DNA of 53,782 bases from a virus. The translations under genes were made by a program, and so were the position numbers. The DNA lies in the IMG/VR virus record IMGVR_UViG_3300033149_004295, positions 1 through 53,782 of that record, one strand, 5' to 3'. Numbering within the stretch: position 1 is the stretch's first letter; the number at the start of each line of letters is the position of its first letter. A model generated the notes under the pieces. It was not told the DNA's origin and did no database searches. It was given only the letters and a program-made list of their open reading frames with translations. Positions 1 through 53,782 of this stretch are shown piece by piece.

Positions 1-114
1 AGGCACAAGAAAAGAATTGTCATCTATAACGAGGCTAAGGAAAGGGACGAGACTATAGAGAGGTACAAGAGGGACCCTACTCCCCTCGTAATAGTGGCTC
101 CAAGCATGGAAAGA
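1..114. repeat. Terminal direct repeat, identical to nt 53669-53782. This is the assembly overlap of a circular or circularly permuted molecule with a unique length of 53668 bp.
   Basis: Read directly: both copies begin aggcacaagaaaagaattgtc and end caagcatggaaaga. An ORF crosses the junction in frame. Confidence 0.95.
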
Positions 115-408
115 GGTATCGACCTGCCAGGTGACTTGTGCCGTGTGGTAATCGTCCTTAAAATGCCTTTTCCTTATCTCGGCGATGCTCAGGTAAGCAG
201 CAGGCTATACGGCTCAAAGGACGGCAGGATATGGTATACAACAGAAACTATACGTTCGGTGGTCCAGGCTACCGGAAGGGGGGTGAGGCACGAAAAAGAC
301 AAATGTACGATTTATATCCTCGATAAGCAGTTCGGGAGGATTTTTAAGGAGTACAGAAACGCCTTCCCGAGCTGGTGGAGAGAAGCGCTCCGAGTTAAAA
401 AGAATTAA
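1..408 (+). CDS. C-terminal ~135 aa of the SWIM/DinG(XPD)-like SF2 helicase that starts at 51971 and wraps the junction
   Basis: The frame is open from nt 1. Codon 112-114 equals codon 53780-53782. A motif VI-like QATGRGVRH is present. Stop at 406-408. Confidence 0.85.
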   Translation, partial: RHKKRIVIYNEAKERDETIERYKRDPTPLVIVAPSMERGIDLPGDLCRVVIVLKMPFPYLGDAQVSSRLYGSKDGRIWYTTETIRSVVQATGRGVRHEKDKCTIYILDKQFGRIFKEYRNAFPSWWREALRVKKN

Positions 409-430
409 TTAACTGAAAGGAGAGGTAGAA

Positions 431-1195
431 TTGCCAGAAAAACAATTTGACCCGTGGGAAACTTCATCAGGATTGCCCGACGATTTTGACTTCTACATTA
501 CCAGGGCGGAGTTCGGTTACATCCCCGAGTACACCGACAACGCGGGAGAACCGCAGTTACTGCTTCTGCTCTACGGCGAGTCTCCGGACGTGGAGCTTGA
601 CAGACCGATACCTTACTCCGTAGGTAAGGGTTGGCAGCCGGTAAAAGGCGGCAAGGAAGTGGTGCACGAGGACGGCAAAAAGCTGTTCGTAAGCACCAGC
701 ATGTACGGTCGGTTTATAGAAAGAGTGGTTAAAGAGTTGGGAGTGGACATGAGGTCCAGGGGATTGCCCCAAGACGCTACCGTTTGGGAAGGCTTAGGCT
801 TCCACATGAAAAGAGAGAAAATTGAATACCCCGGCCTCATGAGTGACCGTGGAGGCGCAACCGAAAGATTGATGCCGACCAAGTTCCTGGGCGAGAAAGG
901 CAAAAAAACTAAAGGTAAAAGCAGGGCCGAGACTAAAGAACCGGCTAGCAAGGAAGCTAAAGAAGCAGCTAGCGAACCGGAAGAAAAGAAAGAAGCCGCA
1001 GCCGGCGAGTCTGGCGGTCCTCCCAAGAAGCTGATTAAGAAGCTGGAAATACTGGCGCGCAAGACCGACGATTACAATGAATTTACGGACAAGGCTATGG
1101 ATGACGAAGAAGTTATGCAATACGACAATCTTGTTGACGACATCATAGACGACTCGGAGGACGGCTTCTGGGCACGTGCCAGGGCCAAAAAATAG
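431..1195 (+). CDS. Hypothetical protein, possibly an ssDNA-binding or recombination accessory protein
   Basis: TTG start after a GGAGAGG RBS; 254 aa. Has a K/E-rich linker and an acidic C-terminal tail (DDIIDDSEDGFW) like SSB tails. No family recognised. Confidence 0.45.
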   Translation: MPEKQFDPWETSSGLPDDFDFYITRAEFGYIPEYTDNAGEPQLLLLLYGESPDVELDRPIPYSVGKGWQPVKGGKEVVHEDGKKLFVSTSMYGRFIERVVKELGVDMRSRGLPQDATVWEGLGFHMKREKIEYPGLMSDRGGATERLMPTKFLGEKGKKTKGKSRAETKEPASKEAKEAASEPEEKKEAAAGESGGPPKKLIKKLEILARKTDDYNEFTDKAMDDEEVMQYDNLVDDIIDDSEDGFWARARAKK

Positions 1196-1206
1196 GAGGA
1201 TTTAAA

Positions 1207-2205
1207 ATGACCGAGGTTGAGAACAGGCCGATTGCCTATATCAACAAGGACGGGCGTCCGACCTACCGCATGTCGGCGGCGGGCGTCTGTCCCATCGCCC
1301 TCGGTGCGGCACGTCTGGGATACAAGCCTTTAAATGCTCCCGATTTCCTTATGCGTGCGGCACGCGAGGGTAAAAGACACGAACCGTGGGTAATCGAGGA
1401 CCTGAAAAGCGAAGGGTGGGAAATAACCGACCGGCAGAAAGAAGTGGTCATTAGAAAGCCGGCACTGGTTTTAGAAGGGCATATAGACGGAAAAGCGCAA
1501 AAAAATGGCGAGCAAAGGCTGCTCGAAATAAAAACAATGTCAAAGGCAAGGTTTGAGAGTTTTGTGCGGTACGGTCTTAAAACCGAAGAATTTTATACCT
1601 ATGCCGCACAAATAACAGTATATCACAACGCCGTTAAATTGCCCATACTCTATGTTGTTAAATGCAGGGATAACGGAGAAATAAAAATACTTCCTTTAAA
1701 CGGGCCGCCTCTCGACTTCGACGAGATATACAAAAAATTTATTAGGATAGAGAGGTATGCAAGAAAAGGACAACTGCCAAATATGGACGGCTGTAAGAGA
1801 GGTTCGTTTGAAGAGTTTATATGTCAGTATAAGCACATTTGTCCCGTAGTGGCGGAGGAAAAGGTGGAAGGAAAGGTAGATAAGCTGCCTGATGCGCTCG
1901 CAGTGTATGCCGACGTGTACAGGCAGGGAAAGGCACTTGAAGAGGAAGGCAAGACTTTAATGAACGAGGCCAGGGAGAAGTTTAAAGAAGAAATGACGGA
2001 GCTAGGGATTAATAAAGCGTCTCAGTTCGGTTTGTCAATAAGCAGGTACGACGGCGAGAGAAAAAGCGTTGCCGTAAAAAATCTGGAAAAAGCTTTAAAC
2101 AAACACGTTAAGGACAAAAAAATTATAGATAAAGTGCTTAAAGACGCAATAACTGTGAGTAAATTTCCCAACACGATACGTATTCAGGACCTGCTTCAAT
2201 CATAG
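1207..2205 (+). CDS. PD-(D/E)XK nuclease, Cas4/RecB-exonuclease-like with probable Fe-S cysteines
   Basis: D..ExK core (EGHIDG...LLEIKT). One N-terminal Cys plus C-x9-C-x5-C near residue 195. RBS AGGAGG upstream of the ATG. Confidence 0.75.
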   Translation: MTEVENRPIAYINKDGRPTYRMSAAGVCPIALGAARLGYKPLNAPDFLMRAAREGKRHEPWVIEDLKSEGWEITDRQKEVVIRKPALVLEGHIDGKAQKNGEQRLLEIKTMSKARFESFVRYGLKTEEFYTYAAQITVYHNAVKLPILYVVKCRDNGEIKILPLNGPPLDFDEIYKKFIRIERYARKGQLPNMDGCKRGSFEEFICQYKHICPVVAEEKVEGKVDKLPDALAVYADVYRQGKALEEEGKTLMNEAREKFKEEMTELGINKASQFGLSISRYDGERKSVAVKNLEKALNKHVKDKKIIDKVLKDAITVSKFPNTIRIQDLLQS

Positions 2206-2207
2206 GG

Positions 2208-2411
2208 GTGTTGTCCGTGAAGTGTTCAAGGTGCGGCAAAGAAAAAAGAGCGATAATCATGAACCTAAATGTGGAGCTGGTTATCAACTACCCTAAAATG
2301 ATTACAAAAAGATTGCTCTTGAAGAAGATATGTGTTGATTGTGCAAAAGAGATACTTACTCTTGAGAGTCACATTACTATACAGAAAATGTATCCAAACC
2401 ACTTCTGTTAG
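2208..2411 (+). CDS. Small zinc-ribbon protein
   Basis: CSRCG...CVDC cysteine pairs; 67 aa; tightly packed between neighbouring genes. Confidence 0.5.
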   Translation: MLSVKCSRCGKEKRAIIMNLNVELVINYPKMITKRLLLKKICVDCAKEILTLESHITIQKMYPNHFC

Positions 2412-2427
2412 AAAGGAGAGGGCGACG

Positions 2428-3405
2428 TTGACCGAGAGGATAAACTGGAAAGACGTTTACAAGGAAGTTATAAAAGACGACGCAGGCAAGAAAGACTTTA
2501 TCGAGCCTGTAAGCGATATACGGATGAATAACGACGCGAGGCTGGTAACGAGCAGCAATAAGGAAGGCTTTGAGCTTAACGGCTGGAGCTTGGGACAAGC
2601 GTTGGGCAGATTAAGAGTTCCTGGCTTGCCAAGATACGGGAGATTTCTATATGAGAAGGGAGAGACGGAACTTTTGTCCCAACAATTTAACCGCTGGAAA
2701 AAAAGAGTAGAAGACGACGACAAGTCCTGGATGCTGCGAACCAAGAGGGGCGTATGCAGGGCCGTCCTTTCAAACAGGTACAGCAAGCTGGACAACCGGT
2801 TTATAGTTAGCTGCATACGGTCCATTTCCCGGGAAATAGACCTGGAGGTAGTTAACTGGAACCTGGACGACCTGTATATGAACCTGCGCGTGAAACTGCC
2901 GAACATGACTAAAAACATAGGTACGGTACAGACCGGAGACGAGGTTTCAGTGGGCTTGCACATTACCAACAGTGAGGTAGGGGCAAGCGCGGTGTATATT
3001 CATGTCATAGTCTATCGTTTAGTGTGCTCCAACGGGCTTGTAGTAGGAGGGGATGAGTCAATTTTCCAGAGAAGGCACGTGCATATAGGAGAGCAAAGGA
3101 TGAGGGATATAGTCAATGAAAATATCAGCGAGCTTTTAGACAGGGGTAAAAAGCAAATAGAAAGATATGCAGCAACAAGAGACGAGAAGGTTGACTATCC
3201 GGAAGAACTAATTAGAAAATTGTCCAAACGCCAGGGATACAGCGAAGACTTTGCGGAAACCGTGATCCAGAACTACCGCGAGGAAGCTGAACCCACAAAG
3301 TACGGGGTAATCAACGCATATACGAGGGCCGCGCGGAACCTGCCTTTTGAAAGAAGGATAGAAGTCGAAAAATTTGCCGGCAGGCTGCTGGACGAGAGAA
3401 TTTAA
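2428..3405 (+). CDS. DUF932-family phage/plasmid protein
   Basis: LHITNSEVGASAV...YRLVCSNGLV resembles the DUF932 core. I moved the start to the in-frame TTG at 2428, behind a GAAAGGAGAGG RBS; the track ORF starts at 2332. Confidence 0.65.
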   Translation: MTERINWKDVYKEVIKDDAGKKDFIEPVSDIRMNNDARLVTSSNKEGFELNGWSLGQALGRLRVPGLPRYGRFLYEKGETELLSQQFNRWKKRVEDDDKSWMLRTKRGVCRAVLSNRYSKLDNRFIVSCIRSISREIDLEVVNWNLDDLYMNLRVKLPNMTKNIGTVQTGDEVSVGLHITNSEVGASAVYIHVIVYRLVCSNGLVVGGDESIFQRRHVHIGEQRMRDIVNENISELLDRGKKQIERYAATRDEKVDYPEELIRKLSKRQGYSEDFAETVIQNYREEAEPTKYGVINAYTRAARNLPFERRIEVEKFAGRLLDERI

Positions 3406-3417
3406 GGAGGGTACAAA

Positions 3418-4257
3418 TTGAGAAACGTACCGGAACGAATACTCGTATACGGCTATCCGGGAAGCGGCAAGTCTTACCAATTCCTGAAAATCGCGGACTT
3501 CATGCTGAAATTTAACCCGAAAGCAAAGTGCTATATATTCGACACCGACGACGCATACACGAGAATGTTATTCTCCGACAGGTTTTCTCACCTGCCGGCG
3601 GCAGACAGCGATTTAGGTATGGAGATCGGCTCCAGCGGCAACTGCTACGTCTACCCGGTTTTTGAGTGGCCTGAATGGGAAGAAAAATTGGAGCGGATAT
3701 ACAAAAAGGTGAAACCGGGAGATTGGGTTTGTGTTGACAGGGCTGACGTCCTGTGGGAAGCAATACAGGAATACTACGTGGAGCAAGTTTTTGGCGCAAA
3801 AATGGGAGACTACTTCCTCCGGGCACGTATGGAGATGCAGCAGCTTGTAGAAAAAGGCGGGAAAGAAAAGAAAAACCTCGTCGTGCTCGAAGGAGACAAG
3901 GACTGGCAGGTGATCAACAGGTTATATAAGCAGTTGTGGACAAAGATGATTGCCCCGGGCTTTCCGGCGCACCTGTACGTGGCAACAGTGGCAAAAGAAA
4001 TCCAAAAGAGGGATGAGCAGATAATCAAAGATACTTACGGCTGGATAGGAGCGCAGCCTGGGGGACAGAAACACCTTGCTTACCAGGTCCATACGGTGCT
4101 ATACCTGAGCAACCATAAAGACGAGTGGTTTGTTACAACAATTGACGACCGGGAGAGGGAATATTTCGACAGAGAAGAACTGCACAGCCTGCCTACGCAG
4201 TACCTGGTCAAGATCGGCAAGTGGAGGCGCAGCAAGAAAAGGAGTAGAGTTTCTTGA
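3418..4257 (+). CDS. P-loop NTPase (AAA_24/Sak4-like). It is the only Walker-A protein here besides the helicase.
   Basis: Walker A is YGYPGSGKS and Walker B-like is WVCVDRAD. TTG start after a GGAGGG RBS. Confidence 0.6.
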   Translation: MRNVPERILVYGYPGSGKSYQFLKIADFMLKFNPKAKCYIFDTDDAYTRMLFSDRFSHLPAADSDLGMEIGSSGNCYVYPVFEWPEWEEKLERIYKKVKPGDWVCVDRADVLWEAIQEYYVEQVFGAKMGDYFLRARMEMQQLVEKGGKEKKNLVVLEGDKDWQVINRLYKQLWTKMIAPGFPAHLYVATVAKEIQKRDEQIIKDTYGWIGAQPGGQKHLAYQVHTVLYLSNHKDEWFVTTIDDREREYFDREELHSLPTQYLVKIGKWRRSKKRSRVS

Positions 4258-4934
4258 AAATATTAGTCTCTCCCGCTGAACCGGCAGAAATAAAACGCCA
4301 GCTACGGAGTGCGATTACAAATGCCGTAACCCATTCCCTGCCCGAAAAATACGGGGCCGATTTTCTAATGATGGGTCCTCCTGGAAGGCTGGCAGTTCAA
4401 AGAAAGACTATAGAGGACCTGCTCGCCTCCGTGGAAGATGGAAGGCTGGCCCGGGAAATAGTCTTGCTAAAGCGCACACAGTTTCCCGTACTGCTGGTAG
4501 AAGGCAGGCCGGTATACACTACCGAAGGCAATTTAATATCGCCGTACCGCTCCAGGTTTACTAGGAAGCAGATTAGAAACATCATACGTTCGGTGCAGTT
4601 CGTGCACGGCATATCGGTTGAAAGGACAGATTCAGTCCTCGACACGGTGGGTGCCCTTCAGGAGATGGCCGAGTGGTTCACGAAAGGTGAACACCGGTCG
4701 CTCCTGGGCCGCCCCAAAAGAGCGGCTAGAAACGCCTGGTATACGAGAGAGGATAGGGATTGGGGGAGGTTTTTGCTGCAAGGGTTTCCCGGTATCGGCT
4801 CGACACTGGCGGAGGCGATATTCGACCACTTTGGCCGCGTTCCGCTCAGGTGGGATTGCACTAAGGAAGAGCTGCTTGAAATTGAGGGTATTGGTAAAAA
4901 GAGGGCCGGCGAGCTGTGGAGGATGCTGGAGTAG
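4254..4934 (+). CDS. ERCC4/XPF/Hef-type structure-specific nuclease with a C-terminal (HhH)2
   Basis: GADFLM...VQRKTIEDLLASVEDGRL matches the ERCC4 GDxn-ERKxxxD motif. C-terminal FPGIGSTLAEAI and IEGIGKKRAGEL are HhH motifs. Confidence 0.8.
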   Translation: MKILVSPAEPAEIKRQLRSAITNAVTHSLPEKYGADFLMMGPPGRLAVQRKTIEDLLASVEDGRLAREIVLLKRTQFPVLLVEGRPVYTTEGNLISPYRSRFTRKQIRNIIRSVQFVHGISVERTDSVLDTVGALQEMAEWFTKGEHRSLLGRPKRAARNAWYTREDRDWGRFLLQGFPGIGSTLAEAIFDHFGRVPLRWDCTKEELLEIEGIGKKRAGELWRMLE

Positions 4935-4963
4935 AAGGAGAGGAAAGAAAGGAGAGGAAAGAC

Positions 4964-5539
4964 GTGCAGAAAGATAAGTGCAAAGACAAATACCTAGTGA
5001 GAGTTCATTATAAACACCATGACGCAATAGATAAATTATCTAACTGCTTGAAGAAAGTACCATGGGATCGCACTGTTATTCTATGTATCGGCAGTGACCT
5101 CAGCACGGGAGACAGCCTCGGGCCGCTCGTAGGTCACTTTTTGAAATATAGAGTAACTATGCCGGTATACGGTACTTTGAAAGACACGGTTCATGCGACA
5201 AATGTAAGCAAAGTCGTTTCAACTATTAAGGAAAAACACAATAATCCGTTTATTTTGGCGGTAGATTCATCCTTGTCAGAGATAGAAAATATTGGCATGA
5301 TAACTGTTCGTGAGGGGCCTATCGAGCCGGGAAAAGCCGTAAATAAAGATATTGAGCCGGTAGGGGATATGTCAATTACAGGGGTTGTCAACGCTGTAGG
5401 TTTCCCCGGACGGATAGAATATGCAATAATCAGTTCTACGCCGCTTAGTAGAGTATATGCTATGGCTTCGGTAATAGCAGAGAGCATCCATGAGTCGGCT
5501 AAAAAAGCGGAGTATTCGCAAGTTACTCGACGCGGTTAA
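4964..5539 (+). CDS. yyaC: YyaC-like (GPR-family) sporulation-associated protease homologue
   Basis: ILCIGSDLSTGDSLGPLVG...YGTL...VHATN...NPFILAVDSSL...GPIEPGKAVNKD follows the YyaC pattern. In-frame GTG start after an AAAGGAGAGG RBS. Confidence 0.75.
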   Translation: MQKDKCKDKYLVRVHYKHHDAIDKLSNCLKKVPWDRTVILCIGSDLSTGDSLGPLVGHFLKYRVTMPVYGTLKDTVHATNVSKVVSTIKEKHNNPFILAVDSSLSEIENIGMITVREGPIEPGKAVNKDIEPVGDMSITGVVNAVGFPGRIEYAIISSTPLSRVYAMASVIAESIHESAKKAEYSQVTRRG

Positions 5540-5545
5540 ATAAAA

Positions 5546-5992
5546 GTGTCCAGGGTGATAGTTATGAGACTTTTACTAGCAACTGCCTTGGTGACGGCAA
5601 CTGTATTATCTTTTGCGCCAAAAGCGGAGGCACCCGTGGGTGTATATATCCATATATCGGATCCTTGGGTGGTTGAGAAACCCTGTAAGTCATACATCAT
5701 GCTGGCTACGGCTTACACCCACTGCAAGAATAAAAACGGGGATATTAACGGCACCGGCGACGGCTTTACTGCCACTATGACCAGGCCCAAGGTTGGGACT
5801 ATAGCGGTGGACCCGGAAGTTATACCTCTAGGTTCCAGGATGTGGGTTGAAGGCTACGGGTATGGAAGGGCCGAGGACGTTGGGGGATTAATAAAAGGTC
5901 ACAAAATTGACGTATTCTTCGAGACTGAGAAAAAGTGCTTCGAGTGGGGCCGCAGGTGGGTTAAGGTGCGGGTATATGAGAATAGTAATTGA
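5546..5992 (+). CDS. Secreted 3D-domain (RlpA/MltA-like double-psi beta-barrel) cell-wall protein
   Basis: Signal peptide MRLLLATALVTATVLSFAPKAEA. ATAYT...GTIAVDPEVIPLGSRMWVEGYGYGRAEDVGGLIKGHKIDVFF is a typical 3D domain. An alternative start is the ATG at 5564. Confidence 0.75.
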   Translation: MSRVIVMRLLLATALVTATVLSFAPKAEAPVGVYIHISDPWVVEKPCKSYIMLATAYTHCKNKNGDINGTGDGFTATMTRPKVGTIAVDPEVIPLGSRMWVEGYGYGRAEDVGGLIKGHKIDVFFETEKKCFEWGRRWVKVRVYENSN

Positions 5993-6006
5993 AAGGTGAC
6001 TGAATA

Positions 6007-6339
6007 ATGGGTAAAAAGTTAAATTGGAAAGAAGCAAAACAACTGATTGAAAAAGAGAAAGATAAAGGATTAATAGGGGTGTCGGCGGGTTTAAAAAATA
6101 CCGATATGTCCTGGGCAAACATCTGGTATAAGGGGAAGTATATTAACCCGACAAATGAAGATACCCCATATAAAGGCATATTTGCAAGCACTTATGATAT
6201 TCCCACAATTTCTCTCTTTTATGAAAAGCAGGGACAAGGCAAAATTACCAAGTTTGAAAAACCCTGTTTTATCGAGTGTAGTCCTGTAAATATAGAGGAT
6301 ATAAGATGCCCTGACTGGTGGGCCTTGCCGGAGGGTTAA
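6007..6339 (+). CDS. Hypothetical protein
   Basis: 110-aa ORF in the co-directional gene array; no recognisable motif. Confidence 0.5.
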   Translation: MGKKLNWKEAKQLIEKEKDKGLIGVSAGLKNTDMSWANIWYKGKYINPTNEDTPYKGIFASTYDIPTISLFYEKQGQGKITKFEKPCFIECSPVNIEDIRCPDWWALPEG

Positions 6340-6377
6340 TTATATGGACAACGAGAGTTAAGGGGGAGAGAGTAAAA

Positions 6378-6557
6378 GTGATAACTGAACATGATTTATC
6401 GAAAAAAATTAAAGGAAAAGTTGTATATAAGGTTATCGCAGGAGATAGCAGCGGTATAATTATTAAGTTTACAGATGGAAGTCAAGTTAGAATATCTCCC
6501 GGACATTATATGCTAAATATTTATTTTGGCAAAATAGTTGAGGAGGAAATTAATTAA
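6378..6557 (+). CDS. Hypothetical small protein
   Basis: In-frame GTG after a GGGGGAGAG RBS; the track ORF starts at 6318. Confidence 0.45.
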   Translation: MITEHDLSKKIKGKVVYKVIAGDSSGIIIKFTDGSQVRISPGHYMLNIYFGKIVEEEIN

Positions 6558-6583
6558 AAGGAGCGTTTGATTAAAGAGTTGTT

Positions 6584-6820
6584 ATGAGAAAGCCACATTG
6601 GGAAAGGGGCTACCGTTGTTGGGGTTACTGGCTAGACAACGAGCGTTTAGGCTTTATCGGACTTATACCGAGGTTGCCCGGAAAGAAAACAAAATTTTTA
6701 TGCAGCATAGACATAATCCCATACCCTTATTCTAAGCCTGTTGAAAAAGAAACGCTCAAGGAAGCAAAGCGGTATGTTGAGGGAGTGGTTCACGAGAAGC
6801 TTAATTCTGGAGGTCAGTAA
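6584..6820 (+). CDS. Hypothetical protein
   Basis: 78-aa ORF, co-directional and non-overlapping. Confidence 0.45.
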   Translation: MRKPHWERGYRCWGYWLDNERLGFIGLIPRLPGKKTKFLCSIDIIPYPYSKPVEKETLKEAKRYVEGVVHEKLNSGGQ

Positions 6821-6822
6821 AA

Positions 6823-7017
6823 ATGTCTCAAACGACCTTTAAGAAAGAAGATACAGGCATGGATTATGACGAAACCTTTCCGTATGAAGAAACTTCAAGA
6901 GTACCTCTTTGTTGGGATTGCAGGTTCAGGTATAACCTGCCTCAAGTCGCTCCTTGTTGCGATTGTGCGGGCCTTTACGATACGGGAAGGTCATATTTTC
7001 AGGAATTTAATTGGTGA
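6823..7017 (+). CDS. Hypothetical Cys-rich small protein
   Basis: CWDC...CCDC cysteine pairs. The ATG lies 3 nt after the upstream stop. Confidence 0.45.
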   Translation: MSQTTFKKEDTGMDYDETFPYEETSRVPLCWDCRFRYNLPQVAPCCDCAGLYDTGRSYFQEFNW

Positions 7018-7069
7018 ACATTTCAAAGAAAACGTGTATTACGTTTAGAATACAAAGGAGGCAATACCA

Positions 7070-7375
7070 ATGAGAGTATACAAGGTTAAGAATTGTAGTC
7101 CAAAAGAACCCATTTACAAAATAGTTGAAGTAGAAGTTGAGAGGTTGGAATATCCGCTTAAAGACAGCGAAGAGGATACTATTCACCCAAATACCCATTT
7201 TACAACAAAGGAAGAAGCGTACAACAAAGCAATATCATTATGTGATTCGGCAATAGAATGTTTGGCTAGGGATTTAAAACATTATCAGAAAAAAATAGAG
7301 AAACTTAAATCTCTTATAGCAAGGTATGCGATAGCCAAAAACAGTTTAATAGATAAGAAATGCTGGAGTTTGTGA
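7070..7375 (+). CDS. Hypothetical protein
   Basis: ATG after an AAAGGAGG RBS; 101 aa. Confidence 0.55.
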   Translation: MRVYKVKNCSPKEPIYKIVEVEVERLEYPLKDSEEDTIHPNTHFTTKEEAYNKAISLCDSAIECLARDLKHYQKKIEKLKSLIARYAIAKNSLIDKKCWSL

Positions 7376-7384
7376 AAAGCTTAA

Positions 7385-8002
7385 TTGTATGCAGGGGAGG
7401 TTTTAGAAGTGAAAGAGATACTAGAGAATTTAAAAAGGTTTGCCGATGAGCATAACCTTAAACTTGTTACCAAGGGTGAAGTTGGCTTCGGCAGGCCGTG
7501 CGTCGGTTTCTTGGACAAACGTGGCGACCACTACTTGGAGTATAACCCCGTGTCTTACTCCAACTGCTTAATAAATGGATTGAACATAGCTAACATAGCT
7601 TTTGTAGAAGATCTGTATGACACAGACCTTTACGCGCCGGAAGGCGTTGACTCTTATCACAAACATAACTGTTTTGTCGTGCTTGTACAGGATAACGACT
7701 ACAAAGAAGCTCTTAGGCAGCTTAATAAATGGATTGAACATATAGAATCTATTGGCAAGGTTGAAGTCGTGTCGTACAAAACCGGCGCGACCGGATTGCA
7801 GGCAATGGTTTCAGGGACGACAGGATATGCTTTGAGGTTTGTTGAGAAGTTTGCAAAGGTTTATGTTGTATATCGTAAAGAAAGTCCTTTTGAGATTGAG
7901 CTTGTTACCGCCAGCAAAGCAAAAGCTGAGGAATACTGCAAAACAGAAAATATGTTTGGGGAACGTGTATACAAGTACAAAGAGTTTGAATTGGAGAATT
8001 GA
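7385..8002 (+). CDS. Hypothetical protein
   Basis: 205-aa ORF. The in-frame GTG at 7409, behind a GGGGAGG RBS, is the more likely start. Confidence 0.55.
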   Translation: MYAGEVLEVKEILENLKRFADEHNLKLVTKGEVGFGRPCVGFLDKRGDHYLEYNPVSYSNCLINGLNIANIAFVEDLYDTDLYAPEGVDSYHKHNCFVVLVQDNDYKEALRQLNKWIEHIESIGKVEVVSYKTGATGLQAMVSGTTGYALRFVEKFAKVYVVYRKESPFEIELVTASKAKAEEYCKTENMFGERVYKYKEFELEN

Positions 8003-8019
8003 ATAAGGATTAGTTATTT

Positions 8020-8207
8020 CTCCCCCGGGCCTGTCCCCGGGCAGCAGGATAGGGCTCTGCAGTTTGGCCGTCTGCAACCCGAGCGGCTGTTCGGGCGCAT
8101 ACCGGATAGGTACTCCGGGCTGCTACTGTGCGGCTTGTCGCTAAGTCATACCTCCCAATATTTACCGGCAGGCTGCTGCCGCGCGGCCCGGGGAGAGGCC
8201 CGGGGGT
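8020..8207. other. GC-rich ~190-bp intergenic element bounded by 23-bp imperfect inverted repeats. It is either a structured RNA or a MITE-like insertion.
   Basis: 8022-8031 cccccgggcc pairs with 8197-8206, and 8035-8042 ccccgggc pairs with 8186-8193. Inside are three hairpins: tgcag/ctgca, cccga/tcggg and ccgga/tccgg. It contains four CCCGGG sites. Confidence 0.5.
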
Positions 8208-8229
8208 ACATCAAGAAGGTGTCTAAAGA

Positions 8230-8415
8230 ATGAATATGCGCAACCAGGTAAAGTATTTCTCGGTAAAAATGAGAGAAAGGCTCGAATATAAATGCGACCG
8301 CTTTTTGGTAAAAGTCGAGCGTACAATGCTCGGCTGCAGCGACTCTTTATTTTGGGCCGTGCTAATACTTGTCGCTATTTTTCTAATAATTCAGTTGCTA
8401 AGGCAAGTGATTTAG
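8230..8415 (+). CDS. Hypothetical small membrane protein
   Basis: 61 aa with the C-terminal hydrophobic helix FWAVLILVAIFLIIQLL. Confidence 0.4.
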   Translation: MNMRNQVKYFSVKMRERLEYKCDRFLVKVERTMLGCSDSLFWAVLILVAIFLIIQLLRQVI

Positions 8416-8417
8416 AC

Positions 8418-8627
8418 ATGCGTAAGGGTGACGTAGTAAGGTTTAAATTCAACGGTGTCAGGGAGTGGATGGTAAAGGGCTTTTCTTCGCCGTTTGTAAT
8501 ACTGGTGAACCCCAATAACCCTGAGCATGAACTGCGTACACATAGAGATAACCTGGAGATTATAAAGAGAGTTAAGAGAAAGAAAGGAGGAAAATCATGC
8601 AAGAAGCACTTTTCTGGAGGACGGTAA
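8418..8627 (+). CDS. Hypothetical small protein
   Basis: The in-frame ATG at 8418 inside track ORF 8292-8627 avoids overlap with 8230-8415. Confidence 0.4.
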   Translation: MRKGDVVRFKFNGVREWMVKGFSSPFVILVNPNNPEHELRTHRDNLEIIKRVKRKKGGKSCKKHFSGGR

Positions 8628-10048
8628 AGCTCAACGGACAGGAGGTTGCGGGGATAGAGTGCAACGGGGAGAATATGCTGGCAACGACTGAACTCGACAA
8701 AATTTGCCCCCTTGCGAGCAAAACGTGGAATGAAGCTTTTTCAGAAACGCTTAAAACCGGCAGTTGGAATAACGGGCTGCCGCTTGAAGGAAACAGCTAT
8801 ATAGCGTTTGCGGGGAAGGAAGGCAAGAAAAGGCTTAGGAAGCTTGGGTTAGGACATTTGTATGCAGCGAGTAGAAAATTACCGATATATTTGCTGGGAA
8901 GGGAGGTTTTTGCAGCAGTTGCAAGAGGACAGAAACTACCTAGTGAGGCAATAAAAGAGGTTTTAGAATACTACAATAGCGAGCTTGTGGAAGTAGAAGA
9001 TTATAGCGACCTTGTAGGAGCAGAAAGTTGTATACACTGCAATAAGTCTACCGAGCCAATTGGCGTAGGTGGTTACGAAATAGGGCCTGAAATAGAGTTG
9101 GTAAAAGTGGAGCATCTAGGTAGGGACTATTACGAATATGAAGATGAAGAACATGATCATGACGGTAAATTAATGCCGCTTGAGCTGAGAGAAGTTGATT
9201 TTCACGGAAGCAAGCTGGTCGGCATAAGGGCAAACAATGGAAAAGTCTATGTAGGTGTTGCGTGGGTATGCAGGGGAATTGGGCTAAGTAAATCACAAAT
9301 TAGCTGGCAAAGAAGAAGTATTTTAAGCGATTCTGTACTTAAAAAAGGTGTAGTTAAGATTCCTATACCTACAATATATTGTGGAAGGGTAGAACCTCCC
9401 ACAACATATTGTAGTAATGAATTATCTCCTATGCATAAAAATAAGGAGGAGAAAATTGTTTGCCTAGAACTTGATTTCGTCCCCTTGTGGCTTGCTAAAA
9501 TCAACCCTAGAGACATGAGTCCCGAAGTAAAAGAACGCCTTGAGGAATATCAACTGAAAGCTAAAGACGTGCTTGTCGCAGCATTTCTCAAGAACATACC
9601 TTTGGAAGGATACCTGCGCATGTCTCAAGTGGACAGAGCAATAGCATATTTCCAGCAGCTAAAAAAGAACGAGAAACTCACCAGCCAACTGATGAAAATA
9701 AAGCCTAGATACGACCAGTTCCTAAACGCCCAAAACGCGCAACCTATGAATACGGTAGCAAAAGTATTAGACACCGGCAGCAAACGGCTTTTCAAGTTCC
9801 TGAGAGACAAGGGGATACTTATGAAGAACAATGTTCCCTACCAAAAGTATCTGGACCGTGGGTACTTTGAGGTAAAAGAAAAAAATATAAAAGTAGGTAA
9901 TAAAACTATAACTATATCGCAAACTCTAGTGCTTCCAAAGGGAAAAATTTTTATTTACAAGCTACTGAAAAGGGAACGAAACAAGAATATCAATTTAAAA
10001 GAAAAGGGTGAGATATATGATCAAACGCACGTGCCCCAACTGCAATAA
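8597..10048 (+). CDS. Phage antirepressor (Bro-N/Rha-like central domain plus KilAC/ANT-like C-terminal domain)
   Basis: FHGSKLVGIRANNGKVYVGVAWVCRGIGLS is Bro/ORF6N-like. C-terminal NTVAKVLDTGSKRLFKFLRDKGIL...YFEVKE is KilAC-like. RBS AAAGGAGG. Confidence 0.7.
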   Translation: MQEALFWRTVKLNGQEVAGIECNGENMLATTELDKICPLASKTWNEAFSETLKTGSWNNGLPLEGNSYIAFAGKEGKKRLRKLGLGHLYAASRKLPIYLLGREVFAAVARGQKLPSEAIKEVLEYYNSELVEVEDYSDLVGAESCIHCNKSTEPIGVGGYEIGPEIELVKVEHLGRDYYEYEDEEHDHDGKLMPLELREVDFHGSKLVGIRANNGKVYVGVAWVCRGIGLSKSQISWQRRSILSDSVLKKGVVKIPIPTIYCGRVEPPTTYCSNELSPMHKNKEEKIVCLELDFVPLWLAKINPRDMSPEVKERLEEYQLKAKDVLVAAFLKNIPLEGYLRMSQVDRAIAYFQQLKKNEKLTSQLMKIKPRYDQFLNAQNAQPMNTVAKVLDTGSKRLFKFLRDKGILMKNNVPYQKYLDRGYFEVKEKNIKVGNKTITISQTLVLPKGKIFIYKLLKRERNKNINLKEKGEIYDQTHVPQLQ

Positions 10049-10202
10049 AGACTGGTACAGCGCAGATACCAGCGACTCAGTGTGGATCTGCGGCAGTTGC
10101 GGGGCTGAAATACCCAAGTCCTGCGAAAAGCCGGCAATGGAAAAAGCCGAAAAGCCAAAAATTAGGCCGGAAATTAGGCCGGGCATTAGGAGAATCTTGT
10201 AG
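10017..10202 (+). CDS. Small zinc-ribbon protein
   Basis: CPNC...CGSC motif. ATG at 10017; the track ORF starts at the GTG at 10008. Confidence 0.5.
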   Translation: MIKRTCPNCNKDWYSADTSDSVWICGSCGAEIPKSCEKPAMEKAEKPKIRPEIRPGIRRIL

Positions 10203-10651
10203 TGAACACGGAACTAATGTTCAGTAGCAAAAACCAGGATTGGGAAACCCCTCAATGGCTTTTTGACAAATTAAATAAGGAATTTAACTTTGACTTAGAC
10301 GTTTGTGCGCTGCCAGGCAACGCCAAGTGCACGAAATACTACACTCCCGAGGTTGACGGGTTAAAACAAGAGTGGAAGGGCACTTGTTGGATGAACCCGC
10401 CTTATGGAAGAGAAATCGGTAAATGGGTTGAAAAGGCATACTATGAGAGCTTAAAAGGAGCGATAGTAGTATGCTTAATTCCTGCTCGAACCGATACTGC
10501 GTACTGGCATAACTATTGTATGAAGGCGAGCGAAATCCGACTGATTAAAGGGCGTCTAAAGTTTGGTAATAGTAGAAACTCGGCCCCGTTTCCAAGTGCA
10601 ATAATTGTTTTTAATCCAAAGCAAAAAGAGCTAAAGGTAGTTAGTTACTAG
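10202..10651 (+). CDS. Phage N6-adenine DNA methyltransferase (Dam-like small family)
   Basis: WETPQWLFDKL...DVCA...WMNPPYG (NPPY catalytic motif)...IPARTDT is typical of the phage Dam family. Confidence 0.8.
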   Translation: MNTELMFSSKNQDWETPQWLFDKLNKEFNFDLDVCALPGNAKCTKYYTPEVDGLKQEWKGTCWMNPPYGREIGKWVEKAYYESLKGAIVVCLIPARTDTAYWHNYCMKASEIRLIKGRLKFGNSRNSAPFPSAIIVFNPKQKELKVVSY

Positions 10652-10679
10652 AAAAGGATAAACATACAAGCGACGATAG

Positions 10680-10745
10680 TTTACCAATCCGGGTGCGCTA
10701 AAGCGATAACAAACGGCCAGCAAAGGCCGCGCAAGCGGCCTTTGG
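10680..10745. repeat. 66-bp element; inverted copy at 49875-49942. Contains a 10-bp GC stem with a GCAA tetraloop.
   Basis: tttaccaatccgggtgcgctaaagcgataacaaacggccagcaaaggccgcgcaagcggcctttgg matches the reverse complement of 49875-49942, with 4 substitutions and a 2-nt indel. Confidence 0.9.
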
Positions 10746-10802
10746 AGTAAAAGTATCAAATGTGTAGTCTATAAGCATTGAACGCGAAAGGAGAGTTACT
10801 GT

Positions 10803-12071
10803 TTGGTTGATATAAAGTGTCGCTTTTGTGGTTCTGAATCATATAGAGAAAAACCTCATTACTTGCATGGTGCTGGATTGTACTGTACCGAATGCGGCAA
10901 ATTTATAAAGTGGAAAGGCAAAGGTAACAAAAAGAAGAGACGAAACATTAAGTTTACGCACGAGCTGGAAAGAGAGAGAAGGAGGATAGCACGAGTGTTT
11001 GTGGATAGTATTGCTCGCATACTAGGACGAATAATAGATAAAAAAGGTACTTTAGTTTATCAGTCTAAAGCCGAAAGAAGAATGTATGTAAGGTTAATGA
11101 AGCTGTTAAGAAAATACGATTTATCCCTGTCCAAATTTGAAAAAATGGGCATATATTTCCCCATATACAGCGAACAGTTGAATGACATAATCTATCTTGC
11201 TTCTTCCGATAGAGAAGCAAAAATTCTAAGAGAGCACGGAAAAATACCTTATACTGCCCGTGAATTGTCTATACTGCTGCAAACCGAACCTACTAAGAAA
11301 GAGTTAATAAAGCTGCACGGACTCAAGAAAAAGTTTAAAGGGGAATTTGTGCTTGGCGAGAAAGAGGCTGAGGAACTGTTTGCCGGCAGGTCGGACCGGG
11401 AAGTGCCGGTTGAAGAGTTTAAAAAATATCCCGACCTGACTGACTTCCCTTATATAGCAGGTAATAGAACTAAAACAAACCCTGACGAAATAGGCAGCAG
11501 GATAAGGAAATTATCAATGATTAAAAAGCAAATAGCCAACTGCCGTCGGTGTCGTCTTTGCGACAAAAGGACAAAGCCGGTCCCGGGGGAAGGCAACCCA
11601 ATGTCGTATATCATGTTCATAGGCGAGGCCCCGGGAGAACAGGAGGACGCTTCCGGAAGTCCGTTTGTTGGCCGCGCCGGTTTGGTGCTCGACGCAATGA
11701 TTAACTACATGGGGCTAAAGCGCAAACAAGTGTTCATAACCAATATTATAAAGTGCCGGCCTCCGAACAACAGGAACCCGCTTGACGACGAGGTAAAGAC
11801 TTGCAAAAGGTATTTAAAGCAGCAAATAGCGGTGTTAGATCCGGCTTTGATAGTTACTCTCGGGAAATCTGCCCTCCAGTGGTTTTTCCCGGGCGAGTCG
11901 GTAAAGAGTGCACGCGGCAAAATAAAAATGTTCGGGAAAAGGGCGATTTTCCCGACGTTTCACCCAGCGGCTACTTTATACAATAAGGAATTAGAAGAAA
12001 AACTAAGAGAGGATTTTAGAACTCTAATGTTGTGGTACCAAAGAGAAAGAGGGGTAGAAAATATCCGGTAA
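10803..12071 (+). CDS. Family-4 uracil-DNA glycosylase (SPO1 DNA-polymerase-related type) fused to a ~240-aa N-terminal zinc-ribbon extension
   Basis: C-terminal CRRCRLC...GEGNP...MFIGEAPG..E...G.PFVGRAG...[11 protein letters not shown]...FHPA is the UDG4 signature. The N-terminus carries CRFCG...CTECG. Confidence 0.8.
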
Positions 12072-12129
12072 AAAACTTAATTATCTTTTTTGTGAGGTAT
12101 ACTTTATGCGGGAATGTTCGGCCACATCG

Positions 12130-12426
12130 TTAAGTAGTGAAAAAAACAAGGCTGGTAATAAATTCTCTACTACAATCCTTATCTTTCTTCGAGAGGCATT
12201 TATCTAGTTCAGCTCCTATTTTTCTTGGAGAAACAGCGCGGCGGCCATAGGGACACCAGCAATCTCCCGCTGCCATTTCCTCAGCAGCGGAAATAATCTC
12301 TTCTCTCTTATCATTCGTAATTGTTTCCCAATTCTCTTCTTCAACTGCAAGAAAAAGTTCTCTTAGGTTGTCGATTAACTTGTCTGTTTTATCTACACCA
12401 AGTTTACACAAGCTGATTTCGGCCAT
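12130..12426 (-). CDS. Hypothetical protein (last gene of the minus-strand late operon)
   Basis: 98-aa ORF, co-directional with upstream genes. Confidence 0.5.
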   Translation of the reverse strand: MAEISLCKLGVDKTDKLIDNLRELFLAVEEENWETITNDKREEIISAAEEMAAGDCWCPYGRRAVSPRKIGAELDKCLSKKDKDCSREFITSLVFFTT

Positions 12427-12441
12427 TGAGCATAACCCTCC

Positions 12442-13128
12442 TTACTTTTTTAGCAAAAACGATATAGCGGCTCCAGCGGCAAGTCCGGTGCCGACTCCAA
12501 CCGCTACCCAGGCCCATTTAGGCAGCGTAATGCCGAAGAATGTCCATGTATCCTTATCTTCCTCCGGCGGCGTGGGCGGCGTAGGTGGAGTTGGAGGCGT
12601 TGGCGGCGAAGGCGGTTCTTCCTCACCGCATACTATATTAAGGGTACTGTAAGTCTCCGGGCCTACAATACCGTCTTTAAGTCCAAGGTTTTTGTCAGCT
12701 TGAAACAGTAACACAAAAGCCTCCGTCTTAGCGTCGTAAATATCGTTCTCGATAAGCCGGCTAAAGCAAGCCTGCGGTGACGGAACTTCTGCAAGGTTTA
12801 TATTAAGTTTTCTTTGCACTTCTTCGACTATGCTGCCGGCTGATCCTCTCGACAGGATCGGCCCGTTGGGGTCCATACCCAGAGCCGCGTAAGTTTCCGG
12901 GCCAACTATTCCGTCTTTATACTGTAAACCTATTTTATCCTGGAATAGCAGCACAAAAGCCTCGGTGCGCGGACCGAACAAACCGTCTGCGCTGAGTATT
13001 GGCACGCACAGCTCCGAATCTGAAGCGAAGTAGGCGTTTAACTGTTCCTTGACTACCCTAACGGCGTTGTGTACGGTGCCTTTTTTCAGTATAGGGCACG
13101 TTTTTATATACTTTTCAGGCAGGGCCAT
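12442..13128 (-). CDS. Membrane-anchored protein with two PG_binding_1-type peptidoglycan-binding repeats
   Basis: The motif GLFGPRTEAFVLLFQ...DGIVGPETY occurs twice. A PPSPPTPPTPPTPPTPP linker and a C-terminal TM helix (WAWVAVGVGTGLAAGAAISFLL) follow. Confidence 0.75.
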   Translation of the reverse strand: MALPEKYIKTCPILKKGTVHNAVRVVKEQLNAYFASDSELCVPILSADGLFGPRTEAFVLLFQDKIGLQYKDGIVGPETYAALGMDPNGPILSRGSAGSIVEEVQRKLNINLAEVPSPQACFSRLIENDIYDAKTEAFVLLFQADKNLGLKDGIVGPETYSTLNIVCGEEEPPSPPTPPTPPTPPTPPEEDKDTWTFFGITLPKWAWVAVGVGTGLAAGAAISFLLKK

Positions 13129-13146
13129 TATGAACCCTCCTTTAAA

Positions 13147-13554
13147 TTATCTCTTGCATAAATCAATTAATATTAGGTCAATAATTTCAATACCAGCAGG
13201 TGTTTCTTCTTCTTTTAGTTTGTTGGCGAAGCTTGAACCGAATGAATCAGCCACGTCGAAAAGAAACTTGTCTTTTTCCTTTTGTTCTTTTTTGTTTTTA
13301 ATGCTGCCTAAATATGTTGAAAATTTTTTATCGGTAAGTGATCCATAGCATTTTAACGGCTTCTTTTCTTCGTCCTTACCGTCGAATATGGCGAGGTTTT
13401 CGCCATTGCATTTACATAGCGTCAGGTAGCCTTCAACATCTCGGCCAGATACAGGTTCTCGTAGACAGCTACAAGAAACTTTCTTTGGCATTGCGTCAAT
13501 GTCCGCTACCTTCAGCAGTACATCCATAACCGAGGTAAATTCCATTTGCGGCAT
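13147..13554 (-). CDS. Hypothetical protein
   Basis: 135-aa ORF in the operon; Cys-rich N-terminal half. Confidence 0.5.
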   Translation of the reverse strand: MPQMEFTSVMDVLLKVADIDAMPKKVSCSCLREPVSGRDVEGYLTLCKCNGENLAIFDGKDEEKKPLKCYGSLTDKKFSTYLGSIKNKKEQKEKDKFLFDVADSFGSSFANKLKEEETPAGIEIIDLILIDLCKR

Positions 13555-13568
13555 ATTAATACCTCCCG

Positions 13569-14171
13569 CTATTGTTTAAGTAAATAAATTGTACCTAGTA
13601 AAGCGGCAGCAATTGCTATCCATAATAAAATTTTGTTTTTCTCAATGCCAGGTACACTCGTATTAATAATATTATTTGTGTGGTATGCAACCTTCTGCGC
13701 GTATTCTTCCGGAGGGCTTACCGTCCACAGGTGTGCTATATCAACGAGCCTGTCCGCCGATCCAACATTCTCCATTAGCCAGTAGTATCGCCAATGTCCG
13801 TGATTTTTGTCATATTTTCCGCAATCCGGGTTAGGGCACTCGGGGTACACATAGCCTGCAAGCCTCTCAAAGTGAGCATGCACGCCTTGCTCCCAGGAGT
13901 CAAACCTTTGTCCCGCTCCCGGAGTGCCTATAACGTCCAGTCCGGCGGGGTTATGCCACTCAGGTTGAGCAGTACCGGTAAACAATAAAAAATTAGTTTC
14001 GTGTACCATCTGCCCTGCCGCTATGTCGTGCCTTATGTTAAATTTCCTGCCGAATTTGACGTAGTATTCTCCAAGCCTCGGCGCATCCGGGTTTCTGGTC
14101 GCCACGTAGCTGTCTATTTGCTCGGCTTTTACTCCTGAAGTACCTATAAGGGACGTATATATATCAACCAC
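13569..14171 (-). CDS. Glucosaminidase-family (LytD/FlgJ-like) peptidoglycan hydrolase with a C-terminal TM anchor
   Basis: AAGQMVHETNFLLF...NPAGL... resembles the glucosaminidase core. C-terminal helix LLWIAIAAALLGTIYLL. Confidence 0.6.
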   Translation of the reverse strand: MVDIYTSLIGTSGVKAEQIDSYVATRNPDAPRLGEYYVKFGRKFNIRHDIAAGQMVHETNFLLFTGTAQPEWHNPAGLDVIGTPGAGQRFDSWEQGVHAHFERLAGYVYPECPNPDCGKYDKNHGHWRYYWLMENVGSADRLVDIAHLWTVSPPEEYAQKVAYHTNNIINTSVPGIEKNKILLWIAIAAALLGTIYLLKQ

Positions 14172-14183
14172 GTTAAATCATCC

Positions 14184-15188
14184 TCAATACCTGTAATTGC
14201 CGGTGAGCACGTCTGTTATAAATCGACCGTATATTGCAGGATCTACATTCTTGTTGGCATAGAAATAATATCCTCCCTTTTTGATTACAAAGCTGGAGAA
14301 AATTTTCGGGTAGACATATTCATCTTCTGATACGTAATAGTTCGGAGTAAGTTCCGGAGGTATTACTCCTGGAAGGACTAGACTTCTTTCGTATATAAAA
14401 CTAGGGTCAATGTCGTGAGTGTCGAAATGCGCGCCTTCCCCTATTATGAAGCCGGGCGCGAGTTCTTCAATGTCTAAGTATTCGCCGAATACTATAGCAA
14501 AGGACTTGGGGTTTCCGAATATGGGCAGCGTCCCGTATGGCACGTCGCCGTAATAAAAGGGCCAGTCGGTGTAGTCAATCCACACACCGCCGCGACTTAT
14601 GAAGTTTGCTAGGTCTACTAAATCGTTTAAACCGATTGGGCCGGCGGCGGGGAGGACCTCACCGCCCATGTTAAGCACGTAGTTACCTTCCCGGAAATTC
14701 GGTAGTCCTCTTACCACAGGCTCAATTATAGCCAGTAATTCGTCACGTACAGTTGTTGAAACCGACCGGACGGGCGACACGTTTCTTGGGTATAAAGGAA
14801 TTACTGCTCTACCCGGAATTAGCCGCTCTACGAGGATACTTCTTGAAGTAGATCTAGTATTTCCGTCATCATCCTCAACCGTAAGTGTTATGGCATAAGT
14901 GCCTTCTTCCTGGTACGAATGGGTTACCACTTGTCCCGATAATTGCGTGCCGTCCCCCATATCCCAGGTGTATCTCCTAATTGAGCCGTCCGGATCATAG
15001 GAACTTGACGCGTCAAAAGTCAATTCTTCCATTTCCTCTACCGGAGGCGTGGGACTAATAGAAAATTGGGGCACGGGCGGCTTGCCTCTACCCGGGATGC
15101 CTATGTCTCCTTTTAAATATTTATACAGCAGGTACGAAGCACCCACACCTGCGGATACAATGGCTACATTTCTCCAGTTTACGGCCAT
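14184..15188 (-). CDS. N-terminally anchored PKD-domain protein
   Basis: N-terminal TM helix VAIVSAGVGASYLLY. FDASSSYDPDGSIRRYTWDMGDGT...HSY...GTYAITLTVEDDDG is a canonical PKD domain. Confidence 0.75.
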   Translation of the reverse strand: MAVNWRNVAIVSAGVGASYLLYKYLKGDIGIPGRGKPPVPQFSISPTPPVEEMEELTFDASSSYDPDGSIRRYTWDMGDGTQLSGQVVTHSYQEEGTYAITLTVEDDDGNTRSTSRSILVERLIPGRAVIPLYPRNVSPVRSVSTTVRDELLAIIEPVVRGLPNFREGNYVLNMGGEVLPAAGPIGLNDLVDLANFISRGGVWIDYTDWPFYYGDVPYGTLPIFGNPKSFAIVFGEYLDIEELAPGFIIGEGAHFDTHDIDPSFIYERSLVLPGVIPPELTPNYYVSEDEYVYPKIFSSFVIKKGGYYFYANKNVDPAIYGRFITDVLTGNYRY

Positions 15189-15223
15189 ATTTAACCACTT
15201 CCTTGGTCTTTATTTCGCCGCCC

Positions 15224-15436
15224 TTAAAGTGAGTCAGAGTTATTATTCTGATTCTTAACCGCTTCCTTGTCAACGATTGCTTCGCCGATTATATAAGCAA
15301 CAATAGGCAAGACAACAGCAAGCATTGACTCTACATCAAGCTCGATACCAGTATAGTAATTAATAAACATTACCAAAGCTGTTAATATAGCGGCCCAAAA
15401 CTTGCGGGATTTCAGCGGATGTTTACGCTCTTCCAT
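15224..15436 (-). CDS. Putative holin (two TM helices)
   Basis: 70 aa with two hydrophobic segments (FWAAILTALVMFINYY and MLAVVLPIVAYIIGEAIV) and a charged C-terminus. Confidence 0.5.
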   Translation of the reverse strand: MEERKHPLKSRKFWAAILTALVMFINYYTGIELDVESMLAVVLPIVAYIIGEAIVDKEAVKNQNNNSDSL

Positions 15437-15480
15437 TAGATGGACCCCCCCTTTCCATATTTAGCAATTTTACTCAACTC

Positions 15481-15813
15481 TTATCTACTGGCCACTATCT
15501 CAATTTCGTTATCATTGGCTGCTGTCGTCTCTACTTTTATATATCTATACGCATTGTCATAGCCACGATGTTCTTCTCCTGCGCTAGTTAGACTTATTGT
15601 ATCTGTTTTCCTGTATTCAATTCCGTCTTTAGAGCCTGATACGATAAAATCAGCAGCTCCGGAACTTTTTACCCAAACCTCTACTTTAATTCTGCCACCC
15701 CATTCTCCTGTATCTAGTATTACGGTAAGAGGTGCTCCGGTTGATGAGTCACTAGCACTTATTGGCTTGAAAAACTGCGCTATATTTTTGAGGCCAATAC
15801 CCACTTTTATCAC
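15481..15813 (-). CDS. Hypothetical beta-rich protein
   Basis: 110-aa ORF between the adhesin-like genes and the holin-like gene. Confidence 0.5.
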   Translation of the reverse strand: MIKVGIGLKNIAQFFKPISASDSSTGAPLTVILDTGEWGGRIKVEVWVKSSGAADFIVSGSKDGIEYRKTDTISLTSAGEEHRGYDNAYRYIKVETTAANDNEIEIVASR

Positions 15814-15818
15814 CTCGT

Positions 15819-17384
15819 TTATTCAACTGACCGTCCTTCTGGCGGCCAGGTACCGACTACTGTTTCTATTTCAAGTACCCAAGGTCCGACGTGTCCTTTA
15901 GAGGGTAAGTCCGACTGTCCACACCGGACGTAGCCAGTGCTCAGGATTTCAGATACATCTCTGACCCGTGATGTACCTGCACCTGGTAAATCTGATTTAT
16001 CTGAGAAAGGTATGATACCAGTAGAAGGTAAATTTATACCAGTATTTACACTTCCTGTTGAGTACAGGTCTGAAATCTGATGCACTATTCCGGATGAGCG
16101 TAGCCACATGCTATTTAAGTGTCCGCGCGAAGGAAGTTCATTGGCTGCTCCACTAATATATCCACCAGACATTAGATCATCTTTACTATAGACACGTGGA
16201 TTTCCGCTACTAGGTAAATCGTCGTAATAACCGTCAACCACACCTTTTGAGGCTAGTTCATTAGCAGCTCCACTCACATAACCCGAGGCTGTTAAGGCGT
16301 TCTCACTAGGTACACGCGGCTGACCCACAGAAGGTAGGTCATTGTGTTCTAATATATATCCTCTGCTAGACAAGTCGGCTTCTCCAGATATGCGTGGGGT
16401 ACCTGTAGACGGAATATCCCGGCGTGAAACAGCACCTTGGCCGGAGAAGTCATCGGCGACACGGGTTCCTCGAATGATTCCTACGGATTCTAGGTCACTA
16501 ATCTGTCGAACAGTTCCGATTGAAAAAATATCTTTCCTTGATACAGCTCCGAGCGAGTTTAAATCATTATCCGCCGCTATAGCACCTACTACTATTCCGG
16601 TAGAAGGTAGGTCCAACCAGGCATATCCAATTACTCTGCCTGTCGAAAAAAGCTCATTATTTTCCTTTGAAGCGTCAGGATCGTAGTAGGTCACAAGAAG
16701 TTGTGGACGCATTACCGCTTCGGGCCATTCTCTGGAAGTATAGACAGAATGTGCTTGAATCTGCTCATCAACGGCTAAAATCATTATACCGTTATTTGCC
16801 CTGGTCTGTTTATACCAACCGAGAAACAGGCCGGTAATATCGAGGTCAACGACTTCACTAACAAGGGCCTGGTTTTCGGCAACCGGGTAACGTCCGGGCT
16901 GGTTTGCCCAGGTGACGCCAAGTTCTTCCCACGAGCCAAGGAGGTTGTATGCTGCTATTTCTCCCACCTTTGTTATTCTGGCGAATAGTCTTAACTTAGC
17001 AGAAATAATGTCCAAATCAGTTCGCAAAGTCGAAATATCAAATTGTAGTAGTGCTCGACTCAATTTTGAATTGTATCTACCAATAACTAGGTCAACCACA
17101 TCCCCGTAGTTGATAGTGGGTTTGGCATCTGTAATAAAGGCGTCAGCCACCGGTGTAATGACTACGGTTGTCTTTGGACGTTCAAGTATTTCGTATTGAA
17201 CTATTAAGCTGCCATGAATAGCAATATGTCCAACTGAAGGTAGATTGCCATGTTGGTTTACTTTACCTGTAGAGTTTAGGTCAGAAGCTCCTATTGGCAA
17301 TACTTGGTAAGTCAGTTCAAGACTACCGGTTAGGTTTATTGGTAATACTTGGTAAATCAGTTCAAGGCTACCGGTAACACTCAT
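15819..17384 (-). CDS. DNRLRE-domain protein with tandem ~20-aa (D)LPS(T/S/R)G repeats; fibre or adhesin-like
   Basis: DAFITDAKPTINYGD...SRALLQFDIS...ISAKLRLF...WEELGVTWANQPG matches the DNRLRE domain pattern. At least 10 LPSxG-type repeats follow. Confidence 0.65.
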   Translation of the reverse strand: MSVTGSLELIYQVLPINLTGSLELTYQVLPIGASDLNSTGKVNQHGNLPSVGHIAIHGSLIVQYEILERPKTTVVITPVADAFITDAKPTINYGDVVDLVIGRYNSKLSRALLQFDISTLRTDLDIISAKLRLFARITKVGEIAAYNLLGSWEELGVTWANQPGRYPVAENQALVSEVVDLDITGLFLGWYKQTRANNGIMILAVDEQIQAHSVYTSREWPEAVMRPQLLVTYYDPDASKENNELFSTGRVIGYAWLDLPSTGIVVGAIAADNDLNSLGAVSRKDIFSIGTVRQISDLESVGIIRGTRVADDFSGQGAVSRRDIPSTGTPRISGEADLSSRGYILEHNDLPSVGQPRVPSENALTASGYVSGAANELASKGVVDGYYDDLPSSGNPRVYSKDDLMSGGYISGAANELPSRGHLNSMWLRSSGIVHQISDLYSTGSVNTGINLPSTGIIPFSDKSDLPGAGTSRVRDVSEILSTGYVRCGQSDLPSKGHVGPWVLEIETVVGTWPPEGRSVE

Positions 17385-17400
17385 AGTTTAGGATACCTCT

Positions 17401-19005
17401 CTAAGATGAAGATGGTGTACCTGTGGCATAAAGGGTGAAGTTCTTAATACCTTCGTTTGGTTCTCCTGTGCTAGTTTTAATAGGTGCATTTACACGGACG
17501 TATACAGTACCAATTTTTTCGTTCGGAGCAAAAGTCCCATTTAACGGCAGGGGATCTTCGGCTACAAAAGGATCAGAAGTGGCAGAAATTTCTATTGTAT
17601 CATCGGACGGTAGGTTCTGTCTGGTAACAGATACATTCGTTACAGCATTATTGATGCCGTTATAGAGGTCAACTCTAACAGGACTGATAGAAGTTCCGGC
17701 AAGGAGTTGACCAAGGTCTTTCTTACTTATCATAGCCCCTTGTGCGTTAGTAAAGATAAGTGCTTGTGTGGTATTGATAGCCAAAGCGTAAGACATTCCT
17801 GCAGCGATGTTTGTTATACCCCCTAAGTAATCTTCTCCGCCAGGCCCTTTTACCTGAACCAGCGTGGTCCTGCCAGTTGTTGTACCGTCGCCGAGCTGAC
17901 CGTAGCCGTTGTATCCACAGGCCCATACCGTGCCATCAGATTTTAGAGCAAGAGAGAAAGTTTTATAAGTATCATCTGCGTGTGCAGTACCTGCAGCGAT
18001 GGCGATAATATCAGTCAAGTAACCTTCTCCGCCAGGCCCTTTTACCTGAACTGGCGTGACCCTGCCAGTTGTTGTACCGTCGCCGAGCTGACCGTAGCCG
18101 TTGTATCCACAGGCCCACACTGTGCCATCAGATTTTAGAGCTAAAGAATGGCAACCACCCGCAGCAATAGCAATAATATCAGTCAAGTAACCTTCTCCAC
18201 CTGGTCCTTTCATCTGCTTCGGTAAGGTCGTCCAGACTATTCCACTGCCGACACCAAGCTGACCGTAGTTGTGTCCCCAACCCCACACCGTACCGTCAGA
18301 TTTTAGAGCAAGGGAATAGCGTTCACCCGCAGCGATGACGATAACATCAGTCAAGTAACCTTCTCCACCTGGCCCCTTTACCTGAACCGGTAAGTGCCTT
18401 TCCTCTGTTGTACTGTCGCCGAGCTGACCGTAATCGTTACCTCCCCAGGCCAACACCGTACCATCAGACTTCAGAGCAAGAGAGAAACTTTCCCATGGAG
18501 TTGAAGTGCTTGAGTCTGTCCCTGCGGCAATAGCAATAATATCAGTCAAGTAATCTTTTCCATCCGGCCTTTTTACCTGAACCGGTGTAGTTCTATTGAT
18601 CGTTGTACCGTTACCGAGCTGACCACAGCCGTTATATCCCCAGGCCCACACCGTACCATCAGATTTTAGAGCTAAAGAATGATAACCACCAGCAGCAATT
18701 GCAATAATATCAGTCAAGTAACCTTCTCCACCTGGCCCCTTTACCTGAACCGGTGTGAACTTGCCAGTTGTTGTACCGTCGCCGAGCTGACCGTAATCGT
18801 TACCTCCCCAGGCCCACACCGTACCATCAGATTTCAGAGCTAAAGAATGGTTACCACCCGCAGCGATGGCGACAACGTCAGTCAAGTAACCTTCTCCGTC
18901 TGGCCCTTTTACCGGAACCGGCGTAGTTTTATTACCCGTTGTATCGTCGCCAAGCTGACCATAATCATTACGACCCCACGCTAAAAATCTAATAAGTGTA
19001 GACAT
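17401..19005 (-). CDS. RCC1-repeat beta-propeller protein with a C-terminal beta-rich domain; candidate receptor-binding protein
   Basis: Seven or more repeats of [24 protein letters not shown]...[22 protein letters not shown]. The DNA repeats are near-identical. Confidence 0.8.
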
Positions 19006-19007
19006 CT

Positions 19008-19634
19008 CTAATCACCTACATGAATAACAATCCTATTTGCTGTTCCGGGACGTAAAATTGTGTTAATTGGCGGATACTCCATATCGCCAAATCTGATCCG
19101 TAATATTCCAGTAAATCCATTGGAGCACATAAACCATAAATATACTTTTATTTCCTCTCCAATCTTGGACGGCACGCGAACCACACATTTACTTCGCCAG
19201 TCACCTAATTCTTTATCTCTAGAAGCAGTTGTCCATCCAACGCAATAAGCGTCAATGCCGCTATCTTCCTTTAGTTTACCGTTTCCCGAACTTATACTAC
19301 AGTGAGCCTCTTTGTACTGGACAACGCGGTAAAATACGTCTTGACGACCAGTAATGGGGAAAAGATTGTTATTGAAGTCCTGTAAGGCAAGCTCAAGAGG
19401 TTTGCCGTTGATGCCTATTACTCCATTATCAACTCTAAAACCAACTCGCGTTCCTGACCCTTCTAGCCCAAAGGAAACTATTTGTGAAAGATCTAAAGCG
19501 CGGAACGGGGTTTCTGTCCACTTACCCCATACCCACGAGCCGGTAAAGTCTAGTTCTTTAACTATCCGCCCGTCTGCATACTGAGCCAGCCATCGCAGTT
19601 CCCTGTTCATACATAACTGCCACCCTTTATACAT
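19008..19634 (-). CDS. Hypothetical protein
   Basis: 208-aa ORF overlapping the upstream stop by 8 nt, which suggests translational coupling. Confidence 0.55.
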
Positions 19635-20085
19635 ATTGGTAACTAACTCTGGTTAACCAATTGCGCTCTCCCGCCGTAGCGGTGCTCGGTGGTGCCCACC
19701 GGAGGGTCAAGAGACAGTAATTCGCGTCTGCGTTGGCTAGGGTTCCATCATTGGCGGCACCGGAAATAACTTGGGCAGTAATTCCATTTCCTATTGGGTG
19801 TGTAGTCGTTCCACCGATGGCAGTAAATCCTGTTTCATCTAGTTCGTCAACCTTGACTTCCACCCATTTTTCTGCTACTACGTCACCAGTGTTTCCCCCA
19901 CCGGTATCTTTGGTCGTAATAACGCAGGATTCCATATCCGAGACAGCAGTTCCGCCTCCGCGATTGTTCCAGATTAGAAACTGCGTCTCTGCGCTTACGG
20001 AACCGGCGTCAACTACACCAACGTCCCAGCTTGTCTGCTGGGTATCATTTGTCGAGTTGTACCAACTAACAATAGGTGCTGTCAT
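19627..20085 (-). CDS. Hypothetical beta-sandwich-like protein
   Basis: 152-aa Gly/Thr-rich ORF in the operon. Confidence 0.5.
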   Translation of the reverse strand: MTAPIVSWYNSTNDTQQTSWDVGVVDAGSVSAETQFLIWNNRGGGTAVSDMESCVITTKDTGGGNTGDVVAEKWVEVKVDELDETGFTAIGGTTTHPIGNGITAQVISGAANDGTLANADANYCLLTLRWAPPSTATAGERNWLTRVSYQYV

Positions 20086-20099
20086 TATTAATCACTCCT

Positions 20100-20594
20100 T
20101 TAGATTAGTGTAAAACCGGACTCGGATTCAACAAATTTGAGAACACCGTGGACCTTGATAGCCTCGTTAGGCTTCTTTGGCGTCGGCGTTATCGGCGTTC
20201 TATCAATCATCGTTCCTTCACTATTAAACAAGGCTATTTCGCCAACAAGAATTAGCTCGGTAGAAGGATCGTTTTCTCCCCAAGAGGCTTCAAAGGTGGC
20301 TCTCAGTCGGTCCTCCGCCGGGTCATAGGTAAAGGTTGCGGGTTTTAAGCTGGTAAAGGCCCCCTGTAGTCCCGTCTGATTAGGGTTAAAAGGAGCTGTC
20401 GAACCTTCTCCCCAACCAATACCTAGAGTATCGGCAACCGGTGGTCGGTTTACAGGGTCACCGGCAGACCTGAGCAAAAACTCACAACCGTCATAAGTGA
20501 TTGAACGGTCGCTAACAACCGAACGGACTACTTTACCTGTAGACGGATCTATTATTTCAAGCCGGAAGCTGTAAATTAACTTCACAGTATTCAC
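20100..20594 (-). CDS. Hypothetical protein, possibly related to the N-terminal tail-collar-fibre domain of P2 gpH
   Basis: The pattern LGIGWGEGSTAPFNPNQTGLQ...VGEIALFNSEGTMID resembles the gpH N-terminal pattern (VGDG...P....T.L..E...E.GLyD..G.L). Weak by-eye match. Confidence 0.3.
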   Translation of the reverse strand: MNTVKLIYSFRLEIIDPSTGKVVRSVVSDRSITYDGCEFLLRSAGDPVNRPPVADTLGIGWGEGSTAPFNPNQTGLQGAFTSLKPATFTYDPAEDRLRATFEASWGENDPSTELILVGEIALFNSEGTMIDRTPITPTPKKPNEAIKVHGVLKFVESESGFTLI

Positions 20595-21469
20595 TCCTGG
20601 AACGGCGTAAATATATCTACTCTATTCAAATACTGTCCATCTCTATACCCACCGATTACGAACAGTTTCTCTCCTACAGCAGCGGCATCGAACTGATCGC
20701 GGCCCAAGGGAAGCGGTGCTTTTTGCGTCCATTTTTTGGAGCTGGTGTCGTACTCCTGATGTAGTGTATCATATCCCTGCCCCCCGAGCACGTGGATATA
20801 TCCACCTAAGGCTACAGCTCGCAAACCTTTTTTTCCATTCGGAACAGGCGTTTCTTCTTCCCATATACGGCTAGTTGGGTCATACGATTCATTAAGGTCG
20901 GTCGCTGTCAGTCCTTGACCGCCTAGAGCATAGAGTTTTTTATTTACTTCTATAACGTCTCCCAAATATCTTCCGTTTGGCATATCGGTTTCTGTGATCC
21001 AACTTGGTGAATCTGGATAATAACTGTAGACTTTATTTATTATATTGGTGCCGTCATAACCACCTAACACGAAAAGACGGTTCAAGACAGAAGCGGCCAT
21101 TAAATAAAACCTGCTGGAACCGGGCAAATCTGGAGCCGAACTCCATAAATCAGTGCTCGGATCATAAACTTCGTGCGTAGTAAGAGCACCGCTTTGACCA
21201 TACCCGCCAACTACATGGATTTTTCCCTCAACTACCGCCGCCGCCATTGAATCCCTGGCAGTTGGCATCGGTGAAAGACTTATCCATGTGTTCCCGGATG
21301 GATCGTAAGCCTCGTTTGCATTAAGCCAGTTAACGCCGTCGAAACCCCCAATACAGTATATAAGCCCATTTAGGGAAACTGCTACGTGCCCAGAACGGGG
21401 GGTAGGCATTGGTTCACCCTGGAACCACCGTCCGTATAAGCTGATACCAGCAGTACGAAGAAAAGGCAC
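20591..21469 (-). CDS. Kelch-repeat beta-propeller protein
   Basis: Six repeats of the form PxPR...A..L.G.IYxxGGyDG...N..E.YDP..N.W. Confidence 0.8.
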   Translation of the reverse strand: MPFLRTAGISLYGRWFQGEPMPTPRSGHVAVSLNGLIYCIGGFDGVNWLNANEAYDPSGNTWISLSPMPTARDSMAAAVVEGKIHVVGGYGQSGALTTHEVYDPSTDLWSSAPDLPGSSRFYLMAASVLNRLFVLGGYDGTNIINKVYSYYPDSPSWITETDMPNGRYLGDVIEVNKKLYALGGQGLTATDLNESYDPTSRIWEEETPVPNGKKGLRAVALGGYIHVLGGQGYDTLHQEYDTSSKKWTQKAPLPLGRDQFDAAAVGEKLFVIGGYRDGQYLNRVDIFTPFQE

Positions 21470-21530
21470 TTAATATACCTCCACTTACACTACTTTTTCT
21501 AATCAACGACCTTGGACGCCAAAGAACATA

Positions 21531-21710
21531 CTATTCTTCCTTTTCTACTATACATCTTCCGAAGGTTCCCTCTCGTGGCTCTTTGACAGTCATCAGCCAA
21601 CACTGAGAAATACCAGCCCACGATCCCTGCTTTGTTCTGTATTCCCTTTTTTTGTTATCCCTATCGACTAGGAGAAGCACCTGGTGAGTTTTGCATTTAT
21701 ATTTCTCCAT
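21531..21710 (-). CDS. Hypothetical small protein
   Basis: The start was moved to the internal ATG at 21710, which overlaps the upstream TAA by one base (TAATG coupling). The track ORF extends to 21833. Confidence 0.4.
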   Translation of the reverse strand: MEKYKCKTHQVLLLVDRDNKKREYRTKQGSWAGISQCWLMTVKEPREGTFGRCIVEKEE

Positions 21711-22495
21711 TATAGCTTCAAGCCTCCCATCTTGGCTGAGATGGCGTTCAACTTTTTCATACCGTAGTCCAGTATCGGCTTGTACCAGTCCTCGTATATA
21801 GTACTCTGAAGCAATGCCGGCTGAACTTTGCAAGTAATCAGTGTGTCTACATCAGAATTGTTGGTAAATATAAGCTTCACATTATTTCTCTTAATGTAAT
21901 ACTGCCCGAAGTCTATTGTCGTTTCATCGGTCAAGGGAATACTGCTTGCAGTAACCCTCTGCTTGTCGTTGTCAACATATACATCAATAGTTACGTCCTG
22001 GCTATAGTTATCGGAAACTATTACCAGGGGTCTTTTTCTCGTATCCACAAAGTTTTGCGGTACGTTGAGCGTAATAGTGACCGATTGTCCTACAGGTACA
22101 AGGGTTACAACCTGGTAATATGGGAATAGAGTATCACCAGTTCTTGCAGCGGACTGTATGGCATCATTTAGATCATCGGGACTGATAAAGGTTGGCAAAA
22201 CTTCTTTTTCATATACTTCACCAACCTCACCTATACTAGAAAGTGCTTCTATAATGCTGTCTAATTGTAACCTTATTTGATGCAACAAAGTGCTTGTATC
22301 TTGAGATATTTCATAGAGTATATTAACAATTCTATTTAATGCCTCCAGCTCATCTTCAATTGGTGGTAGAGGTGTTGGTTCTTCTTCCGGCGGCGCGGCA
22401 CTAGCTCGTTGCGCTGCCCACAACAACCCGCCGGCGGCCAAACCAGCACCTACAAGCGGAATAGCTTTACTTTTCTTTTTCTCGTCTTTAGCCAT
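21710..22495 (-). CDS. N-terminally anchored hypothetical protein
   Basis: TM helix IPLVGAGLAAGGLLWAA followed by a PPEEEPTPLPP linker; 261 aa. Confidence 0.55.
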   Translation of the reverse strand: MAKDEKKKSKAIPLVGAGLAAGGLLWAAQRASAAPPEEEPTPLPPIEDELEALNRIVNILYEISQDTSTLLHQIRLQLDSIIEALSSIGEVGEVYEKEVLPTFISPDDLNDAIQSAARTGDTLFPYYQVVTLVPVGQSVTITLNVPQNFVDTRKRPLVIVSDNYSQDVTIDVYVDNDKQRVTASSIPLTDETTIDFGQYYIKRNNVKLIFTNNSDVDTLITCKVQPALLQSTIYEDWYKPILDYGMKKLNAISAKMGGLKL

Positions 22496-22498
22496 GAT

Positions 22499-23413
22499 TT
22501 ATAATACACCCCCCATGACTTTTTTCCACAAGTCGCCGGGGGCCTCGCTTTCGCCGATCAATCCAAAACGGACCCTTATTATGTTCGTCAACTTACAAAC
22601 CAGCACGGTGAATTTAACGTCAAAATTTGACACGTCCTCCGAAGCTACAGCTTTTACCACAATTTCGTTCAGTGCCGGCACAAAAGCTTTGACTTCTCTT
22701 GTCCTGGTCAAAGGATACGTCTTTAAGTCTATATAATCCACATCATTGTCCCTGTTTACTTTTACTTCTATATTGTTTGCCGGAGTCCCAGCCATAGCTG
22801 ATATTCCGGTAAGCACGAGGAAAGTGTCTCTATCAGGCGGGACAACATTGGCTAAAACGGAAGTTTCGCCGGCAATCAGATCGGTCCTGTAAGTATACGT
22901 TGCTTCGTGAATTACCTGATATTCGCGTGCAACCTGATAGGATAGCGGAAGGGGAAGTATACCTTTTTGTACTGACTCTTCAATATTCAAGTCGCGCGCT
23001 ATAATTTGCTCCCTGTCGCTCAGCTTAATGCCGTGCTTTATTTTGTGCGCTACAGTCGGTGACTGGACCCACAGGCCGTAGTAAAGCTGTACGTTCGATT
23101 TTTGGCTGCCGCTGCTATTGTAGATATTGAAGTATAGATTGTTCTTAGCAGAATAAAAACCGTCAGTCGTGTCAATGTCTCTAGCTGCTGCCGTAGTATA
23201 AAGCTGGAAACTATCTGCTCTTACTCGGGTTTCCAGTTCTGCATCTTGTACTGTACCTATGTTGGTAAGATGTACAATAGCAGGACTAACTCTTCTTAAA
23301 TCAAGAAAAGGCGGGCTTGCTTCTGCGCCCGCCGCAATATCATTAAACTGCGCATCAGGTATAAGCTCGGGAAACAACCGAGCTTTCCTGACGGTAGCGA
23401 TAGTTATCGGCAT
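22499..23413 (-). CDS. Hypothetical structural-module protein
   Basis: 304-aa beta-rich ORF; no family recognised. Confidence 0.5.
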   Translation of the reverse strand: MPITIATVRKARLFPELIPDAQFNDIAAGAEASPPFLDLRRVSPAIVHLTNIGTVQDAELETRVRADSFQLYTTAAARDIDTTDGFYSAKNNLYFNIYNSSGSQKSNVQLYYGLWVQSPTVAHKIKHGIKLSDREQIIARDLNIEESVQKGILPLPLSYQVAREYQVIHEATYTYRTDLIAGETSVLANVVPPDRDTFLVLTGISAMAGTPANNIEVKVNRDNDVDYIDLKTYPLTRTREVKAFVPALNEIVVKAVASEDVSNFDVKFTVLVCKLTNIIRVRFGLIGESEAPGDLWKKVMGGVL

Positions 23414-23502
23414 AGGGCAAGCCTCCCTGGATTATTTTATTTACCTGGATTATTTTATTTATTTGTATGAAAATAATTAAGTTTACTAATTATACTACTT
23501 TC

Positions 23503-23922
23503 TTATGCTACTTTCGGCCTGGCACCAACAGGTGCATAGGTAAGTCTTACTATATCGCCGTCTGCGACATTAGCATCAAGCGTTATTGTATTCTCATCAA
23601 CTTTGGTTGCAGTAGCACTGGTGGCACTAACACCTGCATCTGTACTGCTCTGTACGCCGAAGTCACTACCACCGCCAGCAGCGGCAATATCTATGTCAGC
23701 ACCGCCGTCGGGCGGATCATTGCCTGCACCGTCAGCTACCCCAACAAAAGTTGTCTGATCTCCCGCAGTTTCAGAATTTAATACATTAAATGAAGTGTGG
23801 CTATGTTCAACACCCAATATTTCGGCAGATATTATCGCGTCAATTTCTGGAGCATAGTCTGGCAGGTCTATATTTTCACCAGCGGTGACAGCACCTGGCA
23901 CCCAAAGAATAGTATGTTTCAT
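23503..23922 (-). CDS. Hypothetical Gly/Ala/Asp-rich protein
   Basis: 139-aa ORF with an AGGAGG RBS upstream of the ATG. Confidence 0.5.
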   Translation of the reverse strand: MKHTILWVPGAVTAGENIDLPDYAPEIDAIISAEILGVEHSHTSFNVLNSETAGDQTTFVGVADGAGNDPPDGGADIDIAAAGGGSDFGVQSSTDAGVSATSATATKVDENTITLDANVADGDIVRLTYAPVGARPKVA

Positions 23923-23958
23923 ACCGCAATCCTCCTTTTCTTTAGCTTACCGTTTACA

Positions 23959-25020
23959 TTAATCTGCCATTTCGATAATCGTACCGTTAATGGCTACGAT
24001 AATATCTCCGGCAGCTACCTGACTTCCATTGTCAACACAGGCGATATATCCGATCTCGTTCCAAATAAGATAAGGCTTATCCAGCTTAGGAATTGGGTAA
24101 TATAGGTTCGGGTAAAAGTTTTCTGACAGGATTGGATGAACATTACCAAAATGTATAGGGTTGAGGTACTGCGTAGTCGGGAACCTGCCGTCTGGATGTT
24201 CTTCACCATTAATGCTGATAAATGTTTCGGCCAGATTAGCAGGTGCCCTAACACCTAGTCCTTTAAGCACCAGGGCGTTTTTGTATCTGTCGTAATCGAA
24301 CCTCAAGTTTTCATCTTCGCTATTTACGTTGCCTATGTCGTACCTGAATTCATAAGGAATATTTACGGTAGTGGCATTAGCATTAAAGGCATACCTAATC
24401 AGCGGATTGATTTTGGGCATTGCCTGGTCGAGTCCACCAGGTAATTGAGTCCACCCTTCTTTAGTGAGAGATACTGGGGTCTTGTATATGCTTAAAGTAC
24501 GTCCACGCCTCTTATCTTCAATATTTATTGCGCCGCCAAGCATTGGCGCAACTGCGGACGCAAGCTGGTCAACCTTATACCTGTAACCCCACAACCTGAC
24601 TCTAAAGCTTTCTGTTATTCCTCCAGTACCGGCGGTAACTTCGATTTTTAGGTCATTTTTGTATTTTGGACAAGTGCCTTCATACAACGGCGCAGCCATT
24701 TTTGCGGCATTTACCATAGGCACTCCAAGTGCTACTAGATTTCCGAAAATGTTGGTTTTTGGAGGGGCCATTAAGTAAGTTTGTGTTCCGTTAATGTTGA
24801 TATAAGGGTGTTTCTTTCCGTCGAGTATAAGATTGATAGACTCCAAAAGTTCAGCAGTACCATCAGCCTTGACAGGAGGCACTACCTCAAGATAGACAAC
24901 CTCCGCAACTTCATCAGCTTCAAGTTCGGTCTTTCCGGTCTGCGCGGTTGGACGCCATACGTTACCGGCAGCCAAACTTCCAGTGTGGAGAAAATCGCCA
25001 AGAACTTGCAATTCAAACAA
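23959..25020 (-). CDS. Hypothetical protein; candidate major capsid or coat protein by size and position only
   Basis: 353-aa beta-rich ORF with an AAGGAGG RBS, first in a run of membrane-protein genes. No HK97-like signature recognised by eye. Confidence 0.3.
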   Translation of the reverse strand: MFELQVLGDFLHTGSLAAGNVWRPTAQTGKTELEADEVAEVVYLEVVPPVKADGTAELLESINLILDGKKHPYININGTQTYLMAPPKTNIFGNLVALGVPMVNAAKMAAPLYEGTCPKYKNDLKIEVTAGTGGITESFRVRLWGYRYKVDQLASAVAPMLGGAINIEDKRRGRTLSIYKTPVSLTKEGWTQLPGGLDQAMPKINPLIRYAFNANATTVNIPYEFRYDIGNVNSEDENLRFDYDRYKNALVLKGLGVRAPANLAETFISINGEEHPDGRFPTTQYLNPIHFGNVHPILSENFYPNLYYPIPKLDKPYLIWNEIGYIACVDNGSQVAAGDIIVAINGTIIEMAD

Positions 25021-25083
25021 TTTTAAAACCTCCTTTTATCCGGTTCTTTGTGGTCATCCGGTCCAGGAGTTCCGGATCTAGTT

Positions 25084-25449
25084 TCAGATTTCAACTACAC
25101 TTACACCTTGACTTTTAGGCTGAATCTGCGGCACCGGCCTTCTAGTTGGTATTGGTGTCCTGTAAGACGTTGGAGTAAGTCCTACTCCGAGCATTTCCGG
25201 CACTTTGGCGGCCATGTACGCTGCGGCACCATTCATAGCACCACGGGCGACATCAGCGCATGTGCCAGTCATTTGGTTAGCTGCCATAAAACCAAACAGT
25301 CCGGCAGCTCCGGCGATCGCGCAATCAGTAAATTGTCCGCCAAACCTTCGCTTTGCCCATGCACTAATAAAGCCAGTTCCAGCAGCACCAGCAACGCTAT
25401 AGATCTCGTTAGCCATTGCGAGGCTCACCTCCTTATGAATAGTATACAC
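25084..25449 (-). CDS. Gly/Ala-rich membrane protein (glycine-zipper-like)
   Basis: AGAAGTGFISAW...AIAGAAGLFGFMAAN...GAMNGAAAYMAA hydrophobic Gly/Ala segments. Confidence 0.5.
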   Translation of the reverse strand: MYTIHKEVSLAMANEIYSVAGAAGTGFISAWAKRRFGGQFTDCAIAGAAGLFGFMAANQMTGTCADVARGAMNGAAAYMAAKVPEMLGVGLTPTSYRTPIPTRRPVPQIQPKSQGVSVVEI

Positions 25450-25513
25450 ATATAATTGAATATAGTCAATTGATGGGTAAAATAATAACGCTTTAGCAGC
25501 AATTAATCAAAAT

Positions 25514-25789
25514 TTATATTGTTTTCATGGCAGCTTTATAGGCTATAGACTCTTGTGGTTCAAGCGCAGATGTTTTTAAAATATATGCTCCTATAGCACC
25601 ACCTGTTAGTGCAACTGTTAACGCAAGCAGCAGAGAAGAGAGCGGTATATCTTTTCGCGCGACTGATTCTGAGATAAGCAGAGCACCGGCAGCTACACTT
25701 ACACCGGCAAAATTATTATATGCTGTAAGTGCTGTAGTAGACGGAAGGACAGAAGGTACAACAGGTATAGCAGTAATACCGTTAGCCAT
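25514..25789 (-). CDS. Small membrane protein
   Basis: 91 aa with two hydrophobic segments. Overlaps the upstream gene by 8 nt. Confidence 0.5.
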   Translation of the reverse strand: MANGITAIPVVPSVLPSTTALTAYNNFAGVSVAAGALLISESVARKDIPLSSLLLALTVALTGGAIGAYILKTSALEPQESIAYKAAMKTI

Positions 25790-26612
25790 ATATTATCCCT
25801 CCAATACTTTTGTAGAAGGTATTAAGTGAAGCAAACTTATAAGCCTCGCGTTCCTTATCGAAAGAGATTTTTTCTATGCTGTCAACTTCAATAACATTAA
25901 TATCGTTAAACCTTAAAATTGGCACATAAGGCAAGTTTTCAGTAACAATAAGCTTATCTTCGACTAGCTGGTCCGAGGTTGTTTCTAATACGATATTTCC
26001 TTTTTGCGGGTGGTTCACTGTTACCCAGGCATGTCCTATACCATCAAAATAGCCTATTGTTACAAATACTTCATTGTGAGAAAGCCTGTTTCTGAGTATT
26101 GAAGCAAGAAGTATAGAAGTATCCTCGCAATCCCCAACTCTATCTCTTAATGTCTCGGATGGGTAGGACCAAAAATCGAATGTTTCGTACCTCAGTAGCG
26201 ACGAATTGCCGTATCTGGCACCGCCGGAAAAGAGGGACATTATTAACGACGCTAGTCCTTGTCCAATAAAAGTATCTCTAACAATAAGGCCAATATTTTT
26301 TATACTGGCCCCACTGACAAATTCCCTTACCATTCCGGCCAATCCAGTACCTATTATTGTGCTTGTTATAAGCGGAGAAATTTTACTTCCGGAGTTAAAT
26401 GCCTCTTTATAGTGTCTGTCAGCAATTTCCGGCTGCCCCGGCGGGTATATTATATTCTCAGTAACCCATTTCCATGAGCTTTTTATAAATTCGTTTCTAT
26501 TAGCCGGCATTTGCGAAGCTATTTCCATTACACCTATATTGTTTGGTCTTATAAATTCGCGTATATCTATCTTTTCGTCTCCGAAGCGTTTTTTAACCAC
26601 ATAAGAAATCAT
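25782..26612 (-). CDS. Transglutaminase-like cysteine protease-fold protein
   Basis: RVGDCEDTSILLASILR...GHAWVTV supplies the Cys and His of the transglutaminase-core triad. Confidence 0.65.
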   Translation of the reverse strand: MISYVVKKRFGDEKIDIREFIRPNNIGVMEIASQMPANRNEFIKSSWKWVTENIIYPPGQPEIADRHYKEAFNSGSKISPLITSTIIGTGLAGMVREFVSGASIKNIGLIVRDTFIGQGLASLIMSLFSGGARYGNSSLLRYETFDFWSYPSETLRDRVGDCEDTSILLASILRNRLSHNEVFVTIGYFDGIGHAWVTVNHPQKGNIVLETTSDQLVEDKLIVTENLPYVPILRFNDINVIEVDSIEKISFDKEREAYKFASLNTFYKSIGGIIYG

Positions 26613-26617
26613 CTTGT

Positions 26618-27085
26618 TCAGCCACCCGTTTTTCTAAGGATAGCATATATTCCGGCAATTAATAGTCCTAGCACTATAAAACTAGCAGCTTCCGGATATT
26701 TTGCCATGAATGTCTCCGTAACTTTATATAACTTCCAAAAAAGAAGAAATGCTAAGACGGCAATTCCAAGCCCTATAACAATATAGAATACTCTAAGCGT
26801 CCATGGATTACCATGTTTCCATCTAACGCACCAAGTGGCAGTGCTTTTATCAGTATAGACAAGTCTATCATTTCCGGGCCATTTTTTAACGCCGGTTGCT
26901 TCAAGAATACTATTAAGGCTATTAGCTTGATTTTCAAACCCTGGAAAAACCGTGCTAAATTCAAGCCTAAGTTCTACAAGATCCGAAGCCTCCAAAGTCT
27001 CGTCAATTTGTCTAAAAGAATTATAAGAATTTAAAAGGGATTCAGACCTGTTTCCTTCAAGAAGCAACTCGTATTTATACGGCAT
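26618..27085 (-). CDS. Membrane protein (two C-terminal TM helices)
   Basis: VFYIVIGLGIAVLAFLLFW and ASFIVLGLLIAGIYAIL. Confidence 0.5.
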   Translation of the reverse strand: MPYKYELLLEGNRSESLLNSYNSFRQIDETLEASDLVELRLEFSTVFPGFENQANSLNSILEATGVKKWPGNDRLVYTDKSTATWCVRWKHGNPWTLRVFYIVIGLGIAVLAFLLFWKLYKVTETFMAKYPEAASFIVLGLLIAGIYAILRKTGG

Positions 27086-27097
27086 AGGAATACTCCT

Positions 27098-27529
27098 TTA
27101 AGCTACTACGCTATATACCACGTCAATAATCTCTGCCCTTCCCGGTTCAAGAGTATAGAATTGGTGCTGTATAACCTCTAAGTCGTCTTTTGTAAGCCTT
27201 TGGCCTGTTTCCGGTACCATAACTACCCATTTGACATTAAATAACTTTCCAGCCGGATACATGGTTCGATCCCCGTTGGCCCATAATTCAGAATATAGCT
27301 CTAGGGTTACTTGCTTTCCTGGATTCACCGTAATTTCGTTCCATTCAAGTCCGGAAGGTGCAGGATTAGCACCGCTATATCCTGTAGTAGGATAGAAGAA
27401 ACTTACAGGTAATCCGCTGATAGGGTCGAAAATTGAACCTCTTACTCTAAAAGTACCAGCCATATCACCAATATTAGCAACAGTAACTGTAGCTTTTACA
27501 AACTGTCCGGCATTAACAACAACAGCCAT
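27098..27529 (-). CDS. Beta-sandwich (CARDB-like) protein; N-terminal domain paralogous to that of 27751-28716
   Basis: VKATVTVANIGDMAGTFRVRG resembles RAIIEVENTGGEPVDFSVSG in the neighbouring protein. Confidence 0.45.
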   Translation of the reverse strand: MAVVVNAGQFVKATVTVANIGDMAGTFRVRGSIFDPISGLPVSFFYPTTGYSGANPAPSGLEWNEITVNPGKQVTLELYSELWANGDRTMYPAGKLFNVKWVVMVPETGQRLTKDDLEVIQHQFYTLEPGRAEIIDVVYSVVA

Positions 27530-27546
27530 CTTTATACCTCCTTAAA

Positions 27547-27735
27547 TTAACTCATAACTGAATAGTTTACACTTACTATACTAGCTTGAGGCACTTCTTT
27601 CGGTGGCGCGGCAAACGCTCTTGAAGCAAGAAGTAATGCACCGCCTCCGCCGATAATTACTATCAACGGCAGAAATAGACCACGACGCTCTTCTCTTTTT
27701 TCTTCATTTGTTCTTTTTTTAGGCATAAGTTCCAC
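27547..27735 (-). CDS. Small single-pass membrane protein
   Basis: LFLPLIVIIGGGGALLLASRAFA transmembrane helix; 62 aa. Confidence 0.45.
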   Translation of the reverse strand: MELMPKKRTNEEKREERRGLFLPLIVIIGGGGALLLASRAFAAPPKEVPQASIVSVNYSVMS

Positions 27736-27750
27736 TCCTAATTACTTATT

Positions 27751-28716
27751 TTAGCAGTTATTACATATAAAATATCCAACGCCATAGAACTGTAACCCAT
27801 TATTTAATGCGTTAAAGGTCTCACATCCGGCTATTCCATCTACTCTAATACCGGCAAGTTTCTGAAACTCACGCACTGCTGCTTCAGTTTCCGGACCATA
27901 TATTCCATCTACGTCTAAGCCCGCGCCTATATATATGTTTAACGCGTTCTGTAACGCTTTTGTAACTGACATGCCTGTATACGGATGTCCTGCGCTTAAC
28001 TCCGGACAATAATCAAAAATATATTCAATTCTTCTTGTCGGTAGTGCTTCAAATGTTTTATACGGGCCGACGCTTGAACATCCATACTGGTTACACGCTG
28101 AAACTGCTACTGTATATGGAGAACCTGGAGCTATATCTGAAATGACGCATCTCGTAGAATATACCGTAGCAATTATACCTTCACCTTTATGGTGTATCTT
28201 ATAGTACTCAGCACTAGGCACAGAATCCCAACCGATTGTTATTTCTAATAGGTTTGCGTCAATTAAGTAAGGTGCTCCAGGTGTGGGAGGCACTTCTCCA
28301 GGAGGCGGCGGCGGGGGGGTAATAGGACCTGTAGGCGCAACTATAGACCTTAAAGTTTTATATTCTTCGCTTGCACCGTTCACGGAAAGAGTAAATACAA
28401 CATCCAGGTAGTTGCATCCTAGTTCTTCCTTAGAGGCAATTGGACCGGAATACATTGCGAATCTCATCGACTCGCCGGGTTGAAGCTTGCTTCCCGTTTC
28501 TCTGGCGTGCGAATAGTTGTCAACTCTACGATCTCTATCCCACCAAAAACGTCCCTGCACGACAGTAGTGCCGCTGCATGCTATAATACCGCTGACGCTA
28601 AAGTCTACGGGTTCGCCGCCGGTATTTTCGACTTCTATAATTGCTCGCACCACGTTGTTGTAACCTGGACTTACCCGGTTTGCGCTTATAACCTTTAAAC
28701 TCACATTATCCAGCAT
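27751..28716 (-). CDS. CARDB-like, FN3 and PG_binding_1 multidomain protein
   Basis: Poly-Pro linker. The FN3-like part is ITIGWDSVPSAEYYKIH...YTVAVSACN. C-terminal LDVDGIYGPETEAAVREFQ...VDGIAGCETFNAL is a peptidoglycan-binding domain. Confidence 0.65.
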   Translation of the reverse strand: MLDNVSLKVISANRVSPGYNNVVRAIIEVENTGGEPVDFSVSGIIACSGTTVVQGRFWWDRDRRVDNYSHARETGSKLQPGESMRFAMYSGPIASKEELGCNYLDVVFTLSVNGASEEYKTLRSIVAPTGPITPPPPPPGEVPPTPGAPYLIDANLLEITIGWDSVPSAEYYKIHHKGEGIIATVYSTRCVISDIAPGSPYTVAVSACNQYGCSSVGPYKTFEALPTRRIEYIFDYCPELSAGHPYTGMSVTKALQNALNIYIGAGLDVDGIYGPETEAAVREFQKLAGIRVDGIAGCETFNALNNGLQFYGVGYFICNNC

Positions 28717-28818
28717 AGGTTATAACCTCCAAGAAAATGAATTACATACCTGCATATTTGAATTTATTCAACTTTACTATAATAATACACTATTTAATGC
28801 GAATTGTATAGGGTTCAG

Positions 28819-29256
28819 CTAATTATTTTGATTGCCGTATATCTTGCGCAAGTAACTGTCAAACTTCTGTAAAAACATGACAACTTGTTTTTTGCACCAC
28901 GGTTTATGTTTTTTCAAGACCGCGCCGTGTTCAGGCAAATTTTCCTTTATTCTTCTTAAAAGCAAGTCTAAATCATCAGGGGATATAAGTTTTCTAAAAT
29001 TAGCGGCCTGGATTGCATAGTCTCTTATGACGTGTTCTGCATATCTTTGAAAAATCATGTTTTCTATAAATTCTACGATATTTTTGTCTTTAATTGCCGC
29101 CTCGTCTATCTCCTGTGGAGTTAAGTTTCTTAAAGCAGAAGAAAGGTTTTCCGCCACATAGCGAATCACCTTTCTTTTCATTAAGCTGTACTTCAGCGCG
29201 TTTTGAAAATCTTGCGAATACATTTTTGCTTTAATCTTATCTAAGACATTTTTCAT
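28819..29256 (-). CDS. Hypothetical protein
   Basis: 145-aa ORF overlapping the upstream gene by 4 nt. Confidence 0.5.
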   Translation of the reverse strand: MKNVLDKIKAKMYSQDFQNALKYSLMKRKVIRYVAENLSSALRNLTPQEIDEAAIKDKNIVEFIENMIFQRYAEHVIRDYAIQAANFRKLISPDDLDLLLRRIKENLPEHGAVLKKHKPWCKKQVVMFLQKFDSYLRKIYGNQNN

Positions 29257-30290
29257 TGTAGATCATCTTCCGTTTGCTTAGATTGACTTATATTTCGTTG
29301 ATTATTGCCGTCTACACCACTATGCGCTACTTCTTGCTGCACGCCGCAATAGGGGCATATAGGTTTGTCTGTGTACCTACTTAAAGTAAAAATGTTGTTA
29401 CAATTTCCGCACTGATAAGATACTCCTTGACTGTTACCATATTGGCTACCACTTTGGGTATTACTACTTATGTTATTACTGCTTCCCGTACTTCTAAATG
29501 CTTCTACAAAAGCACCGAGAAGGTCGGAAAGCTCGCCTCCAAAACTATTTGCCGCGCTCTTGATAGTGTCAAGTCTTTCTTTTTCAAGCCTAATCTGTTC
29601 TCTCGCCTTTTCGCGTTCCCTTTCGTCCTCCAGCAGCATTTTCAATATCTCGGCTTTAATTTGGCCGGACATCGCCTGCTCTTTTATCAAGTTTTCACGG
29701 TTGTTACTAATTCCAAGCCTTTCTTTAATTTTTTCGCTGAACGAAATTCTGTCGAGCAGTTCTTCTTCTACGCTCTTTTTACTGTTTGTGTTGCCGCCTA
29801 AAGCATTTTGCAGTTGATTTCTAAGCATTTGCGCTCCTATTTCTTGCAGCGTTTGTGTAAACGGGTCCGCGCTTTTTTCCGAAGATTTTTCCCCGAGTTT
29901 CTCGACAAGTTCCCGTATTTGCGCCTGCTGTTCCTTTAAATACCCGGTGAGTTCCGTGCGGAGCAGCTCGGCCTGCGTTTTCTGAACCTCTTGTCTGGCC
30001 TCTTTAACTTCTTCTTCACTCTTAACCCTGGCGTTGCGTTCGTACTCAGCCAATCCTTTATACACCTCGCTCACCTCTTTTAATCCTGAAGTTATAGAGT
30101 GCAGGTCAAGACCGGCATCTTTCAATAGCGATATTGGGTTACTGTTCTGTTCGCTGCCGGCAGCTTTCAGTATGGTGTCCATCTCCACTTTTTCCTTAAT
30201 GGCTCTTTTTAAGTCATCCATGCTTACTTTTTCTTCATCAAAAACATTGCTTTTTGCTTTTGATACGAGTTGGCTTATAGGTTTTCTCAC
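29253..30290 (-). CDS. Coiled-coil protein with a C-terminal zinc ribbon
   Basis: Long E/K/Q-rich heptad-like region. C-terminal CGNC...CPYCG. Confidence 0.5.
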   Translation of the reverse strand: MRKPISQLVSKAKSNVFDEEKVSMDDLKRAIKEKVEMDTILKAAGSEQNSNPISLLKDAGLDLHSITSGLKEVSEVYKGLAEYERNARVKSEEEVKEARQEVQKTQAELLRTELTGYLKEQQAQIRELVEKLGEKSSEKSADPFTQTLQEIGAQMLRNQLQNALGGNTNSKKSVEEELLDRISFSEKIKERLGISNNRENLIKEQAMSGQIKAEILKMLLEDEREREKAREQIRLEKERLDTIKSAANSFGGELSDLLGAFVEAFRSTGSSNNISSNTQSGSQYGNSQGVSYQCGNCNNIFTLSRYTDKPICPYCGVQQEVAHSGVDGNNQRNISQSKQTEDDLQ

Positions 30291-30778
30291 TGTTGCTCCC
30301 CTCCTTCACTAATGAATTGCTGTACTTCCGGCCTGTTCCTAAACAGCACGTCAAACCCTAACTCCGGATGCTCCTGGTAAAAAGCAAGTATGCAATCTGT
30401 TATCCACTCCTCGAAGGTTGTCTCCCCGTAAGATTCAGGAAACTTGGCCCTGGCTAGCTCGTACAGAACCCACAATTCCGGATCAAGGTCCACTTTTAAA
30501 AACTTGCTTTCTCCGCGTATTGGAGATGTCTTTCTGCCGCTGCTTTTTGGCGTCTTGTCTAACGCTTTCGGTTTTACATACCCTTCTTTTATGGCCTTTT
30601 TTATGTTCTGGCCCTGTACAAGCACTTCCCCGGTTTCCTCGTCTATTAGTCCTACTGCCTTGTGTTCGGCATCCGGTTCATCTTGTTTGGCGTCCCAAAT
30701 GTGCTTCATTAACTGCCCGTAACCTTCGCGGTTTCCAGTCTCTTTAAATACTTCGCCGCATGAACACTGCCAAATCAA
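30287..30778 (-). CDS. Hypothetical protein (first gene of the minus-strand operon)
   Basis: TTG start behind a TAAGGAGGGG RBS (reverse complement of 30785-30794); 163 aa. Confidence 0.55.
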   Translation of the reverse strand: MIWQCSCGEVFKETGNREGYGQLMKHIWDAKQDEPDAEHKAVGLIDEETGEVLVQGQNIKKAIKEGYVKPKALDKTPKSSGRKTSPIRGESKFLKVDLDPELWVLYELARAKFPESYGETTFEEWITDCILAFYQEHPELGFDVLFRNRPEVQQFISEGGEQQ

Positions 30779-30810
30779 TTGACGACCCCTCCTTAATGTT
30801 GTTTTTCTAT

Positions 30811-31027
30811 TTCCCGAGAAGCTGTATCCGGGAAGATATTTTTACAATAATATTGTTTTTGCTTTTCCCGAGAAGGCTATATTCGGGAAAATATTTTTAC
30901 AGTATTTTCCTCTCCGGAAATCCCGAGAGTATATTTGTCATATTTGTTTGTATTATATTCAATTATAACAGACTTTCCCGAGAGAAGTAACCCTTTCCCG
31001 AGAAAATAATTTTAATTTTCCCGAGGT
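30811..31027. promoter_or_regulatory. Divergent control region with six TTCCCGAG(A) boxes, two of them inside ~45-bp direct repeats that form inverted-repeat operators
   Basis: TTCCCGagaagctgtatCCGGGAA is at 30811-30834 and TTTTCCCGAgaaggctataTTCGGGAAAA at 30864-30892. Single boxes lie near 30921, 30975, 30994 and 31017. Confidence 0.65.
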
Positions 31028-31045
31028 GATAATATTCAAGTACAA

Positions 31046-31075
31046 TTGACATTAATGCGTCTAAAGATGTAATAT
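31046..31075 (+). promoter_or_regulatory. Sigma-A-type promoter candidate for the 31086 operon
   Basis: TTGACA (31046-31051), 18-nt spacer, TAATAT (31070-31075). Confidence 0.5.
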
Positions 31076-31085
31076 CTATTTAGGG

Positions 31086-31784
31086 GTGATAAAATTGGCC
31101 GGCTTGGACAGCTTAATTAATTTTGGAGTAAAAAAGCTTGTAGACTATGGAATTAATAAGGCTTTGTCATCAGCAGCCACGCCAAAAATAGACAAAACAA
31201 GCAGGTTAGACAGGCTAGATCAAATGATAAAACGGCTGGATGACATAGCGAAACAGGAGAGCAGTAACCCAAATAGCAGTTCAGTCTCTTTAAATGGAGA
31301 AATAAACAGCCACAGTGATGATGTTGCCGTAAGCTGCGTAGCGTGTGCAAGAGCGCATTTCTCAACAGTATCGGGGTCTCTAAAAGAGGCGTTAAGGTTT
31401 GCAAGAAATGAACCGGAAGGTGTGGCTCATCCGGAAGTGCAGGTTAGATTAAGCACAGCGGAAGAAGAGATAGATGTCTTAGAGAGGTTTGACTGGACTC
31501 CTGAAAAAGTGATCAACTCGCCGGAGCGTGAAAGAGAAATTATACAAGAATTTCAGCCAAAGGTGCGGGAATTAAGGCAAAAGATCCATACTATTGCTAC
31601 CCCGGACGACCTAGAAGAAGCTGCCGCAATTGCCGGAAAACTTGCTGCCGATTTTAGAATGGCAGTATTAAGGCTTCATGGCGTAAACACCAATGCCGTA
31701 CAGGAACTGGCAAAGAAAGTAAGCAACGGTGAAATCAGCATTGATGACGCGAAGAAAGAAGTTAGAGAAATGGTTGGTAAGTAA
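31086..31784 (+). CDS. Hypothetical protein
   Basis: 232-aa ORF. The start is uncertain because the predicted transcription start is very close. Confidence 0.5.
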   Translation: MIKLAGLDSLINFGVKKLVDYGINKALSSAATPKIDKTSRLDRLDQMIKRLDDIAKQESSNPNSSSVSLNGEINSHSDDVAVSCVACARAHFSTVSGSLKEALRFARNEPEGVAHPEVQVRLSTAEEEIDVLERFDWTPEKVINSPEREREIIQEFQPKVRELRQKIHTIATPDDLEEAAAIAGKLAADFRMAVLRLHGVNTNAVQELAKKVSNGEISIDDAKKEVREMVGK

Positions 31785-31799
31785 AGGAGGTAGCCCTAA

Positions 31800-32555
31800 T
31801 TGCCGACCTATAAAGAAATTGAGAAGCAATTGCTAGAAGAAACTATAAAATGTGTTGAATGTCATGAAGATGACGGGTTATTCCACCGAACAACAGTTAA
31901 AAATCTGGAAAAGATTAAAGAATCCGGCAAGTTAACACCTTCGGAAATCGGCGCAATAAGTTTATCTTCCTCGGACGAACATACTTACGGCGGCAACATA
32001 AGAATAGTTTTTGATGAAGATAAAATAAATCAGCCTTTAGAAAAAATGTGCTATATAAGTGACGAGAATAGCGAGCAAAAATACGATAGAATATCGGACC
32101 GTGAAGTTAGAGAAAGAAGTTATATGGAAAAGTTTCCAATATATGCCTATAATAAGTTTGCCGCAGACATGGGTATTACTCATGGCATCTACAAAAGCGA
32201 ATGTGAAGTGATGGCAAGAAAACCAATATCGCTAGACAAAATTAAAAAAATTGAATACTGGCTTGCACCAAAGACTATGGACTTTAACCCTTCTTGCAAT
32301 AACTACCACCCGCACTCGATAGACATTCAAGATATTACGTGGGGTAAGACACAGGGAGAGATAATGAAAGCCAAAAAAATAGCAGAAGAGCTTGGAGTAC
32401 CGTTTGAAGTTAAGTCGTGCTTTAATGCCGCAGTTGACTATATGTTCGGTATACGTAAATACTACCCTCTTGATAAAGAAAATCTCGAAAGAATAAAAAA
32501 CGGCAAAGAACCAGTTGGACAAAAAGAACCAATTAAGTTAAAGTGCCGCTGCTAA
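31800..32555 (+). CDS. Hypothetical protein
   Basis: TTG start after an AAAGGAGG RBS; 251 aa. Confidence 0.55.
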   Translation: MPTYKEIEKQLLEETIKCVECHEDDGLFHRTTVKNLEKIKESGKLTPSEIGAISLSSSDEHTYGGNIRIVFDEDKINQPLEKMCYISDENSEQKYDRISDREVRERSYMEKFPIYAYNKFAADMGITHGIYKSECEVMARKPISLDKIKKIEYWLAPKTMDFNPSCNNYHPHSIDIQDITWGKTQGEIMKAKKIAEELGVPFEVKSCFNAAVDYMFGIRKYYPLDKENLERIKNGKEPVGQKEPIKLKCRC

Positions 32556-32597
32556 TTGATTAAATTTCAGAATAAGTATTGAAAGAGGGCAAATATA

Positions 32598-32879
32598 ATG
32601 ATTACTTGTATATCAAAGAATCTTAAAGATATACTTATTGAAGAACTAATAAGCAGAGATGTTGACGACAATGTTATAAATAACTTAAATTCCATACCCG
32701 AGTGTAAAGACGGATCTCAAATTGGTTTTTTAAATAGCGAAAAAGCTAAAAAACCTAAAAGCAGATACCAAAGTTTTATGAGTGAGTGTATGAGATCAAA
32801 AAATATTAAAAAATTCGGTGATGCTTCTAAGGCAATGAAAGAGTGTGCTACAGAATGGAATAGACTAAAAGAAGGATAA
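32598..32879 (+). CDS. Hypothetical small protein (MKEC-motif family member)
   Basis: The C-terminal ASKAMKECATEW is shared with the next two small ORFs. Confidence 0.5.
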   Translation: MITCISKNLKDILIEELISRDVDDNVINNLNSIPECKDGSQIGFLNSEKAKKPKSRYQSFMSECMRSKNIKKFGDASKAMKECATEWNRLKEG

Positions 32880-32892
32880 TAGTCTTGCTTAG

Positions 32893-32921
32893 TTGAATAT
32901 ATTCATATAGAGTGTTATAAT
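32893..32921 (+). promoter_or_regulatory. Sigma-A-type promoter candidate with a TG-extended -10
   Basis: TTGAAT (32893-32898), 17-nt spacer, tgtTATAAT (-10 at 32916-32921). Confidence 0.55.
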
Positions 32922-32976
32922 TATCATAGGCAAATAAAGCAAAATGTTACAATTGAACCGAAAGGGGGTTGTGTCA

Positions 32977-33231
32977 ATGGCTCTTGCTGGCAAGCTTACC
33001 ATGAAAGACTTTGTTCTGAAGCGTCGGCCCAAACAGTATAAGGCGCGTGACGCTGCTTATGCAGTAGGTGGCAATTCTGGGTTCTATATTGCTTCGTATC
33101 CAAGCCCGTATCCCCTGACACCGCAGCAAAAGAAAATTCAATCGGCAGCCAGAGAGTGTGGTATAAGGCCCGGCATCTCGAAAGCAGAGTTACAGAAAGC
33201 AATGAAAGAGTGTATTCCTACCAAGTTCTAA
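32977..33231 (+). CDS. Hypothetical small protein (MKEC-motif paralogue)
   Basis: In-frame ATG after an AAAGGGGG RBS. ECGIRPGISKAELQKAMKECIP parallels YCGIRKGMSKEELQKSMKECIP in 33316-33504. Confidence 0.5.
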   Translation: MALAGKLTMKDFVLKRRPKQYKARDAAYAVGGNSGFYIASYPSPYPLTPQQKKIQSAARECGIRPGISKAELQKAMKECIPTKF

Positions 33232-33315
33232 AAATATTTTTGCCCTGTCACTATATATGGGGGAGTCTTTTACTAGACTTCCCCATCTTGGTGTATCAGG
33301 AGGTTAGTTTTTTCA

Positions 33316-33504
33316 ATGAAATTCAGATTTATTGTAAAAAGGAGGCCGAAAGAGTACAGGGCCACTAAACAGCAGATACATTTCAAAAAAGCACTGGAAT
33401 ACTGTGGTATTAGAAAGGGCATGTCTAAAGAAGAACTTCAAAAATCAATGAAAGAGTGCATCCCTGAATACTGGAAAAAAGTAAGAAGGGGTGAGATAGA
33501 TTAG
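33316..33504 (+). CDS. Hypothetical small protein (MKEC-motif paralogue)
   Basis: See 32977-33231. AGGAGG RBS upstream. Confidence 0.5.
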   Translation: MKFRFIVKRRPKEYRATKQQIHFKKALEYCGIRKGMSKEELQKSMKECIPEYWKKVRRGEID

Positions 33505-33523
33505 CAGGAGAACTATCAAAATT

Positions 33524-33772
33524 TTGTTGTCTGAACATTGCGGTCCATGTAAGAGAATAAAAGAAGCACTTAAAGAAATAAAAAACGAAGGTATAGACGG
33601 CTACGATATAGAGGTACTCAATGCTGAGAACGACAAAGAGGCAGAAAAAATGGTTGAGTTAATAAATAAATATAATATTGAGTTTGTTCCTGCCGCTATA
33701 ATAGAGGACCAGGTTTGCAATATTGGCGTAAATAAGAAAAAAGAACTATTTTTTAATTGTAATAGGGAATAG
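33524..33772 (+). CDS. Thioredoxin/glutaredoxin-fold protein (CGPC active site)
   Basis: CGPC lies at residues 6-9 of the track ORF. The frame is open from 33500, so the true (possibly non-canonical) start may be a few codons upstream. Confidence 0.55.
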   Translation: MLSEHCGPCKRIKEALKEIKNEGIDGYDIEVLNAENDKEAEKMVELINKYNIEFVPAAIIEDQVCNIGVNKKKELFFNCNRE

Positions 33773-33779
33773 TTTCCGG

Positions 33780-33805
33780 CACCTTTTGAAATAAAGGTGT
33801 TTTTA
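33780..33805 (+). terminator. Rho-independent terminator
   Basis: cacctttTGAAATaaaggtg 7-bp stem followed by TTTTT. Confidence 0.6.
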
Positions 33806-33806
33806 T

Positions 33807-34433
33807 TTAGAGGCATTTTTTCTGAACTTTTGCAAGCAATGGTGCCTTCTTGCTTATAATCTCCACGTTGTCAAAGTATTTTTTGAGCAGCTCTTTTAAC
33901 TCACTACTGTTGAATAATTTCTGAAATGTTCCCTTGACGGTGATAACACCATCCTCATGCGGCTCACCAGCAATCTTTTCAGAGTCATCCCTGACTGAAA
34001 AATAAGCATGTCCGCACGGTTTTAAAACCCTCTCTATATCCTTTATTATTAACTCTCTTGTTTCTTTTGGAACTGTGTTAAGTACATAGTTATTCAAAAC
34101 AACATCATAAGTATTATCAGTTAAAATTTCAGGTGTATTTCTCCAGTAAGGGTCGTATCCTTGTATATGTTCTCTTAACCATTCGACATCTTTGCCCTTA
34201 CCCTGTCCGTAGTCCAATATTTTTTTCTGTATCTCACCGGCAATCATTTTAGTCGGCCTGCTGGGTTGTTTTCTTGATATAGCGGTTTTATAAGACTTGA
34301 CGACATCCGGGACACCCTTAACTTCTTTCGGTGTACATACACATTCGCAGGTAATTCCAAGCCTGCTTTCAATTTCGGATAAAAGTCCCTCTGCTATACT
34401 CTTATTATCTATATTGCCTTTAACTGCCGCCAT
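33807..34433 (-). CDS. Class I SAM-dependent methyltransferase-like protein
   Basis: YDVVLNNYVLNTVP...ERVLKPCGHAYFSV resembles post-I/motif II-III methyltransferase segments. The substrate is unknown. Confidence 0.5.
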   Translation of the reverse strand: MAAVKGNIDNKSIAEGLLSEIESRLGITCECVCTPKEVKGVPDVVKSYKTAISRKQPSRPTKMIAGEIQKKILDYGQGKGKDVEWLREHIQGYDPYWRNTPEILTDNTYDVVLNNYVLNTVPKETRELIIKDIERVLKPCGHAYFSVRDDSEKIAGEPHEDGVITVKGTFQKLFNSSELKELLKKYFDNVEIISKKAPLLAKVQKKCL

Positions 34434-34447
34434 TTTATCACCTCGAC

Positions 34448-35095
34448 TTACCTGGGGAATAAACGTCCAAGCAGAAAATAACCGATTATTCCTGCACCGG
34501 CCAGGATTAAAAATATATACCAGTCCTCCGGAATGAGAGGTATCTTAATTCCCGAATACTCTCTTATTCCGTCAGCTATTGCTTCGGCAGCTCGGGCGCG
34601 AAAGTCGGGATTATTTAATTTACTTTCATCTTCCTGGTTGCTTAGAAATCCGACCTCAATAAGACACGCTGTAGCGTTTGTGTTGCGGAGAACTGCCAGA
34701 CCGATAGAATAAAGTGAACTGTCCGGTTTTACTCCACGGTCAAACATTTCAAGTTTTGTAACTACGTTGTAATGTACCGCTTGCGCAAATGGTATGTTGC
34801 TCGTTTTCTGAAAGTGATAGTAAGTTTCGGTACCTTTTGCGTATGGACTTGATGAAGCGTTGCAGTGTATGGACACGAACAAGTCCGCGCCGGCATTGTT
34901 AGATATTCTCGACCTCTCTTCTAGGCTGACGTACTTGTCGCTATCCCTGGTCATTATTACGTCAATGCCCGGCACCCGGTTTAAAATATCGCGCAGTTTC
35001 AAGCCTATGTCTAAATTTATTACTTTTTCATCAATAGCACCGGCGGTAGTGCCCGGATCACTGCCGCCATGCCCAGGATCTATACATACCAGCAT
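34448..35095 (-). CDS. N-acetylmuramoyl-L-alanine amidase (Amidase_3, CwlD/CwlC-like) with a C-terminal TM anchor
   Basis: VCIDPGHGGSDPG...DLFVSIHCNA...TETYY...LIEVGFLSN signature. C-terminal helix WYIFLILAGAGIIGYFLLG. The ATG at 35095 sits behind a GAAAGGAGGG RBS. Confidence 0.85.
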   Translation of the reverse strand: MLVCIDPGHGGSDPGTTAGAIDEKVINLDIGLKLRDILNRVPGIDVIMTRDSDKYVSLEERSRISNNAGADLFVSIHCNASSSPYAKGTETYYHFQKTSNIPFAQAVHYNVVTKLEMFDRGVKPDSSLYSIGLAVLRNTNATACLIEVGFLSNQEDESKLNNPDFRARAAEAIADGIREYSGIKIPLIPEDWYIFLILAGAGIIGYFLLGRLFPR

Positions 35096-35108
35096 ATTTA
35101 CCCTCCTT

Positions 35109-35414
35109 TCAGTTAAAAGCAAATACCGCTAAAGCACTTACTATTCCCACCAGGACCGTTATGATTATGCTTGTGGCCCACGTCGGCCTGTTGGACCAGT
35201 CCTTATACAGCGAGTCAACTCTTTTGGTAAGCGTATCTATTTGCTGCGTATGAAACTCCGACCTTTCGTCTAATTTGCTAAGTAATTTCATCATTGAAAA
35301 AATTATTGACTCAGAGCTATTGTTGCCACCGGGGTTAAGACTGTTATGGTAATTTGGCTCGCCGCTGTTTCTGTCGTTATGTAACTTTTTATCCAGAACG
35401 ACCTTATTTCCCAT
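35109..35414 (-). CDS. xhlA: XhlA-like (haemolysin XhlA family) lysis-associated membrane protein
   Basis: Coiled-coil segment LSKLDERSEFHTQQIDTLTKRVDSL, then the C-terminal TM helix ATSIIITVLVGIVSALAVFAF. Lies directly upstream of the amidase, as in PBSX-type lysis cassettes. Confidence 0.5.
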   Translation of the reverse strand: MGNKVVLDKKLHNDRNSGEPNYHNSLNPGGNNSSESIIFSMMKLLSKLDERSEFHTQQIDTLTKRVDSLYKDWSNRPTWATSIIITVLVGIVSALAVFAFN

Positions 35415-35473
35415 ACTTATACCCCTAACTCGTATTGTTTTTATAATCCTTTAAACTATTTTACCTTAATTAG

Positions 35474-35502
35474 TTGACTATATTCAAGTTTATATGTATA
35501 CT
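35474..35502 (+). promoter_or_regulatory. Sigma-A-type promoter candidate for the recombinase gene
   Basis: TTGACT (35474-35479), 17-nt spacer, TATACT (35497-35502). The -10 overlaps the track ATG at 35494, which argues for the downstream TTG start. Confidence 0.55.
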
Positions 35503-35544
35503 TTCAATAAAGATATTTTCCATAAGAAAAAGGAGTTGAAAGTC

Positions 35545-36399
35545 TTGTCTGAACTAAATCTGGACGAAATGATCAAAGAATACTCCGAATCAATAAGGGG
35601 AGGACACAATGTATATGTCCCATTTATAGAACGCTTTCTGAAGGATTGTAAAGGCGATTTTTCCAGAAGTGCAGTAGATAAACACATTAGAAGGCTCAGA
35701 GATAAAAAATATGCAGACGGAACAATAGATCTTGTGTTCAGAACCATTAGAAGGTTTTATAAAGTCAATGGTTTAGAATGGCCCTTTAGAGCCGGTGAGG
35801 GACCGACAGTGAGGGAAAGAGAAGTATACGCGCCGGCACTCGATCCGAAAGTTGTCGCGAAAATGATAAAAGTCGTTAAAGAGAAAGCACCAAAAAAACC
35901 TGAAGCAACTTTTCTTGCCTTATCCACCACCTACGGGTTAAGGAGGACTGAAATGGCAAGCATAGACGCAAGCAATATTGACTTAGAAAATAAAGTAATT
36001 TTTATCGAAACTGCAAAGCATGGCCGACAGAGATACCACTTGATACCGGATGAAATAATTCCGTATATCAAGTACGACTTTCCGAGAATTTCTGTCTCAA
36101 GGCTGACAAAGATTTACTATAACATTGAAAAAATGACTGGCCTTCCTCGCATGAGAGAAGTGGGCTGGCACTCAATTAGAAGAATACTCGACAAGTTGCT
36201 GTACGACGCAGGGCTGCCGGGGCCTTTAATCAGCGATTTCCTCAGATGGAAAAGAGGCGGCAGCGATATGTCCAGGAGATACTACTCGGCCACCATTGTT
36301 GGCGAGGAAGGGAATATGGTCGAAGTAGGTCCCGGCGACAGAAGCGTGGACGAAAAGGTTTTTGAGGTACATCCTTTTCTGCATTTATGGGGGGATTGA
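35545..36399 (+). CDS. Tyrosine recombinase/integrase
   Basis: TTYGLRRTE (Arg I)...HSIRR (His-x-x-Arg)...RRYY (Tyr) motifs. TTG start after an AGGAG RBS; the track ORF starts at 35494. Confidence 0.75.
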   Translation: MSELNLDEMIKEYSESIRGGHNVYVPFIERFLKDCKGDFSRSAVDKHIRRLRDKKYADGTIDLVFRTIRRFYKVNGLEWPFRAGEGPTVREREVYAPALDPKVVAKMIKVVKEKAPKKPEATFLALSTTYGLRRTEMASIDASNIDLENKVIFIETAKHGRQRYHLIPDEIIPYIKYDFPRISVSRLTKIYYNIEKMTGLPRMREVGWHSIRRILDKLLYDAGLPGPLISDFLRWKRGGSDMSRRYYSATIVGEEGNMVEVGPGDRSVDEKVFEVHPFLHLWGD

Positions 36400-36400
36400 C

Positions 36401-36769
36401 GTGGCGAGAAAAAAGAGAGCCGATTTAAGACAAACCCAGGGAAAAGTCCGGGAAACAAAAAAGCCTCCCGGGAAAGAGGGAATTTCCCGGGATTCGGGTA
36501 GAGGTGACGACTGGAGGCCGACCTGGGAAGTACAAACCGATTTAAGGGCCTTCTGTCCTGTCTGCGGGTGGAGGGCGAAGGTTAGTCTAATGAAAAATGG
36601 ACCATACAAGCCGGTTCTATATCTGCAAAAATACGGAGGTAAAAGACCAGATGGTAAAGGATATATGGAGTTTGAAGAGCTGCCGGAAGAAGAGCAGAGA
36701 GAGTTCAGAAAAACACTTAAAAATATTCTCCTAAACGCGCTGGCTGCATTGGAGAAAATTGAGAATTGA
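36401..36769 (+). CDS. Hypothetical basic zinc-ribbon-like protein
   Basis: The GTG at 36401 lies 2 nt after the integrase stop. Contains a CPVCG motif. Its 5' part carries 4-5 CC(C/A)GGGAAA motifs. Confidence 0.45.
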   Translation: MARKKRADLRQTQGKVRETKKPPGKEGISRDSGRGDDWRPTWEVQTDLRAFCPVCGWRAKVSLMKNGPYKPVLYLQKYGGKRPDGKGYMEFEELPEEEQREFRKTLKNILLNALAALEKIEN

Positions 36770-36848
36770 CGCTTCTTGCTTGCTGCTTCTTCCTTGCTGC
36801 CTGCTGCTTTTTGCCTGCTGCTTGCTACTTCTTGCTTGCTGCTATCTT
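36770..36848 (+). repeat. A-depleted (C/T/G-only) low-complexity tract of GCT/CTT repeats
   Basis: cgcttcttgcttgctgcttcttccttgctgcctgctgctttttgcctgctgcttgctacttcttgcttgctgctatcttg contains only two A residues in 79 nt. Confidence 0.8.
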
Positions 36849-36924
36849 GATTTACATAATTTTACATTTTCAGATCTGAAATTCCGAAAATTCCGAAAAT
36901 GTGCAGCGAAATCAAAAATAAGCC

Positions 36925-36942
36925 ATTTCGATGCATCGAAAT
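36925..36942. promoter_or_regulatory. Perfect 18-bp palindrome (operator candidate) upstream of the sigma-factor promoter
   Basis: ATTTCGATGCATCGAAAT is its own reverse complement. It is preceded by the direct repeat gaaattccgaaaattccgaaaat. Confidence 0.55.
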
Positions 36943-36959
36943 TTTCTGATAAGAAAATG

Positions 36960-36988
36960 TTGACGATTTTCAAAAATGGTGGTAAAAT
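36960..36988 (+). promoter_or_regulatory. Sigma-A-type promoter candidate for the sigma-factor gene
   Basis: TTGACG (36960-36965), 17-nt spacer, TAAAAT (36983-36988). Confidence 0.6.
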
Positions 36989-37027
36989 TTTCACATAGGA
37001 TCAAAAAATTTTTTGGGAGGTATGAAA

Positions 37028-37690
37028 ATGATAAAAGGTAGAGTGCAGCTAAAGCGGCATGCAGAAAAGAAGACGTATTGGATCAAGTTGAGGATCACGG
37101 GGAGAGGGAAAAGCAAAACAATTAGGTTGCAGCAGCGTAAAAGGCAGCCCGAAAGTTTTAGAGACAAGCTAGGAGACAGAACTTTCATTTACTACAATAT
37201 TGCAGCTAAAGCTGTCGCAAAAGTACCAGGACGCGACAGGGAGGATATAAGGCAGGAAATATATCTTACATTGGTAGAACACAAGCCTAAAAAAAATTCA
37301 CATTGTTGGCAGCTTGCTAGGAATACAGTTGCCGAATACTTCCGACGTGGGGCAATAGAGAACATAAAAAGCCCTTACCGTCGGAACTATAAGCCCATGC
37401 TTCTTTTTACCGAGTTCACCAGTGACCGATACAGTGAGGAAGAAGGGGAGGAAATAAGGCAACTAGACGCTATACTTGCCAAGCAGAATATATTTGAGGA
37501 AATACCGGAAGGCGATATTACAGGCAGGGAACTATGGGAGAATATTATTAATAGTTTTAGCCCTAAAATTATTACCATACTAGCCAAAAAATTGGATAGG
37601 CAACCATTGACCGATACTGAGCGCAAAAGGTGGCAGCGTGCACGCAAAAAACTGCAAGCGCACGTAAAGAAAATGCTTGTGGTTACCTGA
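37028..37690 (+). CDS. Sigma-70-family (ECF-like) RNA polymerase sigma factor
   Basis: Region 2-like is REDIRQEIYLTLVEH...VAEYFRR. Region 4-like is ILAKKLDRQPLTDTERKRWQRARKKL. The ATG at 37028 lies 7 nt after GGGAGG. Confidence 0.6.
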   Translation: MIKGRVQLKRHAEKKTYWIKLRITGRGKSKTIRLQQRKRQPESFRDKLGDRTFIYYNIAAKAVAKVPGRDREDIRQEIYLTLVEHKPKKNSHCWQLARNTVAEYFRRGAIENIKSPYRRNYKPMLLFTEFTSDRYSEEEGEEIRQLDAILAKQNIFEEIPEGDITGRELWENIINSFSPKIITILAKKLDRQPLTDTERKRWQRARKKLQAHVKKMLVVT

Positions 37691-37782
37691 AAATGGTTAC
37701 CTGAAAAAAAAATAAAAAAATATGTCACGTTTTGAGCTAGTTTTTGCGAATATATATAGTGAGTTTGATTTTAATATTGTTG

Positions 37783-37813
37783 AGAGTGATTATTTTCACT
37801 CTCTCTTTTTTTT
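37783..37813 (+). terminator. Rho-independent terminator
   Basis: gagagtgaTTATTtcactctc 8-bp stem followed by a T-run (tcttttttttg). Confidence 0.75.
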
Positions 37814-37846
37814 GTTTTAAAACTGAATATGAAAGGAGGTGTCCTC

Positions 37847-38074
37847 GTGGTAGAGGTACCTTTTGATGCAGGGTATATGATGGACTGCCTGCAACGAGAC
37901 AAGCGCACTACTGCTTGTTCCAGTTGCGGGGCTTTTATCCCTCGTCCTCAGTACCATGACGACAAGCCTCTCTGCCGGAAATGCTGGCTTGCGGCTAATG
38001 GCATCAAGGCAGAACCGGTAGAGCCGGAGCAACCAAGACCCCCCGTTGTATGGACACTTCGCCTCAGAAAGTAA
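37847..38074 (+). CDS. Small zinc-ribbon protein
   Basis: CSSCG...CRKC motif. The GTG lies 7 nt after AGGAGG; the track ORF starts at the ATG at 37829, which overlaps the RBS. Confidence 0.5.
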   Translation: MVEVPFDAGYMMDCLQRDKRTTACSSCGAFIPRPQYHDDKPLCRKCWLAANGIKAEPVEPEQPRPPVVWTLRLRK

Positions 38075-38162
38075 CCTGCGTTGCTCCTGTCCACCTTCCC
38101 TACCCTGGCAGGTGGGCAGCGTGGAGCGCAGATTTACAACTAAATAGGGAAGGAGGGCCATA

Positions 38163-38345
38163 ATGCGGCGGTCTTGTGAAACCTGCGAGCGTCGTGTCAA
38201 GGCCCCCGGGAAGGCTATCAAGTGCAAGGTATTCAAGTCCAAGCCTTCCGAGTGCTGGGCCTGGACCGACGATCCGGCCTGGGAGGAAAAAGTCAACCAG
38301 GCCGTGGCGGAGTATACGGGCAGGAAAGCTAAAAGGGTAAGTTAA
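38163..38345 (+). CDS. Hypothetical small Cys-containing protein
   Basis: ATG after a GGAAGGAGGG RBS; 60 aa. Confidence 0.5.
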   Translation: MRRSCETCERRVKAPGKAIKCKVFKSKPSECWAWTDDPAWEEKVNQAVAEYTGRKAKRVS

Positions 38346-38422
38346 CAGCCGAGTCCGGGGCCTGCGTGCGGGCCTCGTCCTGGGCTGTTAAGCTCTTACA
38401 ACTGAATAAAGGAGGTGTAGCA

Positions 38423-38821
38423 ATGCCTGCCGTATACCAGGAGCTGGCGCGCAAGCTAGGTGCTTACCAGTGGTGCGTAAAAGAAGGCAACGCGTGCGCT
38501 GTTAAGCACCTGCACGACATCGAGGCAACTGTGGAAGAATACATGCCGTCCGGCTCTGGCGTGGATACCGGCACAACGCTTAACCTGGAAAAATCCACGC
38601 CAGACCGACTGGTATTCGACGCAAGCTATCACGTAATGAATGAGGCCGGCTTTTACGTCGGCTGGATTGATTTCCAGGTCATCGTAAAGCCTTCGCTTGC
38701 ATTTGACTTCGATTTAAGCATACGCGGGCAGTTCGGAAAATACCAGGACATCAAGGAATACCTGTACAACCTGTATAGCGATGCACTCGGACAGGAAGTA
38801 CAAAAGCAAAAAGCCATGTAG
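38423..38821 (+). CDS. Hypothetical protein
   Basis: The in-frame ATG at 38423 follows an AAAGGAGG RBS. The TAG stop is the first triplet of stem-loop cassette A. Confidence 0.55.
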   Translation: MPAVYQELARKLGAYQWCVKEGNACAVKHLHDIEATVEEYMPSGSGVDTGTTLNLEKSTPDRLVFDASYHVMNEAGFYVGWIDFQVIVKPSLAFDFDLSIRGQFGKYQDIKEYLYNLYSDALGQEVQKQKAM

Positions 38822-38888
38822 GCTGGACGCCAGGCAGGACTCTATGCCTGCCTGAAGTCGAGTCTATACAGGGAAAGGGGGTGAAACG
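38819..38888 (+). repeat. Intergenic stem-loop cassette, copy A
   Basis: gtaGGCTGGACgccAGGCAGGactctatgCCTGCCTgaaGTCGAGTCtatacagggaaagggggtgaaac. Outer and inner helices are separated by a 3x3 internal loop. The cassette ends in the RBS of the next gene. Confidence 0.85.
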
Positions 38889-38889
38889 A

Positions 38890-39303
38890 GTGAAAAGCTG
38901 CAAGAAACGCATTAAGCACGAGTATAAAGGCAGAATTGAGGACCTGCGCAAGCTGTTTTATGCTTACCAGAAAGGAGAAGAGGACAAGTATTCAGACGAA
39001 CTAGGGACTTTCTTAGAATACGGCCTCTGTTTTGATTATGTTGCTCCCAACACATTCCGAGACCAGCCGGAAGGGTATTTCCGCTACCAGCTCAGTTGGG
39101 GTGGACCGCAAGACGAATTCAGGTTTTACGCCCATCCTGACGACACATTTCCGGGATTAATTGAATATTGGTTCTTGGACTGGTTTGACGGAGCTAAACT
39201 GGAAGTAATAGGAAAGGATTACCTGCTATTATCGGAGATATGGCAGTTCTTCCAAGAGATAGGTACCGTCGCTGCCGAATATGAAAAAGCAGTAGGGTTG
39301 TAG
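38890..39303 (+). CDS. Hypothetical protein
   Basis: The GTG at 38890 is positioned like the start in cassette copy B; the track ORF starts at 38881. Confidence 0.5.
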   Translation: MKSCKKRIKHEYKGRIEDLRKLFYAYQKGEEDKYSDELGTFLEYGLCFDYVAPNTFRDQPEGYFRYQLSWGGPQDEFRFYAHPDDTFPGLIEYWFLDWFDGAKLEVIGKDYLLLSEIWQFFQEIGTVAAEYEKAVGL

Positions 39304-39369
39304 GCTGGACGCCAGGCAGGACTCTATGCCTGCCTGAAGTCGAGTCTATACAGGGAAGGGGGTGAAACC
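39301..39369 (+). repeat. Intergenic stem-loop cassette, copy B
   Basis: Identical to copy A except for a 1-nt deletion in the GGGAAAGGGGG tract. Confidence 0.85.
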
Positions 39370-40005
39370 GTGCCCGAAATACCCGATCCGATGTTCAACG
39401 ACACGAAGTTAAAAAACCAAATAAAAGAGGCGGCCAAAAATGGCACTGTCTTTTTCAAGCAGATTGAAGAAGGCAGGTTCATGTGGGTAACTAACTGCTA
39501 CTTCGCGGCCAAAATAAGTGCCGTCTTATGCCCCAGGACCATAAAGGAAATTGTTTCATACTGTGACAGGCCGTTTATGAACCGCCTTCCGAAAGAAGGC
39601 CGCATCCATAGCAGGACAGTAAAGGAGCAGAAATCAGCGGTTTTTGACGACCTAGTAAAAAATGCGGGAGATATAGAATTTGTCCCGACAGGTTTTTACC
39701 ATAAAACCACTATAACTATCGATAAAAGAAAGAAAGAAAGACTCCTTAAATTTTACCTTGCAAAGGACGCGAATATTTATACGGCACTAAACACAGACTT
39801 TATCGGAGTATTAAGAGACGAATCTAGCCTCAGAATAAGAGGTAAAGGCAGTAATGAACCTTTATTGTTCGAGCATGATGACAGCGAAGAAAAATTTGTC
39901 TGTATAGGAGCCAGGGTATCCATGGACAAGCTGGACAGTTTCAGAAATGACGTAAAGAGAATATACAAGGCATTAAATTCTATCAAGACGGTGAAATCCG
40001 CTTAA
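39370..40005 (+). CDS. Hypothetical protein
   Basis: GTG start directly after cassette B; 211 aa. Confidence 0.55.
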   Translation: MPEIPDPMFNDTKLKNQIKEAAKNGTVFFKQIEEGRFMWVTNCYFAAKISAVLCPRTIKEIVSYCDRPFMNRLPKEGRIHSRTVKEQKSAVFDDLVKNAGDIEFVPTGFYHKTTITIDKRKKERLLKFYLAKDANIYTALNTDFIGVLRDESSLRIRGKGSNEPLLFEHDDSEEKFVCIGARVSMDKLDSFRNDVKRIYKALNSIKTVKSA

Positions 40006-40029
40006 CTGCAAAAGAAAGGAGGTATAGCC

Positions 40030-40230
40030 GTGGCTAATAGTAAAAACGGCAAGAAAAAAATCGAACTCATGTTTGAAATCGAAAAAGAGACAAAGAACAC
40101 TATCCGCTTTGCCGAGCTGGAGGACCAGGACGGACAGCCGCCGGTAGTCCGTACTCTGTACCTCCAGAAGTTTGCAACAAAGAAACTCGGCGAGCCGACA
40201 AAAATCAAGGTCGTCATAGAGCCTGCGTAA
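40030..40230 (+). CDS. Hypothetical small protein
   Basis: GTG after an AAAGGAGG RBS; 66 aa. Confidence 0.5.
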   Translation: MANSKNGKKKIELMFEIEKETKNTIRFAELEDQDGQPPVVRTLYLQKFATKKLGEPTKIKVVIEPA

Positions 40231-40238
40231 AAGCCTGC

Positions 40239-40308
40239 GTAGGCTGGACAGTAGGCAGGGCCTTGTGCCTGCCTGCGATCGAGTCTATGCAGAAAGGGGG
40301 TGAAACGG
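40239..40308 (+). repeat. Intergenic stem-loop cassette, copy C (diverged)
   Basis: gtaGGCTGGACagtAGGCAGGgccttgtgCCTGCCTgcgaTCGAGTCtatgcagaaagggggtgaaac. The stems are kept while the loop and internal loop have changed. Confidence 0.8.
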
Positions 40309-40752
40309 GTGAGGTTTTTTGTAGAATTTGCAGTTAAAGAAGGCGGTTTAATAAACCTACCAAGCCGCACGATCGGCCTTACACAAGTTGACATGGTTCG
40401 GGAAAAAGAGCAACTTCCAAATTTACCGCTTGATGTTTTTAGTTCCGAAGTATACTCAAAGCGAGAGCTATACGCACTTGTAGAAATAGATGAAGAAACA
40501 GCAAGAAGAGCCGCTAAAGCAGGTTGTCTTTTCCTTGAACAAGATAGGGAACGGGTAGTTGTGAGCGGCAGCTTTAATAATTACTGCAATCTGGACTATG
40601 AAGCGTTCAGAGCAGTTGACGGCAAAATTCACCGGGTCTGCTTCAGCTACCAGCTAAACAAGAAGAAACTTATAGAAAACTGGGAGAACGCAGGTTTCCC
40701 GAAAGAGTGGGAATTGGAATCTGTAAACAAGCCTGAAAATGAGGAAGTGTAG
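40309..40752 (+). CDS. Hypothetical protein
   Basis: The GTG at 40309 is positioned as in copies A and B; the track ORF starts at 40300. Confidence 0.5.
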   Translation: MRFFVEFAVKEGGLINLPSRTIGLTQVDMVREKEQLPNLPLDVFSSEVYSKRELYALVEIDEETARRAAKAGCLFLEQDRERVVVSGSFNNYCNLDYEAFRAVDGKIHRVCFSYQLNKKKLIENWENAGFPKEWELESVNKPENEEV

Positions 40753-40815
40753 ACTGGACGCCAGGCAGGACTCTATGCCTGCCTGAAGTCGAGTCTATGC
40801 GGAAAGGGGGTGCGG
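40750..40815 (+). repeat. Intergenic stem-loop cassette, copy D
   Basis: tagACTGGAC...GTCGAGTCT. The G-to-A change in the outer stem converts a G-U pair to an A-U pair. Confidence 0.85.
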
Positions 40816-40824
40816 TTTTAAAAA

Positions 40825-40965
40825 ATGATCTGTGAAATATGCGGTACTGAAAAAGACGTATTCCATGTGGATATATATTACGACGACGAAGAACAGGAAT
40901 TTGATATTCCAGGTTGTTATGACTTTATTTGCGTTAAATGTGCTATAAAATTCAAAATTAAATAG
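40825..40965 (+). CDS. Small zinc-ribbon protein (46 aa; below the ORF-track length cutoff)
   Basis: My translation is MICEICGTEKDVFHVDIYYDDEEQEFDIPGCYDFICVKCAIKFKIK. It follows cassette D and its GGGGG RBS. Confidence 0.5.
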   Translation: MICEICGTEKDVFHVDIYYDDEEQEFDIPGCYDFICVKCAIKFKIK

Positions 40966-40981
40966 ACAAATTACAACAACT

Positions 40982-41050
40982 GTCAAGTATTAAGCATTTT
41001 CTAAAAGAAAATTGCAAAAAGGAAGGCATTGGAGAGCATGTCGTCGAAAA
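40982..41050 (+). repeat. Conserved leader/promoter-like element, copy 1 (second copy at 45418-45480)
   Basis: The copies share gtcaag.a..ttttctaaaagaaaatt.caaa..gg.ag...att...gtcgaaa. The core is an AATTTTC-N5-GAAAATT palindrome. Confidence 0.6.
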
Positions 41051-41079
41051 AAATAATTCAAAAGGAGGGGTGAAAATAA

Positions 41080-41340
41080 ATGACAGCAAAACCTATCCAC
41101 ATCCACGGGGGCTACATTTTTGATCTCCTGGAGGATGGCGACTTTCGGGCTTATGAGTATGAAGTCACTGCCGGAAACTCCGTCACATTTACTGGTGAAT
41201 GGATCACTTATGAGGATGGAGAAAAACGTGCTCGTCCAGCCACTCTTCACGTCGTTTTTGAAAATGACGTAGAAGAGATGACGGAAAAAGAACTACTTTC
41301 CGCTGGCTGGGACGAATACCAGATCATCGAAGAAAAATAA
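41080..41340 (+). CDS. Hypothetical protein
   Basis: ATG after an AAAGGAGGGG RBS; 86 aa. Confidence 0.55.
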   Translation: MTAKPIHIHGGYIFDLLEDGDFRAYEYEVTAGNSVTFTGEWITYEDGEKRARPATLHVVFENDVEEMTEKELLSAGWDEYQIIEEK

Positions 41341-41397
41341 GGTAAGGCCCGCCGGGAGCCTTATCCCGGCAACACTAAAAATAAGGAGCGTGATTAT

Positions 41398-41742
41398 ATG
41401 AAAAAATGCACAAAAACTAAAAAACCGTGTTTTCCGGAGCGGGTAAAGAAAGTTATTTTTAAAATTACCGACCTTCCCGCAGAGAAGCGGAAAGTAAACG
41501 ACGTCACGGTGGCCCTGGCCGAGCAGGGCCTCACCGTAGACGCGGCTGAGAAGTATTTATTGCAACAGGGATATGAACCCAAAACCGTAAAAGCCGCCCT
41601 GGGACTTGGACCGATCGAAGACGCTATCGCTCTTTATCGGCTCCGAAATGCGGAGCTGTGGCTGCGTGATAAGTCTACTATTAGAGAACTAAAAAAGGCC
41701 AAAGAACACCTAGAAAAAGGTCTTTGGCCGAAGTCGGAATAA
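41398..41742 (+). CDS. Hypothetical protein
   Basis: ATG after a TAAGGAG RBS; 114 aa. Confidence 0.55.
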   Translation: MKKCTKTKKPCFPERVKKVIFKITDLPAEKRKVNDVTVALAEQGLTVDAAEKYLLQQGYEPKTVKAALGLGPIEDAIALYRLRNAELWLRDKSTIRELKKAKEHLEKGLWPKSE

Positions 41743-41814
41743 CTGCGAAACCGGCCTCGTGCCGGTCGGCCACAAATACAGCTCCCCGCCGTGGCTCTGA
41801 TGAGCAGGGGGAGC
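41743..41814 (+). ncRNA. Type II hammerhead self-cleaving ribozyme (HH-1); predicted cleavage between 41767 and 41768
   Basis: Stem II: CUGC (41743-46) pairs with GCAG (41804-07). GAAA is at 41747-50. Stem III is CCGGC-cucgu-GCCGG closed by an A-U pair. C17 is at 41767. Stem I: GGCCAC pairs with GUGGCU. CUGAUGA is at 41797-41803. Pseudoknot: GCUCCCC (41781-87) pairs with GGGGAGC (41808-14). Confidence 0.85.
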
Positions 41815-41830
41815 AAAAGGAGGAATTTAA

Positions 41831-42205
41831 ATGCTAACTCTGGACGCTTTAAGAAAAATTGCTCAAAAAGAGGGGTTTAGGGAGTGTGATTATTACGAAT
41901 TTACTACTCATCGAAAAATAAGTACAAATTTTTATCACTTTGTCAATGAAGATAAAAACATTGCAATAAACGCCCAGCTTGGTCCTGATGTAGATATGGC
42001 TACGCTTGTTTATACAGTCGGGGGAAGAGAGGCTTTGGAACAATCCTCCCATCTGCTGCTCGAAAAAAGAAAAATAACAGTTGAAGCAGCACTCAAGTAC
42101 GGCCCGTGGGGGCCGGTGGAAACAGAGATGTTTGAAGTTAAAACAGAAGAAGAACTTATCAATGCAATCAAAGAAGCCAAAAAGATAGCAAGACCCAGAG
42201 CATAA
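41831..42205 (+). CDS. Hypothetical protein (the gene bracketed by the two hammerheads)
   Basis: ATG after an AAAGGAGG RBS; 124 aa. Confidence 0.55.
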   Translation: MLTLDALRKIAQKEGFRECDYYEFTTHRKISTNFYHFVNEDKNIAINAQLGPDVDMATLVYTVGGREALEQSSHLLLEKRKITVEAALKYGPWGPVETEMFEVKTEEELINAIKEAKKIARPRA

Positions 42206-42209
42206 TTCC

Positions 42210-42290
42210 TTGCGAAACCGGCCTCGTGCCGGTCGGCCACAAAAACACAAAAACTAGCTCCCCGCCGTGGCCCTGATGAGCAGGGGGAGC
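42210..42290 (+). ncRNA. Type II hammerhead self-cleaving ribozyme (HH-2); predicted cleavage between 42234 and 42235
   Basis: Same architecture as HH-1. UUGC pairs with GCAG; GAAA at 42214-17; identical stem III; C17 at 42234. Stem I pairs GGCCAC with GUGGCC, a compensatory change relative to HH-1. CUGAUGA at 42273-79. Pseudoknot: 42257-63 pairs with 42284-90. Confidence 0.85.
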
Positions 42291-42313
42291 AGAAAGGGGT
42301 TTGTAGATGAACA

Positions 42314-42823
42314 ATGCGCTATAAGCCATATCCAGTTTCTGACCGCCGCCTGTATCGCTGCATCGCTATCGCGGTCTCCCAGCAGCGGTGGCTCGGCGGC
42401 TGGGAGTATACAATTTGGGAGAAAGGTCTCTCCCAGGACCTCTATCACGAGCTTGTTACCGCCGGGGTAGAGGCCTACCGGGAGAACCTCGACCCTGACA
42501 GCGATTTTAAGGCGATAAAAAACATTGCGCAGCGTAGACTGTATCACTTTCTTTCCGCCTACGGCATACACCGTGGATGGGACCCGGTTCAAAAGAAACA
42601 ATTGAAAGGTTTCCAGAGCCGGGAAGCCTGCGTGGGCGAATTTAAATTCGACATATCTGCTCCGGACGCAGAGCCGAACCTAATCCGTATAGCAATAATC
42701 CAGCGGTTTGGCCCTGATGCCTGGGACGAACTTTGTAACTGGGTCAACGACCGGAGAAAGAAAAGAAAGCCGCCGGTTGTGGACCAAGTTGTTAGATATC
42801 TTAAAAAGGAGGTGTTAGTGTGA
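42314..42823 (+). CDS. Hypothetical protein
   Basis: 169-aa ORF; no confident family. Confidence 0.5.
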   Translation: MRYKPYPVSDRRLYRCIAIAVSQQRWLGGWEYTIWEKGLSQDLYHELVTAGVEAYRENLDPDSDFKAIKNIAQRRLYHFLSAYGIHRGWDPVQKKQLKGFQSREACVGEFKFDISAPDAEPNLIRIAIIQRFGPDAWDELCNWVNDRRKKRKPPVVDQVVRYLKKEVLV

Positions 42824-43047
42824 AGCTTACGTTCAAGTTTTTCCGCGACGACGGGGGCCGGCTGAGAGCTACGCTTGAAGAGTTCAACATAACAAAACCT
42901 GTCGAACGGCGGGACGGTAAGCGGTATAAAATATTGAAAGTCTTTTCTTTACCGCCCGGAATCCGCTGCGCCATAAAAACAAGCGACGTTTACCGCCTAC
43001 AAACTGCCCAGGCCGGTGATGTCGTGGAGGTGGTACTCGGTGTTTAA
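42820..43047 (+). CDS. Hypothetical small protein
   Basis: GTGA overlap with the upstream stop; AAGGAGG RBS. Confidence 0.5.
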   Translation: MKLTFKFFRDDGGRLRATLEEFNITKPVERRDGKRYKILKVFSLPPGIRCAIKTSDVYRLQTAQAGDVVEVVLGV

Positions 43048-43630
43048 ATTCGACAAAGAGTATCCCTCCAAGGTTGTCGCCACATCGCTTATTTCTATCG
43101 TTCCGGACTACAGGTGTGACCCTATGGTCTGGACACCTGGACTGAAGGAGTTTCAAACCAGGCGGGTGTTTATCGTCTGCTCGGTCAACCGGCGGGGCAG
43201 GAACACCTTCCGTTTTTACCCGCTGAATAAACAGACAGATAAAGCTCCGCCTGCCTTCGTGGTTGTTCCTCATGATTCGCCTTATATCAAAGACACCACC
43301 ACTCACATTGTCTTCGACCATAAGAACTTCAAAATTATTCGCCCGCTCAAAGCCGTATACTATAAGGCAAAGTGGGCACTGGATCGTGGGGAGCTGGACT
43401 GGCTGCCGGGAAATTTACTCACCCTGGTTAAGCACTGCTATTTCAAAGACCTTATCGACGATTCCTTTATTGAGAACGTCGAAAGGGAGTTTGAAAAGCT
43501 GGAGAAGATGCTTGCCAGGGCCGAAGGCAATAACTTCCAGGGAGAAACAGAGGTATGCATACGCAAGGCGTACAAGCTTTGCGAAAAGATATTTGCAAAA
43601 ATCAAAAAGGAGGTAGACGAGTATGTCTAA
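43040..43630 (+). CDS. Hypothetical protein with a DUF2786-like C-terminal helix
   Basis: The in-frame GTG lies 9 nt after GGAGG; the track ORF starts at 43016. C-terminal LARAEGNNFQGETEVCIRKAYKLCEKI resembles DUF2786. Confidence 0.45.
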   Translation: MFKFDKEYPSKVVATSLISIVPDYRCDPMVWTPGLKEFQTRRVFIVCSVNRRGRNTFRFYPLNKQTDKAPPAFVVVPHDSPYIKDTTTHIVFDHKNFKIIRPLKAVYYKAKWALDRGELDWLPGNLLTLVKHCYFKDLIDDSFIENVEREFEKLEKMLARAEGNNFQGETEVCIRKAYKLCEKIFAKIKKEVDEYV

Positions 43631-50368: not shown

Positions 50369-51105
50369 AAGCGAGCCAATTCCGGGGAGAGTACCAGGGA
50401 CAAGGAGCGAACCAGATTCAGGGAGAGCACCAGGGGAATGGAGTGAGCCAAGGATTTCGAGAGTGCCGCGTCTCTGGAGCGAGCCATTTGCTGGGAGAGT
50501 ACCACTGTTTGAGAGCGAACCAGAGTTCGGGAGAGTACCACGGCTTTGGAGTGAGCCAAAAGTTAAGAGAGTGCCATAAAATAAGAGTGGTTCATCTAGG
50601 GAGAGAGTGCCAGAGGGAGTGAGTGGATCGCTTAAAATGAGCCATCCTCGGCAAGAGCACCAAAATAATTAAGCGAGCCACCAAGTTTGAGAGTACCAAA
50701 AAAGTGGAGCAAGCCATTTTAAGCGAGCCGTGTCTCACGAGCATGCCGAAGCGAGCCAACTCTTGCGAGAGCACCAAAGAATTAGAGCGAGCCGAGGGCA
50801 TAGAGAGTGCCGATACATTTGGGCGAGCCATTGGCAAAGAGAGCACCACAATAAAGGAGCGAGTTACAAGTGGAAAGAGCACCAGAGAACGGGAGCGAGC
50901 CAGGTAAGGGAAGAGTACCAAACTAATAGAGCGAGCCAGCGCGAGCGAGAGTACCATTGGATAAGGGCGAGCCATCGGTGAAGAGAGCACCAATATACGT
51001 GAGCGAGTCGTCATCTTGGAGGATACCAGAGGATAGTGAACCAGTCACCCGGAGAGCACCATTACGTGTGAGTGGGCCGTTTGCTAAAAGAGCACTATAA
51101 CATTA
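50369..51105 (+). repeat. 18-bp phased repeat array, block 4 (~42 units)
   Basis: In-phase runs are 50369-50621 (15 units), 50635-50707, 50721-50739, 50749-51019 (16 units) and 51034-51088. The A/B core alternation is preserved, and slips mostly fall at junctions involving B-type units. Confidence 0.95.
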
Positions 51106-51120
51106 CTACAAAAATATATT

Positions 51121-51195
51121 GTAAACCCGTAAATCGTAAACTCGTAAACGATAAACTTGTAAACCTGTAAACCGTAAACCTGTAAACTATAAAAC
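51121..51195 (+). repeat. GTAAAC(C) iteron cluster I (10 copies, 7-8-bp spacing)
   Basis: gtaaaccc gtaaatc gtaaactc gtaaacga taaactt gtaaacct gtaaacc gtaaacct gtaaacta taaaac. Confidence 0.85.
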
Positions 51196-51217
51196 GTAGT
51201 TGCAAGAAAAAGCAAAG

Positions 51218-51280
51218 GTAAACCTGTAAATCGTAAACCTGTAAACCTGTAAATCGTATACCCTAAAAATCGCGGTTTAC
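51218..51280 (+). repeat. GTAAAC(C) iteron cluster II (6-7 direct copies plus one inverted copy, ggtttac)
   Basis: gtaaacct gtaaatc gtaaacct gtaaacct gtaaatc gtataccc ... cgcGGTTTAC. Preceded by ttgcaagaaaaagcaaag. Confidence 0.85.
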
Positions 51281-51306
51281 TATATATAAATAATAATAAT
51301 ATATAG
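51281..51306. other. AT-only 26-bp tract between the iteron clusters (candidate DNA unwinding element)
   Basis: tatatataaataataataatatatag. Confidence 0.55.
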
Positions 51307-51336
51307 AGCTGAAATTATTGCAAGAAGAAAACAAAG

Positions 51337-51387
51337 GTAAACGTGTAAACCGTAAACTTGTAAACTGTAAACCATAGACCCGTAAAC
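51337..51387 (+). repeat. GTAAAC(C) iteron cluster III (6-7 copies)
   Basis: gtaaacgt gtaaacc gtaaactt gtaaact gtaaaccatagaccc gtaaac. Preceded by ttgcaagaagaaaacaaag, a repeat of the motif that precedes cluster II. Confidence 0.85.
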
Positions 51388-51413
51388 AGATACAAAGTTA
51401 AGGAGGGGTTTCG

Positions 51414-51974
51414 TTGACTGATAGCTGGCAAACTGACGACCCGAGGGCACCGAGGGAACTGACAATTCAGCAACTTATCAACAGAAGGCCGTATCTTGCC
51501 TCCAGCGACAAACAGGGGCACAGCACAGCATTAAGCGCAAAGGTAGCAAAGGACTTTGCCAGGTACTTCTCCGAAGTCGCTTTCTCCCGCCGCACTCCCT
51601 ACAGGAATACTTCAGACGCCATTAGGGACGCCTTGTACCTGGGTATGCACATTATCAGGGCCAGGTACTTTGGGGACGAAAACGAAGCGTGGGAAGCGGA
51701 GGCAGAAGCGATAGAAACTATGAACCGCATAAGCGAAAACGCGACTATAAGGGAAAGGATGGAGAGTTTTGCAAGAAGTATTGCTAAACTAAGGGACGAA
51801 GGAGACGTTGACGTGGCCTTGGAGTCCCTAGCGACCATGATAAGACGGATCAGCCACTTTCCGGACGAGTGGCGGCGCAAGAAACACTTCCTGAGCTTAA
51901 AAAAATGTTACAACATTCAAGACTTAATAAACCAACTTGACGAAGAGACAAAAAGTTTCGTTGAGGGGGCATGA
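51414..51974 (+). CDS. Hypothetical protein; candidate iteron/origin-binding protein by position only
   Basis: TTG start after an AAGGAGGGG RBS, immediately after the iterons. Its stop overlaps the helicase ATG (ATGA). Confidence 0.5.
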   Translation: MTDSWQTDDPRAPRELTIQQLINRRPYLASSDKQGHSTALSAKVAKDFARYFSEVAFSRRTPYRNTSDAIRDALYLGMHIIRARYFGDENEAWEAEAEAIETMNRISENATIRERMESFARSIAKLRDEGDVDVALESLATMIRRISHFPDEWRRKKHFLSLKKCYNIQDLINQLDEETKSFVEGA

Positions 51975-53782
51975 CGATGCTGCAAGCGTTCCAACCGGAT
52001 TACTGGAGGCTCGACGGGCCGGAAACGCCTACGCCGGCGAGGGTAAAAAGCTCTCTCTTAATCAAAAGCGGGTTCAGAGAGAGCATAGTGGAGCGCGCCT
52101 TCAAGCGTTTGGAAAAACACTGGCCCGTGCAGAAAAGCAAAGACAAATGGATAGTTAAAGGCGATATGAGCGATTGCTATTCCCATTACATCATACGGAT
52201 TAACAAAGAAAATAAGTATTGGTGTAGCTGTTACGGGAGTCCCTTCGGAGAAGTGCGGAGAAAAAATGTTTGTTCCCACGTCATGGCGGTGATTATAGCC
52301 AGGCGTCTAGGCTGGATTATAAGAGATGAAAGTTTTGAAGAACCCGAGATAAAGGAACAAAAAAGGGACGTGTTGACGCCGAGAAGCCTGGGTTTGCCTG
52401 AGAAGTTCACTACATTTTACCCGAACCAGATAAAAGCTCTCGAACGCATAGCTGCAAGCGATAAAAAATTCATAATGCTCCAGGCCCCTACCGGCAGCGG
52501 CAAGTCGCTCATTGCCGCCGCAGCGCAGAGGTTGCTTAGGGCAAAAACGCTTTATACCTGTCATACTAAAACCTTGCAAGACCAGTTTGTTAGAGATTTC
52601 CCTTATGCGGTCGAACTAAAGGGACGCGCCAACTACCCGACGGCTAATTACCCGCATCTGTTTCCTAAGATAAGCTGCGCTGACTGTTACCGAAGGAAAA
52701 AGGACCCCAGGTGCAAGTGGTGCTGTCCTCCCGATTGCCCGAATTACGGCGTAAACAAGCAGTACGCGAGCTGCGTGGCTGAGGGCAAGTGTCTCAATGA
52801 TGAAGGCTGGATGACCCGCTGCCCGTACCGCCTGCAAAAGAACAGGGCAATAAAGGCGAGACTTGCGGTTCTAAATATGGCAATGTTTCTTAACGAGGCA
52901 AATTTTGTCGGCGAGTTAGGGGCAGATGTCAAAAAGGATATTTACGGAAATACTATCTACGTACCGTTGTGGGACCTTGTAGTCCTTGACGAAGGAGACT
53001 TAACGGAAGACGCGCTTATGAGCTTTGTGGAGGTGGTGGTGTCAAAGAAACAGGTAAAAAAGCTGGGTATGAGTCCGCCGGCCAAAAAAACGAAGTCCGA
53101 CGCCTGGAGGGAGTGGCTGGAAACCGAAGCGATACCCAGGATAGAAGAAAGGATAAAGTCAATAGAAGTCAAGGATAGGTTTGAAACCATAAGTCTCAAA
53201 GAGCTTAGGGAACTAGACGAAATGACTAAACTAAAAGGGAAGCTGGAGTTCTTCGCCAGGGAGCTTGAAACCGGCAATTGGGTAAACTGCACCCGCCCGG
53301 AGGACAACGAGGCCGGCCCCTGGGTATTTAAGCCCGTATTCGTCTCCAGATACGCGGAGAGAAACCTGTGGAGACACGGCAAAAGGTTCTTAATAATGTC
53401 GGCGACTATCATATCGGCGGAACAGTTGGCAAGGAACCTCGGGATACCGAGCGGCGAGTTTGAGCTTATAGACTTACCTTCTACGTTTCCGGTAGAAAAC
53501 AGGCCGATATACTTCCAGCCTTCGGCGAACATGACCAACAAGACGAAGGAAGAAGAGTGGCCCAAGGTCGTCGAAACGATGGACAAGATACTTGACGAGC
53601 ACCCGGACGAAAAGACGGTAGTCCACACGGTGTCTTACCAGTTGACTAGATACGTTTACGAAAAGAGCAGGCACAAGAAAAGAATTGTCATCTATAACGA
53701 GGCTAAGGAAAGGGACGAGACTATAGAGAGGTACAAGAGGGACCCTACTCCCCTCGTAATAGTGGCTCCAAGCATGGAAAGA
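51971..53782 (+). CDS. SWIM zinc finger plus DinG/XPD-like Fe-S SF2 helicase, N-terminal 604 codons. The ORF runs off the window end and continues at nt 115-408 (about 700 aa in total).
   Basis: SWIM motif CSCYG...VCSHV. Walker A is LQAPTGSGKS. A Cys cluster (CADC...CKWCC...C...C) sits between motifs I and II, as in the XPD/DinG Fe-S domain. Motif II is VLDEGD. The frame is open to nt 53782. Confidence 0.85.
   Translation, partial: MTMLQAFQPDYWRLDGPETPTPARVKSSLLIKSGFRESIVERAFKRLEKHWPVQKSKDKWIVKGDMSDCYSHYIIRINKENKYWCSCYGSPFGEVRRKNVCSHVMAVIIARRLGWIIRDESFEEPEIKEQKRDVLTPRSLGLPEKFTTFYPNQIKALERIAASDKKFIMLQAPTGSGKSLIAAAAQRLLRAKTLYTCHTKTLQDQFVRDFPYAVELKGRANYPTANYPHLFPKISCADCYRRKKDPRCKWCCPPDCPNYGVNKQYASCVAEGKCLNDEGWMTRCPYRLQKNRAIKARLAVLNMAMFLNEANFVGELGADVKKDIYGNTIYVPLWDLVVLDEGDLTEDALMSFVEVVVSKKQVKKLGMSPPAKKTKSDAWREWLETEAIPRIEERIKSIEVKDRFETISLKELRELDEMTKLKGKLEFFARELETGNWVNCTRPEDNEAGPWVFKPVFVSRYAERNLWRHGKRFLIMSATIISAEQLARNLGIPSGEFELIDLPSTFPVENRPIYFQPSANMTNKTKEEEWPKVVETMDKILDEHPDEKTVVHTVSYQLTRYVYEKSRHKKRIVIYNEAKERDETIERYKRDPTPLVIVAPSMER

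What the first reader, a model, noticed from the sequence alone, without database searches (positions are those of the whole stretch)
12130..30778. No recognisable large terminase, portal or tape-measure gene in a complete 53.7-kb genome, and a late operon dominated by membrane and adhesin-domain proteins
The molecule closes on itself, so no genes are missing. Yet the largest non-helicase ORFs are the 534-aa RCC1, 521-aa DNRLRE, 483-aa antirepressor and 422-aa UDG proteins. None looks like a TerL, a portal or a tape measure. The only Walker-A proteins are the helicase and the 279-aa ATPase at 3418-4257.

The 18.6-kb minus-strand operon encodes at least eight predicted membrane proteins: 12442, 13569, 14184, 15224, 21710, 25084, 25514, 26618 and 27547. 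It also carries beta-rich proteins of 353 and 304 aa and several spike or adhesin folds.

This gene content is more reminiscent of internal-membrane, non-tailed viruses than of Caudoviricetes. The alternative is a very divergent virion module.

One counter-signal is that 20100-20594 weakly resembles a P2 gpH-type fibre N-terminal domain.
Basis: inference. Interest (0 to 1): 0.7.

Follow-up and report, generated by a model that had tools for sequence, protein, structure and literature searches.

The report
Tailless jelly-roll-capsid phage without packaging motor
This closed 53.7-kb genome is most likely a temperate bacterial virus that builds a tailless shell from a previously unrecognised double jelly-roll capsid protein, and it has neither the head, portal and terminase genes of tailed phages nor the DNA-packaging ATPase expected in jelly-roll viruses.

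Summary
The window closes on itself through a 114-bp exact terminal repeat (53,668 bp unique). PHROGs and Pfam scans of the selected ORF set across the genome find no terminase, portal, HK97 capsid, tape measure, sheath or baseplate. A six-frame scan finds only two real P-loop proteins: an XPD/DinG-like helicase and a 279-aa AAA_24/Sak4-type recombination ATPase.

The 353-aa protein (23959-25020, minus strand) has no sequence match in PHROGs, Pfam, NCBIfam, PDB or 50,697 phage genomes. Its AlphaFold2 model is very confident (pLDDT 96.6). Its best structural match in both PDB and BFVD is the STIV major capsid protein, followed by capsid proteins of PM2, PR772, PBCV-1, phiCjT23 and FLiP. The neighbouring 304-aa protein has two beta-sandwich domains and resembles STIV capsid and turret proteins.

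The family has 226 representatives at the 50%-identity level, mostly on 35-65-kb contigs or integrated in Bacillota and Dehalococcoidia genomes. Only one relative appears in IMG/VR. None has a conserved ATPase near the capsid gene.

The RCC1/CBM96 "adhesin" block is a host-recognition cassette shared with large Bacillota myoviruses.

Verdict: a new lineage of large, temperate, tailless double jelly-roll viruses. The internal membrane and the packaging mechanism remain inferred.

The parts
1..114 (.). Terminal direct repeat, identical to 53669-53782. It marks a closed (circular or terminally redundant) 53,668-bp genome.
30287..30778 (-). First gene of the late operon, 163 aa, with a Cys/His-rich N-terminus. 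Function unknown.
   Evidence: No family hit. Position.
29253..30290 (-). 345-aa coiled-coil protein with a C-terminal zinc ribbon, conserved in relatives. Candidate assembly, scaffold or DNA-binding factor (inferred).
   Evidence: Weak Zn-ribbon hits. Homologues in L009 and L016.
28819..29256 (-). 145-aa protein, weakly conserved in the IMG/VR relative. Function unknown.
27751..28716 (-). 321-aa protein with an FN3-like middle and a C-terminal PG_binding_1 domain. Candidate virion-associated cell-wall-binding protein (inferred).
   Evidence: PG_binding_1 E 2e-14 and fn3 E 0.003. Endolysin-type PHROG hits cover only the C-terminal domain.
27547..27735 (-). 62-aa single-pass membrane protein.
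   Evidence: Hydropathy 2.28.
27098..27529 (-). 143-aa protein with a weak Fn3-like (fn3_5) Pfam hit. Fold not modelled.
   Evidence: fn3_5 E 0.036. Weak homologue in the IMG/VR relative.
26618..27085 (-). 155-aa protein with two C-terminal transmembrane helices.
25782..26612 (-). 276-aa transglutaminase-like (papain-fold Cys/His) protein with two moderately hydrophobic segments, conserved in relatives. Candidate virion-associated wall-degrading or maturation enzyme (inferred).
   Evidence: DUF553/Transglut_core hits. Homologues in L008, L010, L012 and L016.
25514..25789 (-). 91-aa membrane protein.
25084..25449 (-). 121-aa Ala/Gly-rich, weakly hydrophobic protein. Possible membrane protein.
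   Evidence: score 1.21, marginal
23959..25020 (-). Double jelly-roll protein, 353 aa: the proposed major capsid protein.
   Evidence: AF2 pLDDT 96.6, pTM 0.92. Foldseek PDB top hit is STIV MCP 2bbd_A (E 1.2e-5, prob 1.0), followed by PM2, PR772, PBCV-1, phiCjT23, SGIV and FLiP MCPs. BFVD top hits are an unnamed entry (UPI001E6B8B39) and the STIV1 coat protein. 139 homologues in the word-index search and 226 representatives at the 50% level. It is the most conserved protein of the module.
23503..23922 (-). 139-aa protein always placed between the two jelly-roll genes. Candidate penton or minor capsid protein (inferred; fold not tested).
   Evidence: Conserved position and sequence in L003, L004, L005, L009 and L013. 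No family hit.
22499..23413 (-). 304-aa protein with two beta-sandwich (jelly-roll-like) domains. Candidate vertex or turret base, or a second capsomer protein.
   Evidence: AF2 pLDDT 92.7. Foldseek hits include STIV MCP (E 1.6e-5), DUF2961/GH172, STIV turret-assembly entries 4ind and 3j31_P, and tandem CUB domains, all with low TM-scores of 0.2-0.28. It lies one or two small genes downstream of the MCP gene in the relatives where both genes were detected. No profile similarity to the MCP.
21710..22495 (-). 261-aa protein with an N-terminal hydrophobic anchor. The rest is uncharacterised.
   Evidence: Hydropathy 1.43. Homologue in the IMG/VR relative.
20591..21469 (-). 292-aa Kelch beta-propeller. 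Candidate spike or receptor-binding protein.
   Evidence: Kelch_1 E 1.3e-48. phrog_16120 'virion structural protein' E 1e-20.
19008..20594 (-). Three small genes (164, 152 and 208 aa) of the host-recognition cassette shared with large Bacillota myoviruses.
   Evidence: The 152-aa protein matches phrog_11814 (E 1e-49) and is 58-60% identical to SP-15 gp59 and Jenst gp48. The 208-aa protein matches phrog_11178. In those phages the cassette sits after the baseplate genes. The 164-aa protein matches only weakly.
17401..19005 (-). 534-aa RCC1 beta-propeller protein of the same cassette.
   Evidence: RCC1 E 1e-83. About 30% identity to the Jenst RCC1 protein.
15819..17384 (-). 521-aa CBM96 (DNRLRE-type) carbohydrate-binding protein of the same cassette.
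   Evidence: CBM96 E 4.5e-17. phrog_11333 E 1e-29. About 30% identity to Jenst gp52.
15481..15813 (-). 110-aa protein, 64% identical to a gene in the Bacillota MAG relative L005. Function unknown.
12130..15436 (-). Distal lysis and cell-wall block: holin (15224-15436), PKD protein (14184-15188), glucosaminidase with a C-terminal TM (13569-14171), a 135-aa ORF, a PG_binding_1 protein with a C-terminal TM (12442-13128) and a 98-aa ORF.
   Evidence: phrog_9987 holin E 1e-6 and phrog_8124 endolysin E 5e-10. PKD_4 E 3.5e-24, Glucosaminidase E 1.2e-6 and PG_binding_1 E 3.4e-17.
31086..31784 (+). 232-aa gene transcribed divergently from the late operon and conserved with it in relatives. Candidate regulator (inferred).
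   Evidence: Homologues in L009 and L016 at 32-47% identity, plus a partial match within a 509-aa protein of L003/L004. No family hit.
3418..4257 (+). 279-aa P-loop ATPase of the AAA_24/Sak4 type, sitting in a recombination module. Not a packaging ATPase.
   Evidence: phrog_124 Sak4-like E 2e-9. AAA_24 E 3.4e-8, above the Pfam cut-off. Flanked by a Cas4-type exonuclease, DUF932 and an ERCC4-HhH nuclease. Close homologues share a contig length with only one of the MCP-bearing contigs.
51971..53782 (+). 5' part of the 701-aa SF2 helicase (XPD/DinG-like), which continues to position 408 across the junction. The only other P-loop protein.

Best explanation
The window is the complete genome of a temperate, tailless virus whose shell is built from a previously unrecognised double jelly-roll (DJR) major capsid protein. 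That makes it a new lineage of the DJR (PRD1-adenovirus, Bamfordvirae-type) viruses. The host is probably a spore-forming member of Bacillota.

**Shown**
- No Caudoviricetes morphogenesis genes exist.
- The 353-aa protein is a high-confidence DJR fold, closest to the STIV coat protein.
- It belongs to a conserved triad of 353-aa, 139-aa and 304-aa genes found in related 35-65-kb elements, some of them integrated in host chromosomes.
- A lysis cassette, two tyrosine recombinases and an antirepressor are present.

**Inferred mechanism**
- The minus-strand late operon makes trimeric DJR capsomers.
- The 304-aa two-jelly-roll protein and/or the 139-aa protein form the vertex structures.
- The small membrane proteins (62, 155, 91 and 121 aa, and the anchored 261- and 276-aa proteins) populate an internal lipid vesicle, as in tectiviruses, PM2 and STIV.
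- The vertices carry a receptor-binding cassette (Kelch, the 164/152/208-aa trio, RCC1, CBM96) exchanged with large Bacillota myoviruses.
- The transglutaminase-like and PG-binding proteins help cross the Gram-positive wall.
- Holin, glucosaminidase and amidase release the progeny.

**Open point**
No FtsK/HerA-type or terminase ATPase is encoded. The 54-kb genome must therefore be enclosed in some other way. Candidates are assembly around condensed DNA, an unrecognised viral factor such as the 345-aa zinc-ribbon coiled-coil protein, or a host translocase.
For: - **Closed genome:**
- **No tailed-phage genes:** no TerL, portal, HK97, tape measure or baseplate in PHROGs, Pfam or NCBIfam.
- **Only two P-loops in six frames:**
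- **MCP model:** pLDDT 96.6.
- **PDB matches:** STIV MCP at E 1.2e-5 and prob 1.0, followed by PM2, PR772, PBCV-1, phiCjT23, SGIV and FLiP MCPs.
- **BFVD matches:** the top two are an unnamed entry and the STIV1 coat protein.
- **304-aa model:** pLDDT 92.7, with hits to STIV MCP and STIV turret-assembly entries.
- **Family size:** 139 homologues and 226 representatives, nearly all full length at 320-450 aa, with no functional annotation.
- **Conserved gene order** in relatives.
- **Integration:** one relative lies beside a tRNA-synthetase-family gene, a TatD DNase, an MFS transporter and a DUF348-G5-3D gene. Another lies inside a 471-kb Dehalococcoidia contig.
- **Small TM proteins** next to the MCP gene, here and in relatives.
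- **Lysis, integrase and antirepressor genes:**
- **Receptor cassette** collinear with SP-15 and Jenst genes that follow the baseplate.
Against: - The hallmark packaging ATPase of DJR viruses is absent from the whole genome. It is also absent from +-10 kb around the MCP gene in 12 relatives (Pfam columns).
- Yutin et al. 2018 report the ATPase in every STIV-group genome.
- The DJR fold also occurs in cellular proteins. GH172/DUF2961, PHM and PNGase appear in the same hit lists with similar TM-scores of 0.3-0.38.
- Foldseek TM-scores to the viral MCPs are modest.
- No penton protein has been identified by fold.
- No particle, lipid or proteomic data exist.
- At 54 kb the genome is several times larger than those of the prokaryotic DJR viruses described in the papers read here (about 10-17 kb).
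Confidence: 0.7

Rival explanations
1. It is an integrative mobile element or satellite that does not build its own capsid. The 353-aa and 304-aa jelly-roll proteins would be cellular-type DJR or beta-sandwich proteins (GH172/DUF2961-like glycosidases or lectins) used at the cell surface or in a non-capsid structure. Transfer would depend on a helper phage or on vesicles.
For: - Cellular DJR proteins (GH172, PHM, PNGase) score about as well as viral MCPs.
- There is no packaging ATPase.
- Many late proteins carry carbohydrate- or wall-binding domains.
- Only one relative is present among 2.9 million IMG/VR contigs.
Against: - The top-ranked structural match in PDB is the STIV coat protein, and the top two BFVD matches are an unnamed entry and the STIV1 coat protein.
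- The protein has no strong hydrophobic segment of the kind a signal peptide or membrane anchor would give.
- It is nearly always a stand-alone protein of 320-450 aa.
- It sits in a 27-gene co-directional operon that ends in a holin and endolysin block.
- The genome was recovered as a closed 53.7-kb molecule of about the same size as related contigs.
- A satellite would not be expected to carry its own lysis and receptor-binding genes (general knowledge).
Confidence: 0.14
2. It is a virus, but not an icosahedral one with an internal membrane. It could be a pleomorphic or enveloped particle in which the jelly-roll proteins are surface spikes or matrix proteins. That would explain why no packaging motor is needed.
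For: - No ATPase is encoded.
- Membrane proteins are abundant.
- Vesicle-like viruses such as plasmaviruses and pleolipoviruses are not known to use a capsid-packaging motor (own knowledge).
Against: - The closest folds are capsomer proteins of icosahedral viruses.
- Lysis genes argue against release by budding.
- Known pleomorphic viruses have genomes of 7-17 kb (own knowledge).
Confidence: 0.08
3. It is an extremely divergent tailed phage whose HK97 capsid, portal and terminase are beyond the reach of profile methods.
For: - Part of the late operon (the 152- and 208-aa proteins, RCC1, CBM96) is shared with myoviruses, where it follows the baseplate genes.
- Most late ORFs have no annotation.
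Against: - No unassigned ORF is large enough for a TerL, which is usually about 400 aa or more (own knowledge), and none has a P-loop.
- Every ORF of 300 aa or more is otherwise assigned, except the 345-aa coiled-coil protein.
- The two most conserved structural proteins fold as jelly rolls, not as HK97.
- There is no sheath, tube, tape measure or baseplate hit.
Confidence: 0.04

Closest known systems
Turriviridae / 'STIV group' of DJR viruses (STIV1, STIV2, TKV4, MVV and bacterial proviruses of Yutin et al. 2018, PMC5894146)
   Same: - The STIV coat protein is the top PDB structural match of the 353-aa protein and is among the top two BFVD matches.
- The 304-aa protein also hits STIV turret-assembly entries.
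- Both have tyrosine integrases and can exist as proviruses.
- STIV also has a circular dsDNA genome (own knowledge).
   Different: - There is no sequence similarity, even with a profile against PDB sequences.
- All STIV-group genomes encode a STIV-like packaging ATPase, and this genome has none.
- The genome here is about three times larger than that of STIV (about 17 kb, own knowledge).
- The hosts here are Bacillota and Dehalococcoidia.
Tectiviridae of Gram-positive bacteria (Bam35, GIL01, AP50, Toil)
   Same: Both infect Gram-positive hosts, are temperate, and have a DJR capsid gene surrounded by many small membrane-protein genes and wall-degrading enzymes. The tectivirus side is general knowledge; see also PMC6356626.
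   Different: - Tectiviruses have linear genomes of about 15 kb with inverted terminal repeats, a protein-primed PolB and a P9-type packaging ATPase.
- This genome is closed, 53.7 kb, has no PolB and no such ATPase.
- No PHROG or Pfam hit links it to tectivirus proteins.
[quoted passage not shown]
   Same: SSIP-1 is a precedent for a large tailless membrane-containing phage. Its circular dsDNA genome of about 44 kb is from my own knowledge. The review PMC6356626 confirms it is membrane-containing and shares hardly any sequence similarity with GenBank.
   Different: - SSIP-1 is reported to have two MCP types, as do P23-77 and IN93.
- It infects a halophile of the Bacteroidota (own knowledge).
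- tblastn of the 353-aa protein found nothing in the 50,697 phage records. I did not check that SSIP-1 is among them.
DJR viruses without a packaging ATPase: the 'Odin group' and FLiP
   Same: They combine a DJR capsid protein with no recognisable packaging ATPase (PMC5894146).
   Different: Those are described as small genomes, and FLiP is ssDNA. Here 54 kb of DNA has to be enclosed.
ANME-1 viruses 'Chaacviridae' and 'Ixchelviridae'
   Same: Their DJR capsid proteins have no sequence similarity to known ones and were recognised only by AlphaFold2 modelling.
   Different: They are archaeal viruses. Chaacviruses have linear genomes of about 10-11 kb with a protein-primed PolB.
Large Bacillota myoviruses (Bacillus phages SP-15 and G, Brevibacillus phage Jenst, Listeria phage LIS04)
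   Same: The block of 152-aa, 208-aa, RCC1 and CBM96 genes is collinear. Identity is 51-60% for the 152-aa protein in these four phages, and about 22-30% for the other three genes in Jenst (weaker or undetected in SP-15).
   Different: In those phages the cassette follows baseplate genes in genomes of 126-498 kb. Nothing else in the window matches them.

Membership tests
Caudoviricetes (tailed phages) | HK97-fold major capsid protein | tested here: not met
   No PHROG, Pfam or NCBIfam capsid hit. The two most conserved structural proteins model as jelly rolls. The remaining small ORFs were not folded.
Caudoviricetes (tailed phages) | Large terminase (P-loop ATPase plus nuclease) and portal protein | tested here: not met
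   No profile hits. Only two P-loops exist in six frames, in the Sak4-like protein and the helicase. No unassigned ORF of 300 aa or more remains except a coiled-coil protein.
Caudoviricetes (tailed phages) | Tail genes (tape measure, tube, sheath, baseplate) | tested here: not met
   None were hit. Only a distal fibre-type cassette is shared with myoviruses.
Double jelly-roll viruses (Bamfordvirae type) | Major capsid protein with two vertical jelly rolls | tested here: met
   AF2 pLDDT 96.6. Foldseek hits to STIV, PM2, PR772, PBCV-1, phiCjT23, SGIV and FLiP MCPs. Trimer formation and strand-by-strand topology were not tested.
Double jelly-roll viruses (Bamfordvirae type) | FtsK/HerA-superfamily (A32/P9/B204-type) genome-packaging ATPase | tested here: not met
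   No such family was hit in any scanned ORF. The P-loop scan is negative apart from the Sak4-like protein and the helicase. Nothing conserved lies near the MCP gene in relatives.
Double jelly-roll viruses (Bamfordvirae type) | Single jelly-roll penton protein | not tested
   The 139-aa protein (23503-23922) is a candidate by size and conserved position. The 304-aa two-sandwich protein is an alternative vertex protein.
Double jelly-roll viruses (Bamfordvirae type) | Internal lipid membrane | not testable with these tools
   Only indirect evidence exists: at least six proteins with strong TM segments in the late operon, and small TM proteins beside the MCP gene in relatives.
Turriviridae / STIV group | MCP and ATPase detectably similar in sequence to those of STIV | tested here: not met
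   A profile of 65 family members finds no PDB sequence at E <= 10. No ATPase is present. All STIV-group genomes have one.
Tectiviridae | [quoted passage not shown] | tested here: not met
   The ends form a direct repeat, giving a closed molecule. No PolB family was hit. The only polymerase-related signal is a UDG-domain protein with a weak match to phrog_17.
Sak4 / AAA_24 recombination ATPases (for 3418-4257) | AAA_24 domain above the Pfam threshold, encoded with a recombination exonuclease | tested here: met
   AAA_24 scores 34 bits against a cut-off of 27. phrog_124 E 2e-9, with a Cas4-type exonuclease two genes upstream.
TIGR-Tas RNA-guided systems (side observation, 48099-51100) | Nop-domain Tas protein next to an array of two alternating ~10-nt repeats with short spacers, 36-nt unit | tested here: met
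   NF052498 TIGR_Tas_endo E 1.2e-57, 195 bits against a cut-off of 100. The array has a 36-bp period, with 30 unit matches against 0 expected. The architecture matches PMC12045711.

The most novel reading that the evidence does not exclude
This is the first complete genome recognised from a lineage, at family level or higher, of large (about 42-54 kb) temperate double jelly-roll viruses of Bacillota and Dehalococcoidia. These viruses would enclose a long genome with no virus-encoded terminase or FtsK/HerA-type packaging ATPase. That implies a packaging route not described for icosahedral dsDNA viruses of this size: capsid and membrane assembly around condensed DNA, or capture of a host translocase such as SpoIIIE/FtsK. 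The lineage is almost invisible to current virus-detection pipelines.
Probability: 0.4. Interest if true: 0.85.

Novelty: new variant of a known kind. Interest (0 to 1): 0.72.

Why it matters
Tailless DJR phages are thought to be badly under-sampled. Those described in the papers read here have genomes of roughly 10-17 kb, and nearly all carry a hallmark packaging ATPase.

- **Size range.** A 42-54-kb temperate lineage in Bacillota and Dehalococcoidia would extend the known size range. Its capsid protein is invisible to PHROGs, Pfam, NCBIfam and PDB sequence searches.
- **Hidden proviruses.** Only one relative is present among 2.9 million IMG/VR contigs. A whole group of proviruses in subsurface and anaerobic bacteria is therefore being missed.
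- **Packaging.** It poses a concrete, testable question: how is 54 kb of DNA enclosed without a terminase or an FtsK/HerA ATPase?
- **Gene exchange.** It documents exchange of a receptor-binding cassette between two virus realms, DJR viruses and myoviruses.
- **Practical use.** The 353-aa family gives a new marker profile for virus discovery.

Tried and rejected
1. **The 279-aa ATPase as the packaging motor: rejected.** It is AAA_24/Sak4 and sits among an exonuclease, DUF932 and an ERCC4 nuclease. Among its 39 homologues, only one contig length (47,372) coincides with an MCP-bearing contig, besides the IMG/VR relative. A PDB sequence search gave nothing useful.
2. **The 1.7-kb 36-bp-periodic array at 49.3-51.1 kb as a packaging or partition signal: rejected.** The adjacent 325-aa protein is a TIGR-Tas protein, and the array has the published TIGR architecture.
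3. **Nucleotide similarity to known phages.** Megablast of 12000-31000 found no match.
4. **tblastn against 50,697 phage genomes.** The MCP and the 164-aa protein found no match.
5. **Profile searches of the MCP and 304-aa families against PDB sequences.** Nothing meaningful was found.
6. **hhalign of the MCP family against the 304-aa family.** They are unrelated, so they are not recent paralogues.
7. **Other scans.** There are no tRNAs and no Rfam families at gathering score. The sigma-70 promoter and terminator scan of the operon was not informative.
8. **Recoded stop codons or fragmented genes: rejected.** The late region is tightly packed with standard-code ORFs.
9. **Literature.** Searches for a described large DJR phage of Bacillota or Dehalococcoidia found none in the held library.

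Full report
**1. The observation**

The window's first and last 114 bases are identical. The molecule is therefore closed, with 53,668 unique bases, and a 701-aa helicase ORF runs across the junction.

Apart from the helicase, the largest ORFs are 534, 521, 483 and 422 aa.

I scanned a selected set of non-overlapping ORFs from across the genome.
- PHROGs covered the set except the helicase and a few ORFs judged spurious.
- Pfam covered it, including the helicase but not the 149-aa methyltransferase.
- NCBIfam covered ten unassigned proteins.

No terminase, portal, HK97 capsid, scaffold protease, tape measure, tube, sheath or baseplate family was hit.

A six-frame Walker-A scan found genuine P-loops only in the helicase and in the 279-aa protein at 3418-4257.

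The interval 12130-30778 holds 27 co-directional minus-strand ORFs. Gaps run from -8 to 102 nt, plus one of 240 nt. The named domains are real: Kelch, RCC1, CBM96 (the DNRLRE type), PKD, FN3 and PG_binding_1.

Two corrections apply.
- Hydropathy supports six clear membrane proteins and three marginal ones. It gives nothing for 14184-15188.
- The suggested P2 gpH-like resemblance of 20100-20594 was not reproduced.

**2. What the two beta-rich proteins are**

The 353-aa protein (23959-25020) matches nothing in PHROGs, Pfam, NCBIfam, PDB sequences or 50,697 phage genomes. It nevertheless has 139 homologues in the 5.8-billion-protein collection. In a full HMMER scan it has 226 representatives at 50% identity. 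Nearly all are full length, 320-450 aa, and none carries a functional annotation.

With a 65-sequence alignment, AlphaFold2 gave pLDDT 96.6 and pTM 0.92. The model is an almost all-beta protein with two blocks of strands.

Foldseek against PDB ranked the STIV major capsid protein first (E 1.2e-5, probability 1.0). Next came the capsid proteins of phiCjT23, PM2, PR772 (PRD1-like), PBCV-1, an iridovirus and FLiP. The list also held the known cellular double jelly-roll proteins: PHM, GH172/DUF2961 and PNGase.

Against BFVD, the two best hits were an unnamed entry and the STIV1 coat protein.

TM-scores are modest, at 0.3-0.38. I therefore treat the fold class as established, and the specific affinity to STIV only as 'closest'.

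The 304-aa protein (22499-23413) has 26 homologues. It models at pLDDT 92.7 as two beta-sandwich domains joined by helices. Its hits include tandem CUB domains, the STIV MCP, DUF2961/GH172 and STIV turret-assembly entries. TM-scores are low, which suggests a different arrangement of the two domains. It is not a detectable paralogue of the 353-aa protein.

**3. Relatives and context**

The gene order 353 aa, then about 130-139 aa, then about 303 aa, is kept in the relatives where these genes were detected. The 353-aa protein is the best conserved, at 38-58% identity.

Other recurrent genes are:
- the transglutaminase-like protein;
- the 345-aa coiled-coil zinc-ribbon protein;
- the 261-aa anchored protein;
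- the divergently transcribed 232-aa gene.

Relatives lie on contigs of 35-65 kb.
- One is integrated beside a tRNA-synthetase-family gene, a TatD DNase, an MFS transporter and a DUF348-G5-3D gene.
- One lies inside a 471-kb Dehalococcoidia contig.
- The MAG assignments are mostly Bacillota and Dehalococcoidia.

Only one relative exists among 2.9 million IMG/VR contigs. It is a 42.4-kb contig that is syntenic with the window, including the helicase, exonuclease and Sak4-like genes.

Even distant members of the capsid family sit in neighbourhoods almost devoid of Pfam hits, with PG_binding_1, SLT or PKD proteins nearby. Small membrane proteins lie just upstream of the capsid gene.

**4. The adhesin block**

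The 152-aa protein (19627-20085) matches phrog_11814 at E 1e-49. It is 51-60% identical to proteins of Bacillus phages SP-15 and G, Brevibacillus phage Jenst and Listeria phage LIS04.

In SP-15 the gene follows the baseplate genes and precedes an RCC1 protein; in Jenst it follows virion structural genes and likewise precedes large RCC1 proteins. The window's 152-aa, 208-aa, RCC1 and CBM96 genes are collinear with that cassette. The 164-aa gene matches its SP-15 counterpart only weakly.

I read this as a host-recognition module exchanged between unrelated virion types. It also points to a Bacillota host. Other pointers to the same host are a YyaC-like DUF1256 gene, a 3D-domain gene, and Amidase_3 and PG_binding_1 lysis proteins.

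**5. The missing motor**

The 279-aa ATPase is AAA_24/Sak4. It sits in a recombination module of Cas4-type exonuclease, DUF932 and ERCC4-HhH nuclease.

Its homologues coincide with MCP-bearing contigs only for one contig length and for the IMG/VR relative. This is suggestive rather than conclusive, because that search is limited by its word index.

No conserved P-loop ORF lies within 10 kb of the capsid gene in 12 relatives.

Published surveys state that all STIV-group genomes encode a STIV-like ATPase. They report that only the small Odin-group genomes and ssDNA FLiP lack one. The absence in a 54-kb genome is therefore the most unusual point here, and I cannot explain it mechanistically.

**6. 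Interpretation**

Best explanation (0.70): a temperate, tailless DJR-capsid virus. It probably contains a membrane, and its vertex spikes derive from a myovirus-type fibre cassette. Packaging is by an unknown route that does not use an FtsK/HerA ATPase.

Rivals:
- a non-autonomous element using cellular-type jelly-roll proteins (0.14);
- a pleomorphic or enveloped virion (0.08);
- an unrecognisably divergent tailed phage (0.04).

Precedents exist for DJR capsid proteins found only by structure prediction, namely the ANME-1 viruses. A precedent also exists for a large tailless membrane phage, SSIP-1. I therefore rate this as a new variant of a known kind rather than categorically new.

**7. Side finding**

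The apparently non-coding 1.7 kb at 49343-51100, plus three sites at 48099-48307, is an array of alternating 10-nt repeats. The repeats are GAGAGTACCA and GAGCGAGCCA, separated by 8-nt spacers.

The array flanks a 325-aa gene that matches NCBIfam TIGR_Tas_endo at E 1.2e-57. This is a TIGR-Tas RNA-guided system as described in PMC12045711. Homologous Tas genes with similar arrays occur in other IMG/VR contigs and next to a distant relative of the capsid gene.

Noticed in passing
window 48099-51100 (gene 48368-49345, + strand; arrays 48099-48307 and 49343-51100): This is a TIGR-Tas RNA-guided system. The 325-aa protein matches NCBIfam TIGR_Tas_endo (E 1.2e-57), with no nuclease domain detected, so it looks TasA-like. 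It is flanked by a long array of 36-nt units, roughly 30-48 of them. Each unit has two alternating 10-nt repeats (GAGAGTACCA and GAGCGAGCCA) and two 8-nt spacers. The spacers' targets were not searched.
   Followed up: partly
L023 6400-7800; L025 300-1500; L026 4600-6400; L027 4000-5700; L021 4200-6553: Homologues of the Tas protein in other IMG/VR contigs sit next to 36-bp-periodic arrays with nearly the same repeat cores (GAGCGAGCCA/G and GAGAGAACCA/G). A distant relative of the capsid family (L021) has a 27%-identical Tas homologue beside an array with different repeats.
   Followed up: partly
window 51119-51390: A dense run of about 25 GTAAACC-type heptad or octad repeats lies in three clusters between the TIGR array and the gene upstream of the helicase. 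It may be a set of origin iterons or a regulator or partition binding site.
   Followed up: no
window 34448-35414 (- strand): A second lysis-type pair lies away from the late operon: an Amidase_3 endolysin with a C-terminal TM segment (34448-35122) and a 101-aa TM protein (35109-35414). The genome therefore has two separate wall-hydrolase sets, the other being the glucosaminidase and holin at 13569-15436.
   Followed up: no
window 4916-5992 (+ strand): Two genes are typical of spore-forming Firmicutes: a DUF1256/YyaC-like 'spore protease' (E 9.5e-51) and a secreted 3D-domain protein. They hint at host identity and possibly at interference with sporulation or germination.
   Followed up: no
window 35494-36399 and 45867-46775 (+ strand): There are two tyrosine recombinases. 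One is XerC/D-like with a SAM-like N-domain (E 8.6e-46). The other is divergent (E 3e-10). No attachment site was looked for.
   Followed up: no
L019 1-235: A distant relative of the capsid family (43-kb contig) encodes an Evr1/Alr sulfhydryl oxidase. From my own knowledge, that enzyme is otherwise characteristic of large eukaryotic DJR viruses.
   Followed up: no
L003 1-4300; L010 (contig DAOULY010000016.1, 471 kb): Relatives are integrated in host chromosomes: one next to a tRNA-synthetase-family gene, a TatD DNase, an MFS transporter and a DUF348-G5-3D gene, and one inside a Dehalococcoidia contig. The capsid family therefore spans at least two bacterial phyla. A few hits in Pirellulales and Heimdallarchaeota MAGs are on short contigs and may be binning noise.
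   Followed up: partly
window 36771-36849: A TGCTTGC-type 7/14/21-bp tandem repeat lies inside a 79-aa ORF that would encode a Cys/Leu-rich hydrophobic peptide (CLLLLPCCLLLFACC...). It is unclear whether this is coding or regulatory.
   Followed up: no

What the first reader, a model, noticed from the sequence alone, without database searches (positions are those of the whole stretch)
41743..42290. Two type II hammerhead ribozymes bracket a single 124-aa gene
Both elements (41743-41814 and 42210-42290) contain the full catalytic core in type II order: stem II 3' strand, GAAA, stem III hairpin closed by A15.1-U16.1, C17, stem I hairpin, CUGAUGA, stem II 5' strand. Each also has a 7-bp pseudoknot between loop I (GCUCCCC) and the 3' extension (GGGGAGC).

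Stem I shows a compensatory difference between the copies (G-U versus G-C). Stem II shows a C-G versus U-G change.

Predicted cleavage after 41767 and 42234 would excise the 41831-42205 cistron from the polycistronic mRNA as a monocistronic fragment with 5'-OH and 2',3'-cyclic phosphate ends.

Type II hammerheads with such pseudoknots are known from bacterial and phage sequences. Why this particular gene is cut out is unknown.
Basis: partly seen in the sequence, partly recalled or inferred. Interest (0 to 1): 0.65.

Follow-up and report, generated by a model that had tools for sequence, protein, structure and literature searches.

The report
Two hammerhead ribozymes flank a phage gene
Two near-identical self-cutting RNA motifs (type II hammerhead ribozymes) sit in the gaps on either side of a small gene of unknown function in a phage-like element; they look real, but this layout was already described for prophages in 2011, so it is a new example rather than a new phenomenon.

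Summary
Positions 41743-41814 and 42210-42290 (+ strand) each carry every hammerhead core base in type II order. Each has stems I and III, a short stem II and a 7-bp pseudoknot (GCUCCCC/GGGGAGC). C17 lies at 41767 and 42234.

Rfam Hammerhead_II scores 34.1 and 35.8 bits, just under the 37-bit cut-off (whole-window E 3e-3 and 1e-3). A model I built from 12 unrelated viral type II hammerheads gives 34.5 and 37.0 bits; the next-best site scores 10.7. A strict descriptor finds exactly these two sites and none in 100 shuffles.

Each ribozyme fills a stop-to-Shine-Dalgarno gap, as do 17 of 19 comparator hammerheads from viral contigs. Five Mu-like contigs have two type II hammerheads around a single HU-like gene. 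Perreault et al. 2011 described hammerheads flanking single prophage genes and showed cleavage.

The likely mechanism is self-cleavage that releases a 467-nt monocistronic RNA (41768-42234). The effect on expression is inferred.

The 124-aa gene and both neighbours have no detectable homologues, so no synteny test was possible.

Verdict: new member of a known kind, low to moderate interest.

The parts
41743..41814 (+). Hammerhead 1 (type II). Parts: CUGC 41743-46; GAAA 41747-50; stem III 41750-66; C17 41767 (cleavage between 41767 and 41768); stem I 41768-73 with 41791-96; loop I 41774-90; CUGAUGA 41797-803; GCAG 41804-07; pseudoknot 41781-87 with 41808-14.
   Evidence: RF02276 34.1 bits; 34.5 bits with the independent model.
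41819..41823 (+). Shine-Dalgarno GGAGG of the bracketed gene. It lies 4 nt after the pseudoknot strand and 7 nt before the ATG.
   Evidence: Sequence.
41831..42205 (+). 124-aa ORF with no detectable homologue and no known function. GC3 is 0.33, the lowest in its operon.
   Evidence: Codon model favours this frame. No homologues. No family match. No fold match. GC3.
42210..42290 (+). Hammerhead 2 (type II). Parts: UUGC 42210-13; GAAA 42214-17; stem III 42217-33; C17 42234 (cleavage between 42234 and 42235); stem I 42235-40 with 42267-72; loop I 42241-66, with a tandem ACAAAAAC x2; CUGAUGA 42273-79; GCAG 42280-83; pseudoknot 42257-63 with 42284-90.
   Evidence: RF02276 35.8 bits; 37.0 bits.
41768..42234 (+). 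Predicted 467-nt excised RNA. It would run from a 5'-OH through stem I and the pseudoknot, the SD and the ORF to the stem III hairpin and C with a 2',3'-cyclic phosphate.
   Evidence: Inference from hammerhead chemistry and the coordinates of the two C17 residues.
41398..41742 (+). Upstream 114-aa ORF with no detectable homologue. Its stop codon abuts HH1 (0-nt gap), and its 3' end holds a 9-bp hairpin at 41697-41729.
42314..42823 (+). Downstream 169-aa ORF with no detectable homologue. After HH2 cleavage it would be the first cistron of the 3' fragment. It is preceded by the SD-like GAAAGGGG (42292-99) and by the mini-ORF 42307-42324.

Best explanation
Both elements are genuine, probably active, type II hammerhead self-cleaving ribozymes stabilised by a loop I / 3'-tail pseudoknot. 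Each exactly fills an intercistronic spacer, from stop codon to Shine-Dalgarno, in a + strand operon of small genes without detectable homologues. The operon lies in a phage-like mobile element, probably of a Bacillota host.

As the polycistronic RNA is made, each ribozyme folds and cuts itself after C17 (41767 and 42234). This gives three RNAs:
- an upstream piece ending in the stem III hairpin with a 2',3'-cyclic phosphate;
- a 467-nt monocistronic mRNA for the 124-aa protein;
- a downstream piece.

Both 3' products start with a 5'-OH whose first base is already paired in stem I and the pseudoknot, directly ahead of the ribosome-binding site.

The net effect is to uncouple the stability and translation of consecutive cistrons. 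Each 'ribozyme-SD-ATG' module acts as a self-trimming leader that gives the following gene a defined 5' end.

Shown here: the motifs, their placement and their statistical support. Inferred: cleavage, co-transcription and the consequences for expression.
For: All core bases and helices are present.

Statistical support:
- RF02276 E 2.5e-5 and 6.8e-5.
- An independent model built from 12 viral type II hammerheads gives 37.0 and 34.5 bits; the next-best site scores 10.7.
- The descriptor scan finds 2 hits, against 0 in 100 shuffles.

The 7-bp pseudoknot sits in the same register as the 4-5 bp pseudoknot of the comparators. The hammerhead fold plus pseudoknot comes to roughly -34 kcal/mol by summing one search's two values (an estimate that ignores pseudoknot loop penalties), against -30.8 for the best nested fold that computed.

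The similarity between the copies starts sharply at the first ribozyme base. It is 96% inside the ribozyme and 16/26 in the RBS-ATG tail.

The ribozymes lie on the same strand as all neighbouring genes. They are 0 and 4 nt from the upstream stop and 16 nt from the next ATG. In 17 of 19 comparators the ribozyme starts within -2 to +4 nt of a stop, and in most it ends 5-13 nt before a start.

Five Mu-like IMG/VR contigs have two type II hammerheads around one HU-like gene.

Perreault 2011 reported hammerheads flanking single genes or short gene blocks in prophages, with cleavage of the polycistronic RNAs in vitro and in E. coli. Type II hammerheads next to phage-like genes cleave in vivo in Desulfovibrio vulgaris.

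No strong + strand terminator-like site was found between about 38.7 and 44.6 kb.
Against: Neither copy reaches the Rfam gathering score: 34.1 and 35.8 bits against 37.

No relatives of this locus exist in any collection searched. There is therefore no covariation or synteny support specific to this pair.

The two copies are near-identical, so they count as roughly one independent observation.

Stem I (6 bp), loop I (17 and 26 nt) and the pseudoknot (7 bp) differ from the comparators (8 bp, 6 nt, 4-5 bp). Activity with this geometry is untested.

Nested folding prefers the pseudoknot helix as a plain hairpin over stem I.

The direction of the effect on expression is unknown. In Bacillus subtilis a ribozyme-made 5'-OH end targets RNA for decay by RNase J1 (PMC3328962).
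Confidence: 0.8

Rival explanations
1. The ribozymes are the same, but they act negatively. In a Bacillota host the 5'-OH ends made by cleavage are entry points for the 5'-to-3' exonuclease RNase J1. HH1 would then lower expression of the 124-aa gene, and HH2 would lower expression of everything downstream. This would be graded attenuation along the operon rather than production of a stable monocistronic mRNA.
For: The glmS ribozyme works this way in B. subtilis (review PMC3328962 citing Collins 2007).

Host hints point to Bacillota. The Amidase_3 lysin is closest to Paenibacillus, Bacillus and Clostridium phage lysins. A DUF1256/YyaC-like protein is present. Shine-Dalgarno sequences of the GGAGG type are strong.
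Against: After cleavage the first nucleotide, G1.1, is base-paired in a 6-bp stem reinforced by a 7-bp pseudoknot, so no single-stranded 5' tail is left. From general knowledge, 5'-terminal structure tends to protect mRNAs in B. subtilis; this was not tested here.

The host assignment is weak (42% identity).
Confidence: 0.25
2. The pair is a recombination or duplication scar. On this reading a 'ribozyme-SD-gene' cassette (a moron) was inserted by homologous recombination at a pre-existing hammerhead, or by tandem duplication. Bracketing would be a by-product, and one or both copies need not matter for this gene.
For: The copies are 96% identical inside the ribozyme, whereas hammerheads within one comparator locus are only 55-78% identical.

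The repeat continues in register through the SD and ATG (D1).

The 124-aa gene has the lowest GC3 in its operon, 0.33 against 0.40-0.62.

Perreault 2011 notes that the identities of the flanked genes are not constant.
Against: Both copies keep every core base. All substitutions in the stems preserve pairing.

This origin story is compatible with both ribozymes being active. It explains how the arrangement arose, not what it does.

No relatives exist in which to look for the empty site.

The GC3 value is only the 11th lowest of 88 ORFs.
Confidence: 0.3
3. The excised 467-nt RNA is circularised, either by the reverse hammerhead reaction or by an RtcB-type ligase, to give a circular mRNA. Alternatively the two outer fragments are re-joined, which would splice the gene out.
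For: The ends of the excised RNA carry complementary halves of a complete hammerhead: the 3' half of HH1 and the 5' half of HH2, which are nearly identical. Perreault 2011 raised this idea.
Against: Perreault et al. looked for circular or spliced products in comparable clusters and found none.

In a type II hammerhead the two cleavage products are held together only by stem II, which here is 2-4 bp and would have to close a 375-nt loop.

No RNA ligase family appears among the Pfam/PHROG families listed for the window; only the top 25 of each search were shown.
Confidence: 0.04
4. The elements are chance look-alikes or non-ribozyme repeats, for example protein-binding or recombination sites.
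For: The scores are below the Rfam gathering threshold. Nested MFE z-scores are unremarkable, -1.6 and -0.75.
Against: The descriptor scan found 0 hits in 100 shuffles. The two sites stand about 24-26 bits above any other site in the window under an independent model. All invariant core bases are present, together with three helices and a 7-bp pseudoknot in the family's register.
Confidence: 0.02

Closest known systems
Type II hammerhead ribozymes with a loop I / 3'-tail pseudoknot (Rfam RF02276; Perreault et al. 2011, PMC3088659)
   Same: The core (CUGAUGA, GAAA, A15.1-U16.1, C17) and the topology are identical: stems I and III are capped and stem II is open. 'GC' before GAAA and 'GCAG' after CUGAUGA are the same as in the family. 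The pseudoknot starts right after GCAG.
   Different: Stem I is 6 bp rather than 8. Loop I is 17 or 26 nt rather than about 6. The pseudoknot is 7 bp (GCUCCCC/GGGGAGC) rather than 4-5 bp (GUGG/CCAC). The scores are 1-3 bits under the Rfam cut-off.
Clustered hammerheads flanking single genes or short gene blocks in prophages (Agrobacterium tumefaciens triple arrangement around ardA; Clostridium scindens; Azorhizobium caulinodans; Perreault 2011, Fig. 3)
   Same: Two ribozymes lie on the coding strand of a phage-type operon and bracket one small gene. Single-gene mRNAs are the predicted product.
   Different: The bracketed gene here has no detectable homologue (it is not ardA). The host is probably a Bacillota organism. 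The two ribozymes are near-identical copies. Nothing has been tested experimentally.
Mu-like viral contigs in IMG/VR with HH-II / HU-like gene / HH-II / GemA-Mor block / HH-II
   Same: The ribozyme starts within -2 to 0 nt of the upstream stop and ends 5-13 nt before the next ATG. One gene of about 100 aa lies between two type II hammerheads.
   Different: The gene content is unrelated. Their ribozymes are diverged from one another (55-78% identity) and show covarying stems. They have three ribozymes per locus, against two here.
glmS ribozyme (5'-OH-triggered decay by RNase J1 in Bacillus)
   Same: A self-cleaving ribozyme in an mRNA leader creates a 5'-OH end upstream of a coding region.
   Different: There is no metabolite-sensing domain, the ribozyme class is different, and here the 5' end is buried in a helix.
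Retrozymes and viroid-like RNAs (hammerhead-flanked units that become circular RNAs)
   Same: A unit is delimited by two like hammerheads, so its ends could in principle rebuild one ribozyme.
   Different: Those use type III or type I hammerheads whose open helix is long enough to hold the ends together. They are non-coding or eukaryotic. Here the hammerhead is type II, with a 2-4 bp stem II closing across a 375-nt ORF.

Membership tests
Hammerhead ribozyme, type II (RF02276) | Conserved catalytic core: C3 U4 G5 A6 N7 G8 A9, G12 A13 A14, the A15.1-U16.1 pair, and H17 (not G) at the cleavage site. | tested here: met
   Both copies carry CUGAUGA, GAAA, an A-U pair closing stem III, and C17.
Hammerhead ribozyme, type II (RF02276) | Three helices around the core in type II order, with stems I and III hairpin-capped and stem II open. 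| tested here: met
   Stem III is 6 bp, stem I is 6 bp and stem II is 2-4 bp, in the order 11.x-GAAA-III-C17-I-CUGAUGA-10.x.
Hammerhead ribozyme, type II (RF02276) | Pseudoknot of at least 4 bp between loop I and the nucleotides just 3' of stem II (present in the majority of type II members). | tested here: met
   A 7-bp Watson-Crick pairing GCUCCCC/GGGGAGC starts directly after GCAG in both copies. It is in the same register as the comparators' pseudoknot, which is 97.9% paired.
Hammerhead ribozyme, type II (RF02276) | Operational criterion only, not a structural feature: covariance-model score at or above Rfam's gathering cut-off of 37 bits. | tested here: not met
   Scores are 34.1 and 35.8 bits, with whole-window E 3.3e-3 and 1.2e-3. 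The model cannot score the pseudoknot. It aligns the 17- and 26-nt loop I against a 10-nt stretch of the model; I infer, but did not measure, that this accounts for part of the shortfall. An independent model gives 34.5 and 37.0 bits, with background at or below 10.7.
Hammerhead ribozyme, type II (RF02276) | Site-specific self-cleavage that gives 2',3'-cyclic phosphate and 5'-OH ends. | not testable with these tools
   This needs in vitro transcription or end-specific RNA-seq.
Clustered intercistronic hammerheads of phage/prophage operons (Perreault 2011) | Two or more hammerheads within a few kb, on the sense strand of a phage-type gene array, flanking one gene or a short block. | tested here: met
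   The two hammerheads are 467 nt apart on the + strand, like all neighbouring genes. The window carries Ant, lysins, integrases, Dam and tail-like proteins.
Clustered intercistronic hammerheads of phage/prophage operons (Perreault 2011) | The ribozyme fills the stop-to-start spacer.
   The gaps from stop to hammerhead are 0 and 4 nt, and from hammerhead to ATG 16 nt. In the comparators they are -2 to +4 nt and 5-13 nt.
Clustered intercistronic hammerheads of phage/prophage operons (Perreault 2011) | Cleavage of the polycistronic transcript into gene-length RNAs. | not testable with these tools
   This has been shown only for the published examples.
Hammerhead-delimited circular RNAs (viroid-like RNAs, retrozymes) | An open helix or other pairing long enough to hold the two ends of the unit together for ligation. 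| tested here: not met
   Only stem II (2-4 bp) would join the ends, across a 375-nt ORF.
Hammerhead-delimited circular RNAs (viroid-like RNAs, retrozymes) | Detection of the circular RNA. | not testable with these tools
   No transcript data are available. Perreault 2011 found none in similar clusters.

The most novel reading that the evidence does not exclude
The near-identical ribozyme pair may be more than an mRNA-processing device. It may delimit a mobile or exchangeable 'ribozyme-SD-gene' cassette. In one version the 467-nt RNA is circularised into a stable circular mRNA. In another the conserved ribozyme DNA serves as the homology patch through which phages swap single accessory genes. 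My evidence does not exclude either version: the copies are unusually alike (96%, against 55-78% within other loci), the repeat runs on through the SD and ATG, and the gene is compositionally the odd one out in its operon.
Probability: 0.07. Interest if true: 0.75.

Novelty: new member of a known kind. Interest (0 to 1): 0.25.

Why it matters
The biological purpose of the many hammerheads in phage operons is still open (2019 review PMC6765202). This locus adds a compact example: two near-identical ribozymes, one 124-aa gene and a 467-nt predicted product, in a probable Gram-positive phage-like element.

In such a host the fate of 5'-OH RNAs, whether decay by RNase J1 or protection by 5' structure, can be tested directly.

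The locus also shows that real type II hammerheads with long loop I and long pseudoknots fall just under the Rfam cut-off. Default scans therefore undercount them.

It does not change what is known about the class.

Tried and rejected
Search for relatives, which came up empty:
- Near and distant DNA search of 40-44 kb against INPHARED found no match.
- The 124-aa, 169-aa and 114-aa proteins against 5.8 billion proteins found only themselves.
- phmmer of the 124-aa protein against 1.84 billion representatives found only itself.
- tblastn against phages found nothing.
- The search for related loci with both neighbours in IMG/VR found nothing.
- A stem-specific hammerhead pattern found nothing in metagenome or genome contigs.
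- A pseudoknot-specific pattern gave 13 loci, but none of the 11 scanned with Rfam is a hammerhead (two Streptomyces loci were dropped to fit the size limit), and nothing in IMG/VR.

Function of the 124-aa protein:
- Pfam and PHROGs gave no match.
- AlphaFold from the single sequence gave pLDDT 66.
- Foldseek against PDB and BFVD gave nothing at E <= 1e-3. The best match was Bacillus phage G Gp307, E 4.6e-3, TM 0.41, itself uncharacterised.

Other ribozymes or further hammerheads in the window: none was found by Rfam at E <= 1, by the descriptor scan or by the custom model with filters off.

The antisense ORF 41849-42250 was considered as the real gene and rejected on the codon model.

Nested MFE folding does not recover stem I, because the pseudoknot helix competes with it. 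This is a limitation of the method, not evidence against the fold; the energy sums are.

One search failed because I mistyped the structure string.
Full report

Yes. Reading 41600-42450 shows two elements on the + strand with the full hammerhead core in the type II circular permutation.

HH1 (41743-41814) reads as follows:
- CUGC (stem II 3' strand)
- GAAA (G12 A13 A14 plus A15.1)
- stem III ACCGGC-CUCGU-GCCGGU, closed by A15.1-U16.1
- C17 at 41767
- stem I GGCCAC / GUGGCU around a 17-nt loop
- CUGAUGA
- GCAG (stem II 5' strand)
- GGGGAGC, a perfect complement of GCUCCCC in loop I

HH2 (42210-42290) is the same, with three differences: U for C at the first base, C for U at position 2.1, and a 26-nt loop I. 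Its C17 is at 42234.

**2. Is it more than chance?**

- A default Rfam scan of the window returns nothing.
- With an E-value threshold, both sites are full-length matches to RF02276 Hammerhead_II at 34.1 and 35.8 bits, against a gathering score of 37. E is 6.8e-5 and 2.5e-5 on the 1.1-kb stretch, and 3.3e-3 and 1.2e-3 on the whole window.
- The model cannot score the pseudoknot, and it aligns the 17- and 26-nt loop I against a 10-nt stretch of the model. I take that to explain part of the shortfall, but did not measure it.
- As an independent test I aligned 12 type II hammerheads from unrelated IMG/VR contigs. I confirmed that their stems and pseudoknot covary: 98.8% of cells are paired, 10 pairs carry double changes, and 0 of 500 shuffles reach this. 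I then built a covariance model without the window's sequences and scanned the window with filters off. The two sites score 37.0 and 34.5 bits (rough E about 1e-7), and the next-best site scores 10.7 bits.
- A strict descriptor (core bases, A-U-closed stem III of at least 4 bp, H17, stem I of at least 4 bp, stem II of at least 2 bp) finds exactly these two sites and none in 100 shuffled windows.
- No other ribozyme family is detected in the window.

**3.

- The two differences in the stems are one-sided transitions opposite a G (G-U versus G-C; C-G versus U-G). They keep pairing but are not compensatory double changes.
- In the 12 comparators stem II is an invariant 2-bp GC/GC followed by an invariant AG. 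The two bases 5' of GCGAAAC vary and mostly cannot pair with that AG.
- HH2 could extend stem II to 6 bp, at the expense of two pseudoknot pairs.
- Nested MFE folding forms the pseudoknot helix as a hairpin instead of stem I. Adding the hammerhead fold (-21.2 and -20.5 kcal/mol) to the pseudoknot duplex (about -13) gives a total at or below the nested MFE (-30.8 and -27.7).

**4. Anatomy of the surroundings**

The genes from about 38.4 to 45.2 kb are all on the + strand and tightly packed. No strong + strand terminator-like site was found between about 38.7 and 44.6 kb.

HH1 starts at the base after the TAA of a 114-aa ORF. It ends 4 nt before GGAGG (41819-23), which lies 7 nt before the ATG of the 124-aa ORF (41831-42205). 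HH2 starts 4 nt after that ORF's stop. It ends 1 nt before GAAAGGGG, upstream of the 169-aa ORF (42314-42823).

A codon-usage model trained on long ORFs of the window picks the + frame of the 124-aa ORF as coding. It scores the longer antisense ORF 41849-42250 as antisense to a gene.

The direct repeat begins sharply at the first ribozyme base. Inside the ribozyme there are 3 substitutions and one 9-nt loop insertion (a tandem ACAAAAAC). The repeat then continues, at 16/26 identity and in register, through the SD to an ATG. The repeated unit is therefore 'ribozyme-SD-ATG'.

**5. What the element is**

The window encodes:
- an Ant-type antirepressor, PG-binding and Amidase_3 lysins, a Dam methylase and a helicase;
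- a UDG-superfamily domain protein and an AAA_24 protein;
- RCC1, Kelch, PKD and CBM96 proteins of the tail-fibre kind;
- two tyrosine recombinases and an IS110-like transposase.

It is a phage-like mobile element. No capsid or terminase family appeared in the lists I saw.

The Amidase_3 protein is closest (42% identity) to lysins of Paenibacillus, Bacillus and Clostridium phages, and a DUF1256/YyaC-like protein is present. A Bacillota host is therefore likely but not shown.

**6. The bracketed gene**

The 124-aa protein has:
- no relative in 5.8 billion proteins or in 1.84 billion representatives by full phmmer;
- no match in INPHARED by tblastn;
- no Pfam or PHROG family.

The single-sequence AlphaFold model is mediocre (pLDDT 66) and has no significant structural neighbour.

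Its GC3 of 0.33 is the lowest in its operon (0.40-0.62) but only the 11th lowest of 88 ORFs.

Both neighbours are equally without relatives, and no related locus exists in IMG/VR. Hammerheads with these stems or this pseudoknot were not found in viral, metagenome or genome collections. Locus-specific comparative evidence is therefore unavailable.

**7. Comparison with other viral hammerheads**

A loose pattern recovered ten IMG/VR contigs with type II hammerheads, and Rfam finds 20 hammerheads in them.

Five contigs (L001, L006, L007, L008, L010) are Mu-like, with DUF3164, GemA and Mor. They carry three type II hammerheads. The first two bracket a single 98-103-aa HU-like gene (in L006: HH 4266-4332, gene 4345-4641, HH 4640-4706). 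The third follows the GemA/Mor block.

Across 19 comparator hammerheads, 17 start within -2 to +4 nt of an upstream stop codon, and most end 5-13 nt before the next start. The window's pair has the same exact-fit placement.

There are three differences. The comparators have an 8-bp stem I, a 6-nt loop I and a 4-5 bp pseudoknot, against 6 bp, 17 or 26 nt and 7 bp here. Hammerheads within one comparator locus are only 55-78% identical, against 96% here once the loop insertion is set aside.

**8. Literature**

- Perreault et al. 2011 (PMC3088659) described natural type II hammerheads with the loop I / 3'-tail pseudoknot. [quoted passage not shown] They showed cleavage of such polycistronic RNAs in vitro, and in E. 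coli for the Agrobacterium ardA cluster. They looked for spliced or circular products without finding any.
- The 2019 review PMC6765202 says that processing of polycistronic transcripts into RNAs of different stability or translatability has been suggested but not established.
- PMC10085705 notes that bacterial hammerhead and twister ribozymes are enriched near Mu-like phage genes and near other ribozymes.
- cyPhyRNA-seq confirmed in vivo cleavage of type II hammerheads next to phage-like genes in Desulfovibrio vulgaris (PMC8782182).

**9. Most likely mechanism**

The mechanism is self-cleavage, probably as the RNA is made, after C41767 and C42234. It gives three RNAs.

Every 3' end made this way stops one base after the G+C-rich stem III hairpin and carries a 2',3'-cyclic phosphate. 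Every 5' end starts with a 5'-OH on G1.1, which is already paired in stem I and locked by the pseudoknot, with the SD a few bases downstream.

The middle product (41768-42234, 467 nt) is a monocistronic mRNA for the 124-aa protein. I read each 'ribozyme-SD-ATG' module as a self-trimming leader that frees the following cistron from its upstream context. On this view the bracketing arises because two consecutive genes each have such a leader.

The motifs and their placement are shown. Cleavage, co-transcription and the effect on expression are inferred.

The sign of the effect is open. In B. subtilis the 5'-OH made by the glmS ribozyme is a signal for decay by RNase J1 (PMC3328962), so attenuation is a live alternative. 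The buried 5' end argues for protection.

**10. Rivals**

- Attenuation through RNase J1: same ribozymes, opposite sign.
- A duplication or recombination scar that marks a recently acquired cassette. This explains the origin of the arrangement and is compatible with activity.
- Circularisation or splicing. This is unlikely, because a type II hammerhead holds its products together only through a 2-4 bp stem II, and because published attempts to find such products failed.
- Chance. This is excluded for practical purposes.

**11. Verdict**

Both the ribozyme class and the gene-bracketing arrangement are already published, and the arrangement recurs in unrelated viral contigs seen here.

This is a new member of a known kind. 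Its minor particularities are a long loop I, a 7-bp pseudoknot, a sub-threshold Rfam score, near-identical copies, a gene without relatives and a probable Gram-positive host. Interest is 0.25.

Noticed in passing
window 42307-42324 (and 42292-42299, 42314): A 5-codon mini-ORF (ATG AAC AAT GCG CTA TAA, MNNAL*) starts 7 nt after the SD-like GAAAGGGG. It is in register with the ATG of the 124-aa gene in the ribozyme repeat. The 169-aa ORF starts at ATG 42314 inside the mini-ORF, in another frame and 14 nt from the SD. This could be a leader peptide with translational coupling, a frameshifted start, or an assembly error.
   Followed up: partly
window 41697-41729: A 9-bp hairpin GGCCAAAGA / UCUUUGGCC lies inside the last codons of the 114-aa ORF, 14 nt before HH1. 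After cleavage it would sit near the 3' end of the upstream RNA, together with stem III.
   Followed up: no
window 42239-42254: Loop I of HH2 is 9 nt longer than that of HH1 because of a tandem ACAAAAAC x2. The 5' part of loop I therefore tolerates length changes.
   Followed up: partly
window 42208-42209 with 42284-42285: HH2 could extend stem II to 6 bp (CC with GG), which would remove two pairs from the pseudoknot. HH1 cannot do this. The copies may differ in folding or rate.
   Followed up: no
window 40753-41079: This is an AT-rich gap (GC about 0.30-0.33) without a + strand ORF. It contains a weak promoter-like site at 41030-41057, just upstream of the SD of the 86-aa ORF. It is a candidate start of the transcript that carries the ribozymes.
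   Followed up: no
window 35494-36399 and 45867-46775; 48368-49345: The operon that holds the ribozymes lies between two tyrosine-recombinase genes. One matches only weakly and partially; the other is XerC/D-like and strong. An IS110-family transposase-like gene follows.
   Followed up: no
window 12442-21469 (- strand): A run of large proteins carries RCC1, Kelch, PKD and CBM96 domains. They are probably host-recognition or tail-fibre-like proteins. No capsid or terminase family appeared in the family lists I saw.
   Followed up: no
window 10137-10168: A weak match to the DUF805b RNA motif: 19.6 bits against a gathering score of 35.6, E 0.51. It is probably chance or a simple hairpin.
   Followed up: no
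L006 4266-6407; also L001, L007, L008, L010: Mu-like IMG/VR contigs carry three type II hammerheads: two around an HU-like gene and one after the GemA/Mor block. In L007, L008 and L010 the first hammerhead spans 99 nt because of a long insertion in stem III. L007 2374-2459 matches sRNA-Xcc1 at 70.7 bits.
   Followed up: partly
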